A DNA stretch of 64,000 nucleotides, taken from Macrostomum hystrix (taxonomy: Eukaryota; Animalia; Platyhelminthes). The stretch is from assembly GCA_950097015.1 (NCBI GenBank), contig CATNEN010000039.1, forward strand, positions 3,224,001-3,288,000, in the 5' to 3' direction. The notes beneath the pieces were generated by a model, which was given only the letters and a program-made list of their open reading frames with translations, ran no database searches and had not been told where the DNA came from. Both the position numbers and the translations under genes were made by a program. This document shows, piece after piece, positions 1 through 64,000 of the stretch (its first letter is position 1; every line of letters begins with the position of its first letter).

Positions 1-1628
1 AATTCATGATAGCTCCCAAACTGAATGACCCACTGCCTAATTCACGATAGCTCCCAAACTGAATGACTCACTGCCTAATTCACGATAGCTCCCAAACTGA
101 ATGACCCACTGCCTAATTCACGATAGCTCCCAAACTGAATGACCCACTGCCTAATTCACGATAGCTCCCAAACTGAATGACTCACTGCCTAATTCACGAT
201 AGCTCCCAAACTGAATGACCCACTGCCTAATTCATGATAGCTCCCAAACTGAATGACCCACTGCCTAATTCACGATAGCTCCCAAACTGAATGACTCACT
301 GCCTAATTCACAATAGCTCCCAAACTGAATGACCCACTGCCTAATTCACGATAGCTCCCAAACTGAATGACCCACTGCCTAATTCACAATAGCTCCCAAA
401 CTGAATGACCCACTGCCTAATTCACGATAGCTCCCAAACTGAATGACTCACTGCCTAATTCACAATAGCTCCCAAACTGAATGACTCACTGCCTAATTCA
501 CAATAGCTCCCAAACTGAATGACTCACTGCCTAATTCACAATAGCTCCCAAACTGAATGACCCACTGCCTAATTCACGATAGCTCCCAAACTGAATGACT
601 CACTGCCTAATTCACAATAGCTCCCAAACTGAATGACCCACTGCCTAATTCACAATAGCTCCCAAACTGAATGACTCACTGCCTAATTCACAATAGCTCC
701 CAAACTGAATGACCCACTGCCTAATTCACGATAGCTCCCAAACTGAATGACTCACTGCCTAATTCACAATAGCTCCCAAACTGAATGACTCACTGCCTAA
801 TTCACAATAGCTCCCAAACTGAATGACCCACTGCCTAATTCACGATAGCTCCCAAACTGAATGACCCACTGCCTAATTCACAATAGCTCCCAAACTGAAT
901 GACCCACTGCCTAATTCACGATAGCTCCCAAACTGAATGACCCACTGCCTAATTCACGATAGCTCCCAAACTGAATGACCCACTGCCTAATTCACGATAG
1001 CTCCCAAACTGAATGACCCACTGCCTAATTCACAATAGCTCCCAAACTGAATGACCCACTGCCTAATTGATGATAGCTCCCAAACTGAATGACTCACTGC
1101 CTAATTGATGATAGCTCCCAAACTGAATGACTCACTGCCTAATTCACGATAGCTCCCAAACTGAATGACCCACTGCCTAATTCACGATAGCTCCCAAACT
1201 GAATGACTCACTGCCTAATTCACGATAGCTCCCAAACTGAATGACCCACTGCCTAATTCACGATAGCTCCCAAACTGAATGACCCACTGCCTAATTCATG
1301 ATAGCTCCCAAACTGAATGACCCACTGCCTAATTGATGATAGCTCCCAAACTGAATGACCCACTGCCTAATTCACGATAGCTCCCAAACTGAATGACTCA
1401 CTGCCTAATTCATGATAGCTCCCAAACTGAATGACCCACTGCCTAATTGATGATAGCTCCCAAACTGAATGACCCACTGCCTAATTCACGATAGCTCCCA
1501 AACTGAATGACCCACTGCCTAATTCACGATAGCTCCCAAACTGAATGACCCACTGCCTAATTGATGATAGCTCCCAAACTGAATGACCCACTGCCTAATT
1601 CACGATAGCTCCCAAACTGAATGACCCA
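1..1628. repeat. 38-bp minisatellite, about 43 copies, truncated by the window start
   Basis: Unit AATTCACGATAGCTCCCAAACTGAATGACCCACTGCCT repeated in tandem, varying at only a few positions (CAC/CAT/GAT, GAT/AAT, CCC/CTC). Confidence 0.98.
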
Positions 1629-2877
1629 TTTTCGTGAATGTCGACCATCTGAATTAAAGATTAATTAATTTTCAAAGCTGTCCGAGTCGGCATCGTCTAG
1701 ATGTTCAGCGATTGCTGTGTGAGTCCCTGGTGACAAGGACCTCTTTGGTTTATTAAATGAAAATAATTCGACATAATCATCAGATGCAAAAAATTCTGTG
1801 AAAATATGATTTTAGACTAAATATCTATTCCTTTTCCACCAGACACTCCGGCGAGACTCGTTGAATATCTCACGATGCCGATGTGCGATTCTGAAAGTTG
1901 TCTCATCGGGTTGAGTGCAAAGTTTTAGCCTACGATTTTCATGCCGATTGGTTGATTATTTTTGGACGTTACTTTTTGAACCGTTGTTTTTTTACAAAGT
2001 TACATTTCTAGTGGATCCTTAAGTTTTGCAGACGTCAATAACGGATGCTGAAATTTTTTTTTCACAGTTAGTTGAACGTTTAGATGATTAATTTGCACTT
2101 TGTCACTAAGGGACTGGATGTTTCGCTGAGTTGGACTTGCACAAATGCTCACTTGTACTAATAACTTGCATGTCTTGTATATTCTGAAACTTTTCCCATT
2201 CTGTTCTCTCCAGACAGAATGGGGGGCTTAGATAGTTATTTTTGCTATTCAATTCATTGCAATGCTAAAATATTTTACATGATTATTTAAAGCTACTGTA
2301 CATAGTGCTGTTGGGCGCAGACCATTGCCTGCTCACAATGCACTATAACATCCCTAAGCTTTCCTGCGCAGTGCAATACCATTGTTGACTAACAGGTAGT
2401 TAGTGGTGGTTATTTTCCCGTCTGCTTAATTGTGATCAGCGTATAGTTATTTGATTTGATTGCTGTTTCATTTGCTTTCACAGCTGGCCCCACCTGGCCA
2501 GTGCGGCACTGCAGGCTTCATTAAGCAGTTGATTTTGCGTCACCTGCGCCAATACAACCGCTGATTGGCCTGTCTTGTCTATGCACAACTAATACTGTAC
2601 CTAATACGGGCTGTTTGTGATTTTTAACACCTTCCCAGGTCTTTAGTTTATAGGACTAATAATCCACATATTTTTGCACATTCGTTCGCAGATGCCACAG
2701 GTGTTGTTGTCTCGTGACCCAATCAGTGCGAGCTGCGGTAGCTTTCCTGTCTTCTGCAGTGTTCCCAAGTGTCAGCAAGCAATACACACCTGTCAGTCTT
2801 GTTTTGTCTATTAACCACAAATTGCTTCACGCCAATGTCAGACTAACAAATAAAAAGTCGTTCAACCGGACTTGCAC

Positions 2878-3047
2878 AGCTCCCAATGCTGCAGGTGTTC
2901 TATTAAAATATGATGCAGCAGCTGAGCACATAAGCTCCCAATGCTGCAGGTGTTCTATTAAAATATGATGCAGCGGCTGAGCACATAAGCTCCCAATGCT
3001 GCAGGTTTTCTATTAAAATATTATGCAGCGGCTGAGCACATGAGCTC
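2878..3047. repeat. 55-bp tandem repeat, 3 copies
   Basis: AGCTCCCAATGCTGCAGGTGTTCTATTAAAATATGATGCAGCAGCTGAGCACATA starts at 2878, 2933 and 2988. Confidence 0.9.
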
Positions 3048-3295
3048 GACTTTTTTGTAGATTAAATTCAAATTCAACGCAGGAAACTTGCATGACTTGC
3101 GCTGCTTCTCAGCTGCAACTCAAATTCGGTTCGAATAGTTATAATGAGGAAGTTCTCTCTTTCTCCATCAAGCTTTATTCGAGCGCATTTCCGGGCTTAA
3201 AACGGAAAATCAGCGGCGCAAATAGTTCTCATAGTTGGTAGAAAACAGAAAGCTTGATAAGGAGGCAAAGTGTGTTTGGTGCGATGACCGCCAGC

Positions 3296-3304
3296 TATAT
3301 AAAA
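3296..3304 (+). promoter_or_regulatory. Putative TATA box of the plus-strand orphan gene
   Basis: TATATAAAA about 100 bp upstream of ATG 3395. Confidence 0.5.
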
Positions 3305-3394
3305 CCAACTCTGGTCCGCCGAGTCCACTCTCTAGGACCAGGTCCAATGAAGCTATTCTCGCAGTTGCCTTCTGGTTCAACTTAACGGATAAGC

Positions 3395-4476
3395 ATGGAT
3401 TTCAGCCGAAAGTCTTCGTCAAGGTGTCCGCCTTATTATCCGACCTCAAAGAAACGCGGCGGCAGCGCGAGCGCCTCCGCTGCTGCTTCAGCTGCTGCTG
3501 TTGCTGGCGGCTCGTGCATGCGCGCTGAAGCCAATGCGGCCGATACGGGCCTGAGTGTTCAGGTGAACTAATCCCGACCAACCCACCCTCCCATCTCATT
3601 GGCCAATCAAATTTGAATTTATGGCTATTTTTAGAAACACCCTCCGGGGAACCCTTTAGAAGCCATCCTAAGCCACGTGACTAATCGCAGCCAACCAAAA
3701 TTTAAATCGCTGCTTTCTGCTAAGCCAGCTGTACAAGTGGGTGACTGGCAGAGTGACTGCCGCTTGCCTCTTTCTAGCACCAACGTCCACTGACCCCAAG
3801 GCACAGTGAGAGTGTACACTAGCTGCATGACAATAAAAACTAACGGCAGATATACACTTCTGTGTGAGTGGGTTCAGGAGTCAGTGGAATGGGCAGAATT
3901 GCCTCGTAGCTGGCTGCGGGTCGACTGCAGTAATCTGTGTTCCAGTGCCCAAAGCCCTCGAGAAACTATTATTATCATTATGCATTTCCCATCCCGATTT
4001 CAAATGCGCCACAGTTCCCGTGGTCTTCCAATCGTGATTGTGGTCTGAAGGCTTCCGACGGCTGGACCGATCGTCGCGCGTATCGCCAGTCCTTGGAGAC
4101 AGATAAAGGGCCAGCAAGAGACAGACCTGCGACTTTTCATCAGAAAAAGCAGCAGGACTTCAGTAGACGCAGTGCAGCTGCCAAGGAGCGTCCAGATTCT
4201 ACCGCGGCCGCGTCCAGCATCGGCGCCTGTCGACAGAAGAGCAGCCGAGCCGGGTTCGGCGGACCGCCTCGCCATTTGAAACAGCTGCACGAGCATCTGC
4301 ACCATCAGCTGCTGCAACGGGACCTGCTGCTGAGCCCGCCGCTTTCCTGCTTCACCAATTACTACCGCCGTGATTGCCACTGCTGCAGCTGCTGCCACCA
4401 CTGCGGCCGTTTCTTCGCCTTGATTGAGTCAGATCATCCGCACTCGAGTGAATCTGGCAGCTCTTCTGACGAATAA
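3395..4476 (+). CDS. Two-exon hypothetical protein, about 209 aa, join(3395..3562,4015..4476); low complexity with a His/Cys cluster
   Basis: Exon 1 (MDFSRKSSSRCPPYY...DTGLSVQ) ends CAG|GTGAAC in phase 0. Acceptor CCACAG|TTC at 4015 joins in frame to ORF 3937..4476 (FPWSSNRDC...CHCCSCCHHC...SSSDE*). The exons are GC-rich against AT-rich flanks, with a TATA box upstream and AATAAA at 4876. No recognisable domain. Confidence 0.55.
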
Positions 4477-6376
4477 GACTTCTGAGCAGTCAGCGCGAAT
4501 TCATAAGACCGTTTTTTTACATCTCGGCAGGAAAAGTTTTATAAATATTTTTATTCAGTGCTCTTGAACTATTAACATTTATAGTAAACTTGTGCCATCC
4601 GTTGAAGGTCCAGAAGCTCCGCCTTGGTCAAGGCCAGTAGAAATGTAAGATTGTGATGATGCAGAAACTCGTTTTCTATTATTTCACATTGCCTGTATTA
4701 ATCATAGCTCATCAAAAATGGACCGAGGGGAATCGCCCCTTTTTGTACATTTACTTCTTATTGTGGGCCAGTGAAGTTAGTAGTGCGTATGTCGAGAAAA
4801 AATCTAGCTTTTTTGCTGTAAATTTTCAATATTTCTCATCTGGTAAATCACACCAGAATCACTTGTTAACCCGCTAATAAACAGCCTTAAACAAGCTGAG
4901 TTAACAAAAATAAATTAATAAACTAAAAATAAAAAACTGTATCTAGATACAAACCATGCTCGTTTAATTCGCGACATCAGTCATCTGCCGTTGTTTATAT
5001 TTTTGTTTCCGCTCACCTACGAGGCTAAATAGCGTGGGCGAACAGCCAATTCTCTAACTCACCAGCCAATAAGGGAGTGAGACGAGGGGAGAGGTAAAAC
5101 TGATTGGCTCCTGGGGTAGAGAAAAAAGGAGAGATGTTGGATAGCAAAAGAGGTAGCCAGCCAATCGGCACAAGACCCGGGGCAGGGGGGAGCTCAACAA
5201 GAAGCCAGACGGACCAATCGACCTGATTGGCTGCCTGGCTGACCGAGACAAAGCAAACTGCAAAGCACCCCAAATGTCTATGGTATAATCACACTCTTTC
5301 GCTCCCTAAAAGAGCATTAATAATCAATGACTCCAAAATTTGAATTACGAGTACACGCTCGTAAAGATCCCATTACTGCTATTTTTAAAGTTCATGCACC
5401 ACGCAAATTTAAGTTTAGAGCAACCAAGTTGTCCTCGTGCACCACTGAATGAGTTTTTTTCTAATTATTTTAATTTTTGTTAAAATCTAAACACGTCTTA
5501 GCAATTAGAATTCTGAGAGTATTTAGTATAAACTATTTAAAATAATATTTTACAGCACAACAATTAAAAATTGATTTCACGCAACCAATTTTTTGAACGC
5601 TTTGCTAAATATCGAGAATTAATTTATAAAACTGCTAACCATTTTGTACTAATTTATTTACTGTTATTCATGATATCAGCGACAATTAGTTAATTACGAG
5701 TATCGTAGATCGATAAACAGTTGCACTTTAACGTATCAAAGCGTGTGTTTACAATTTTCATGCAAATGGCATACAGGCGAGTGAATTAGTATTTCTGCTC
5801 GGCAAGTATTTGAAAGTTTGAGTTTCTTGGTGATCGAGTAGCTTTTACAACAGAGGTATAAAGCTTTATGAGGTTATCTAGCATCAATTAATTAATTAAT
5901 AATTAAATACAACTTGTTGGTGTTTGAGCACATGAAGAGGCCTTGAATAGTGGTCTCCTATCTCATCTTGCATTTACTTACGTCATTAAAAGCCGAAATT
6001 GCGTTAGTACGATTGAGCCATTGGCCCATAGACAAAAAATAGATACAAACATGCCTAATAAACTACTCCCAATTATGTCCTTTTTGAGCCTATACTTGGT
6101 ATTGAAGGCTAGTTATAGGGCCTTCAACCAGTTTCCAGGAATATCTAGAGTCTGGCGTCCTTCTACTTCAGGCAAGTACGCCTTCATAAATTATGAAGTC
6201 AGGCCCTCATCCTACTCCTTCTACTTCTAGAAGTCCTTGTACTGAGGGTGCATATTTTGAACAAGTTCTACATACAGAAATATGAAAATAGATATGAAAA
6301 GCACACAAATGTTAATTTGGGACACTTGCGTTTTGTTAACTTTCAGAACGTCCAAGTACAAGTTTGTCAACTTTAC

Positions 6377-6462
6377 TTAGTCAACGAATCGGGAGTTCAG
6401 CTCTTCAACTTTAGTTTGGAGTCTCTTTTTCAAGCCAGCAATCGAGTTTTTGGCAGCAATGG
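6377..6462 (-). CDS. Exon 17: probable terminal exon, short charged tail
   Basis: ATTTCAG|CC in phase 1; (A)IAAKNSIAGLKKRLQTKVEELNSRFVD*; AT-rich sequence follows. No PLAC domain found. Confidence 0.5.
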
Positions 6463-9400
6463 CTGAAATTTGGCATTGACTGACTGTAGAAAATGTTTTT
6501 GTTGCAATTAATATATGCGCACTAACACCACTCACAATCTCAAAATCTCATCATCACCCACCTCATCAATCACTCACATTATCATCAACCAATTCATCAG
6601 TCACCCACCTAATCAGTCACCCACCTAATCAATTACCCATCTCATCAATCATCCTCTCGTCTACTCCACCTCTCGTCAATCACCAACCTCACTAATCAAC
6701 CATCTCATAAATCTATCACACTGCTCATCAATCACCCACCTCATTAATCACTCACCTTATCAATCACCCACCTCATCAATCACCCTCCTCATCAATCACC
6801 CACCTAATAAATCAACCTCCTTATCAATCACCCACCTCATCAATCACCCACCTCACCAGCCCCCTCCTCATCGACAGCAGATTTCAAAGCTTTTGTTTAA
6901 TACTTATTTCCTGGAAATTGACGCTCACCCTCAAGGCAGCGGATGCGGAAATCGCTGCAGTCGCTGCTGGCGCTGGGGCAGACTGGTTTGCAAATCCGGT
7001 CAGTTGGACAAGCCCGGCTGTCCGAGCACGGAGACACGCAGCTGCAGGTCAGGCAGCCTGCCGAGTCGCGCTTGTAGCCGAAGCGACACTTCTGCTGGCA
7101 GCGGGTCGGCTGGCACTCTGCCAAACAATTCGAGGCTATTGTTTAGCCGTGTGGTAACCACGTCGGCTATCATTGTTGACTATTTTTAATTGATTAAATT
7201 GTTAATTTTTCAATTTTAAACCAATATGGATTCGCAATAGAGGTTTATAGCGTGCAATGTCACTTGTCCTTGTCACCAGGGTCTCCGACAAGAATTGCTG
7301 AATATACGAGTATCAGGTGTTAGGTGAAAGGTGTCATGTCTACCTATTGAGAAAATTGTATAGCTATTGTCGACCGACCAGAGCCAATCAGGCTTGGCTG
7401 AGCGTCACATTGACTGTGAAAAGTGCTTAACATCACAATAAAAACGAGCTGAACTCACTCGAGACCACGCTGACATTCACCCGATTCGACTCCGCCATCT
7501 CAAAGCCGTTGCCAAGGCGACAGAAATACCGTCCGGCGTCTTCGCGACGAATCGGCGACAGGCGCAAATCGCCAGGCGATGCGGCTTCAATAGGCGACTC
7601 CTGAAGTAGCGTCGGCTGCGGACGCCCGGGCACCTCCTTGTACCAAATCGTCCGGCAAGGCGCCGCTAGACCTCCGACGACCGAGCAGGTCAGCACGAGC
7701 GAGCCGCCGACCGACAACTCGAGAGACGTCTGGCCGGCGGCTGCCGCGGCCGAAGCCAGGGCGCCGGACATGGGCTCGCGGTACTGGACCAGCACCGTCC
7801 GAGAGTCCGGCCGGCCGATGCCATTGCTGGCCAGGCAGAGGTAGGTCCCGTCAACGCCGGGCTGAGCCGTCAGGTTGAGCTCGGCTCCCTGAGGATTTGT
7901 AAATTTAGCAAAAATACGGAGCTTTTGCACACCAGCCAACCGTGAGCTATTCCGACTCCTAATCCATTAGAAAAATACACATATTTGTAGCGCTGGGATT
8001 TTAAAATGGGTACCGAGGCATGCTCCCTACAGCCATCAGCCCGGCAACCCCCCCCCCACGATCGATACATGAGCACACACCTCAGTCAGCGGCCCCAGCT
8101 GCAGCCGGTCGTGCCTGAACCACTGAACCCTTGGCGACGGCTGACCGCGCGCAGCGCACTTCAACAGCGCCGTCTGATTGCGCCTGATCAGCGGCAGCTC
8201 CGAGGCTTCCAGGCCGATGATTCTCGCTGGCGACTGGACGATCAGCCTCTGGAGGACTTTGCCAACGATGCCGGAGCAACTGTAGATGCCGGAGTCGGCG
8301 AGCTCGGCCCGGGCCAGCCAGAGGCTGCCAGCAGCGTCTGCTGCGTCGCCGTCCTGGTCGTCGTTCTTCACCAGAGTGACACGGTCGTCAAGCTGAATCG
8401 GTCGCCTTTTGGATTTCAGAAGGATTATTTAAGCGTCAATACAAATGCTGTTTGCGAAAAATGAACGATATATTTTATTGTTCGATGATGGATGTAAATA
8501 CTTTAAGCGCTTCTAGAATCTTCGTCTATGATTCGAGGATAACATTCTATGATTACCAACTCTGGCGCCACTACCAGGGGGGCGCCATTACCAGCTCTGA
8601 AATGAGTTCCAACATTAGCTGGGCTGGAGACTTTGATGGGCGTGGCGGCCTGCCAGTCCATCGGCTTAGCGGCTGTAGACAGTCCTTAGATGCGCTAACT
8701 GGGAATAAATCGACCAAATACCTTACTATTACATTTAACTTAAGGTAACAACACGACGACTCCAAAAAACTAAACTAAAGAATTTGAAAAACCAGCTGCG
8801 CTTCCGTGAAGGGGGCTAGTTTGCTAGTCTATATTTACAGACTCGTAGTTTTAAAACTGCGCAGTGACCCACCCGTTCTTTTCCCAGGTGACCGCCGCGG
8901 CTGAAGCTGTCTTTGCTCCGCTGCCCGATCCACGACAGGCCAGACGAACTGGATCGCCTTCTAGAGCAACAACTGAAGTCGTGACGCCGTCTTGAACCTT
9001 GGCACTGCTAGCTAAGGATCGAGGTGCACCTGTTGGCTCAGTGCAAATGGTGTGGACAATTACATCATCCTGTGACGTTGTTGCCATGAAGGCGCAGCAT
9101 TTTTGGGCGCCGGGACACTCCAGATCCTGACTGCAGCGAACGCTGCTGCTGCTGTTGCTGCTACTTTTGACCCCGCGATTAAATTGCATTGTTGGGCAGC
9201 TACCTAGCTTGACAACTGAAACATCAATGTTATGTTAGAAGTCAAGGCGAGTGTGTGCGAGCTACGAAACGCTTAAAGCCAGCGATGGGCAGAGAGCCGA
9301 TATATATATTATTGTTTAGTCAAGTGCAGTGATCAATGTACATTGTACGCGTCAATGGGGGACTGGGGGGCAGGTGCACTGAGAGAGAAAGAGAAAGACT

Positions 9401-12400
9401 GCACGTCGGCTAGCCAGCATCGATCATTACACAACAATCAAGACAATGCATATAACAATAAGAATACGATGATTTGTACGGCCCACTCGCACCACACGAT
9501 ACCCATGAGCACACTAACCAGGCTCGCAGGTGACTGTCGAATTCTCGCATTCGAAGTCAACGCATTTCGCACTGCACCGTTCAAGCGGTCCGCAGCCGCC
9601 GACACCGGCGCACGGATCATGACACCGGCAGATGCGGCAACCGTCTGCGCGGGTGAATTGGCGATGACGGCCGAACGGACAGTCAGACGGGCACACGCTC
9701 AGCTGTGCGTTGCATTCTGGATCAAAGCGGGGAAACCCAAATCAATTGGTATCATCTGATTGGCATTGATTTTGAGCAGGGGTCAGCAAACTCCAGACCG
9801 CCAGATGCCACCCGTTGCCCCTTAGGACACCTACAGTTATCCTGTTTTATCCGTGTCGCATCTCTACCGTGTCTCTTCTCTCCCATTCTACAGTGAATGC
9901 GACCCGCTATCGTCTTTTGGACTCTCTCCTTGACCCGCTAGCTACCCGCTAAGTGTGCCGACCCTTGATTTAGAGTTTCACCTGTAATAGATATTCAACA
10001 GTTAACCCAGTCTGATACTGATGCCATTTCTTTTGGATATTGAACCTCTGCTCACCTCTGCTCTCCACTGGACAAAGGTTCTCGCAATCGCTGCGAGTCA
10101 AGAACGCATTCCCTTTAAGCGATGAGTTGGCGCAGGCTGTTACATCTGACTCGCTCTCGCACCGTTTACTGGTCGCATTGAAGCTGAAGACCTTGCGCTG
10201 TAGCTCTACTGGGCAGAGAGCCATCGCCGGTACTTTAGCCTGATCCAATCGCTCTTTACTGTGGCACTCTTCACGTTCCCTAGGTACCGCGTCAGCTATG
10301 GGATCATTGATGGATCGCTTTGCGCGCTGAATAGAAGCAACATTCGAGCGTCTAATCAGTCGCGAACCCGACATGCACCTGGCCTGGCACTCCAGGTGGC
10401 TGCCGAACCTGTTCGGACTGCCGCCGCAGCCGTTGTAAACGAATTCGCTGCACTGGCCAGTGTCGAAGTTGTAGTAGTAGCGCAACGCCTGGGCCAGAAG
10501 GGGGTTCGCACCGCCACACAGGCGGCCCTGCGAGGCCGGGTGCAGGCACGGGTTCTTCATCAGCGGCGTCTCGCAGATGCTGCGACACTCAGCCAGGCTC
10601 AGGAATCGGTTCCGGTTGCCAAGGCAACCGCCGTACCGCATCTCCCGACAGCTGCCGGTCTCCGGATTGTAGGCGAAGCGCATCAGCGACTCTCCACACG
10701 GTCCGGGGTCGGCATCCAGGAAGCAGACGCGCTGCCGCAGCTCTGGGTAGCAGTGCCGCTTGCAGTCCCTCCAAGTGGTGAAGAAATTGCCCTGACGATT
10801 TGCCACTCCGCGTGACAGCGACTCGCGACAGGTGACGTCGCGAGCATCGTAGTGATACCTGATGTACGTAGGTGAAGTCTGCGTTGATTCTAGAGAAGGC
10901 AGCGTCGGAGGCAGCTGACATCGGTCTTGGAGCATGTCAATCGTCGCTGACTGGCCGGCGCACAGAACTCGGCGGTTCTCGCAGTCGTTGCGGCTTGCGA
11001 AAAACTGTTGGGAGCGTTGAGCCGCGCAGGCTGCTGGTACTGACACCTCTTCACATTCAGCTACGCCACCGTCTAACCGTCTATCGCCGAGTTGCCAACG
11101 AGTCAGCAGCTGAGGGTCTTGGATGCTCTCAGCGCAGGGCGACGGCTTCGTGCAGGACGGTTGCGATGCTCCTGTTTTGTGAGACATCGATGGATATATT
11201 TGCAGGATTGTTGCTGAAGCAAAGTGACTTTAACGTAACCGAGGCTCTGCTGCCATTTCGCTGCAGGACAGCGTGATACGAAGTAGCTTTTGTCCCTAAC
11301 AAATTGACAGTAAAACTTCTCAATCCAACTTTTCTCACCGAAATTCAGGCACGCATAGTAGCAGTCCTCCTCAGTCTCAAAGTTGTTCGCGTTGCCGCCA
11401 CAGCCGGTGTACTTGAACTTTCGGCACCGACCGATGTTGGCGTCGAAGAAGTAGCGCGTCAGTCGGACAACGTCGGACATCGCGCACGAGCCGGTAGATG
11501 GTGGCAGGTGGCACAAACCGCTGCTTGCGTTGGACGCTGGAGTGATCAGCGGAGCTGGTCCACCGATCCACCTACTAGTGTTCCGCCTGTGGCTTAACTC
11601 CAACGCTGTCGAGCCCGATGCTGGCAGTCGACGAGCATTCGCGTGGCCATCCCCTGCGCTACCGCACGTTCGCTCGCAGTCGACCGCATTGAGGAATCGA
11701 TTTCGGTTGCCTTGACAACCACCGTAGACGAATTCCCGGCAGGAGCGTCGGTTTGAATCGTAAAAATAGCGGCTATGCGTCTCTGCACAGGGACCCTCGT
11801 CCATGGGAAGGCTGCACACGTCTACAGTTCGACATGTAGCGATTGCAAATTGGTTCGCAAATAACTCAATTGCTTGGTTAGACAGAAACCCAGACCAGAC
11901 ACCCACCCCAGACCAGACACCCGAGGTTGTCTAGTGTCCAGTGGCTAGCGAAATTGGCGGCTTCCGCCGCCTCCTCGCTGCATGCGCTCGGGCCCTGCAA
12001 ATTAGTCAGATAAGTCAAGACCAGACACCCACCCCACACCCGACACCCTCCCCTGACCAGACACCCACCCCAGACCCGACACCCTCCCCTGACCAGACAC
12101 CCACCCCAGACCCGACACCCTCCCCTGACCAGACACCCACCCCAGGCCACTGATTGGGCGGTGGCTGAAGACATCAGAGTCCAAGACACTCACCGGCCAG
12201 CGAGCTGGGCATGCAGTGCTGCCGGCACTCGTCTAGCGTACCGAAGCTGTTGCCAGCCAGCGAGTCGTTGGGGCACACAGTCCGCCGGATGCACGCCCTC
12301 TGCTGGTCGCTATAGAAGTACATGTCGTGAGGTGACTCGCAGTGAGTAACGTCTGAATTGATCTCGAACGAAGCGAAGCAGCGATCTAAAAGAAGATAAA

Positions 12401-15400
12401 AAATTCCACTGTTAGAGGGAATTGATTTTCAATGCATTTTGCATAGTTTTATGTATTCTCTGCATGCTTATTCATCCAGGTGTAAATCAAAAGTCTTTCA
12501 CACCCTGCACAACGCTGTCCGTGGCCTGTTTCACGCAGGCCACGCCACAGGCGCCCCTGTCAGCGAAGAACTCCTGCTCAGCGAGGCTCCGGCAGGCGGT
12601 TGTGTTCTTGACCATCGCAGGCAGGCAGGCGCCAGTGCTGGCCGAGTAGCGATAGCGCAGGTCGCCGCCATCTGGCGACTGCGCGGCCGTGAAGTCCAGA
12701 CAGGCGAGTGCGGAGCTCGGCATGGCGCACCGGGAGCTGAGGTCGTCTAATGAATAAGCGTTCAGGTGTTCATTTTATCAGGCATTGGCGTAGCCAGGAT
12801 TTTTGTCTAGTGGGCCGTCTTTTGGGGGCGCCACTACCAGGGGGGCGCCACTACCAGGGGGCGCCACTACCAGGGGGGCGCCACTACCAGGGGGGCGCCA
12901 CTACCAGGGGGCGCCACTACCAGGGGGGCGCCACTACCAGGGGGCGCCACTACCAGGGGGGCGCCACTACCAGGGGGGCGCCATTACCAGTGGGGGCCAA
13001 TGCCAATACTAGGAGCCGGGGTGCCACCACCACGGGGCGTCCTTACTTACTTTTCAGGGGGGCCTGGGGCACCTGACGCACAGACACAGGAACGGCATGC
13101 CCCCAGGCCGGCGAACTAGGCGAAAGCCGCCCATCGCGCCGCCTCCCCTGAGCAGGCACCTCACACACACACAGCAGCAAGCCAAGCGGGGAAGGGGGCG
13201 GCAGCCGGAGTGCCTCTCACCCCAGGCCCGCACACGCACAGAGCAGACCAAGCCGGGGCGGAAGGCTGATAGAAATCAGTCCTCAGGGGGGGCCTGGTGG
13301 CGAGTGTACACTTTATCCAATCGCGCTGACGGAAATCCAGATGAGCACGCCGCGGTGTACACCCGCCCCCCAGCCACCCCCCCGCAAGGTCTAACGCACC
13401 AGCGCCAACGCACATAACTCATACAACGCAGAACAGGCACACAGAAGGTAGGAGCGAAGCTATTTTTCAAGCTTTGATTGCACGAAATATGGTGCACCTC
13501 CGCCGGTCGCTACTGTCCAAACCCCCCCAACAAGTACCGAAATTAATCGTGACTTGAAGGGTGAATCGAACTAGCGTCCTTTGGAGTGCGAGGCAGCGAC
13601 GTTAGCCGCTGACCCCACTCGCCCCTTAAACCACGGGGCGTCCGTATCAGGGGGCGCCGCTACTCGGACTACTCATCCAGATGATCACAGTGCATGTTCT
13701 CACGCTGAAATCGCCTAAGGCAGCTGGCCTCGCACATGGCGAGGGTGTCGAATCGATTCGCCGAACCGTTGTCCAACAGTGAGTACTCGTAAGCGGCGCA
13801 GAGGCCATTGTTTGGCACGTAGCCGAAGGCCGATCGAGAGCTCGGGCTAGACAGCATCGGCGATGTCGGCACACCGTTGAAGCCGCCGGTCTCTTGACGG
13901 CACGGTTCATAGTCTGGGTATGTGTACCGGACACAACGTTTATCATGTACGCGTGACAACTGACAAACATGCGTGCCCGGAACATACTAACCCGTACTCT
14001 TGAAGAATTTCTCTCAACTATAAACTTTCGACGCTAGACACTAGACCCGCAGCCAGCGACGACCTCATTTCACTGACTCCTGAGCACGCACGCACACAGA
14101 TACCGTACGCAGGCATGCGCTCACACAGGGTGTCTACATCTTCCCTGACTTTCTCATCGTCAGGGCCGAGGTTGGCCCTCGGGCATAAATTGCACAAGCC
14201 CCCAAGCCTTCTCTCCGCGGCTGGGCCCCAAATGAATGTGGCCTCGCCGCGGAGTCAAACTTCGAGACCTTGGCGCAAACGCGCAAACGCGCAAACCAAC
14301 AGAACTTCTGCTACAGAACGTCGAAAATTCAAGAGATTAAAAGCATTGATTTCATTTGCTCTTGATTTTTTATTAATGAAATTCAGTTTTCGCTAAATGA
14401 GTTGCCAATGACCGTCATGTATGAACATACGCATTTTGTACGCACCTAACAGTCTCGACACATCTTGCGACCTGCGCACCCGGATGGTCGGCTGGCAACT
14501 GACCTTACGCCAGGCCACGACATTGTTTAGACCCCGGCAGAAGCTCATCGACACCGGCTGGTCGCCCAGTTGACACGTTGGTGTCAAAATCCTGTAATTC
14601 CCGGCGCTGCAGTTGTCATGCTGCCATGTCACGGTGTAGTTCTTGTTCACTGGGTCGCAATGCTCTTTGTAAACACAGCTGCGCAACAGTTCTTTAGACT
14701 GCTCAACAGTGAGCTGCTCAATGCAGGTTCTCAAAGGCAGAGGGTCTCTGTACGCATCCACACACCACACCTCTCTGGTCATGTAGCTCTCCTGGGTCAT
14801 GTGGTCGCACACGCACTGTAAAAAGTTTGTGTTAATTAACAAGTCTTTGAGAATGCGCAATAATTTACGCTGACGATAAGAAAGTGTCAATGGAATTGGC
14901 AGATGTCAGTCAGTCGCGACGGATTTCGGTGCCCATAGTACCACTGTGAACATTATTGCAGTCATTTGTTTTTGGACTCAGACAAGATTTACCTCTCATT
15001 ACCTCTCTCTCAATGCGTTAAAAGTCATGAATATTAAAGCAATGTAATCTGACGTCACTCTATTGACAAAGCCTCATATATATTATTGTGTTGCAAAATA
15101 ACGAAATTCGCAATATTAGCACTACTCACCTCAGACCATGGAGAAAAATCCAGGCCCGAAAACTGTTTAGTGTCGTTAAATACCAGGTACGGGTAATCCG
15201 TTCCCTCAACACCAGCATGAGCTCGAACTGAAGTTGCCGAACAGAAAGATAAGGCATATCAAAACAGCAGAAAGACAGACCCGCTAATTCCAACTGATCA
15301 CTTACGTCCGATTTCACGCACGTCCTGGAATTTTCAAATAAAGGAAAACTATGAACAATGTGCATATATCCCAGTAGGAAGTTGAAATTGGAAATAAGAA

Positions 15401-18400
15401 ACACTCACACTTTTTTATAAAACTCAAACTTACCCCAGAGTCAATGCCGCGCATCGGCGGAAAAGGAGTCGAAAACAACAAAGGCGAAGCTGCAAATTGC
15501 ACAATTAATGTTTCTCAGAATGCCATTACACCTGCAGTTACTCTTTCAAGTACTACAAAAATATGTAATCAAGTATAAAAAAACGAACCCGTCGAAAGGA
15601 AAGGCAAAAGAAGACGAGGCAACGCTGTCGTGAAAATGCTAACACTAGGAGTACTACTTTTCATACTTCTCAAACCCACAGTCAAGGGCGAGACAGTAGA
15701 TATAGCGCTTGATAGCGAGTCAGTCTCAACCCCAAATGTCGCAGCCACTGTAAAGCCCTCGGTCGAAGCCGACTCAGTGCTCAATGTCGCCGCGGTGGAT
15801 TCCAATCTGCTTACAGTCGGCGTCTCGACTCTCGCTTTACTTGTGGCTTCTGGCTCGCCCGTAGCAGCAGTCGAAATTGCAATAGATGGCGATTCAGTCT
15901 CGATGCTTGGTGTCACGGAAGCAGAAGAGCTCTCGGTCGAAGCCGACACCGTACTCATCGCAGTCGCTTCCCAAGTGCTTACAGTCGGCGTCTCGACTCT
16001 CGCTGTACTTGAGGCTTCTGGCTCACCTGTTACAGCAGTCGAAATGGCAATAGATGACGATTCAGTCTCGATGCTTGATGTCACGGAAGCAGAAGAGCTC
16101 TCGGTCGAAGCCGACACCGTACTCATCGCAGTCGCTTCCCAAGTGCTTACAGTCGGCGTCTCGACTCTCGCTGTACTTGAGGCTTCTGGCTCGCTCGTTG
16201 CTGCAGTCAAAGCTGCACTGGATGGCGATTCAGTCTCGATGCTTGGTGTCAAAGAGGCAGAAGAGCTCTCGGTCGAAGCCGACACCGTACTCGTCGCAGT
16301 CGCTTCTGAAGTGCTTACAGTGGGCGTCTCGACTCTCGCTGTACTTGTGGCTTCTGGCTCACCTGTTGCAGCAGTCGAAATTGTAATAGATGGCGATTCA
16401 GTCTCGATGCTAGGTGTCGCAGCGGCAGAAGAGCGCCCGGCGGAAGCCGACTCTGCACTCGTCGCAGTCGCTTCCGAAGTGCTTACAGTCGGCGTCTCGA
16501 CTCTCGCTGCGCTTGTGGCTTCTTGCTCGCCCGTTGATGCAGTCAAAGCTGCACTGGATGGCGATTCAGTCTCGATGTTTGGTGTCAAAGAGGCAGAAGA
16601 GCTCTCGGTTGAAGACGACAACGTACTCGTCGCAGTCGCTTCCGAAATGCTTACAGTGGGCGTCTCGACTCCCGCTGTACTTGTGGCTTCTTGCTCGCCC
16701 GTTGTTGCAGTCGAAATTGCAATAGATGGCGATTCAGTCTCGATGCTTGGTGTCGAAGCGGAAAAGGAGGTCACGGTGGAGGCCGACTCCGAACTTGTCG
16801 CACTCGCTTCCGAAGCGCCTACGGTCCACGTCTCGACTCTCGCTGTACTTGTGGCTTCTGGCTCGCCCGTAGCAGCAGTCGAAATTGCAATAGATGGCGA
16901 TTCAGTCTCGATGCTTGGTGTCACGGAAGCAGAAGAGCTCTCGGTCGAAGCCGACACCGTACTCATCGCAGTCGCTTCCCAAGTGCTTACAGTCGGCGTC
17001 TCGACTCTCGCTGTACTTGAGGCTTCTGGCTCACCTGTTACAGCAGTCGAAATGGCAATAGATGACGATTCAGTCTCGATGCTTGATGTCACGGAAGCAG
17101 AAGAGCTCTCGGTCGAAGCCGACACCGTACTCATCGCAGTCGCTTCCCAAGTGCTTACAGTCGGCGTCTCGACTCTCGCTGTACTTGAGGCTTCTGGCTC
17201 ACCTGTTACAGCAGTCGAAATGGCAATAGATGACGATTCAGTCTCGATGCTTGATGTCTTGGAAGAAGAAGAGCTCTCGGTCGAAGCCGACACCGTACTC
17301 GTCGTAGTCGCTTCCGAAGTGCTTACAGATGGCGTCTCGACTCTCGTTGCGCTTGAGGCTTCTGGCTCGCTCGTTGCCGCAGTCGAAGCTGCACTGGATG
17401 ACGATTCAGTCTCTAAGCTTTGTGTCGCACCGACCGTTGATTCTGTAGGAGCAGGTGACTCATGTGTTGATGTCGCTGACGTTTGAAGTTTACTTGCATT
17501 CAGTCTTGTGTCATCCAGGACTTGGCTAGGCTTCGTCTCCTTTGTTTTTGTATATACTTCAGTCTCAATAGCAGCAGCAGTAGTACTAATATCAACTGAT
17601 GGAAAATTAGTATGCAACGCCGTTGCTGTCCCCATATCAACGATTGATGGCACGGCGGCAGTGGAGCCCTCTGTCGAAGCCGACTCCGTTCTCGTCGCAG
17701 TAGCTTCCGAAGAGCTTACAGTCGGCGTCTCGACTCTCGCTGTACTTGAGGCTTCTGGCTCACCTGTTGCAGCAGTCGAAATTGTAATAGATGGCGATTC
17801 AGTCTCGATGCTTGATGTCTTGGAAGAAGAAGAGCTCTGTGTCGAAGCCGACACCATACCCGTCGTAGTCGCTTCCGAAGTGCTTACAGATGGCGTCTCG
17901 ACTCTCGCTGTACTTGTGGCTTCTGGCTCGCCCGTTGCTCCAGTCAAGGCTGCACTGGATGGCGATTCAGTCTCGATGCTTGGTGTCGAAGCGGAAAAAG
18001 AGGTCACGGTGGAGGCCGACTCCAAACTTGTCGCACTCGCTTCCGAAGTGCCTACGGTCCGCGTCTCGACTCTCGCTGTGCTTGTGGCTTCTGGCGCGCT
18101 CGCTTCTGCAGTCGAAGCTGCACTGAATGGCGATTCAGTCTCGATGCTTCGTGTTGCAGCAGCAGAAGAGCTCTCGGTCGAAACCTGGCTCGCGTCTGAA
18201 GTGCTTACAGTCGGTGTCTCGACTCTCGCTGTGATTGTGGCTTCTGGCTCACCTGTTGCAGCAGTCGAAATTGTAATAGATGGCGATTCAGTCTCGATGC
18301 TTGGTGTTACGTAAGAAGAAGAGTTCTCGGTCGAAGCCGACACCGTACTCGTCGCAGTCGCTTCTGAAGTGCTTACGGTCGGCGTCTCGACTCTCGCTTT

Positions 18401-21400
18401 ACTTGAGGCTTCTGGCGCGCTCGTTGCTGCAGTCAAAGCTGCACTGGATGGCGATTCAGTCTCGATGCTTCGTGTCGCGGAAGCAGAAGAGCTCCCGGTT
18501 GAAGCCGACACCGTACTCGTCGCAGTCGCTTCCGAAGTGCTTACAGATGGCGTCTTGACTCCCGCTGCGCTTGAGGCTTCTGGCTCGCTCGTTGCTGCAG
18601 TCGAAGCTGCACTGGATGGCGATTCAGTCTCGATGCTTGGTGTCGAATCGGTAGAAGAGGTCACGGTGGAGGCCGACTCCGAACTTGTCGCACTCGCTTC
18701 GGAAGTGCCTACGGTCCGCGTCTCGACTCTTGCTGTACTTGTGGCTTCTGTCTTGCCCGTAGCAGCAGTCGAGGCTGCACTGGATGACGATTCAGTCTCG
18801 ATGCTTGGTGTCTTGGAAGCAGAAGAACTCTCGGTCGAAGCCGACACCGTACTCGTCGCAGTCGCTTCCGAAGTGCTTACAGATGGCGTCTCGACTCCCG
18901 CTGCGCTTGAGGCTTCTGGCTCGCTCGTTGCTGCAGTCCAAGCTGCACTGGATGGCGATTCAGTCTCGATGCTTGGTGTCGAAGCGGAAAAAGAGGTCAC
19001 GGTGGAGGCCGACTCCGAACTTGTCGCACTCGCTTCCGAAGTGCCTACGGTCCGAGTCTCGACTCTCGCTGTGCTTGTGGCTTCTGGCGCGCTCGCTTCT
19101 GCAGTCGAAGCTGCACTGGATGGCGATTCAGTCTCGATGCTTCGTGTTGCGGCAGCAGAAGAGCTCTCGGTCGAAACCTGGCTCGCTTCTGAAGTGCTTA
19201 CAGTCGGTGTCTCGACTCTCGCTGTGCTTGAGGCTTCTGGCTCGCTCAATGTTGCACTTGAAGCTGCACTGGAAGGCGATTCAGTCTCGATGCTTGGCGT
19301 CGAATCGGTAGAAGAGGTCACGGTGGAGGCCGACTCCGAACTTGTCGCACTCGCTTCGGAAGTGCCTACGGTCCGCGTCTCGACTCTTGCTGTACTTGTG
19401 GCTTCTGTCTTGCCCGTAGCAGCAGTCGAAGCTGCACTGGATGACGATTCAGTCTCGATGCTTGGTGTCACGGAAGCAGAAGAACTCTCGGTCGAAGCCG
19501 ACACCGTACTCGTCGCAGTCGCTTCCGAAGTGCTTACGGTCGGCGTCTCGACTCTCGCTGTGATTGTGGCTTCTGGCTCGCCCGTTGCTCCAGTCAAAGC
19601 TGCACTGGATGGCGATTCAGTCTCGATGCTTGGTGTCGAAGCGGAAAAAGAGGTCACGGTGGAGGCCGACTCCGAACTTGTCGCACTCGCTTCCGAAGTG
19701 CCTACGGTCCGCGTCTCGACTCTCGCTGTGCTTGTGGCTTCTGGCGCGCTCGCTTCTGCAGTCGAAGCTGCACTGGATGGCGATTCAGTCTCGATGCTTC
19801 GTGTTGCGGCAGCAGAAGAGCTCTCGGTCGAAACCTGGCTCGCTTCTGAAGTGCTTACAGTCGGTGTCTCGAATCTCGCCGTGATTGTGGCTTCTGGCTC
19901 GCTCGTTGCTGCCGTGGAAGCTGCACGAGATGGCGATTCAGTCTCGATGCTTCGTGTCGCGGAAGCAGAAGAGCTCCCGGTTGAAGCCGACACTGTACTC
20001 GTCGCAGTCGCTTCCGAAGTGCTTACGGTCGGCGTCTCGACTCTCGCTGTGCTTGTGGCTTCTGGCTCACCTGTTGCAGCAGTCGAAATTGTAATAGATG
20101 GCGATTCAGTCTCGATGCTTGGTGTCACGGAAGCAGAAGAACTCTCGGTCGAAGCTGACACCGTACTCGTCGCAGTCGCTTCCGAAGTGCTTACAGATGG
20201 CGTCTCGACTCCCGCTGCGCTTGAGGCTTCTGGCTCGCCCGTTGCTCCAGTCAAAGCTGCACTGGATGGCGATTCAGTCTCGATGCTTGGTGTCGCGGCG
20301 GCAGAAGAGCTCCCGGTTGAAGCCGACACCGTACTCGTCGCAGTCGCTTCCGAAGTGCTTACAGATGGCGTCTCGACTCCCGCTGCGCTTGAGGCTTCTG
20401 GCTCGCTCGTTGCTGCAGTCCAAGCTGCACTGGATGGCGATTCAGTCTCGATGCTTGGTGTCGAAGCGGAAAAAGAGGTCACGCTGGAGGCCGACTCCGA
20501 ACTTGTCGCACTCGCTTCCGAAGTGCCTACGGTCCGAGTCTCGACCCTCGCTGTGCTTGTGGCTTCTGGCGCGCTCGCTTCTGCAGTCGAAGCTGCACTG
20601 GATGGCGACTCAGTCTCGATGCTTCTTGTTGCGGCAGCAGAAGAGCTCTCGGTCGAAACCTGGCTCGCTTCTGAAGTGCTAACAGTCGGTGTCTCGACTC
20701 TCACTGTGTTTGAGGCTTCTGGCTCGCTCGATGTTGCACTTGAAGCTGCACTGGAAGGCGATTCAGTCTCGATGCTTGGTGTCGAATCGGTAGAAGAGGT
20801 CACGGTGGAGGCCGACTCCGAACTTGTCGCACTCGCTTCGGAAGTGCCTACGGTCCGCGTCTCGACTCTTGCTGTACTTGTGGCTTCTGTCTTGCCCGTA
20901 GCAGCAGTCGAAGCTGCACTGGATGACGATTCAGTCTCGATGCTTGGTGTCACGGAAGCAGAAGAGCTCTCGGTCGAAGCCGACACTGTACTCGTCGCAG
21001 TCGCTTCCGAAGTGCCTACGGTCCGCGTCTCGACTCTCGCTGTACTTGTGGCTTCTGGCTCGCCCGTAGCAGCAGTCGAAATTGCAATAGATGGCGATTC
21101 TGTCTCGATGCTTGGGGTCTTGGAAGCAGAAGAGCTCTCGGTCGAAGCCGACACCGTACTCGTCGCAGTCGCTTCCGAAGTGCTTACAGATGGCGTCTTG
21201 ACTCCCGCTGCGCTTGAGGCTTCTGGCTCGCTCGTTGCTGCAGTCGAAGCTGCACTGGATGGCGATTCAGTCTCGATGCTTGGTGTCGCGGCGGCAAAAG
21301 AGCTCCCGGTTGAAGCCGACACCGTACTCGTCGCAGTCGCTTCCCAAGTGCTTACAGTCGGCGTCTCGACTCTCGCTGTACTTGAGGCTTCTGGCTCACC

Positions 21401-24400
21401 TGTTGCAGCAGTCGAAATTGTAATAGATGGCGATTCAGTCTCGATGCTTCGTGTTGCGGCAGCAGAAGAGCTCTCGGTCGAAACCTGGCTCGCTTCTGAA
21501 GTGCTTACAGTCGGTGTCTCGAATCTCGCCGTGATTGTGGCTTCTGGCTCGCTCGTTGCTGCCGTGGAAGCTGCACTAGATGGCGATTCAGTCTCGATGC
21601 TTCGTGTCGCGGAAGCAGAAGAGCTCCCGGTTGAAGCCGACACTGTACTCGTCGCAGTCGCTTCCGAAGTGCTTACGGTCGACGTCTCGACTCTCGCTGT
21701 ACTTGTGGCTTCTGGCTCGCCCGTAGCAGCAGTCGAAATTGCAAAAGATGGCGATTTAGTCTCGATGCTTGGTGTCACGGAAGCAGAAGAGCTCTCAGTC
21801 GAAGCCGACACCGGACTCGTCGCAGTCGCTTCCGAAGTGCCTACTGTCTGCGTCTTGACTCTCGCTGTGATTGTGGCTTCTGGCGCGCTCGTTGCTGCAG
21901 TAGAAGCTGCACTGGATTGCGATTCAGTCTCGATGCTTGGTGTCGCGGCGGCAGAAGAGCTCCCGGTTGAAGCCGACACCGTACTCGTCGCAGTCGCTTC
22001 CGAAGTGCTTACAGTCGACGTCTCGACTCTCGCTGCGCTTGAGGCTTCTGGCTTGCTCGTTGCTGCAGTCCAAGCTGCACTGGATGGCGATTCAGTCTCG
22101 ATGCTTGGTGTCGAAGCGGAAAACGAGGTCACGGTGGAGGCCGACTCCGAACTTGTCGCAGTCGCTTCCGAAGTGCCTACAGTCGACGTCTCGACTCTCG
22201 CTGTACTTGAGGCTTCTGGCTCACCTGTTGCAGCAGTCGAAATTGTAATAGATGGCGATTCAGTCTCGATGCTTGGTGTCACGAAAGCAGAAGAACTCTC
22301 GGTCGATGCCGACACCGTACTCGTCGCAGTCGCTTCCGAAGTGCTTACGGTCGGCGTCTCGACTCTCGCTTTACTTGTGGCTTCTGGCTCGCTCGTTGTT
22401 GCACTTGAAAATGCACTGGAAGGCGATTCAGTCTCGATGCTTGGTGTCGAATCAATAGAAGAGGTCACGGTGGAGTCCGACTCCGAACTTTTCGCACTCG
22501 CTTCGGAAGTGCCTACGGTCCGCGTCTCGACTCTTGCTGTACTTGTGGCTTCTGTCTTGCCCGTAGCAGCAGTCGAAGCTGCACTGGATGACGATTCAGA
22601 CTCGATGCTTGGTGTCACGGAAGCAGAAGAGCTCTCGGTCGAAGCCGACACCGTACTCGTCGCAGTCGCTTCCGAAGTGCCTACTGTCCGCGTCTCGACT
22701 CTCGCTGTACTTGTGGCTTCTGGCTCGCCCGTAGCAGCAGTCGAAATTGCAATAGATGGCGATTCTGTCTCGATGCTTGGTGTCTTGGAAGAAGAAGAGC
22801 TCTCGGTCGAAGCCGACACTGTACTCGTCGCAGTCGCTTCCGAAGTGCTTACAGTCGACGTCTCGACTCCCGCTGCGCTTGAGGCTTCTGGCTCGCTCGT
22901 TGCTGCAGTCCAAGCTGCACTGGATGGCGATTCAGTCTCGATGCTTGGTGTCGAAGCGGAAAACGAGGTCACGGTGGAGGCCGACTCCGAACTTGTCGCA
23001 GTCGCTTCCGAAGTGCCTACAGTCGACGTCTCGACTCTCGCTGTACTTGAGGCTTCTGGCTCACCTGTTGCAGCAGTCGAAATTGTAATAGATGGCGATT
23101 CAGTCTCGATGCTTGGTGTCACGAAAGCAGAAGAACTCTCGGTCGAAGCCGACACCGTACTCGTCGCAGTCGCTTCCGAAGTGCTTACGGTTGGCGTCTC
23201 GACTCTCGCTGTACTTGTGGCTTCTGGCTCGCTCGTTGTTGCACTTGAAAATGCACTGGAAGGCGATTCAGTCTCGATGCTTGGTGTCGAATCGATAGAA
23301 GAGGTCACGGTGGAGTCCGACTCCGAACTTTTCGCACTCGCTTCGGAAGTGCCTACGGTCCGCGTCTCGACTCTTGCTGTACTTGTGGCTTCTGTCTTGC
23401 CCGTAGCAGCAGTCGAAGCTGCACTGGATGACGATTCAGACTCGATGCTTGGTGTCTTGGAAGAAGAAGAGCTCTCGGTCGAAGCCGACACTGTACTCGT
23501 CGCAGTCGCTTCCGAAGTGCTTACAGTCGACGTCTCGACTCCCGCTGCGCTTGAGGCTTCTGGCTCGCTCGTTGCTGCAGTCCAAGCTGCACTGGATGGC
23601 GATTCAGTCTCGATGCTTGGTGTCGAAGCGGAAAAAGAGGTCACGGTGGAGGCCGACTCCGAACTTGTCGCACTCGCTTCCGAAGTGCCTGCGGTCCGAG
23701 TCTCGACCCTCGCTGTGCTTGTGGCTTCTGGCGCGCTCGCTTCTGCAGTCGAAGCTGTACTGGATGGCGATTCAGTCTCGATGCTTCGTGTTGCGGCAGC
23801 AGAAGAGCTCTCGGTCGAAACCTGGCTCGCTTCTGAAGTGCTTACAGTCGGTGTCTCGACTCTCGCTGTGCTTGAGGCTTCTGGCTCGCTCGATGTTGCA
23901 CTTGAAGCTGCACTGGAAGGCGATTCAGTCTCGATGCTTGGTGTCGAATCGGTAGAAGAGGTCACGGTGGAGGCCGACTCCGAACTTGTCGCACTCGCTT
24001 CGGAAGTGCCTACGGTCCGCGTCTCGACTCTTGCTGTACTTGTGGCTTCTGTCTTGCCCGTAGCAGCAGTCGAAGCTGCACTGGATGACGATTCAGTCTC
24101 GATGCTTGGTGTCACGGAAGCAGAAGAGCTCTCGATCGAAGCCGAAACTGTACTCGTCGCAGTCGCTTCCGAAGTGCTTACAGTCGGTGTCTCGACTCTC
24201 GCTGTGCTTGAGGCTTCTGGCTCGCTCGTTGTTGCACTTGAAGCTGCACTGGATGGCGATTCATTCTCGATGCTTGGTGTCGAAGCGGAAAAAGAGGTCA
24301 CGGTGGAGGCCGACTCTGAACTTGTCGCACTCGCTTCCGAAGTGCCTACGGTCCGCGTCTGGACTCTCGCTGTGCTTGTGGCTTCTGGCGCGCTCGCTTC

Positions 24401-27400
24401 TGCAGTCGAAGCTGCACTGGATTGCGATTCAGTCTCGATGCTTCGTGTTGCGGCAGCAGAAGAGCTCTCGGTCGAAACCTGGCTCGCTTCTGAAGTGCTT
24501 ACAGTCGGTGTCTCGACTCTCGCTGTGATTGTGGCTTCTGGCTCGCTCGTTGCTGCAGTCGAAGCTGCACTGGATGGCGATTCTGTCTCGATGCTTGGTG
24601 TTACGTAAGAGGAAGAGCTCTCGGTCGAAGCCGACACTGTACTCGTCGCAGTCGCTTCCGAAGTGCTTACGGTCGGCGTCTCGACTCTCGCTGTACTTGT
24701 GGCTTCTGGCTCGCCCGTAGCAGCAGTCGAAATTGCAATAGATGGCGATTTAGTCTCAAAGCTTGGTGTCACGGAAGCAGAAGAGCTCTCGGTCGAAGCC
24801 GACACCGTACTCGTCGCAGTCGCTTCCGAAGTGCTTACGGTCGGCGTCTCGACTCTCGCTGTGCTTGAGGCTTCTGGCTCGCTCGTTGTTGCACTTGAAG
24901 CTGCACTGGAAGGCGATTCAGTCTCGATGCTTGGTGTCGAAGCGGAAAACGAGGTAACGGTGGAGGCCGACTCCGAACTTGTCGCACTCGCTTCGGAAGT
25001 GCCTACGGTCCGCGTCTCGACTCTTGCTGTACTTGTGGCTTCTGTCTTGCCCGTAGCAGCAGTCGAAGCTGCACTGGATGACGATTCAGACTCGATGTTT
25101 GGTGTCACGGAAGCAGAAGAGCTTTCGGTCGAAGCCGACGCCGTACTCTTCGCAGTCGCTTCCGAAGTGCCTACTGTCCGCGTCTCGACTCTCGCTGTAC
25201 TTGTGGCTTCTGGCTCGCCCGTAGCAGCAGTCGAAATTGCAATAGATGGCGATTCTGTCTCGATGCTTGGTGTCTTGGAAGCAGAAGAGCTCTCGGTCGA
25301 AGCCGACACCGTACTCGTCGCAGTCGCTTCCGAAGTGCTTACAGATGGCATCTCGACTCTTGCTGTACTTGTGGCTTCTGTCTTGCCCGTAGCAGCAGTC
25401 GAAGCTGCACTGGATGGCGATTCGGTCTCGATGCTTGGTGTCACGGAAGCAGAAGAGCTCTCGGTCGAAGCCGACACCGTACTCGTCGCAGTCGCTTCCG
25501 AAGTGCCTACTGTCCGCGTCTCGACTCTCGCTGTACTTGTGGCTTCTGGCTCGCCCGTAGCAGCAGTCGAAATTGCAATAGATGGCGATTCTGTCTCGAT
25601 GCTTGGTGTCTTGGAAGCAGAAGAGCTCTCGGTCAAAGCCGACACTGTACTCGTCGCAGTCGCTTCCGAAGTGCTTATAGTCGACGTCTCGACTCCCGCT
25701 GCGCTTGAGGCTTCTGGCTCGCTCGTTGCTCCAGTCAAAGCTGCACTGGATGGCGATTCAGTCTCGATGCTTGGTGTCGAAGCGGAAAAAGAGGTCACGG
25801 TGGAGGCCGACTCTGAACTTGTCGCACTCGCTTCCGAAGTGCCTACGGTCCGCGTCTGGACTCTCGCTGTGCTTGTGGCTTCTGGCGCGCTCGCTTCTGC
25901 AGTCGAAGCTGCACTGGATTGCGATTCAGTCTCGATGCTTCGTGTTGCGGCAGCAGAAGAGCTCTCGGTCGAAACCTGGCTCGCTTCTGAAGTGCTTACA
26001 GTCGGTGTCTCGACTCTCGCTGTGATTGTGGCTTCTGGCTCGCTCGTTGCTGCAGTCGAAGCTGCACTGGATGGCGATTCTGTCTCGATGCTTGGTGTTA
26101 CGTAAGAAGAAGAGCTCTCGGTCGAAGCCGACACTGTACTCGTCGCAGTCGCTTCCGAAGTGCTTACGGTCGGCGTCTCGACTCTCGCTGTACTTGTGGC
26201 TTCTGGCTCGCCCGTAGCAGCAGTCGAAATTGCAATAGATGGCGATTTAGTCTCGATGCTTGGTGTCACGTAAGCAGAAGAGCTCTCGGTCGAAGCCGAC
26301 ACCGTACTCGTCGCAGTCGCTTCCGAAGTGCTTACGGTCGGCGTCTCGACTCTCGCTGTGCTTGAGGCTTCTGGCTCGCTCGTTGTTGCACTTGAAGCTG
26401 CACTGGATGGCGATTCAGTCTCGATGCTTGGTGTCGAAGCGGAAAACGAGGTCACGGTGGAGGCCGACTCCGAACTTGTCGCACTCGCTTCGGAAGTGCC
26501 TACGGTCCGCGTCTCGACTCTTGCTGTACTTGTGGCTTCTGTCTTGCCCGTAGCAGCAGTCGAAGCTGCACTGGATGACGATTCAGACTCGATGTTTGGT
26601 GTCACGGAAGCAGAAGAGCTCTCGGTCGAAGCCGACGCCGTACTCTTCGCAGTCGCTTCCGAAGTGCCTACTGTCCGCGTCTCGACTCTCGCTGTACTTG
26701 TGGCTTCTGGCTCGCCCGTAGCAGCAGTCGAAATTGCAATAGATGGCGATTCTGTCTCGATGCTTGGTGTCTTGGAAGCAGAAGAGCTCTCGGTCGAAGC
26801 CGACACCGTACTCGTCGCAGTCGCTTCCGAAGTGCTTACAGATGGCATCTCGACTCTTGCTGTACTTGTGGCTTCTGTCTTGCCCGTAGCAGCAGTCGAA
26901 GCTGCACTGGATGGCGATTCGGTCTCGATGCTTGGTGTCACGGAAGCAGAAGAGCTCTCGGTCGAAGCCGACACCGTACTCGTCGCAGTCGCTTCCGAAG
27001 TGCCTACTGTCCGCGTCTCGACTCTCGCTGTACTTGTGGCTTCTGGCTCGCCCGTAGCAGCAGTCGAAATTGCAATAGATGGCGATTCTGTCTCGATGCC
27101 TGGTGTCTTGGAAGCAGAAGAGCTCTCGGTCAAAGCCGACACTGTACTCGTCGCAGTCGCTTCCGAAGTGCTTATAGTCGACGTCTCGACTCCCGCTGCG
27201 CTTGAGGCTTCTGGCTCGCTCGTTGCTGCAGTCCAAGCTGCACTGGATGGCGATTCAGTCTCGATGCTTGGTGTCGAAGCGGAAAAAGAGGTCACGGTGG
27301 AGGCCGACTCCGAACTTGTCGCACTCGCTTCCGAAGTGCCTACGGTCCGCGTCTCGACTCTCGCTGTGCTTGTGGCTTCTGGCGCGCTCGCTTCTGCAGT

Positions 27401-30400
27401 CGAAGCTGCACTGGATGGCGATTCAGTCTCGATGCTTCGTGTTGCGGCAGCAGAAGAGCTCTCGGTCGAAACCTGGCTCGCTTCTGAAGTGCTTACAGTC
27501 GGTGTCTCGACTCTCGCTGTGATTGTGGCTTCTGGCTCGCTCGCAGCTGCAGTCGAAGCTGCACTGGATGGCGATTCAGTCTCGATGATTGGTGTTACGT
27601 AAGAGGAAGAGCTCTCGGTCGAAGCCGACACCGTACTCGTCGCAGTCGCTTCCGAAGTGCCTACAGTCGACGTCTCGACTTTCGCTGTACTTGAGGCTTC
27701 TGGCTCACCTGTTGCAGCAGTCGAAATTGTAATAGATGACGATTCAGTCTCGATGCTTGGTGTCACGGAAGCAGAAGAGCTCTCGGTCGAAGCCGACACT
27801 GTACTCGTCGCAGTCGCTTCCGAAGTGCTTACGGTCGGCGTCTCGACTCTCGCTGTACTTGTGGCTTCTGGCTCGCCCGTAGCAGCAGTCGAAATTGCAA
27901 TAGATGGCGATTTAGTCTCGATGCTTGGTGTCACGGAAGCAGAAGAGCTCTCGGTCGAAACCGACACCGTACTCGTCGCAGTCGCTTCCGAAGTGCTTAC
28001 GGTCGGCGTCTCGACTCTCGCTGTGCTTGAGGCTTCTGGCTCGCTCGTTGTTGCACTTGAAGCTGCACTGGAAGGCGTTTCAGTCTCGATGCTTGGTGTC
28101 GAATCGGTAGAAGAGGCCGACTCCGAACTTGTCGCACTCGCTTCGGAAGTGCCTACGGTCCGCGTCTCGACTCTTGCTGTAATTGTAGCTTCTGTCTTGC
28201 CCGTAGCAGCAGTCGAAGCTGCACTGGATGACGATTCAGACTCGATGTTTGGTGTCACGGAAGCAGAAGAGCTCTCGGTCGAAGCCGACGCCGTACTCGT
28301 CGCAGTCGCTTCCGAAGTGCCTACTGTCCGCGTCTCGACTCTCGCTGTACTTGTGGCTTCTGGCTCGCCCGTAGCAGCAGTCGAAATTGCAATAGATGGC
28401 GATTCTGTCTCGATGCTTGGTGTCTTGGAAGAAGAAGAGCTCTCGGTCGAAGCCGACACCGTACTCGTCGCAGTCGCTTCCGAAGTGCTTACAGATGGCA
28501 TCTCGACTCTTGCTGTACTTGTGGCTTCTGTCTTGCCCATAGCAGCAGTCGAAGCTGCACTGGATGACGATTCAGACTCGATGCTTGGTGTCACGGAAGC
28601 AGAAGAGCTCTCGGTCGAAGCCGACACCGTACTCGTCGCAGTCGCTTCCGAAGTGCCTACAGTCGACGTCTCGACTCTCGCTGTACTTGAGGCTTCTGGC
28701 TCACCTGTTGCAGCAGTCGAAATTGTAATAGATGGCGATTCAGTCTCGATGCTTGGTGTCACGAAAGCAGAAGAACTCTCGGTCGAAGCCGACACCGTAC
28801 TCGTCGCAGTCGCTTCCGAAGTGCTTACGGTCGGCGTCTCGACTCTCGCTGTGCTTGAGGCTTCTGGCTCGCTCGTTGCTGCAGTAGAAGCTGCACTGGA
28901 TTGCGATTCAGTCTCGATGCTTGGTGTCGCGGCGACAGAAGAGCTCCCGGTTGAAGCCGACACCGTACTCGTCGCAGACCCTTCCGAAGTGCTTACAGTC
29001 GGCGCCTCGACTCTCGCTGTACTTGAGGCTTCTGGCTCACCTGTTGCAGCAGTCGAAATTGTAATAGATGGCGATTCAGTCTCAATGCTTGGTGTCACGG
29101 AAGCAGAAGAACTCTCGGTCGAAGACGACACTGTACTCGTCACAGTCGCTTCCGAAGTGCTTACAGGTAGCGTCTCGACTCCCGCTGCGCTTGAGGCTTC
29201 TGGCTCGCTCGTTCCTGCTGTCGAAGCTGCACTGGATTGCGATTCAGTCTCGATGCTTGGTGTCGAAGAGGCAGAAGAGCTCTCGGTCGAAGCCGACACC
29301 GTACTCGTCGCAGTCGCTTCCGAAGTGCCTGCCGTCCGCGTCTCGACTCTCGCTGTGATTGTGGCTTCTGGCGCGCTCGTTGCTGCAAGCGAAGCAGCAC
29401 TGGATGGCGATTCAGTCTCGATGCTAGGTGTTACGTAAGAAGAAGAGCTCTCGGTCGAAGCCGACACCGTGCTTGTCACAGTCGCTTCCGAAGTGCTTAC
29501 GGTCGGCGTCTCGACTCTCGCTGTACTTGTGGCTTCTGTCTCGCCCGTAGCAGCAGTCGAAGCTGCATTGGATGGCGATTCAATCTCGATGCTTGGTGCC
29601 ACGGAAGTAGAAGAGCTCTCGGTCGAAGCCGACACCGTACTCGTCGCAGTCGCTTCCGAAGTGCCTACTGTCCGCGTCTCGTCTCTCGCTGTGATTGTGG
29701 CTTCTGGCGCGCTCGTTGCTGCAGTCGAAGCTGCACGGGATGGCAATTCAGTCTCGATGCTTGGTGTCAAAGCGGAAAACAAGGTCACGGTGGAGGCCGA
29801 CTCCGAACTTGTCGCACTCGCTTCCGAAGTGCCTACGGTCCGCGTCTCGACTCTCGCTGTACTTGTGGCTTCTGGCGCGCTCGTTGCTGCAGTCGAAGCT
29901 GCACTGGATGGCAATTCAGTCTCGATGCTTGGTGTCGAAGCGGAAAAAGAGGTCACGGTGGAGGCCGACTCCGTACTCGTCGCACTCGCTTCCGAAGTGC
30001 CTACTGTCTTCGTCTTGACTCTCGCTGTGATTGTGGCTTCTGGCGCGCTCGTTGCTGCAGTCGAAGCTGCACTGGATGGCAATTCAGTCTCGATGCTTGG
30101 TGTCTTGGAAGAAGAAGAGCTCTCGGTCGAAGCCGACACCGTACTCGTCGCAGTCGCTTCCGAAGTGCTTACAGATGACGTCTCCACTCTCGCTGCGCTT
30201 GAGGCTTCTGGCTCGCCCGTAGCAGCAGTCGAAGCTGCACTGGATGGCGATTCAGTCTCGATGCTTGGTGTCACGGAAGCAGAAGAGGTCACGGTGGAGG
30301 CCGACTCCGTACTTGTCGCACTCGCTTCCGAAGTGCCTACTGTTCGCGTCTCGACTCTCGCTGTGATTGTGGCTTCTGGCGCGCTCGTTGCTGCAGTCGA

Positions 30401-33400
30401 AGCTGCACGGGATGGCAATTCAGTCTCGATGCTTGGTGTCGAAGCGGCAGAAGAGGTCACGGTGGAGGCCGACTCCGTACTTGTCGCAGTCGCTTCCGAA
30501 GTGCCTACGGTCCGCATCTCGACTCTGGCTGTACTTAAGGCTTCTGGCTCGCCCGTAGTAGCAGTCGAAATTGCAATAGATGGCGATTCAGTCTCGATGC
30601 TTGGTGTCACGGAAGCAGATGAGCTCTCGGTCGAAGCCGACACCGTACTCGTCGCAGTCGCTTCTGAAGTGCTTACAGATGACGTCTCGACTCTTGCTGC
30701 GCTTGAGGCTTCTGGCTCGCCCGTAGCAGCAGTCGAAGCTGCACTGGATGGCGATTCAGTCTCGATGCTTGGTGTCACGGAAGCAGAAGAGGTCACGGTG
30801 GAGGCCGACTCCGTACTAGTCGCACTCGCTTCCGAAGTGCTTACAGATGACGTCTTGACTCTTGCTGCGCTTGAGGCTTCTGGCTCGCCCGTAGCAGCAG
30901 TCGAAGCTGCACTGGATGGCGATTCAGTCTCGATGCTTGGTGTCACGGAAGCAGAAGAGGTCACGGTGGAGGCCGACTCCGTACTTGTCGCACTCGCTTC
31001 CGAAGTGCTTACAGATGACGTCTCGACTCTCGCTGCGCTTGAGGCTTCTGGCTCGCCCGTAGCAGCAGTCGAAGCTGCACTGGATGGCGATTCGGTCTCG
31101 ATGCTTGGTGTCACGGAAGCAGAAGAGCTCTCGGTCGAAGCCGACACCGTACTCGTCGCAGTCGCTTCCGAAGTGCTTACAGATGACGTCTCGACTCTCG
31201 CTGCGCTTGAGGCTTCTGGCTCGCCCGTAGCAGCAGTCGAAGCTGCACTGGATGGCGATTCGGTCTCGATGCTTGGTGTCACGGAAGCAGAAGAGCTCTC
31301 GGTCGAAGCCGACACCGTACTCGTCGCAGTCGCTTCCGAAGTGCCTACTGTCTGCGTCTTGACTCTCGCTGTGATTGTGGCTTCTGGCTCGCCCGTAGCA
31401 GCAGTCGAAGCTGCACTGGATGGCGATTCATTCTCGATGCTTGGTGTCGAAGCGGAAAAAGAGGTCACGGTGGAGGCCGACTCCGTACTTGTCGCACTCG
31501 CTTCCGAAGTGCCTACGGTCCGCATCTCGACTCTCGCTGTACTTGTGGCTTCTGGCTCGCCCGTAGCAGCAGTCGAAATTGCAAAAGATGGCGATTTAGT
31601 CTCGATGCTTGGTGTCACGGAAGCAGAAGAGCTCTCAGTCGAAGCCGACACCGGACTCGTCGCAGTCGCTTCCGAAGTGCCTACTGTCTGCGTCTTGACT
31701 CTCGCTGTGATTGTGGCTTCTGGCGCGCTCGTTGCTGCAGTAGAAGCTGCACTGGATTGCGATTCAGTCTCGATGCTTGGTGTCGCGGCGGCAGAAGAGC
31801 TCCCGGTTGAAGCCGACACCGTACTCGTCGCAGTCGCTTCCGAAGTGCTTACAGTCGACGTCTCGACTCTCGCTGCGCTTGAGGCTTCTGGCTTGCTCGT
31901 TGCTGCAGTCCAAGCTGCACTGGATGGCGATTCAGTCTCGATGCTTGGTGTCGAAGCGGAAAACGAGGTCACGGTGGAGGCCGACTCCGAACTTGTCGCA
32001 GTCGCTTCCGAAGTGCCTACAGTCGACGTCTCGACTCTCGCTGTACTTGAGGCTTCTGGCTCACCTGTTGCAGCAGTCGAAATTGTAATAGATGGCGATT
32101 CAGTCTCGATGCTTGGTGTCACGAAAGCAGAAGAACTCTCGGTCGATGCCGACACCGTACTCGTCGCAGTCGCTTCCGAAGTGCTTACGGTCGGCGTCTC
32201 GACTCTCGCTTTACTTGTGGCTTCTGGCTCGCTCGTTGTTGCACTTGAAAATGCACTGGAAGGCGATTCAGTCTCGATGCTTGGTGTCGAATCAATAGAA
32301 GAGGTCACGGTGGAGTCCGACTCCGAACTTTTCGCACTCGCTTCGGAAGTGCCTACGGTCCGCGTCTCGACTCTTGCTGTACTTGTGGCTTCTGTCTTGC
32401 CCGTAGCAGCAGTCGAAGCTGCACTGGATGACGATTCAGACTCGATGCTTGGTGTCACGGAAGCAGAAGAGCTCTCGGTCGAAGCCGACACCGTACTCGT
32501 CGCAGTCGCTTCCGAAGTGCCTACTGTCCGCGTCTCGACTCTCGCTGTACTTGTGGCTTCTGGCTCGCCCGTAGCAGCAGTCGAAATTGCAATAGATGGC
32601 GATTCTGTCTCGATGCTTGGTGTCTTGGAAGAAGAAGAGCTCTCGGTCGAAGCCGACACTGTACTCGTCGCAGTCGCTTCCGAAGTGCTTACAGTCGACG
32701 TCTCGACTCCCGCTGCGCTTGAGGCTTCTGGCTCGCTCGTTGCTGCAGTCCAAGCTGCACTGGATGGCGATTCAGTCTCGATGCTTGGTGTCGAAGCGGA
32801 AAACGAGGTCACGGTGGAGGCCGACTCCGAACTTGTCGCAGTCGCTTCCGAAGTGCCTACAGTCGACGTCTCGACTCTCGCTGTACTTGAGGCTTCTGGC
32901 TCACCTGTTGCAGCAGTCGAAATTGTAATAGATGGCGATTCAGTCTCGATGCTTGGTGTCACGAAAGCAGAAGAACTCTCGGTCGAAGCCGACACCGTAC
33001 TCGTCGCAGTCGCTTCCGAAGTGCTTACGGTTGGCGTCTCGACTCTCGCTGTACTTGTGGCTTCTGGCTCGCTCGTTGTTGCACTTGAAAATGCACTGGA
33101 AGGCGATTCAGTCTCGATGCTTGGTGTCGAATCGATAGAAGAGGTCACGGTGGAGTCCGACTCCGAACTTTTCGCACTCGCTTCGGAAGTGCCTACGGTC
33201 CGCGTCTCGACTCTTGCTGTACTTGTGGCTTCTGTCTTGCCCGTAGCAGCAGTCGAAGCTGCACTGGATGACGATTCAGACTCGATGCTTGGTGTCTTGG
33301 AAGAAGAAGAGCTCTCGGTCGAAGCCGACACTGTACTCGTCGCAGTCGCTTCCGAAGTGCTTACAGTCGACGTCTCGACTCCCGCTGCGCTTGAGGCTTC

Positions 33401-36400
33401 TGGCTCGCTCGTTGCTGCAGTCCAAGCTGCACTGGATGGCGATTCAGTCTCGATGCTTGGTGTCGAAGCGGAAAAAGAGGTCACGGTGGAGGCCGACTCC
33501 GAACTTGTCGCACTCGCTTCCGAAGTGCCTGCGGTCCGAGTCTCGACCCTCGCTGTGCTTGTGGCTTCTGGCGCGCTCGCTTCTGCAGTCGAAGCTGTAC
33601 TGGATGGCGATTCAGTCTCGATGCTTCGTGTTGCGGCAGCAGAAGAGCTCTCGGTCGAAACCTGGCTCGCTTCTGAAGTGCTTACAGTCGGTGTCTCGAC
33701 TCTCGCTGTGCTTGAGGCTTCTGGCTCGCTCGATGTTGCACTTGAAGCTGCACTGGAAGGCGATTCAGTCTCGATGCTTGGTGTCGAATCGGTAGAAGAG
33801 GTCACGGTGGAGGCCGACTCCGAACTTGTCGCACTCGCTTCGGAAGTGCCTACGGTCCGCGTCTCGACTCTTGCTGTACTTGTGGCTTCTGTCTTGCCCG
33901 TAGCAGCAGTCGAAGCTGCACTGGATGACGATTCAGTCTCGATGCTTGGTGTCACGGAAGCAGAAGAGCTCTCGATCGAAGCCGAAACTGTACTCGTCGC
34001 AGTCGCTTCCGAAGTGCTTACAGTCGGTGTCTCGACTCTCGCTGTGCTTGAGGCTTCTGGCTCGCTCGTTGTTGCACTTGAAGCTGCACTGGATGGCGAT
34101 TCATTCTCGATGCTTGGTGTCGAAGCGGAAAAAGAGGTCACGGTGGAGGCCGACTCTGAACTTGTCGCACTCGCTTCCGAAGTGCCTACGGTCCGCGTCT
34201 GGACTCTCGCTGTGCTTGTGGCTTCTGGCGCGCTCGCTTCTGCAGTCGAAGCTGCACTGGATTGCGATTCAGTCTCGATGCTTCGTGTTGCGGCAGCAGA
34301 AGAGCTCTCGGTCGAAACCTGGCTCGCTTCTGAAGTGCTTACAGTCGGTGTCTCGACTCTCGCTGTGATTGTGGCTTCTGGCTCGCTCGTTGCTGCAGTC
34401 GAAGCTGCACTGGATGGCGATTCTGTCTCGATGCTTGGTGTTACGTAAGAGGAAGAGCTCTCGGTCGAAGCCGACACTGTACTCGTCGCAGTCGCTTCCG
34501 AAGTGCTTACGGTCGGCGTCTCGACTCTCGCTGTACTTGTGGCTTCTGGCTCGCCCGTAGCAGCAGTCGAAATTGCAATAGATGGCGATTTAGTCTCAAA
34601 GCTTGGTGTCACGGAAGCAGAAGAGCTCTCGGTCGAAGCCGACACCGTACTCGTCGCAGTCGCTTCCGAAGTGCTTACGGTCGGCGTCTCGACTCTCGCT
34701 GTGCTTGAGGCTTCTGGCTCGCTCGTTGTTGCACTTGAAGCTGCACTGGAAGGCGATTCAGTCTCGATGCTTGGTGTCGAAGCGGAAAACGAGGTAACGG
34801 TGGAGGCCGACTCCGAACTTGTCGCACTCGCTTCGGAAGTGCCTACGGTCCGCGTCTCGACTCTTGCTGTACTTGTGGCTTCTGTCTTGCCCGTAGCAGC
34901 AGTCGAAGCTGCACTGGATGACGATTCAGACTCGATGTTTGGTGTCACGGAAGCAGAAGAGCTTTCGGTCGAAGCCGACGCCGTACTCTTCGCAGTCGCT
35001 TCCGAAGTGCCTACTGTCCGCGTCTCGACTCTCGCTGTACTTGTGGCTTCTGGCTCGCCCGTAGCAGCAGTCGAAATTGCAATAGATGGCGATTCTGTCT
35101 CGATGCTTGGTGTCTTGGAAGCAGAAGAGCTCTCGGTCGAAGCCGACACCGTACTCGTCGCAGTCGCTTCCGAAGTGCTTACAGATGGCATCTCGACTCT
35201 TGCTGTACTTGTGGCTTCTGTCTTGCCCGTAGCAGCAGTCGAAGCTGCACTGGATGGCGATTCGGTCTCGATGCTTGGTGTCACGGAAGCAGAAGAGCTC
35301 TCGGTCGAAGCCGACACCGTACTCGTCGCAGTCGCTTCCGAAGTGCCTACTGTCCGCGTCTCGACTCTCGCTGTACTTGTGGCTTCTGGCTCGCCCGTAG
35401 CAGCAGTCGAAATTGCAATAGATGGCGATTCTGTCTCGATGCTTGGTGTCTTGGAAGCAGAAGAGCTCTCGGTCAAAGCCGACACTGTACTCGTCGCAGT
35501 CGCTTCCGAAGTGCTTATAGTCGACGTCTCGACTCCCGCTGCGCTTGAGGCTTCTGGCTCGCTCGTTGCTCCAGTCAAAGCTGCACTGGATGGCGATTCA
35601 GTCTCGATGCTTGGTGTCGAAGCGGAAAAAGAGGTCACGGTGGAGGCCGACTCTGAACTTGTCGCACTCGCTTCCGAAGTGCCTACGGTCCGCGTCTGGA
35701 CTCTCGCTGTGCTTGTGGCTTCTGGCGCGCTCGCTTCTGCAGTCGAAGCTGCACTGGATTGCGATTCAGTCTCGATGCTTCGTGTTGCGGCAGCAGAAGA
35801 GCTCTCGGTCGAAACCTGGCTCGCTTCTGAAGTGCTTACAGTCGGTGTCTCGACTCTCGCTGTGATTGTGGCTTCTGGCTCGCTCGTTGCTGCAGTCGAA
35901 GCTGCACTGGATGGCGATTCTGTCTCGATGCTTGGTGTTACGTAAGAAGAAGAGCTCTCGGTCGAAGCCGACACTGTACTCGTCGCAGTCGCTTCCGAAG
36001 TGCTTACGGTCGGCGTCTCGACTCTCGCTGTACTTGTGGCTTCTGGCTCGCCCGTAGCAGCAGTCGAAATTGCAATAGATGGCGATTTAGTCTCGATGCT
36101 TGGTGTCACGTAAGCAGAAGAGCTCTCGGTCGAAGCCGACACCGTACTCGTCGCAGTCGCTTCCGAAGTGCTTACGGTCGGCGTCTCGACTCTCGCTGTG
36201 CTTGAGGCTTCTGGCTCGCTCGTTGTTGCACTTGAAGCTGCACTGGATGGCGATTCAGTCTCGATGCTTGGTGTCGAAGCGGAAAACGAGGTCACGGTGG
36301 AGGCCGACTCCGAACTTGTCGCACTCGCTTCGGAAGTGCCTACGGTCCGCGTCTCGACTCTTGCTGTACTTGTGGCTTCTGTCTTGCCCGTAGCAGCAGT

Positions 36401-39400
36401 CGAAGCTGCACTGGATGACGATTCAGACTCGATGTTTGGTGTCACGGAAGCAGAAGAGCTCTCGGTCGAAGCCGACGCCGTACTCTTCGCAGTCGCTTCC
36501 GAAGTGCCTACTGTCCGCGTCTCGACTCTCGCTGTACTTGTGGCTTCTGGCTCGCCCGTAGCAGCAGTCGAAATTGCAATAGATGGCGATTCTGTCTCGA
36601 TGCTTGGTGTCTTGGAAGCAGAAGAGCTCTCGGTCGAAGCCGACACCGTACTCGTCGCAGTCGCTTCCGAAGTGCTTACAGATGGCATCTCGACTCTTGC
36701 TGTACTTGTGGCTTCTGTCTTGCCCGTAGCAGCAGTCGAAGCTGCACTGGATGGCGATTCGGTCTCGATGCTTGGTGTCACGGAAGCAGAAGAGCTCTCG
36801 GTCGAAGCCGACACCGTACTCGTCGCAGTCGCTTCCGAAGTGCCTACTGTCCGCGTCTCGACTCTCGCTGTACTTGTGGCTTCTGGCTCGCCCGTAGCAG
36901 CAGTCGAAATTGCAATAGATGGCGATTCTGTCTCGATGCCTGGTGTCTTGGAAGCAGAAGAGCTCTCGGTCAAAGCCGACACTGTACTCGTCGCAGTCGC
37001 TTCCGAAGTGCTTATAGTCGACGTCTCGACTCCCGCTGCGCTTGAGGCTTCTGGCTCGCTCGTTGCTGCAGTCCAAGCTGCACTGGATGGCGATTCAGTC
37101 TCGATGCTTGGTGTCGAAGCGGAAAAAGAGGTCACGGTGGAGGCCGACTCCGAACTTGTCGCACTCGCTTCCGAAGTGCCTACGGTCCGCGTCTCGACTC
37201 TCGCTGTGCTTGTGGCTTCTGGCGCGCTCGCTTCTGCAGTCGAAGCTGCACTGGATGGCGATTCAGTCTCGATGCTTCGTGTTGCGGCAGCAGAAGAGCT
37301 CTCGGTCGAAACCTGGCTCGCTTCTGAAGTGCTTACAGTCGGTGTCTCGACTCTCGCTGTGATTGTGGCTTCTGGCTCGCTCGCAGCTGCAGTCGAAGCT
37401 GCACTGGATGGCGATTCAGTCTCGATGATTGGTGTTACGTAAGAGGAAGAGCTCTCGGTCGAAGCCGACACCGTACTCGTCGCAGTCGCTTCCGAAGTGC
37501 CTACAGTCGACGTCTCGACTTTCGCTGTACTTGAGGCTTCTGGCTCACCTGTTGCAGCAGTCGAAATTGTAATAGATGACGATTCAGTCTCGATGCTTGG
37601 TGTCACGGAAGCAGAAGAGCTCTCGGTCGAAGCCGACACTGTACTCGTCGCAGTCGCTTCCGAAGTGCTTACGGTCGGCGTCTCGACTCTCGCTGTACTT
37701 GTGGCTTCTGGCTCGCCCGTAGCAGCAGTCGAAATTGCAATAGATGGCGATTTAGTCTCGATGCTTGGTGTCACGGAAGCAGAAGAGCTCTCGGTCGAAA
37801 CCGACACCGTACTCGTCGCAGTCGCTTCCGAAGTGCTTACGGTCGGCGTCTCGACTCTCGCTGTGCTTGAGGCTTCTGGCTCGCTCGTTGTTGCACTTGA
37901 AGCTGCACTGGAAGGCGTTTCAGTCTCGATGCTTGGTGTCGAATCGGTAGAAGAGGCCGACTCCGAACTTGTCGCACTCGCTTCGGAAGTGCCTACGGTC
38001 CGCGTCTCGACTCTTGCTGTAATTGTAGCTTCTGTCTTGCCCGTAGCAGCAGTCGAAGCTGCACTGGATGACGATTCAGACTCGATGTTTGGTGTCACGG
38101 AAGCAGAAGAGCTCTCGGTCGAAGCCGACGCCGTACTCGTCGCAGTCGCTTCCGAAGTGCCTACTGTCCGCGTCTCGACTCTCGCTGTACTTGTGGCTTC
38201 TGGCTCGCCCGTAGCAGCAGTCGAAATTGCAATAGATGGCGATTCTGTCTCGATGCTTGGTGTCTTGGAAGAAGAAGAGCTCTCGGTCGAAGCCGACACC
38301 GTACTCGTCGCAGTCGCTTCCGAAGTGCTTACAGATGGCATCTCGACTCTTGCTGTACTTGTGGCTTCTGTCTTGCCCATAGCAGCAGTCGAAGCTGCAC
38401 TGGATGACGATTCAGACTCGATGCTTGGTGTCACGGAAGCAGAAGAGCTCTCGGTCGAAGCCGACACCGTACTCGTCGCAGTCGCTTCCGAAGTGCCTAC
38501 AGTCGACGTCTCGACTCTCGCTGTACTTGAGGCTTCTGGCTCACCTGTTGCAGCAGTCGAAATTGTAATAGATGGCGATTCAGTCTCGATGCTTGGTGTC
38601 ACGAAAGCAGAAGAACTCTCGGTCGAAGCCGACACCGTACTCGTCGCAGTCGCTTCCGAAGTGCTTACGGTCGGCGTCTCGACTCTCGCTGTGCTTGAGG
38701 CTTCTGGCTCGCTCGTTGCTGCAGTAGAAGCTGCACTGGATTGCGATTCAGTCTCGATGCTTGGTGTCGCGGCGACAGAAGAGCTCCCGGTTGAAGCCGA
38801 CACCGTACTCGTCGCAGACCCTTCCGAAGTGCTTACAGTCGGCGCCTCGACTCTCGCTGTACTTGAGGCTTCTGGCTCACCTGTTGCAGCAGTCGAAATT
38901 GTAATAGATGGCGATTCAGTCTCAATGCTTGGTGTCACGGAAGCAGAAGAACTCTCGGTCGAAGACGACACTGTACTCGTCACAGTCGCTTCCGAAGTGC
39001 TTACAGGTAGCGTCTCGACTCCCGCTGCGCTTGAGGCTTCTGGCTCGCTCGTTCCTGCTGTCGAAGCTGCACTGGATTGCGATTCAGTCTCGATGCTTGG
39101 TGTCGAAGAGGCAGAAGAGCTCTCGGTCGAAGCCGACACCGTACTCGTCGCAGTCGCTTCCGAAGTGCCTGCCGTCCGCGTCTCGACTCTCGCTGTGATT
39201 GTGGCTTCTGGCGCGCTCGTTGCTGCAAGCGAAGCAGCACTGGATGGCGATTCAGTCTCGATGCTAGGTGTTACGTAAGAAGAAGAGCTCTCGGTCGAAG
39301 CCGACACCGTGCTTGTCACAGTCGCTTCCGAAGTGCTTACGGTCGGCGTCTCGACTCTCGCTGTACTTGTGGCTTCTGTCTCGCCCGTAGCAGCAGTCGA

Positions 39401-42400
39401 AGCTGCATTGGATGGCGATTCAATCTCGATGCTTGGTGCCACGGAAGTAGAAGAGCTCTCGGTCGAAGCCGACACCGTACTCGTCGCAGTCGCTTCCGAA
39501 GTGCCTACTGTCCGCGTCTCGTCTCTCGCTGTGATTGTGGCTTCTGGCGCGCTCGTTGCTGCAGTCGAAGCTGCACGGGATGGCAATTCAGTCTCGATGC
39601 TTGGTGTCAAAGCGGAAAACAAGGTCACGGTGGAGGCCGACTCCGAACTTGTCGCACTCGCTTCCGAAGTGCCTACGGTCCGCGTCTCGACTCTCGCTGT
39701 ACTTGTGGCTTCTGGCGCGCTCGTTGCTGCAGTCGAAGCTGCACTGGATGGCAATTCAGTCTCGATGCTTGGTGTCGAAGCGGAAAAAGAGGTCACGGTG
39801 GAGGCCGACTCCGTACTCGTCGCACTCGCTTCCGAAGTGCCTACTGTCTTCGTCTTGACTCTCGCTGTGATTGTGGCTTCTGGCGCGCTCGTTGCTGCAG
39901 TCGAAGCTGCACTGGATGGCAATTCAGTCTCGATGCTTGGTGTCTTGGAAGAAGAAGAGCTCTCGGTCGAAGCCGACACCGTACTCGTCGCAGTCGCTTC
40001 CGAAGTGCTTACAGATGACGTCTCCACTCTCGCTGCGCTTGAGGCTTCTGGCTCGCCCGTAGCAGCAGTCGAAGCTGCACTGGATGGCGATTCAGTCTCG
40101 ATGCTTGGTGTCACGGAAGCAGAAGAGGTCACGGTGGAGGCCGACTCCGTACTTGTCGCACTCGCTTCCGAAGTGCCTACTGTTCGCGTCTCGACTCTCG
40201 CTGTGATTGTGGCTTCTGGCGCGCTCGTTGCTGCAGTCGAAGCTGCACGGGATGGCAATTCAGTCTCGATGCTTGGTGTCGAAGCGGCAGAAGAGGTCAC
40301 GGTGGAGGCCGACTCCGTACTTGTCGCAGTCGCTTCCGAAGTGCCTACGGTCCGCATCTCGACTCTGGCTGTACTTAAGGCTTCTGGCTCGCCCGTAGTA
40401 GCAGTCGAAATTGCAATAGATGGCGATTCAGTCTCGATGCTTGGTGTCACGGAAGCAGAAGAGCTCTCGGTCGAAGCCGACACCGTACTCGTCGCAGTCG
40501 CTTCCGAAGTGCTTACAGATGACGTCTCGACTCTCGCTGCGCTTGAGGCTTCTGGCTCGCCCGTAGCAGCAGTCGAAGCTGCACTGGATGGCGATTCGGT
40601 CTCGATGCTTGGTGTCACGGAAGCAGAAGAGCTCTCGGTCGAAGCCGACACCGTACTCGTCGCAGTCGCTTCCGAAGTGCCTACTGTCTGCGTCTTGACT
40701 CTCGCTGTGATTGTGGCTTCTGGCTCGCCCGTAGCAGCAGTCGAAGCTGCACTGGATGGCGATTCATTCTCGATGCTTGGTGTCGAAGCGGAAAAAGAGG
40801 TCACGGTGGAGGCCGACTCCGTACTTGTCGCACTCGCTTCCGAAGTGCCTACGGTCCGCATCTCGACTCTCGCTGTACTTGAGGCTTCTGGCTCGCCCGT
40901 AGCAGCAGTCGAAATTGCAATAGATGGCGATTCTGTCTCGATGCTTGGTGTCACGGAAGCAGAAGAGCTCTCGGTCGAAGCCGACACCGTACTCGTCGCA
41001 GTCGCTTCTGAAGTGCTTACAGATGACGTCTCGACTCTCGCTGCGCTTGAGGCTTCTGGCTCGCCCGTAGCAGCAGTCGAAGCTGCACTGGATGGCGATT
41101 CGGTCTCGATGCTTGGTGTCACGGAAGCAGAAGAGCTCTCGGTCGAAGCCGACACCGTACTCGTCGCAGTCGCTTCCGAAGTGCTTACAGATGACGTCTC
41201 GACTCTCGCTGCGCTTGAGGCTTCTGGCTCGCCCGTAGCAGCAGTCGAAGCTGCACTGGATGGCGATTCATTCTCGATGCTTGGTGTCGAAGCGGAAAAA
41301 GAGGTCACGGTGGAGGCCGACTCCGAACTTGTCGCACTCGCTTCCGAAGTGCCTACGGTCCGCATCTCGACTCTCGCTGTACTTGAGGCTTCTGGCTCGC
41401 CCGTAGCAGCAGTCGAAGCTGCACTGGATGGCGATTCAGTCTCGATGCTTGGTGTCACGGAAGCAGAAGAGGTCACGGTGGAGGCCGACTCCGTACTTGT
41501 CGCACTCGCTTCCGAAGTGCCTACTGTCCGCGTCTCGACTCTCGCTGTACTTGTGGCTTCTGTCTCGCCCGTAGCAGCAGTCGAAGCTGCATTGGATGGC
41601 GATTCAATCTCGATGCTTGGTGCCACGGAAGGAGAAGAGCTCTCGGTCGAAGCCGACACCGTACTCGTCGCAGTCGCTTCCGAAGTGCTTACAGGTGGCG
41701 TCTCGACTCCCGCTGCGCTTGAGGCTTCTGGCTTGCTCGTTGCTGCAGTCGAAGCTGCACTGGATGGCGATTCAGTCTCGATGCTTGGTGTCGAAGCGGT
41801 AGAAGAGGTCACGGTGGAGGCCGACTCCGTACTTGTCGCAGTCGCTTCCGAAGTGCCTACCGTCCGCGTCTCGACTCTCGCTGTACTTGTGGCTTCTGGC
41901 TCGCCCGTTGCAGCAGTCGAAATTGCAATAGATGGCGATTCAGTCTCGATGCTTGGTGTCTTGGAAGAAGAAGAGCTCTCGGTCGAAGCCGACACCGTAC
42001 TCGTCGCAGTCGCTTCCGAAGTGCTTACAGATGACGTCTCGACTCTCGCTGCGCTTGAGGCTTCTGGCTCGCCCGTAGCAGCAGTGGAAGCTGCACTGGA
42101 TGGCGATTCGGTCTCGATGCTTGGTGTCACGGAAGCAGAAGAGCTCTCGGTCGAAGCCGTCACCGTACTCGTCGCAGTCGCTTCCGAAGTGCCTACTGTC
42201 CGCGTCTCGTCTCTCGCTGTGATTGTGGCTTCTGGCGCGCTCGTTGCTGCAGTCGAAGCTGCACGGGATGGCAATTCAGTCTCGATGCTTGGTGTCGAAG
42301 CGGCAGAAGAGGTCACGGTGGAGGCCGACTCCGTACTTGTCGCAGTCGCTTCCGAAGTGCCTACGGTCCGCGTCTCGACTCTCGCTGTGATTGTGGCTTC

Positions 42401-45400
42401 TGGCTCGCTCGTTGCTGCAGTCGAAGCTGCACTGGATGGCAATTCAGTCTCGATGCTTGGTTTCGAAGCGGTAGAAAAGGTCACGGTGTAGGCCGACTCC
42501 GTACTTGTCGCAGTCGCTTCCGAAGTGCCTTTGGTCCGCGTCTCGACTCTTGCTGTACTTGTGGCTTCTGGCTCGCCCAATGCAGCAGTCGAAATTGCTA
42601 TAGATGACGATTTAGTCTCGATGCTTGGTGTCTTGGAAGAAGAAGAGCTCTCGGTCGAAGCCGACACTGTACTCGTCGCAGTCGCTTCCGAAGTGCCTAC
42701 TGTCCGCGTCTCGACTCTCGCTGTGCTTGTGGCTTCTGGTTCGCTCGTGGCTGCAGTCGAAGCTGCAGTGGATGGCATTTCAGTCTTGATGCTTGGTGTC
42801 GAAGCGGAAGAAGAGGTCACGGTGGAGGCCGACTCCGAACTTGTCGCAATCGCTTCCGAAGTGCTTTCAGTCGGTGTCTCGACTCTCGCTGTGCTTGTGG
42901 CTTCTGGCGCGCTCGCTTCTGCAGTCGAAGCTGTACTGGATGGCGATTCAGTCTCGATGCTTCGTGTTGCGGCAGCAGAAGAGCTCTCGGTCGAAACCTG
43001 GCTCGCTTCTGAAGTGCTTACAGTCGGTGTCTCGACTCTCGCTGTGCTTGAGGCTTCTGGCTCGCTCGATGTTGCACTTGAAGCTGCACTGGAAGGCGAT
43101 TCAGTCTCGATGCTTGGTGTCGAATCGGTAGAAGAGGTCACGGTGGAGGCCGACTCCGAACTTGTCGCACTCGCTTCGGAAGTGCCTACGGTCCGCGTCT
43201 CGACTCTTGCTGTACTTGTGGCTTCTGTCTTGCCCGTAGCAGCAGTCGAAGCTGCACTGGATGACGATTCAGTCTCGATGCTTGGTGTCACGGAAGCAGA
43301 AGAGCTCTCGATCGAAGCCGAAACTGTACTCGTCGCAGTCGCTTCCGAAGTGCTTACAGTCGGTGTCTCGACTCTCGCTGTGCTTGAGGCTTCTGGCTCG
43401 CTCGTTGTTGCACTTGAAGCTGCACTGGATGGCGATTCATTCTCGATGCTTGGTGTCGAAGCGGAAAAAGAGGTCACGGTGGAGGCCGACTCTGAACTTG
43501 TCGCACTCGCTTCCGAAGTGCCTACGGTCCGCGTCTGGACTCTCGCTGTGCTTGTGGCTTCTGGCGCGCTCGCTTCTGCAGTCGAAGCTGCACTGGATTG
43601 CGATTCAGTCTCGATGCTTCGTGTTGCGGCAGCAGAAGAGCTCTCGGTCGAAACCTGGCTCGCTTCTGAAGTGCTTACAGTCGGTGTCTCGACTCTCGCT
43701 GTGATTGTGGCTTCTGGCTCGCTCGTTGCTGCAGTCGAAGCTGCACTGGATGGCGATTCTGTCTCGATGCTTGGTGTTACGTAAGAGGAAGAGCTCTCGG
43801 TCGAAGCCGACACTGTACTCGTCGCAGTCGCTTCCGAAGTGCTTACGGTCGGCGTCTCGACTCTCGCTGTACTTGTGGCTTCTGGCTCGCCCGTAGCAGC
43901 AGTCGAAATTGCAATAGATGGCGATTTAGTCTCAAAGCTTGGTGTCACGGAAGCAGAAGAGCTCTCGGTCGAAGCCGACACCGTACTCGTCGCAGTCGCT
44001 TCCGAAGTGCTTACGGTCGGCGTCTCGACTCTCGCTGTGCTTGAGGCTTCTGGCTCGCTCGTTGTTGCACTTGAAGCTGCACTGGAAGGCGATTCAGTCT
44101 CGATGCTTGGTGTCGAAGCGGAAAACGAGGTAACGGTGGAGGCCGACTCCGAACTTGTCGCACTCGCTTCGGAAGTGCCTACGGTCCGCGTCTCGACTCT
44201 TGCTGTACTTGTGGCTTCTGTCTTGCCCGTAGCAGCAGTCGAAGCTGCACTGGATGACGATTCAGACTCGATGTTTGGTGTCACGGAAGCAGAAGAGCTT
44301 TCGGTCGAAGCCGACGCCGTACTCTTCGCAGTCGCTTCCGAAGTGCCTACTGTCCGCGTCTCGACTCTCGCTGTACTTGTGGCTTCTGGCTCGCCCGTAG
44401 CAGCAGTCGAAATTGCAATAGATGGCGATTCTGTCTCGATGCTTGGTGTCTTGGAAGCAGAAGAGCTCTCGGTCGAAGCCGACACCGTACTCGTCGCAGT
44501 CGCTTCCGAAGTGCTTACAGATGGCATCTCGACTCTTGCTGTACTTGTGGCTTCTGTCTTGCCCGTAGCAGCAGTCGAAGCTGCACTGGATGGCGATTCG
44601 GTCTCGATGCTTGGTGTCACGGAAGCAGAAGAGCTCTCGGTCGAAGCCGACACCGTACTCGTCGCAGTCGCTTCCGAAGTGCCTACTGTCCGCGTCTCGA
44701 CTCTCGCTGTACTTGTGGCTTCTGGCTCGCCCGTAGCAGCAGTCGAAATTGCAATAGATGGCGATTCTGTCTCGATGCTTGGTGTCTTGGAAGCAGAAGA
44801 GCTCTCGGTCAAAGCCGACACTGTACTCGTCGCAGTCGCTTCCGAAGTGCTTATAGTCGACGTCTCGACTCCCGCTGCGCTTGAGGCTTCTGGCTCGCTC
44901 GTTGCTCCAGTCAAAGCTGCACTGGATGGCGATTCAGTCTCGATGCTTGGTGTCGAAGCGGAAAAAGAGGTCACGGTGGAGGCCGACTCTGAACTTGTCG
45001 CACTCGCTTCCGAAGTGCCTACGGTCCGCGTCTGGACTCTCGCTGTGCTTGTGGCTTCTGGCGCGCTCGCTTCTGCAGTCGAAGCTGCACTGGATTGCGA
45101 TTCAGTCTCGATGCTTCGTGTTGCGGCAGCAGAAGAGCTCTCGGTCGAAACCTGGCTCGCTTCTGAAGTGCTTACAGTCGGTGTCTCGACTCTCGCTGTG
45201 ATTGTGGCTTCTGGCTCGCTCGTTGCTGCAGTCGAAGCTGCACTGGATGGCGATTCTGTCTCGATGCTTGGTGTTACGTAAGAAGAAGAGCTCTCGGTCG
45301 AAGCCGACACTGTACTCGTCGCAGTCGCTTCCGAAGTGCTTACGGTCGGCGTCTCGACTCTCGCTGTACTTGTGGCTTCTGGCTCGCCCGTAGCAGCAGT

Positions 45401-48400
45401 CGAAATTGCAATAGATGGCGATTTAGTCTCGATGCTTGGTGTCACGTAAGCAGAAGAGCTCTCGGTCGAAGCCGACACCGTACTCGTCGCAGTCGCTTCC
45501 GAAGTGCTTACGGTCGGCGTCTCGACTCTCGCTGTGCTTGAGGCTTCTGGCTCGCTCGTTGTTGCACTTGAAGCTGCACTGGATGGCGATTCAGTCTCGA
45601 TGCTTGGTGTCGAAGCGGAAAACGAGGTCACGGTGGAGGCCGACTCCGAACTTGTCGCACTCGCTTCGGAAGTGCCTACGGTCCGCGTCTCGACTCTTGC
45701 TGTACTTGTGGCTTCTGTCTTGCCCGTAGCAGCAGTCGAAGCTGCACTGGATGACGATTCAGACTCGATGTTTGGTGTCACGGAAGCAGAAGAGCTCTCG
45801 GTCGAAGCCGACGCCGTACTCTTCGCAGTCGCTTCCGAAGTGCCTACTGTCCGCGTCTCGACTCTCGCTGTACTTGTGGCTTCTGGCTCGCCCGTAGCAG
45901 CAGTCGAAATTGCAATAGATGGCGATTCTGTCTCGATGCTTGGTGTCTTGGAAGCAGAAGAGCTCTCGGTCGAAGCCGACACCGTACTCGTCGCAGTCGC
46001 TTCCGAAGTGCTTACAGATGGCATCTCGACTCTTGCTGTACTTGTGGCTTCTGTCTTGCCCGTAGCAGCAGTCGAAGCTGCACTGGATGGCGATTCGGTC
46101 TCGATGCTTGGTGTCACGGAAGCAGAAGAGCTCTCGGTCGAAGCCGACACCGTACTCGTCGCAGTCGCTTCCGAAGTGCCTACTGTCCGCGTCTCGACTC
46201 TCGCTGTACTTGTGGCTTCTGGCTCGCCCGTAGCAGCAGTCGAAATTGCAATAGATGGCGATTCTGTCTCGATGCCTGGTGTCTTGGAAGCAGAAGAGCT
46301 CTCGGTCAAAGCCGACACTGTACTCGTCGCAGTCGCTTCCGAAGTGCTTATAGTCGACGTCTCGACTCCCGCTGCGCTTGAGGCTTCTGGCTCGCTCGTT
46401 GCTGCAGTCCAAGCTGCACTGGATGGCGATTCAGTCTCGATGCTTGGTGTCGAAGCGGAAAAAGAGGTCACGGTGGAGGCCGACTCCGAACTTGTCGCAC
46501 TCGCTTCCGAAGTGCCTACGGTCCGCGTCTCGACTCTCGCTGTGCTTGTGGCTTCTGGCGCGCTCGCTTCTGCAGTCGAAGCTGCACTGGATGGCGATTC
46601 AGTCTCGATGCTTCGTGTTGCGGCAGCAGAAGAGCTCTCGGTCGAAACCTGGCTCGCTTCTGAAGTGCTTACAGTCGGTGTCTCGACTCTCGCTGTGATT
46701 GTGGCTTCTGGCTCGCTCGCAGCTGCAGTCGAAGCTGCACTGGATGGCGATTCAGTCTCGATGATTGGTGTTACGTAAGAGGAAGAGCTCTCGGTCGAAG
46801 CCGACACCGTACTCGTCGCAGTCGCTTCCGAAGTGCCTACAGTCGACGTCTCGACTTTCGCTGTACTTGAGGCTTCTGGCTCACCTGTTGCAGCAGTCGA
46901 AATTGTAATAGATGACGATTCAGTCTCGATGCTTGGTGTCACGGAAGCAGAAGAGCTCTCGGTCGAAGCCGACACTGTACTCGTCGCAGTCGCTTCCGAA
47001 GTGCTTACGGTCGGCGTCTCGACTCTCGCTGTACTTGTGGCTTCTGGCTCGCCCGTAGCAGCAGTCGAAATTGCAATAGATGGCGATTTAGTCTCGATGC
47101 TTGGTGTCACGGAAGCAGAAGAGCTCTCGGTCGAAACCGACACCGTACTCGTCGCAGTCGCTTCCGAAGTGCTTACGGTCGGCGTCTCGACTCTCGCTGT
47201 GCTTGAGGCTTCTGGCTCGCTCGTTGTTGCACTTGAAGCTGCACTGGAAGGCGTTTCAGTCTCGATGCTTGGTGTCGAATCGGTAGAAGAGGCCGACTCC
47301 GAACTTGTCGCACTCGCTTCGGAAGTGCCTACGGTCCGCGTCTCGACTCTTGCTGTAATTGTAGCTTCTGTCTTGCCCGTAGCAGCAGTCGAAGCTGCAC
47401 TGGATGACGATTCAGACTCGATGTTTGGTGTCACGGAAGCAGAAGAGCTCTCGGTCGAAGCCGACGCCGTACTCGTCGCAGTCGCTTCCGAAGTGCCTAC
47501 TGTCCGCGTCTCGACTCTCGCTGTACTTGTGGCTTCTGGCTCGCCCGTAGCAGCAGTCGAAATTGCAATAGATGGCGATTCTGTCTCGATGCTTGGTGTC
47601 TTGGAAGAAGAAGAGCTCTCGGTCGAAGCCGACACCGTACTCGTCGCAGTCGCTTCCGAAGTGCTTACAGATGGCATCTCGACTCTTGCTGTACTTGTGG
47701 CTTCTGTCTTGCCCATAGCAGCAGTCGAAGCTGCACTGGATGACGATTCAGACTCGATGCTTGGTGTCACGGAAGCAGAAGAGCTCTCGGTCGAAGCCGA
47801 CACCGTACTCGTCGCAGTCGCTTCCGAAGTGCCTACAGTCGACGTCTCGACTCTCGCTGTACTTGAGGCTTCTGGCTCACCTGTTGCAGCAGTCGAAATT
47901 GTAATAGATGGCGATTCAGTCTCGATGCTTGGTGTCACGAAAGCAGAAGAACTCTCGGTCGAAGCCGACACCGTACTCGTCGCAGTCGCTTCCGAAGTGC
48001 TTACGGTCGGCGTCTCGACTCTCGCTGTGCTTGAGGCTTCTGGCTCGCTCGTTGCTGCAGTAGAAGCTGCACTGGATTGCGATTCAGTCTCGATGCTTGG
48101 TGTCGCGGCGACAGAAGAGCTCCCGGTTGAAGCCGACACCGTACTCGTCGCAGACCCTTCCGAAGTGCTTACAGTCGGCGCCTCGACTCTCGCTGTACTT
48201 GAGGCTTCTGGCTCACCTGTTGCAGCAGTCGAAATTGTAATAGATGGCGATTCAGTCTCAATGCTTGGTGTCACGGAAGCAGAAGAACTCTCGGTCGAAG
48301 ACGACACTGTACTCGTCACAGTCGCTTCCGAAGTGCTTACAGGTAGCGTCTCGACTCCCGCTGCGCTTGAGGCTTCTGGCTCGCTCGTTCCTGCTGTCGA

Positions 48401-51400
48401 AGCTGCACTGGATTGCGATTCAGTCTCGATGCTTGGTGTCGAAGAGGCAGAAGAGCTCTCGGTCGAAGCCGACACCGTACTCGTCGCAGTCGCTTCCGAA
48501 GTGCCTGCCGTCCGCGTCTCGACTCTCGCTGTGATTGTGGCTTCTGGCGCGCTCGTTGCTGCAAGCGAAGCAGCACTGGATGGCGATTCAGTCTCGATGC
48601 TAGGTGTTACGTAAGAAGAAGAGCTCTCGGTCGAAGCCGACACCGTGCTTGTCACAGTCGCTTCCGAAGTGCTTACGGTCGGCGTCTCGACTCTCGCTGT
48701 ACTTGTGGCTTCTGTCTCGCCCGTAGCAGCAGTCGAAGCTGCATTGGATGGCGATTCAATCTCGATGCTTGGTGCCACGGAAGTAGAAGAGCTCTCGGTC
48801 GAAGCCGACACCGTACTCGTCGCAGTCGCTTCCGAAGTGCCTACTGTCCGCGTCTCGTCTCTCGCTGTGATTGTGGCTTCTGGCGCGCTCGTTGCTGCAG
48901 TCGAAGCTGCACGGGATGGCAATTCAGTCTCGATGCTTGGTGTCAAAGCGGAAAACAAGGTCACGGTGGAGGCCGACTCCGAACTTGTCGCACTCGCTTC
49001 CGAAGTGCCTACGGTCCGCGTCTCGACTCTCGCTGTACTTGTGGCTTCTGGCGCGCTCGTTGCTGCAGTCGAAGCTGCACTGGATGGCAATTCAGTCTCG
49101 ATGCTTGGTGTCGAAGCGGAAAAAGAGGTCACGGTGGAGGCCGACTCCGTACTCGTCGCACTCGCTTCCGAAGTGCCTACTGTCTTCGTCTTGACTCTCG
49201 CTGTGATTGTGGCTTCTGGCGCGCTCGTTGCTGCAGTCGAAGCTGCACTGGATGGCAATTCAGTCTCGATGCTTGGTGTCTTGGAAGAAGAAGAGCTCTC
49301 GGTCGAAGCCGACACCGTACTCGTCGCAGTCGCTTCCGAAGTGCTTACAGATGACGTCTCCACTCTCGCTGCGCTTGAGGCTTCTGGCTCGCCCGTAGCA
49401 GCAGTCGAAGCTGCACTGGATGGCGATTCAGTCTCGATGCTTGGTGTCACGGAAGCAGAAGAGGTCACGGTGGAGGCCGACTCCGTACTTGTCGCACTCG
49501 CTTCCGAAGTGCCTACTGTTCGCGTCTCGACTCTCGCTGTGATTGTGGCTTCTGGCGCGCTCGTTGCTGCAGTCGAAGCTGCACGGGATGGCAATTCAGT
49601 CTCGATGCTTGGTGTCGAAGCGGCAGAAGAGGTCACGGTGGAGGCCGACTCCGTACTTGTCGCAGTCGCTTCCGAAGTGCCTACGGTCCGCATCTCGACT
49701 CTGGCTGTACTTAAGGCTTCTGGCTCGCCCGTAGTAGCAGTCGAAATTGCAATAGATGGCGATTCAGTCTCGATGCTTGGTGTCACGGAAGCAGATGAGC
49801 TCTCGGTCGAAGCCGACACCGTACTCGTCGCAGTCGCTTCTGAAGTGCTTACAGATGACGTCTCGACTCTTGCTGCGCTTGAGGCTTCTGGCTCGCCCGT
49901 AGCAGCAGTCGAAGCTGCACTGGATGGCGATTCAGTCTCGATGCTTGGTGTCACGGAAGCAGAAGAGGTCACGGTGGAGGCCGACTCCGTACTAGTCGCA
50001 CTCGCTTCCGAAGTGCTTACAGATGACGTCTTGACTCTTGCTGCGCTTGAGGCTTCTGGCTCGCCCGTAGCAGCAGTCGAAGCTGCACTGGATGGCGATT
50101 CAGTCTCGATGCTTGGTGTCACGGAAGCAGAAGAGGTCACGGTGGAGGCCGACTCCGTACTTGTCGCACTCGCTTCCGAAGTGCTTACAGATGACGTCTC
50201 GACTCTCGCTGCGCTTGAGGCTTCTGGCTCGCCCGTAGCAGCAGTCGAAGCTGCACTGGATGGCGATTCGGTCTCGATGCTTGGTGTCACGGAAGCAGAA
50301 GAGCTCTCGGTCGAAGCCGACACCGTACTCGTCGCAGTCGCTTCCGAAGTGCTTACAGATGACGTCTCGACTCTCGCTGCGCTTGAGGCTTCTGGCTCGC
50401 CCGTAGCAGCAGTCGAAGCTGCACTGGATGGCGATTCGGTCTCGATGCTTGGTGTCACGGAAGCAGAAGAGCTCTCGGTCGAAGCCGACACCGTACTCGT
50501 CGCAGTCGCTTCCGAAGTGCCTACTGTCTGCGTCTTGACTCTCGCTGTGATTGTGGCTTCTGGCTCGCCCGTAGCAGCAGTCGAAGCTGCACTGGATGGC
50601 GATTCATTCTCGATGCTTGGTGTCGAAGCGGAAAAAGAGGTCACGGTGGAGGCCGACTCCGTACTTGTCGCACTCGCTTCCGAAGTGCCTACGGTCCGCA
50701 TCTCGACTCTCGCTGTACTTGAGGCTTCTGGCTCGCCCGTAGCAGCAGTCGAAATTGCAATAGATGGCGATTCTGTCTCGATGCTTGGTGTCACGGAAGC
50801 AGAAGAGCTCTCGGTCGAAGCCGACACCGTACTCGTCGCAGTCGCTTCTGAAGTGCTTACAGATGACGTCTCGACTCTCGCTGCGCTTGAGGCTTCTGGC
50901 TCGCCCGTAGCAGCAGTCGAAGCTGCACTGGATGGCGATTCGGTCTCGATGCTTGGTGTCACGGAAGCAGAAGAGCTCTCGGTCGAAGCCGACACCGTAC
51001 TCGTCGCAGTCGCTTCCGAAGTGCTTACAGATGACGTCTCGACTCTCGCTGCGCTTGAGGCTTCTGGCTCGCCCGTAGCAGCAGTCGAAGCTGCACTGGA
51101 TGGCGATTCATTCTCGATGCTTGGTGTCGAAGCGGAAAAAGAGGTCACGGTGGAGGCCGACTCCGAACTTGTCGCACTCGCTTCCGAAGCGCCTACGGTC
51201 CGCATCTCGACTCTCGCTGTACTTGAGGCTTCTGGCTCGCCCGTAGCAGCAGTCGAAGCTGCACTGGATGGCGATTCAGTCTCGATGCTTGGTGTCACGG
51301 AAGCAGAAGAGGTCACGGTGGAGGCCGACTCCGTACTTGTCGCACTCGCTTCCGAAGTGCCTACTGTCCGCGTCTCGACTCTCGCTGTACTTGTGGCTTC

Positions 51401-54400
51401 TGTCTCGCCCGTAGCAGCAGTCGAAGCTGCATTGGATGGCGATTCAATCTCGATGCTTGGTGCCACGGAAGGAGAAGAGCTCTCGGTCGAAGCCGACACC
51501 GTACTCGTCGCAGTCGCTTCCGAAGTGCTTACAGGTGGCGTCTCGACTCCCGCTGCGCTTGAGGCTTCTGGCTTGCTCGTTGCTGCAGTCGAAGCTGCAC
51601 TGGATGGCGATTCAGTCTCGATGCTTGGTGTCGAAGCGGTAGAAGAGGTCACGGTGGAGGCCGACTCCGTACTTGTCGCAGTCGCTTCCGAAGTGCCTAC
51701 CGTCCGCGTCTCGACTCTCGCTGTACTTGTGGCTTCTGGCTCGCCCGTTGCAGCAGTCGAAATTGCAATAGATGGCGATTCAGTCTCGATGCTTGGTGTC
51801 TTGGAAGAAGAAGAGCTCTCGGTCGAAGCCGACACCGTACTCGTCGCAGTCGCTTCCGAAGTGCTTTCAGATGACGTCTCGACTCTCGCTGCGCTTGAGG
51901 CTTCTGGCTCGCCCGTAGCAGCAGTGGAAGCTGCACTGGATGGCGATTCGGTCTCGATGCTTGGTGTCACGGAAGCAGAAGAGCTCTCGGTCGAAGCCGT
52001 CACCGTACTCGTCGCAGTCGCTTCCGAAGTGCCTACTGTCCGCGTCTCGTCTCTCGCTGTGATTGTGGCTTCTGGCGCGCTCGTTGCTGCAGTCGAAGCT
52101 GCACGGGATGGCAATTCAGTCTCGATGCTTGGTGTCGAAGCGGCAGAAGAGGTCACGGTGGAGGCCGACTCCGTACTTGTCGCAGTCGCTTCCGAAGTGC
52201 CTACGGTCCGCGTCTCGACTCTCGCTGTGATTGTGGCTTCTGGCTCGCTCGTTGCTGCAGTCGAAGCTGCACTGGATGGCAATTCAGTCTCGATGCTTGG
52301 TTTCGAAGCGGTAGAAAAGGTCACGGTGTAGGCCGACTCCGTACTTGTCGCAGTCGCTTCCGAAGTGCCTTTGGTCCGCGTCTCGACTCTTGCTGTACTT
52401 GTGGCTTCTGGCTCGCCCAATGCAGCAGTCGAAATTGCTATAGATGACGATTTAGTCTCGATGCTTGGTGTCTTGGAAGAAGAAGAGCTCTCGGTCGAAG
52501 CCGACACTGTACTCGTCGCAGTCGCTTCCGAAGTGCCTACTGTCCGCGTCTCGACTCTCGCTGTGCTTGTGGCTTCTGGCTCGCTCGTGGCTGCAGTCGA
52601 AGCTGCAGTGGATGGCATTTCAGTCTTGATGCTTGGTGTCGAAGCGGAAGAAGAGGTCACGGTGGAGGCCGACTCCGAACTTGTCGCAATCGCTTCCGAA
52701 GTGCTTTCAGTCGGTGTCTCGACTCTCGCTGTGCTTGTGGCTTCTGGCTCGCTCGTGGCTGCAGTCGAAGCTGCACTGGATGGCAATTCAGTCTCGATGA
52801 TTGGTGTCGAAGCGGCAGAAGAGGTCACGGTGGAGGCCGACTCCGTACTTGTCGCAGTCGCTTCCGAAGTGCTTACAGTCGGCGCCTCGACTCTCGCTGT
52901 ACTTGAGGCTTCTGGCTCACCTGTTGCAGCAGTCGAAATTGTAATAGATGGCGATTCAGTCTCAATGCTTGGTGTCACGGAAGCAGAAGAACTCTCGGTC
53001 GAAGACGACACTGTACTCGTCACAGTCGCTTCCGAAGTGCTTACAGGTAGCGTCTCGACTCCCGCTGCGCTTGAGGCTTCTGGCTCGCTCGTTCCTGCTG
53101 TCGAAGCTGCACTGGATTGCGATTCAGTCTCGATGCTTGGTGTCGAAGAGGCAGAAGAGGTCACGGTGGAGGCCGACTCCGTACTTGTCGCACTCGCTTC
53201 CGAAGTGCCTACTGTTCGCGTCTCAACTCTCGCTGTACTTGAGGCTTCTGGCTCGCCCGTTGCAGCAGTCGAAGCTGCACTGGATGGCGATTCAGTCTCG
53301 ATGCTTGGTGTCACGGAAGCAGAAGAGCTCTCGGTCGAAGCCGACACCGTACTCGTCGCAGTCGCTTCCGAAGTGCCTGCCGTCCGCGTCTCGACTCTCG
53401 CTGTGATTGTGGCTTCTGGCGCGCTCGTTGCTGCAAGCGAAGCAGCACTGGATGGCGATTCAGTCTCGATGCTAGGTGTTACGTAAGAAGAAGAGCTCTC
53501 GGTCGAAGCCGACACCGTGCTTGTCACAGTCGCTTCCGAAGTGCTTACGGTCGGCGTCTCGACTCTCGCTGTACTTGTGGCTTCTGTCTCGCCCGTAGCA
53601 GCAGTCGAAGCTGCATTGGATGGCGATTCAATCTCGATGCTTGGTGCCACGGAAGTAGAAGAGCTCTCGGTCGAAGCCGACACCGTACTCGTCGCAGTCG
53701 CTTCCGAAGTGCCTACTGTCCGCGTCTCGTCTCTCGCTGTGATTGTGGCTTCTGGCGCGCTCGTTGCTGCAGTCGAAGCTGCACGGGATGGCAATTCAGT
53801 CTCGATGCTTGGTGTCAAAGCGGAAAACAAGGTCACGGTGGAGGCCGACTCCGAACTTGTCGCACTCGCTTCCGAAGTGCCTACGGTCCGCGTCTCGACT
53901 CTCGCTGTACTTGTGGCTTCTGGCGCGCTCGTTGCTGCAGTCGAAGCTGCACTGGATGGCAATTCAGTCTCGATGCTTGGTGTCGAAGCGGAAAAAGAGG
54001 TCACGGTGGAGGCCGACTCCGTACTCGTCGCACTCGCTTCCGAAGTGCCTACTGTCTTCGTCTTGACTCTCGCTGTGATTGTGGCTTCTGGCGCGCTCGT
54101 TGCTGCAGTCGAAGCTGCACTGGATGGCAATTCAGTCTCGATGCTTGGTGTCTTGGAAGAAGAAGAGCTCTCGGTCGAAGCCGACACCGTACTCGTCGCA
54201 GTCGCTTCCGAAGTGCTTACAGATGACGTCTCCACTCTCGCTGCGCTTGAGGCTTCTGGCTCGCCCGTAGCAGCAGTCGAAGCTGCACTGGATGGCGATT
54301 CAGTCTCGATGCTTGGTGTCACGGAAGCAGAAGAGGTCACGGTGGAGGCCGACTCCGTACTTGTCGCACTCGCTTCCGAAGTGCCTACTGTTCGCGTCTC

Positions 54401-57400
54401 GACTCTCGCTGTGATTGTGGCTTCTGGCGCGCTCGTTGCTGCAGTCGAAGCTGCACGGGATGGCAATTCAGTCTCGATGCTTGGTGTCGAAGCGGCAGAA
54501 GAGGTCACGGTGGAGGCCGACTCCGTACTTGTCGCAGTCGCTTCCGAAGTGCCTACGGTCCGCATCTCGACTCTGGCTGTACTTAAGGCTTCTGGCTCGC
54601 CCGTAGTAGCAGTCGAAATTGCAATAGATGGCGATTCAGTCTCGATGCTTGGTGTCACGGAAGCAGATGAGCTCTCGGTCGAAGCCGACACCGTACTCGT
54701 CGCAGTCGCTTCTGAAGTGCTTACAGATGACGTCTCGACTCTTGCTGCGCTTGAGGCTTCTGGCTCGCCCGTAGCAGCAGTCGAAGCTGCACTGGATGGC
54801 GATTCAGTCTCGATGCTTGGTGTCACGGAAGCAGAAGAGGTCACGGTGGAGGCCGACTCCGTACTAGTCGCACTCGCTTCCGAAGTGCTTACAGATGACG
54901 TCTTGACTCTTGCTGCGCTTGAGGCTTCTGGCTCGCCCGTAGCAGCAGTCGAAGCTGCACTGGATGGCGATTCAGTCTCGATGCTTGGTGTCACGGAAGC
55001 AGAAGAGGTCACGGTGGAGGCCGACTCCGTACTTGTCGCACTCGCTTCCGAAGTGCTTACAGATGACGTCTCGACTCTCGCTGCGCTTGAGGCTTCTGGC
55101 TCGCCCGTAGCAGCAGTCGAAGCTGCACTGGATGGCGATTCGGTCTCGATGCTTGGTGTCACGGAAGCAGAAGAGCTCTCGGTCGAAGCCGACACCGTAC
55201 TCGTCGCAGTCGCTTCCGAAGTGCTTACAGATGACGTCTCGACTCTCGCTGCGCTTGAGGCTTCTGGCTCGCCCGTAGCAGCAGTCGAAGCTGCACTGGA
55301 TGGCGATTCGGTCTCGATGCTTGGTGTCACGGAAGCAGAAGAGCTCTCGGTCGAAGCCGACACCGTACTCGTCGCAGTCGCTTCCGAAGTGCCTACTGTC
55401 TGCGTCTTGACTCTCGCTGTGATTGTGGCTTCTGGCTCGCCCGTAGCAGCAGTCGAAGCTGCACTGGATGGCGATTCAGTCTCGATGCTTGGTGTCGAAG
55501 CGGTAGAAGAGGTCACGGTGGAGGCCGACTCCGTACTTGTCGCAGTCGCTTCCGAAGTGCCTACCGTCCGCGTCTCGACTCTCGCTGTACTTGTGGCTTC
55601 TGGCTCGCCCGTTGCAGCAGTCGAAATTGCAATAGATGGCGATTCAGTCTCGATGCTTGGTGTCTTGGAAGAAGAAGAGCTCTCGGTCGAAGCCGACACC
55701 GTACTCGTCGCAGTCGCTTCCGAAGTGCTTACAGATGACGTCTCGACTCTCGCTGCGCTTGAGGCTTCTGGCTCGCCCGTAGCAGCAGTGGAAGCTGCAC
55801 TGGATGGCGATTCGGTCTCGATGCTTGGTGTCACGGAAGCAGAAGAGCTCTCGGTCGAAGCCGACACCGTACTCGTCGCAGTCGCTTCCGAAGTGCTTAC
55901 AGATGACGTCTCGACTCTCGCTGCGCTTGAGGCTTCTGGCTCGCCCGTAGCAGCAGTCGAAGCTGCACTGGATGGCGATTCATTCTCGATGCTTGGTGTC
56001 GAAGCGGAAAAAGAGGTCACGGTGGAGGCCGACTCCGTACTTGTCGCAGTCGCTTCCGAAGTGCCTACGGTCCGCATCTCGACTCTCGCTGTACTTGAGG
56101 CTTCTGGCTCGCCCGTAGCAGCAGTCGAAGCTGCACTGGATGGCGATTCAGTCTCGATGCTTGGTGTCACGGAAGCAGAAGAGGTCACGGTGGAGGCCGA
56201 CTCCGTACTTGTCGCAGTCGCTTCCGAAGTGCCTATGGTCCGCGTCTCGACTCTTGCTGTACTTGTGGCTTCTGGCTCGCCCGTTGCAGCAGTCGAAATT
56301 GCTATAGATGACGATTCAGTCTCGATGCTTGGTGTCTTGGAAGAAGAAGAGCTCTCGGTCGAAGCCGACACCGTACTCGTCGCAGTCGCTTCCGAAGTGC
56401 CTACTGTCCGCGTCTCGACTCTCGCTGTGCTTGAGGCTTCTGGCTCGCTCGTGGCTGCAGTCGAAGCTGCAGTGGATGGCATTTCAGTCTTGATGCTTGG
56501 TGTCGAAGCGGAAGAAGAGGTCACGGTGGAGGCCGACTCCGAACTTGTCGCAATCGCTTCCGAAGTGCTTTCAGTCGGTGTCTCGACTCTCGCTGTGCTT
56601 GTGGCTTCTGGCTCGCTCGTGGCTGCAGTCGAAGCTGCACTGGATGGCAATTCAGTCTCGATGATTGGTGTCGAAGCGGCAGAAGAGGTCACGGTGGAGG
56701 CCGACTCCGTACTTGTCGCAGTCGCTTCCGAAGTGCCTGCCATCCGCGTCTCGTCTGTCGCTGTGCTTGTGGTTTTTGGCTTGCCCGTTGCTGCAATCGA
56801 AGCAGCACTGGATGGCGATTCAGTCTCGATGCTAGGTGTTACGTAAGAAGAAGAGCTCTCGGTCGAAGCCGACACCGTACTCGTCGCAGTCGCTTCCGAA
56901 GTGCTTAAGGTCGGCGTCTCGACTCTCGCTGTGCTTGAGTCTTCTGGCTCGCTCGTTTTTGCTGTCGAAGCTGCACTGGATTGCGATTCAGTCTCGATGC
57001 TTGGTGTCTTGGAAGAAGAAGAGCTCTCGGTCGAAGCCGACACCGTACTCGTCGCAGTCGCTTCCGAAGTGCCTACTGTCCGCGTCTCGACTCTCGCTGT
57101 GCTTGAGGCTTCTGGCTCGCTCGTGGCTGCAGTCGAAGCTGCAGTGGATGGCATTTCAGTCTTGATGCTTGGTGTCGAAGCGGAAGAAGAGGTCACGGTG
57201 GAGGCCGACTCCGAACTTGTCGCAATCGCTTCCGAAGTGCTTTCAGTCGGTGTCTCGACTCTCGCTGTGCTTGTGGCTTGTGGCGCGCTCGTTGTTGCAG
57301 TTGAAGCTGCACTGGATGGCGATTTGGTCTCGATGCTTGGTGTCACGGAAGCGGAAGAGCTCTCGGTCGGAGCAGACACAGTACTCGTCGCAGTCGCTTC

Positions 57401-60400
57401 CGAAGTGCTTACAGATGGCGTCTCGACTCTCGCTGCGCTTGAGGCTTCTGGCTCGCTCGTTGCTGCAGTCGAAGCTGCACTGGATGACGATTCAGTCTCT
57501 AAGCTTTGTGTCGCACCGACCGTTGATTCTGTAGGAGCAGGTGACTCATGTGTTGATTTCGCTGACGTTTTAAGTTTACTTGCATTCAGTGTTGTGTCAT
57601 CCAGAACTTGGCTAGGCTTCGTCTCCTTTGTTTTTGTATATACTTCAGTCTCAATGGCAGCAGCAGTAGTACTAATATCAACTGATGGAAAACTAGTATG
57701 CAACGCCGTTGCTGTCCCCATATCAACGGTTGATGGCGCGTCGGCAGTGGAGCCCTCTGTCGAAGCCGACTCCGTTCTCGTCGCAGTAGCTTTCGAAGAG
57801 CTTACAGTCGGCGTCTCGATTTTCGCTGTGCTTGTGGTTTCTTGTTTGCGCGTTGCTGCAGTCGAAGTTCCACTGAATGGCATTTCAGTCCCGATGCTTG
57901 GTGTCGAAGCGGAAGAAGAGGTCACGGTGGAGGCCGACTCCGTACTTGTCGCAGTCGCTTCCGAAGTGCCTGCCGTCCGCGTCTCGACTCTCGCTGTGCT
58001 TGTGGCTTCTGGCTCGCTCGTGGCTGCAGTCGAAGCTGCAGTGGATGGCATTTCAGTCTCGATGCTTGGTGTCGAAGCGGAAGAAGAGGTCACGGTGGAG
58101 GCCGACTCCGAACTTGTCGCAATCGCTTCCGAAGTGCCTACTGTCGGATTCTCGACTCTCGCTGTGCTTGAGGCTTCTGGCTCGCTCGTGGCTGCAGTCG
58201 AAGCTGCAGTGGATGGCAATTCAGTCTCGATGCTTGGTGTCGAAGCGGTAGAAGAGGTCACGGTGTAGGCCGACTCCGTACTTGTCGCAGTCGCTTCCGA
58301 AGTGCCTATGGTCCGCGTCTCGACTCTTGCTGTACTTGTGGCTTCTGGCTCGCCCGTTGCAGCAGTCGAAATTGCTATAGATGACGATTCAGTCTCGATG
58401 CTTGGTGTCTTGGAAGAAGAAGAGCTCTCGGTCGAAGCCGACACCGTACTCGTCGTAGTCGCTTCCGAAGTGCCTACCGTCCGCGTCTCGACTCTCGCTG
58501 TGCTTGAGGCTTCTGGCTCGCTCGTGGCTGCAGTCGAAGCTGCAGTGGATGGCATTTCAGTCTCGATGCTTGGTGTCGAAGCGGCAGAAGAGGTCACGGT
58601 GGAGGCCGACTCCGAACTTGTCGCAATCGCTTCCGAAGTGCTTTCAGTCGGTGTCTCGACTCTCGCTGTGCTTGTGGCTTCTGGCTCGCTCGTGGCTGCA
58701 GTCGAAGCTGCACTGGATGGCAATTCAGTCTCGATGATTGGTGTCGAAGCGGAAGAAGAGGTCACGGTGGAGGCCGACTCCGAACTTGTCGCAATCGCTT
58801 CCGAAGTGCCTACTGTCGGATTCTCGACTCTCGCTGTGCTTGAGGCTTCTGGCTCGCTCGTGGCTGCAGTCGAAGCTGCAGTGGATGGCATTTCAGTCTC
58901 GATGCTTGACGTTTCTGTTATTTTTGAATTGGTTGTTTCGGTTTTGCTCTGTTTGCTTAGGGTTTCTGTTGTCCTGCTTTTTCCTGCTTCGAATAATTCC
59001 CAGGTGTCATTGTGGCATGCTGTGCAGCAGTCGATTAGTTTGTTGAAAGCGTTTAGGTGCTGCAGAAAATGAATAAAGAACTCTTTGCTTCCGTTTTTTG
59101 GTTCCTTGAGATGCTGAGTGGCATTCAGTCCTTTGGTTTTGCACTCCACGCAGCAGTGTTTTAGGATTATGTCGAATGTGTTTTGGAATCCGGCTGAAAA
59201 ATCAGTTGTTAGGATTTTGTAGTGAGTTTGAGGTTATATTTGAATAATGCTCTGGCATGATTTTTGTAGCATTATTTTCTTTTTACGGCTTGGCAAAAAG
59301 GAGTGTTGTTTTTTGCTTTAAACTGCCAAATTGAGCTTTTATCTTCAGCTTCTGTCACGGAGAAATGACATATCGCTTGTTCCAGACAACTTGACCTCGG
59401 TTGAGGGACGGTCTGCCTTTGCTATCTTCTGGGTTGGCTGAATTCAGGGCAAGCAGGTTCGGATTTGAAGCCAGTGGTGACCAGTGCCATGTGCACTTCC
59501 GGCCAGTCACTCGTTGGACCCCAGGTCCTACAGCTGCTTCTGCAGGTGCTAATTATCTGACATTCATTTTCAGCCCTAAATATCTTTATGACTTTCAACT
59601 TTGACATTGAGGTGCAGATTGGCAGCAGTAAAGCGTGTATTACGTTAGCATACGAGGGTCTCTCAGAATGTCTTTTGCCTGAGTATGATCCACGATTCGC
59701 TTTTGACTAGGATTTTAAATAGGATTTTGATTGTGGAAAAATAAATTATTTTTGAATGTTTATTTTTTCAGATAAATATAATAAATTCTTTTTTCCAAAT
59801 AATTAAAATATAACAATAGATACTTATGTAAAACATATCTAACAAAAGTATGATCCACGAGGAAATTTTTCTATGCATCAACTATCTACTGAAAACAGCC
59901 TCACAGTGAAATTTTCAAATACAAGTATAAGTAGCCAACCTTGAGCAGTTTTTATGGGTTTTTAGTTGTTACGAGCGTACGTTGCTGTTTCCATACTTGG
60001 GGTGACACTTTCAGCAACACAATCTGCTGCGATTCCAGCAACACATTCTGCTGCGATTCCAGCAACACATTCTGCTGCGATTCCAGCAACACATTCTGCT
60101 GCGATTCCAGCAACACATTCTGCTGCGATTCCAGCAACACATTCTGCTGCGATTCCAGCAACACATTCTGCTGCGATTCCAGCAACACAATCTGCTGCGA
60201 TTCCAGCAACACATTCTGCTGCGATTCCAGCAACACATTCTGCTGCGATTCCAGCCACACAATCTGCTGCGATTCCAGCAACACATTCTGCTGCGATTCC
60301 AGCAACACATTCTGCTGCGATTCCAGCAACACATTCTGCTGCGATTCCAGCAACACAATCTGCTGCGATTCCAGCAACACATTCTGCTGCGATTCCAGCC

Positions 60401-60969
60401 ACACAATCTGCTGCGATTCCAGCAACACATTCTGCTGCGATTCCAGCAACACATTCTGCTGCGATTCCAGCCACACAATCTGCTGCGGATCTAGCCACAA
60501 ATTCTGCTGCGATTCTTGCCAAAAAATCTGCTGCGATTCCAGCACACATTCTGCTGCGATTCCAGCCACACAATCTGCTGCGATTCCAGCCACACATTCT
60601 GTTGCGATTCCAGCCACACATTCTGCTGCGATTCCAGCACACATTCTGCTGCGATTCCAGCCACACAATCTGCTGCGGCAGGCACACATTCTACTACGGT
60701 TCCAGCCACATGCTACGATTCTTATAGTGGATTCCGCTGCGTTTCTCATAGTGGATTCAGCTAAGGTTCTAAACTCTGATTCTGGATTTTATTAAATAAA
60801 TCGGGGAAATTTAAATGCTTTCAGCAAAAAATATCGTTGAGTTTGATCAGTCCAACAGAAACTTACTAGTCGCTTTCGGCTGCTGAGCAATGACAGTTCC
60901 AGCCATAGACAGCAGCAGCAGCAGCAGCAATGTCGCGAACCCGGCAAGTACCAGCCGAGCTGTAGACAT
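6377..60969 (-). CDS. Giant secreted mucin / papilin-like extracellular matrix protein (whole gene model, 17 coding exons, about 16,000 aa)
   Basis: Minus-strand exons 60969-60867, 59193-15589, 15489-15434, 15324-15306, 15227-15130, 14815-14446, 13913-13704, 12746-12504, 12385-12194, 11821-11339, 11213-10056, 9716-9519, 9215-8873, 8405-8081, 7888-7459, 7135-6929, 6462-6377. All have GT-AG boundaries, matching intron phases and one continuous frame. The order TSP1-Kunitz(n)-WAP-Ig(3) matches the C-terminal half of invertebrate papilin/lacunin/MIG-6. Confidence 0.75.
6527..6870. repeat. Degenerate ~16-bp C/A-rich intronic repeat
   Basis: Variants of CATCAATCACCCACCT fill most of the last intron. 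Confidence 0.85.
6929..7135 (-). CDS. Exon 16: second antistasin-like Cys-rich domain
   Basis: CAATAG|CC; ECQPTRCQQKCRFGYKRDSAGCLTCSCVSPC...; donor G|GTGAGC. Confidence 0.85.
7459..7888 (-). CDS. Exon 15: end of Ig domain 2 and Ig domain 3
   Basis: CCTCAG|GGA; DGTYLCLASNGIG, GGSLVLTCSV...IWYK...DLRLSPIRREDAGRYFC; donor A|GTGAGT. Confidence 0.9.
8081..8405 (-). CDS. Exon 14: end of Ig domain 1 and start of Ig domain 2
   Basis: AAAAG|G CGA CCG (phase 2); GSLWLARAELADSGIYSC and TALLKCAARGQPSPRVQWFR; donor GAG|GTGTGT. Confidence 0.88.
8873..9215 (-). CDS. Exon 13: WAP domain (6 Cys) and start of Ig domain 1
   Basis: GTTTCAG|TT; KLGSCP...CSQDLECPGAQKCC...CTEP then ALEGDPVRLACRGSG...VTWEKNG; donor GG|GTGGGT in phase 2. 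Confidence 0.85.
9519..9716 (-). CDS. Exon 12: antistasin-like Cys-rich domain
   Basis: GATCCAG|AA...CCT G|GTTAGT; ECNAQLSVCPSDCPFGRHRQFTRADGCRICRCHDPC... fits C-C-xxx-CPFG...DGCxxCxC. Confidence 0.85.
10056..11213 (-). CDS. Exon 11: five Kunitz or Kunitz-like domains (2 canonical, 3 divergent)
   Basis: ORF 9970..11187 contains CFLDADPGPCGESLMRFAYNPETGSCREMRYGGCLGNRNRFLSLAECRSIC and CLHP...RYYYNFDTGQCSEFVYNGCGGSPNRFGSHLECQARC. Donor G|GTGAGC. The acceptor is at 11213, or alternatively at 11171 (same phase). Confidence 0.9.
11339..11821 (-). CDS. Exon 10: two canonical BPTI/Kunitz domains
   Basis: CSLPMDEGPCAETHSRYFYDSNRRSCREFVYGGCQGNRNRFLNAVDCERTC and CHLPPSTGSC...RYFFDANIGRCRKFKYTGCGGNANNFETEEDCYYAC; TGTAG|AC and G|GTGAGA. 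Confidence 0.92.
12019..12146. repeat. 36-bp intronic tandem repeat, about 3.5 copies, with related fragments at 11885-11925
   Basis: Unit ACCAGACACCCACCCCAGACCCGACACCCTCCCCTG. Confidence 0.9.
12194..12385 (-). CDS. Exon 9: divergent Kunitz-like domain 3 (absent from the ORF track)
   Basis: CTTTTAG|AT...GCC G|GTGAGT; DRCFASFEINSDVTHCESPHDMYFYSDQQRACIRRTVCPNDSLAGNSFGTLDECRQHC. Confidence 0.8.
12504..12746 (-). CDS. Exon 8: divergent Kunitz-like domain 2
   Basis: CATTAG|AC...CAG G|GTGTGA; RCAMP...AC...RYRYSASTGAC...AC...FFADRGACGVAC. Confidence 0.75.
12823..12996. repeat. 16-17-bp G-run minisatellite, about 10 copies; a 2-copy relative lies at 8563-8593
   Basis: G(5-7)CGCCACTACCA in tandem; both loci end in the variant GGCGCCATTACCAG. 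Confidence 0.92.
13704..13913 (-). CDS. Exon 7: Kunitz-like domain 1 (4 Cys)
   Basis: CCCAG|AC...CAG C|GTGAGA, phase 1-1; PC...FGYVPNNGLCAAYEY...GSANRFDTLAMCEASC. Confidence 0.75.
14446..14815 (-). CDS. Exon 6: ADAMTS/papilin-type TSP1-like modules (2, divergent)
   Basis: TTTTTACAG|TGC. The spliced sequence SPWSE-CVCDHMTQESYMTREVWCVDAYRDPLPLRTC...RSC fits WSxC...TRxVxC...C...C; the second module is WQHDNCSAGNYRILTPTC...FC...SC. Donor G|GTGCGT was chosen; alternative donors exist at 14504 and 14509. Confidence 0.75.
15130..15227 (-). CDS. Exon 5: linker and start of the TSP1-like module
   Basis: ACTTCAG|TT CGA...TGG TCT GAG|GTGAGT; (L)RAHAGVEGTDYPYLVFNDTKQFSGLDFSPWSE. It supplies the WS motif that joins the Cys at the start of the next exon. 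Confidence 0.75.
15306..15324 (-). CDS. Exon 4: 19-nt microexon
   Basis: AATTCCAG|GACGTGCGTGAAATCGGAC|GTAAGT; DVREIG; phase 0 to 1. It is needed to keep the frame between exons 3 and 5. Confidence 0.6.
15434..15489 (-). CDS. Exon 3: linker
   Basis: TTGCAG|CT TCG...TCT GGG|GTAAGT; (A)SPLLFSTPFPPMRGIDSG; phase 1 to 0. Confidence 0.65.
15589..59193 (-). CDS. Exon 2: 43,605-bp exon encoding the CCxxC-containing N-terminal segment and the Ser/Thr-rich mucin-like tandem repeat domain
   Basis: Contains the uninterrupted 14,526-aa ORF 15569..59149. The frame stays open upstream to acceptor TTTTTCAG|CC GGA TTC at 59193 (phase 1). Putative donor ACG G|GTTCGT at 15589. The ORF-track GTG start is not the real start. 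Confidence 0.9.
15755..58907 (-). repeat. Coding 168-bp (56-aa) tandem repeat, about 255 copies, with 153-bp and 156-bp variants
   Basis: Consensus approx. TPSIETESPSSAASTAATGEPEATSTARVETRTVGTSEATATSTVSASTESSSASV. The observed length variants are in-frame (15-bp and 12-bp deletions). Confidence 0.98.
60012..60712. repeat. 24-bp minisatellite in intron 1 of the giant gene, about 29 copies
   Basis: Unit CAGCAACACATTCTGCTGCGATTC, degenerating toward 60700. Confidence 0.97.
60867..60969 (-). CDS. Exon 1: signal peptide (absent from the ORF track)
   Basis: gccATG then MSTARLVLAGFATLLLLLLLSMAGTVIA|QQPKAT: basic n-region, poly-Leu h-region and a V-I-A cleavage motif. It ends at a consensus donor A|GTAAGT in phase 1, matching the giant exon acceptor. 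Confidence 0.85.
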
Positions 60970-62378
60970 GGCCCGGTCACTGTGGACACTGTGGTAGCTG
61001 ATTCGTGGGAGTCTCTGAAAGTCAGCGAGTGTCGAGTTTTGTTTTTGAATAGCCGACGGCGCGGTGCTTTAACGAAAGTGGGCTCGCAGCGCTTAGCTTT
61101 GGCCTTTGTAGGGCGGCGGGGTCACTTGGCGGCGGCTAAGGCGGGCTCTTAAAGGGCAGTTACAGTTGAATGCGCAATTTTTCTAACTGATAGCATCGCG
61201 TTGAAATAAATTTTAAACACAAGAAGCTGGACAAAGCCGGTTGACAATCTGGACTGAAATTGGCTGGCGCGCTTTGGGGTGGGTGCTTTCGGCTAACTTT
61301 TTCGTTAACATTTCTCATTGCGATATTATTAAAACTGATGGGAATGGTATCTGAATGGTATCGTCACTAGCAGAACAGCTAGTGTTTTTCGAATGCATTG
61401 TTTCTACTCGTAAATAAACTCTCGTGTTCTGAATAGGGAAAGCCCGAGAATTGCCATAGACTATAAGTACTATAAGTGGGTTGCAATGCAAAAAATATTT
61501 TCTAATGCTTGAAATGTTCGAATTTGTATTATTAAAGGCAGGTATCTCGGTATTTTTTATAAATTAGAATATTAAATTCATGAAAAATTATTTATAGGGA
61601 ATTTTCACTCATTTAGCAATTATCGTTAAAATGCTAGACAATTAGATTACACCTGGCCTATGAGGTTAGCCCATAGATAAAAACTCGGAGCTGGTCAAAC
61701 CTTTCCAAACTAAGATATCCAGTGGTTTCGAGGTGACTATCAAAGCCAAAGCATGTCTGAGGCAACTGTAAAGTCCATCTCAGTCTGTCCCAAGCACAGA
61801 TTGGCAAGTGGGACTTTGGATTGACACCTCGAACGGGCTTTTCCAAAAACTGGCCAACATCCAACTATGAAGTCCAACTATGAAGACATGCGTTTAAACA
61901 TTAGACGGCCCTAGGACTAAATACAGGTCAAACGGTCAAAGGAGACAGGCTTCTGACAGCGGAAAGGCGTCAAGTCTAATGACGCATTGTCCGTCAAACA
62001 TTGGGCTGGGCCGATTTGTTTAATTTGATTGATGCTGAAAAGCTAAATATACACTTGAATGTCTTTAGAGATTCTGCAGTCAGTTCAGATGCTGAACAAA
62101 GATAATCACAACCTGATGCTACTTATAGTGTCAGTCCATGTAGGCACTGGATTACAGAGGGGATGGCTGGTGGAGAGACCAGTCTTTATGAATGGTTCAA
62201 AGCTGCAGAAAAACTTGTCCTGTAAGTCGCAGTAGAAATAGAGAATGTGCAAATCTGACTGCGACTGACGGTTAAAACCACTTTTATTAAAGAACTGCTT
62301 CAGCGTTCGAGTTTTTTAAATTCGAAGCAATTTTAGCAGCTAAAGCTGAACTTATAGTCAGCGTGCTCTGACTGCGCT

Positions 62379-63280
62379 TTTAGGTATCGTATCAATGTAC
62401 TTTTAGGTATCGCATCAATGTACTCTTAATTTTCGCATCAATATACTCTTAGTTATCGCACTAATGTAATCTTAGTTATCGCATCAATGTACTCTTAGTT
62501 ATCGCACCAATGTAATATTAGTTATCGCATCAATGTACTCTTAGTTATCGCACCAATGTAATATTAGTTATCGCATCAATGTACTCTTAGTTATCGCACC
62601 AATGTAATATTAGTTATCGCATCAATGTACTCTTAGTTATCGCACCAATGTAATATATGTTATCGCATCAATGTACTCTTAGTTATCGCACCAATGTAAT
62701 ATTAGTTATCGCATCAATCTACTCTTGCTTATCGCATCAATGTACTTTTAGGTATTGCATCAATGTAATATTAGTTATCGCATCAATGTACTTTTAGGTA
62801 TCGCATCAATGTACTCTTAATTTTCGCATCAATATACTCTTAGTTATCGCACCAATGTAATATTAGTTATCGCATCAATGTACTCTTAGTTATCGCACCA
62901 ATGTAATATTAGTTATCGCATCAATGTACTCTTAGTTATCGCACCAATGTAATATTAGTTATCGCATCAATGTACTCTTAGTTATCGCACCAATGTAATA
63001 TTAGTTATCGCATCAATGTACTCTTAGTTATCGCACCAATGTAATATTAGTTATCGCATCAATCTACTCTTGCTTATCGCATCAATGTACTTTTAGGTAT
63101 TGCATCAATGTAATATTAGTTATCGCATCAATGTACTTTTAGGTATCGCATCAATGTACTCTTAATTTTCGCATCAATATACTCTTAGTTATCGCACCAA
63201 TGTAATATTAGTTATCGCATCAATGTAATCTTAGATATCGCATCAATGTACTCTTAGTTATCGCATCAATGTACTCTTAG
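62379..63280. repeat. 23-bp minisatellite with a 46-bp dimer and longer higher-order blocks
   Basis: Alternating TTAGTTATCGCATCAATGTACTC and TTAGTTATCGCACCAATGTAATA. A distinctive TTAATTTTCGCATCAATATAC variant recurs near 62426, 62817 and 63162. Confidence 0.95.
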
Positions 63281-63538
63281 TTTTGTAGACCAGGAATTCT
63301 TTAGATAGCGCAAAGGCCACGAACTACGTACAAAGGAAATTCGATATATTTATACTAACAAATTATGACTAGAGGTGACAATGGCACGTGGAGAGCAAGG
63401 AGTAAGAACAGAGCACCTTGTGTCGCACGCGCAGGTGACACACCCGGCCCACGCACGCATAGGAAGAATGGACGTGCATTGCGCAACGACAAGTTAATAG
63501 AGTACATTCAAGTCCGGTTGAATATTCAAGTCACAACA
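63281..63538. mobile_element. Probable solo LTR or short inserted element, 258 bp
   Basis: Unique sequence interrupting the satellite, flanked by direct CTTAG at 63276-63280 and 63539-63543. Termini TTTTGT...ACAACA are one mismatch from the inverted pair TGTTGT...ACAACA. TATA-like TATAAATA on the minus strand near 63350. Confidence 0.65.
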
Positions 63539-64000
63539 CTTAGTTATCGCATCAGTGTACTCTTAGGTATTGCATCAATGTGCTCTTAGATATCGCATCA
63601 ATGTACTTTTAGGTATCGCAACAATGTACTTTTAGGAACCGCAACAATGTACTCTTAGGTATCGCATCAATTACTCTTAGGTATCGCATCAATTACTCTT
63701 GGGTATCGCATCAATTACTCTTGGGTATCGCATCAATTACTCTTGGGTATCGCATCAATTACTCTTGGGTATCGCATCAATTACTCTTGGGTATCGTCTT
63801 CATATACTCTTGGGTATCGTCTTCATATACTCTTGGGTATCGTCTTCATATACTCTTGGGTATCGTCTTCATATACTCTTGGGTATCGTCTTCATATACT
63901 CTTGGGTATCGTCTTCATATACTCTTGGGTATCGTCTTCATATACTCTTGGGTATCGTCTTCATATACTCTTGGGTATCGTCTTCATATACTCTTGGGTA
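63539..64000. repeat. Continuation of the 23-bp satellite, changing to 22-bp and then new 23-bp variants; runs off the window end
   Basis: TCTTAGGTATCGCATCAATGTAC, then TCTTGGGTATCGCATCAATTAC (22 bp), then TCTTGGGTATCGTCTTCATATAC (23 bp). Confidence 0.95.

What the first reader, a model, noticed from the sequence alone, without database searches (positions are those of the whole stretch)
6377..60969. A ~16,000-aa secreted mucin-papilin chimera encoded by one complete gene
Seen: the 14.5k-aa ORF is not standalone. A signal-peptide exon (60969-60867) splices in phase onto it, and a chain of phase-matched exons links it to TSP1-like x2, Kunitz x~10, antistasin, WAP, Ig x3 and antistasin modules. 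Known: invertebrate papilins (Drosophila Ppn, C. elegans MIG-6, Manduca lacunin) have an N-terminal TSP1/ADAMTS-spacer cassette, a Ser/Thr-rich region, Kunitz repeats, Ig domains and a C-terminal PLAC domain. Here the cassette is replaced by a mucin making up about 90% of the chain, the TSP1-like modules follow the Ser/Thr region, antistasin modules are present and PLAC is not seen. Inference: a lineage-specific ~1.5-MDa apoprotein acting as a mucus, glue, cocoon or matrix scaffold with a protease-inhibitor-like or adhesive head. Automatic annotation would probably split or miss it.
Basis: partly seen in the sequence, partly recalled or inferred. Interest (0 to 1): 0.92.

Follow-up and report, generated by a model that had tools for sequence, protein, structure and literature searches.

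The report
Giant flatworm mucin with papilin-like tail
A Macrostomum-type flatworm gene encodes one secreted protein of about 16,000 residues: nine-tenths acidic mucin-like repeats, then a tail of protease-inhibitor-like and immunoglobulin domains. It is a lineage-specific variant of known matrix and mucus proteins, and its role is untested.

Summary
On the minus strand, a signal-peptide exon (60969-60867), one 43.6-kb exon (59193-15589) and 14-15 further exons form one open frame of 16,003-16,021 aa. The big exon has no stop in 14,534 codons and holds about 257 copies of a 56-aa Ser/Thr/Ala/Glu unit.

Four of the remaining five junctions are colinear with the M. lignano orthologue.

Pfam confirms Kunitz (7 of about 10 modules), WAP, three Ig and antistasin. 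The 'TSP1-like' module failed every test and is an orphan 10-Cys module.

The design is conserved. Two partial M. lignano models carry the same repeat fused to the same tail. A paralogue on another contig joins a 1,104-aa Thr/Glu mucin exon to the same kind of tail.

Papilins are the nearest outside relatives (25-30% identity). Cassette, TSRs and PLAC are absent, so it is papilin-like, not a papilin.

Three exactly identical 7-9 kb blocks make the repeat number, and so the length, uncertain. The function (a secreted polyanionic mucus or matrix scaffold with a binding or inhibitor-like head) is inferred only.

Verdict: new variant of a known kind, moderate interest.

The parts
60867..60969 (-). 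Exon 1: start codon and signal peptide (28-aa leader, cleavage guessed after VIA), ends in phase 1
   Evidence: Sequence: GTAAGT donor. No RNA check.
15589..59193 (-). Exon 2, 43,605 nt. About 95 aa of unique N-terminal region with two CCxxC motifs, then about 257 units of 56 aa (consensus IETESPSSAASTAATGEPEASSTARVETPTVSTSEATATSTVSASTESSSASVTPS), then about 75 aa of non-repeat end. S+T 48%, Pro 5%, no Cys, pI 4.1.
   Evidence: The 3' end (15589-15862) lies in spliced contigs.
21685..50721 (-). Three exactly identical higher-order blocks inside the repeat: 21685-30619 = 31525-40459; 33549-40459 = 42885-49795; 23709-31545 = 42885-50721
   Evidence: Either very recent duplication or an assembly artefact.
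15434..15489 (-). Exon 3 (56 nt), linker
   Evidence: Junction 15589|15489 in contigs of X2, X3, X4. The donor is read from the sequence, and the 173-nt sum fits the contigs.
15306..15324 (-). Exon 4 (19 nt), linker
   Evidence: length sum 56+19+98 = 173 nt in contig records.
15130..15227 (-). Exon 5 (98 nt), ends ...DFSPWSE
   Evidence: Junction 15130|14815 in three runs.
14446..14815 (-). 47% identical to M. lignano, single copy in the genome, absent from the paralogue.
13704..13913 (-). Exon 7: degenerate Kunitz module 1
   Evidence: Pfam 3.7e-5; junctions.
12504..12746 (-). Exon 8: Kunitz-like module 2 (by cysteine spacing only)
   Evidence: junctions, also in run X1. No Pfam hit.
12194..12385 (-). 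Exon 9: Kunitz-like module 3
   Evidence: Pfam 0.0043, below cut-off; junctions.
11339..11821 (-). Exon 10: two canonical Kunitz domains (P1 Ala, Ala)
   Evidence: Pfam 4e-37, 2 stretches.
10056..11171 (-). Exon 11: five Kunitz-type modules, two of them canonical (P1 Gly, Gly)
   Evidence: Pfam 6e-36, 3 stretches. Continuous contig cover, with contigs ending at 10056 and running on elsewhere.
9519..9716 (-). Exon 12 (predicted): antistasin-like module 1
   Evidence: Splice sites and phase; Pfam 0.035; similar to module 2, E 6e-4; colinear with P0001.
8873..9215 (-). Exon 13 (predicted): WAP domain plus first half of Ig1. The WAP part is missing from the M. lignano models, so an inner acceptor near 9029 is possible.
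   Evidence: Pfam WAP 2e-7. The paralogue has WAP and the Ig start in one ORF.
8081..8405 (-). Exon 14 (predicted): second half of Ig1, first half of Ig2
   Evidence: Pfam Ig_3/I-set; phases; colinear with P0001.
7459..7888 (-). Exon 15 (predicted): second half of Ig2, and Ig3
   Evidence: Pfam Ig_3 2e-9.
6897..7117 (-). Exon 16 (predicted): antistasin domain. Either read on to the stop at 6899-6897 (16,003 aa) or spliced after 6929.
   Evidence: Pfam Antistasin 1.5e-6.
6377..6462 (-).
   Evidence: Only weak likeness to the P0001 C-terminus; not found in the paralogue. Unresolved.

Best explanation
This is one real, transcribed gene of a Macrostomum-type flatworm. It encodes a secreted giant glycoprotein of about 16,000 aa as assembled (1.57 MDa, pI 4.2).

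Anatomy, in order:
- a signal peptide;
- a short N-terminal region with two CCxxC motifs;
- about 14,400 aa of acidic Ser/Thr/Ala/Glu 56-aa repeats with no cysteine;
- a disulfide-rich tail of about 1,400 aa.

The tail holds an orphan 10-Cys module, about 10 Kunitz-type modules, an antistasin-like module, WAP, three Ig domains and an antistasin domain. Four of the Kunitz modules are canonical, with P1 residues Ala, Ala, Gly, Gly.

Shown here: the gene structure, its transcription and splicing into the tail, the domain content, and conservation of the design in M. lignano and in a paralogue.

Inferred: the repeat is densely O-glycosylated and forms a micrometre-long polyanionic bottle-brush that holds water and keeps surfaces apart. 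The tail is the working head. It ties the brush to matrix or cell-surface partners through its Ig and Kunitz-like modules and may shield the secretion from proteases. The non-basic P1 residues argue against classical trypsin-type inhibition.

I judge an apical or external secretion (surface mucus, gland product) somewhat more likely than an internal basement-membrane role, because of the size and the lack of the papilin cassette.
For: - Open frame: 0 stops in 14,534 codons, against 24-488 in the other frames.
- Spliced, mismatch-free contigs bridge 15862..15589|15489...14815 (X2 record 11), on to 13704 (X3 record 17) and on to 11536 (X2 record 10). All junctions are GT..AG. A second study (X1) shows 12504|12385.
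- All 16 exons are in frame.
- Domains by Pfam.
- The signal peptide and its phase-1 splice are read from the sequence.
- M. lignano P0001 is 57% identical over 1,437 aa of the tail. P0009 and P0010 carry about 1,600 and 700 aa of the homologous repeat fused to the tail.
- The paralogue on C33 joins a 1,104-aa Thr47%/Glu21% exon directly to the same tail order.
- Composition: S+T 48%, net charge about -1,200, no Cys in the repeat.
- P1 residues are read from the modules.
Against:
- Nothing shows that a single transcript spans the whole 43.6-kb exon.
- Three exactly identical 7-9 kb blocks may inflate the length.
- Proline is low (5%) for a classical PTS mucin, and glycosylation cannot be tested here.
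- Variation among units is not concentrated at third codon positions (0.095/0.090/0.106), so only the frame and the composition look constrained.
- No tissue, proteomic or knock-down data were found.
Confidence: 0.7

Rival explanations
1. The gene is real but its size is inflated. The three exactly identical 7-9 kb blocks are an assembler's over-expansion, and the true protein is nearer 9,600 aa. Alternatively the array is collapsed and the protein is even longer.
For: Exact identity over 8,935, 7,837 and 6,911 bp at offsets 9,840, 19,176 and 9,336, while neighbouring 168-bp units differ by about 20%.
Against: Very recent unequal crossing-over or gene conversion gives the same picture in real mucin arrays. 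The flanks of the blocks grade from 0.8 to 1.0 identity rather than ending abruptly. The frame stays open through all the block borders.
Confidence: 0.25
2. It is the flatworm's true papilin: a basement-membrane protein that regulates matrix proteases and matrix assembly, whose Ser/Thr-rich region has simply grown very large.
For: Papilins are the best non-Macrostomum matches of the orthologue. A nematode papilin finds this gene and its paralogue as its best matches in the genome. The Kunitz array followed by three Ig domains is the papilin order. No other gene with Kunitz plus TSRs was seen.
Against: No papilin cassette, no recognisable TSR and no PLAC in the gene. ADAMTS_spacer1 and PLAC gave nothing in the genome. 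Papilin's known inhibition of an ADAMTS enzyme is attributed to the cassette (my own knowledge). Antistasin and WAP are not papilin parts. The similarity rests mostly on repeated Kunitz domains.
Confidence: 0.2
3. There are two transcription units. The mucin exon and the Kunitz/Ig tail are mostly expressed apart, through an internal promoter or polyadenylation, and the joined form is a minor read-through.
For: The M. lignano model P0001 starts at a Met in the exon-3 equivalent. No read evidence covers the 5' 43 kb.
Against: All three runs of one study show the canonical, in-frame splice 15589|15489. No contig was seen to start a tail transcript at exon 3. P0001 has no signal peptide although it is a cysteine-rich extracellular protein, so it looks truncated. 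P0009, P0010 and the paralogue show the same fusion.
Confidence: 0.05

Closest known systems
Papilin (Drosophila Ppn, C. elegans MIG-6, Manduca lacunin, vertebrate PAPLN)
   Same: Secreted. Has a Ser/Thr-rich stretch, a tandem Kunitz array followed by three Ig domains, and exons of phase 1. Papilins are the best outside matches (25-30% identity, E to 1e-86). UniProt's automatic name for the M. lignano orthologue is 'Papilin'.
   Different: No TSR/ADAMTS Cys-rich/spacer cassette, no recognisable TSRs and no PLAC. Antistasin x2 and WAP are added. The Ser/Thr region is about 14,400 aa and precedes everything else.
Macrostomum lignano adhesion protein Mlig-ap2 (14,794 aa; PMC6410801)
   Same: Same genus, similar giant size, a long central repeat that carries O-glycans, and cysteine-rich ends.
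   Different: Per the paper, ap2 has vWD, TIL and LDL domains at the N-terminus, 221-255-aa repeats and C-terminal TSP1 repeats. Here there are 56-aa acidic repeats and a Kunitz/WAP/Ig/antistasin tail. No sequence relation was seen.
Mixed-type compound protease inhibitors of matrix (e.g. Bombyx BmSPI56 with Kunitz/antistasin/WAP, BmSPI57 lacunin with Kunitz x4 + WAP; PMC3278429), and WFIKKN (WAP-Kazal-Ig-Kunitz-Kunitz-NTR; own knowledge)
   Same: Kunitz, antistasin, WAP and Ig modules on one secreted chain.
   Different: Those are a few hundred to about 2,000 aa with no mucin domain. Here the canonical Kunitz P1 residues are Ala or Gly, not Lys or Arg.
Giant non-gel-forming mucins and apical-matrix giants (MUC16, Drosophila Dumpy; own knowledge)
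   Same: More than 14,000 aa, a Ser/Thr-rich tandem array in very large exons, and a small globular end.
   Different: No SEA, ZP, EGF or transmembrane parts. Low proline and strongly acidic.
Paralogue in the same genome, G000:C33:4616809-4625601 (minus strand)
   Same: A mucin exon spliced to the Kunitz-1 exon, then the same order: Kunitz array, antistasin, WAP, Ig x3, antistasin. 30-48% identity.
   Different: Its mucin part is only 1,104 aa and is Thr/Glu/Pro-rich with an unrelated 8-aa-type unit. It lacks exons 3-6 (the orphan module) and has a GCCPDG module after WAP.

Membership tests
Papilin | N-terminal papilin cassette (TSR + ADAMTS cysteine-rich + spacer) | tested here: not met
   No Pfam hit in the N-terminal region or in exons 3-6. 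ADAMTS_spacer1 gave no candidate in the whole genome (sensitivity of that search is unproven). Nematode papilin residues 1-350 found nothing.
Papilin | Thrombospondin type 1 repeats | tested here: not met
   Exon 6: no Pfam hit even at E<=10, no PDB sequence hit, hhalign against 11 TSRs of this genome gave probability 2.8%, and the AlphaFold model was unusable at pLDDT 40. A 'WSEC' motif across exons 5/6 and the cysteine spacing are only suggestive.
Papilin | Tandem Kunitz domains | tested here: met
   Pfam Kunitz_BPTI, 7 stretches; 4 are canonical six-Cys domains.
Papilin | Ig (I-set/C2) domains after the Kunitz array | tested here: met
   Ig_3/I-set hits in exons 13-15. The same hits occur in the orthologue.
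Papilin | C-terminal PLAC domain | tested here: not met
   No hit in the C-terminal pieces. PLAC: 15 candidates in the genome, none scored.
Secreted mucin (non-gel-forming) | Signal peptide and a long tandem repeat with more than 40% Ser+Thr | tested here: met
   Leader read from the sequence. S+T 48% over 14,455 aa in 56-aa units. Proline is only 5%.
Secreted mucin (non-gel-forming) | Dense O-glycosylation of the repeat | not testable with these tools
   Needs lectin staining, mass spectrometry or a glycosylation predictor.
Gel-forming mucin (MUC2 type) | vWD/C8/TIL assemblies and a C-terminal cystine knot | tested here: not met
   None among the Pfam hits of any exon or of the orthologue.
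Functional Kunitz serine-protease inhibitor (trypsin type) | Six cysteines and a basic P1 residue after the second cysteine | tested here: not met
   The four canonical domains have P1 Ala, Ala, Gly, Gly. M. lignano has Gln, Pro, Gly, Gly. Inhibition of other proteases is not excluded.

The most novel reading that the evidence does not exclude
Macrostomid flatworms have no canonical papilin. Instead they have turned the papilin lineage into a small family of mucin-headed proteins. One member has grown to about 16,000 aa in a single 43.6-kb exon and is the largest protein of the animal. It forms a so far unknown polyanionic surface or gland secretion whose Kunitz/WAP/antistasin/Ig tail anchors or protects it.
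Probability: 0.2. Interest if true: 0.65.

Novelty: new variant of a known kind. Interest (0 to 1): 0.5.

Why it matters
- It gives a complete, evidence-backed model for a gene that public annotation of the model flatworm M. lignano holds only as truncated, misnamed pieces.
- It shows that a papilin-like Kunitz/Ig array can be coupled to rapidly evolving mucin domains. The two paralogues have unrelated repeats of 1,100 and 14,400 aa.
- It adds a candidate to the short list of giant secreted proteins (ap1, ap2) that shape adhesion, mucus and matrix in an animal where RNAi and in situ tests are routine.
- It is also a warning case for gene finders: a 43.6-kb single exon whose repeat count is uncertain.

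Tried and rejected
- TSP1 reading of exon 6: Pfam at E<=10, PDB sequence search, AlphaFold2 with a 3-row alignment (pLDDT 40), ESM Atlas (best 0.80, Sushi-type, chance level) and hhalign against a TSR profile built from this genome (probability 2.8%). None supports it.
- N-terminal CCxxC region: Pfam only noise, Atlas blank, the 5.8-billion-protein search blank, single copy in the genome.
- I tried to confirm junctions 10056|9716, 9519|9215 and 8873|8405 through transcript-derived proteins. The search was blank.
- Papers: no mention of this gene or of a mucin-papilin fusion. It is not Mlig-ap1 or Mlig-ap2.
- A conserved last exon was not found in the paralogue, and no clear AATAAA follows either candidate stop.
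- Rfam found nothing in introns 6-7.
- The joined (spliced) protein was built only inside scripts, for the frame check, composition and two local BLAST comparisons. It was not sent to any database, family or fold tool. All such searches were done exon by exon by reference, so whole-protein InterProScan or SignalP-type runs were left out.
Full report
**What is there.**
The minus strand of the window is open from 59233 to 15572, which is 14,554 codons between stops. Tandem Repeats Finder describes 15808-58908 as 257.6 copies of a 168-bp unit with 82% matches.

The translated unit has the consensus IETESPSSAASTAATGEPEASSTARVETPTVSTSEATATSTVSASTESSSASVTPS. The repeat part is 48% Ser+Thr, 17% Ala, 12% Glu and only 5% Pro. 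It has no cysteine and a pI of 4.1.

Within the exon the coding frame has no stop in 14,534 codons. The other five frames have 24 to 488 stops. With about 20% divergence and 3% indels between neighbouring units, that is hard to get without selection for the frame. Differences among units are not concentrated at third codon positions (0.095/0.090/0.106). This fits a domain selected for composition rather than for exact sequence.

**The 5' end.**
An ATG at 60969 opens MSTARLVLAGFATLLLLLLLSMAGTVIA|QQPKAT. This has the charged, hydrophobic and small-residue parts of a signal peptide.

The exon ends after 60867 at a perfect GTAAGT donor. The acceptor ttttcag|C at 59193 takes the frame into the giant ORF in phase 1.

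Intron 1 holds a 24-bp tandem array.

**The 3' end of the giant exon and the link to the tail.**
Four runs held parts of 9900-15900. Laid on 9950-15900, their contigs skip introns with CT..AC ends on the plus strand, which is GT..AG on the minus strand. They match the exons without mismatches, so they are transcripts of this species.

- One 692-nt contig (X2 record 11) runs from 15862 inside the repeat, through 173 nt that equal exons 3-5 (56+19+98 nt as read from the sequence), into 14815-14583.
- X3 record 17 goes on to 13913-13704.
- X2 record 10 links 13913 through 12746-12504 and 12385-12194 to 11821-11536.
- The junction 11339|11171 and continuous cover of 11171-10056 follow.
- A contig of a second study (X1) shows 12504|12385.

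Joined in a script, exons 1-11 give one frame without a stop. Ten of the fifteen junctions in the 16-exon model are phase 1.

**The rest of the gene.**
Below 10056 I had no reads. I predicted exons from open segments, AG/GT sites and phase:

- 9716-9519
- 9215-8873
- 8405-8081
- 7888-7459
- 7117-6897

All are canonical and in frame, giving 16,003 aa. Contigs that end at 10056 carry 68-776 further nucleotides elsewhere, so transcripts do go on.

The junction-spanning sequences of four of the five predicted junctions are colinear with the M. lignano protein P0001. The exception is the WAP part of exon 13, which the M. lignano models lack. An inner acceptor near 9029 would skip it. The paralogue described below has WAP and the Ig start in one open segment, so I keep WAP in the model but mark it unproven.

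The very end is unresolved. The M. lignano models differ at just this point, and the paralogue gave no help.

**Domains.**
Pfam, run exon by exon, gives the following.

- Kunitz_BPTI in exon 7 (3.7e-5), exon 9 (0.0043, below cut-off), exon 10 (two, 4e-37) and exon 11 (three, 6e-36).
- Three more modules have only Kunitz-like cysteine spacing, so 'about ten' is fair, with four canonical.
- WAP (2e-7).
- Ig_3/I-set over three domains that are split by introns.
- Antistasin at the end (1.5e-6), and an antistasin-like module after the Kunitz array (0.035 in Pfam; 6e-4 against the other module).

The four canonical Kunitz domains have Ala, Ala, Gly and Gly at P1. M. lignano has Gln, Pro, Gly and Gly. 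From established knowledge of BPTI-type inhibitors, a basic P1 is what makes a trypsin-type inhibitor. These modules are therefore more likely binding modules or inhibitors of other specificities.

**The 'TSP1-like' module.**
Exon 6 (123 aa, 10 Cys) follows an exon ending in ...SPWSE, and its cysteine spacing recalls a TSR. Every test failed:

- no Pfam hit even at E<=10;
- no PDB sequence hit;
- an unusable AlphaFold model at pLDDT 40;
- Atlas neighbours at chance level;
- hhalign probability 2.8% against a profile of eleven real TSRs from this genome.

The module is conserved in M. lignano (47% identity). It is single-copy in the genome and absent from the paralogue. I call it an orphan module.

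**Whose genome, and relatives.**
Earlier notes of this scan call the genome a Macrostomum that is not M. lignano. My own results agree.

Among 1.8 billion representatives, the only real match of exon 6 is M. lignano PAA80802.1 / A0A267G6C4. It is 57% identical to the tail over 1,437 aa in one alignment. That model is 1,369 aa, starts at a Met in the exon-3 equivalent and has no signal peptide. For a protein with about 100 cysteines, this marks it as truncated.

Two other M. lignano models carry about 1,600 and 700 aa of a homologous Ser/Thr/Ala/Glu repeat fused to the same tail. The shared repeat core reads EPEATSAASVETPSVS there and EPEASSTARVETPTVS here. The two models are:

- A0A1I8IMX4 (2,922 aa), named after a spurious CCHC motif;
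- an 85%-identical model of 1,867 aa.

So the fusion is conserved across species. It is already half-visible in public data, but nowhere complete or named.

**A paralogue.**
Kunitz hits in the genome fall on this gene, on two small loci and on C33:4.617-4.622 Mb. That locus is colinear with the tail from the first Kunitz exon to the last antistasin, at 30-48% identity.

Directly upstream it has a 1,104-aa open segment of 47% Thr and 21% Glu (TTTTEEP-type units). Its end...PILS|GTACGT, faces an acceptor before DFEPCRQET, the equivalent of our exon 7. It has a textbook WAP and three Ig domains.

The mucin-plus-Kunitz/Ig design is therefore a small family with unrelated, fast-changing mucin parts.

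**Relation to papilin.**
The best non-Macrostomum matches of the orthologue are papilins and Kunitz/Ig/PLAC proteins at 25-30% identity. A nematode papilin finds this gene and its paralogue first in the genome, but only with its Kunitz part. Its cassette finds nothing.

PLAC and ADAMTS_spacer1 gave no match in the genome. The sensitivity of those two searches is unproven. TSP1_ADAMTS repeats exist elsewhere (C38) but without Kunitz nearby.

The gene thus shares two of papilin's five defining parts and fails three. I file it as papilin-like. The reading that it is the lineage's remodelled papilin stays open at about 0.2.

It is not Mlig-ap1 or Mlig-ap2, whose domains differ. Chains that mix Kunitz, antistasin and WAP are known in insects.

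**Length caveat.**
Inside the repeat, three blocks are identical to the base:

- 21685-30619 = 31525-40459
- 33549-40459 = 42885-49795
- 23709-31545 = 42885-50721

Recent unequal exchange can do this, and so can an assembler. If two copies are spurious, the protein is about 9,600 aa.

The repeat occurs nowhere else among the matches scored in the genome.

**How it most likely works.**
Shown: it is secreted by its leader (from sequence), it is transcribed and spliced as one unit into the tail, and the architecture is conserved.

Inferred: the cysteine-free, acidic Ser/Thr repeat is O-glycosylated and extended. At the roughly 0.25 nm per residue usual for mucin domains (own knowledge), it would be a brush of micrometre length. 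The tail (157 kDa, 103 Cys) is the part that binds matrix or cell surfaces and may blunt proteases.

There are no polymerising vWD or cystine-knot parts, so it would act as a monomeric or end-linked spacer and lubricant, not as a gel-former.

I give about 0.7 to this general reading. Within it, I put an external or gland secretion somewhat ahead of a basement-membrane role.

**Verdict.**
The papilin label and the TSP1 modules are not. The function is open.

It is a new variant of a known kind, of moderate interest. The main reasons are the complete model, the conserved fusion and the contrast between the two paralogues.

Noticed in passing
G000:C33:4616809-4627217 (loci L004, L002), minus strand: Paralogue with the same design: a 1,104-aa Thr/Glu/Pro mucin exon, then a Kunitz array, antistasin, WAP plus a GCCPDG module, three Ig domains and antistasin. 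A possible signal-peptide exon (MSGPSCVFAFVALCVTASS) lies about 1.6 kb upstream.
   Followed up: partly
window 14037-14297 (intron 6); also 13134-13730 (intron 7): A dispersed repeat of about 260 bp with more than 2,000 candidate copies in the genome (75-86% identity). It explains the 100-2,600-fold word depth of RNA contigs there. No Rfam family matches.
   Followed up: partly
window 1-1628; 62380-63282; 63545-64000: Satellite arrays flank the gene: a 38-bp unit x43 (96% matches), and 23-bp units x39 and x20.
   Followed up: no
window 60012-60677; 12019-12145; 12824-12997; 6547-6855: Short tandem arrays (24, 36, 17 and 16 bp) inside introns 1, 9 and 7, and in the last intron or 3' UTR.
   Followed up: no
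G000:C38:18155596-18160148 (L013), plus strand: A gene with at least ten ADAMTS-type thrombospondin repeats and no Kunitz domain nearby. It is the closest thing in the genome to the TSR part of papilin or ADAMTSL.
   Followed up: partly
M. lignano models P0001, P0009, P0010 versus window 9215-9030: The WAP stretch present here and in the paralogue is missing from all three M. lignano models. This could be loss, exon skipping or annotation error.
   Followed up: partly
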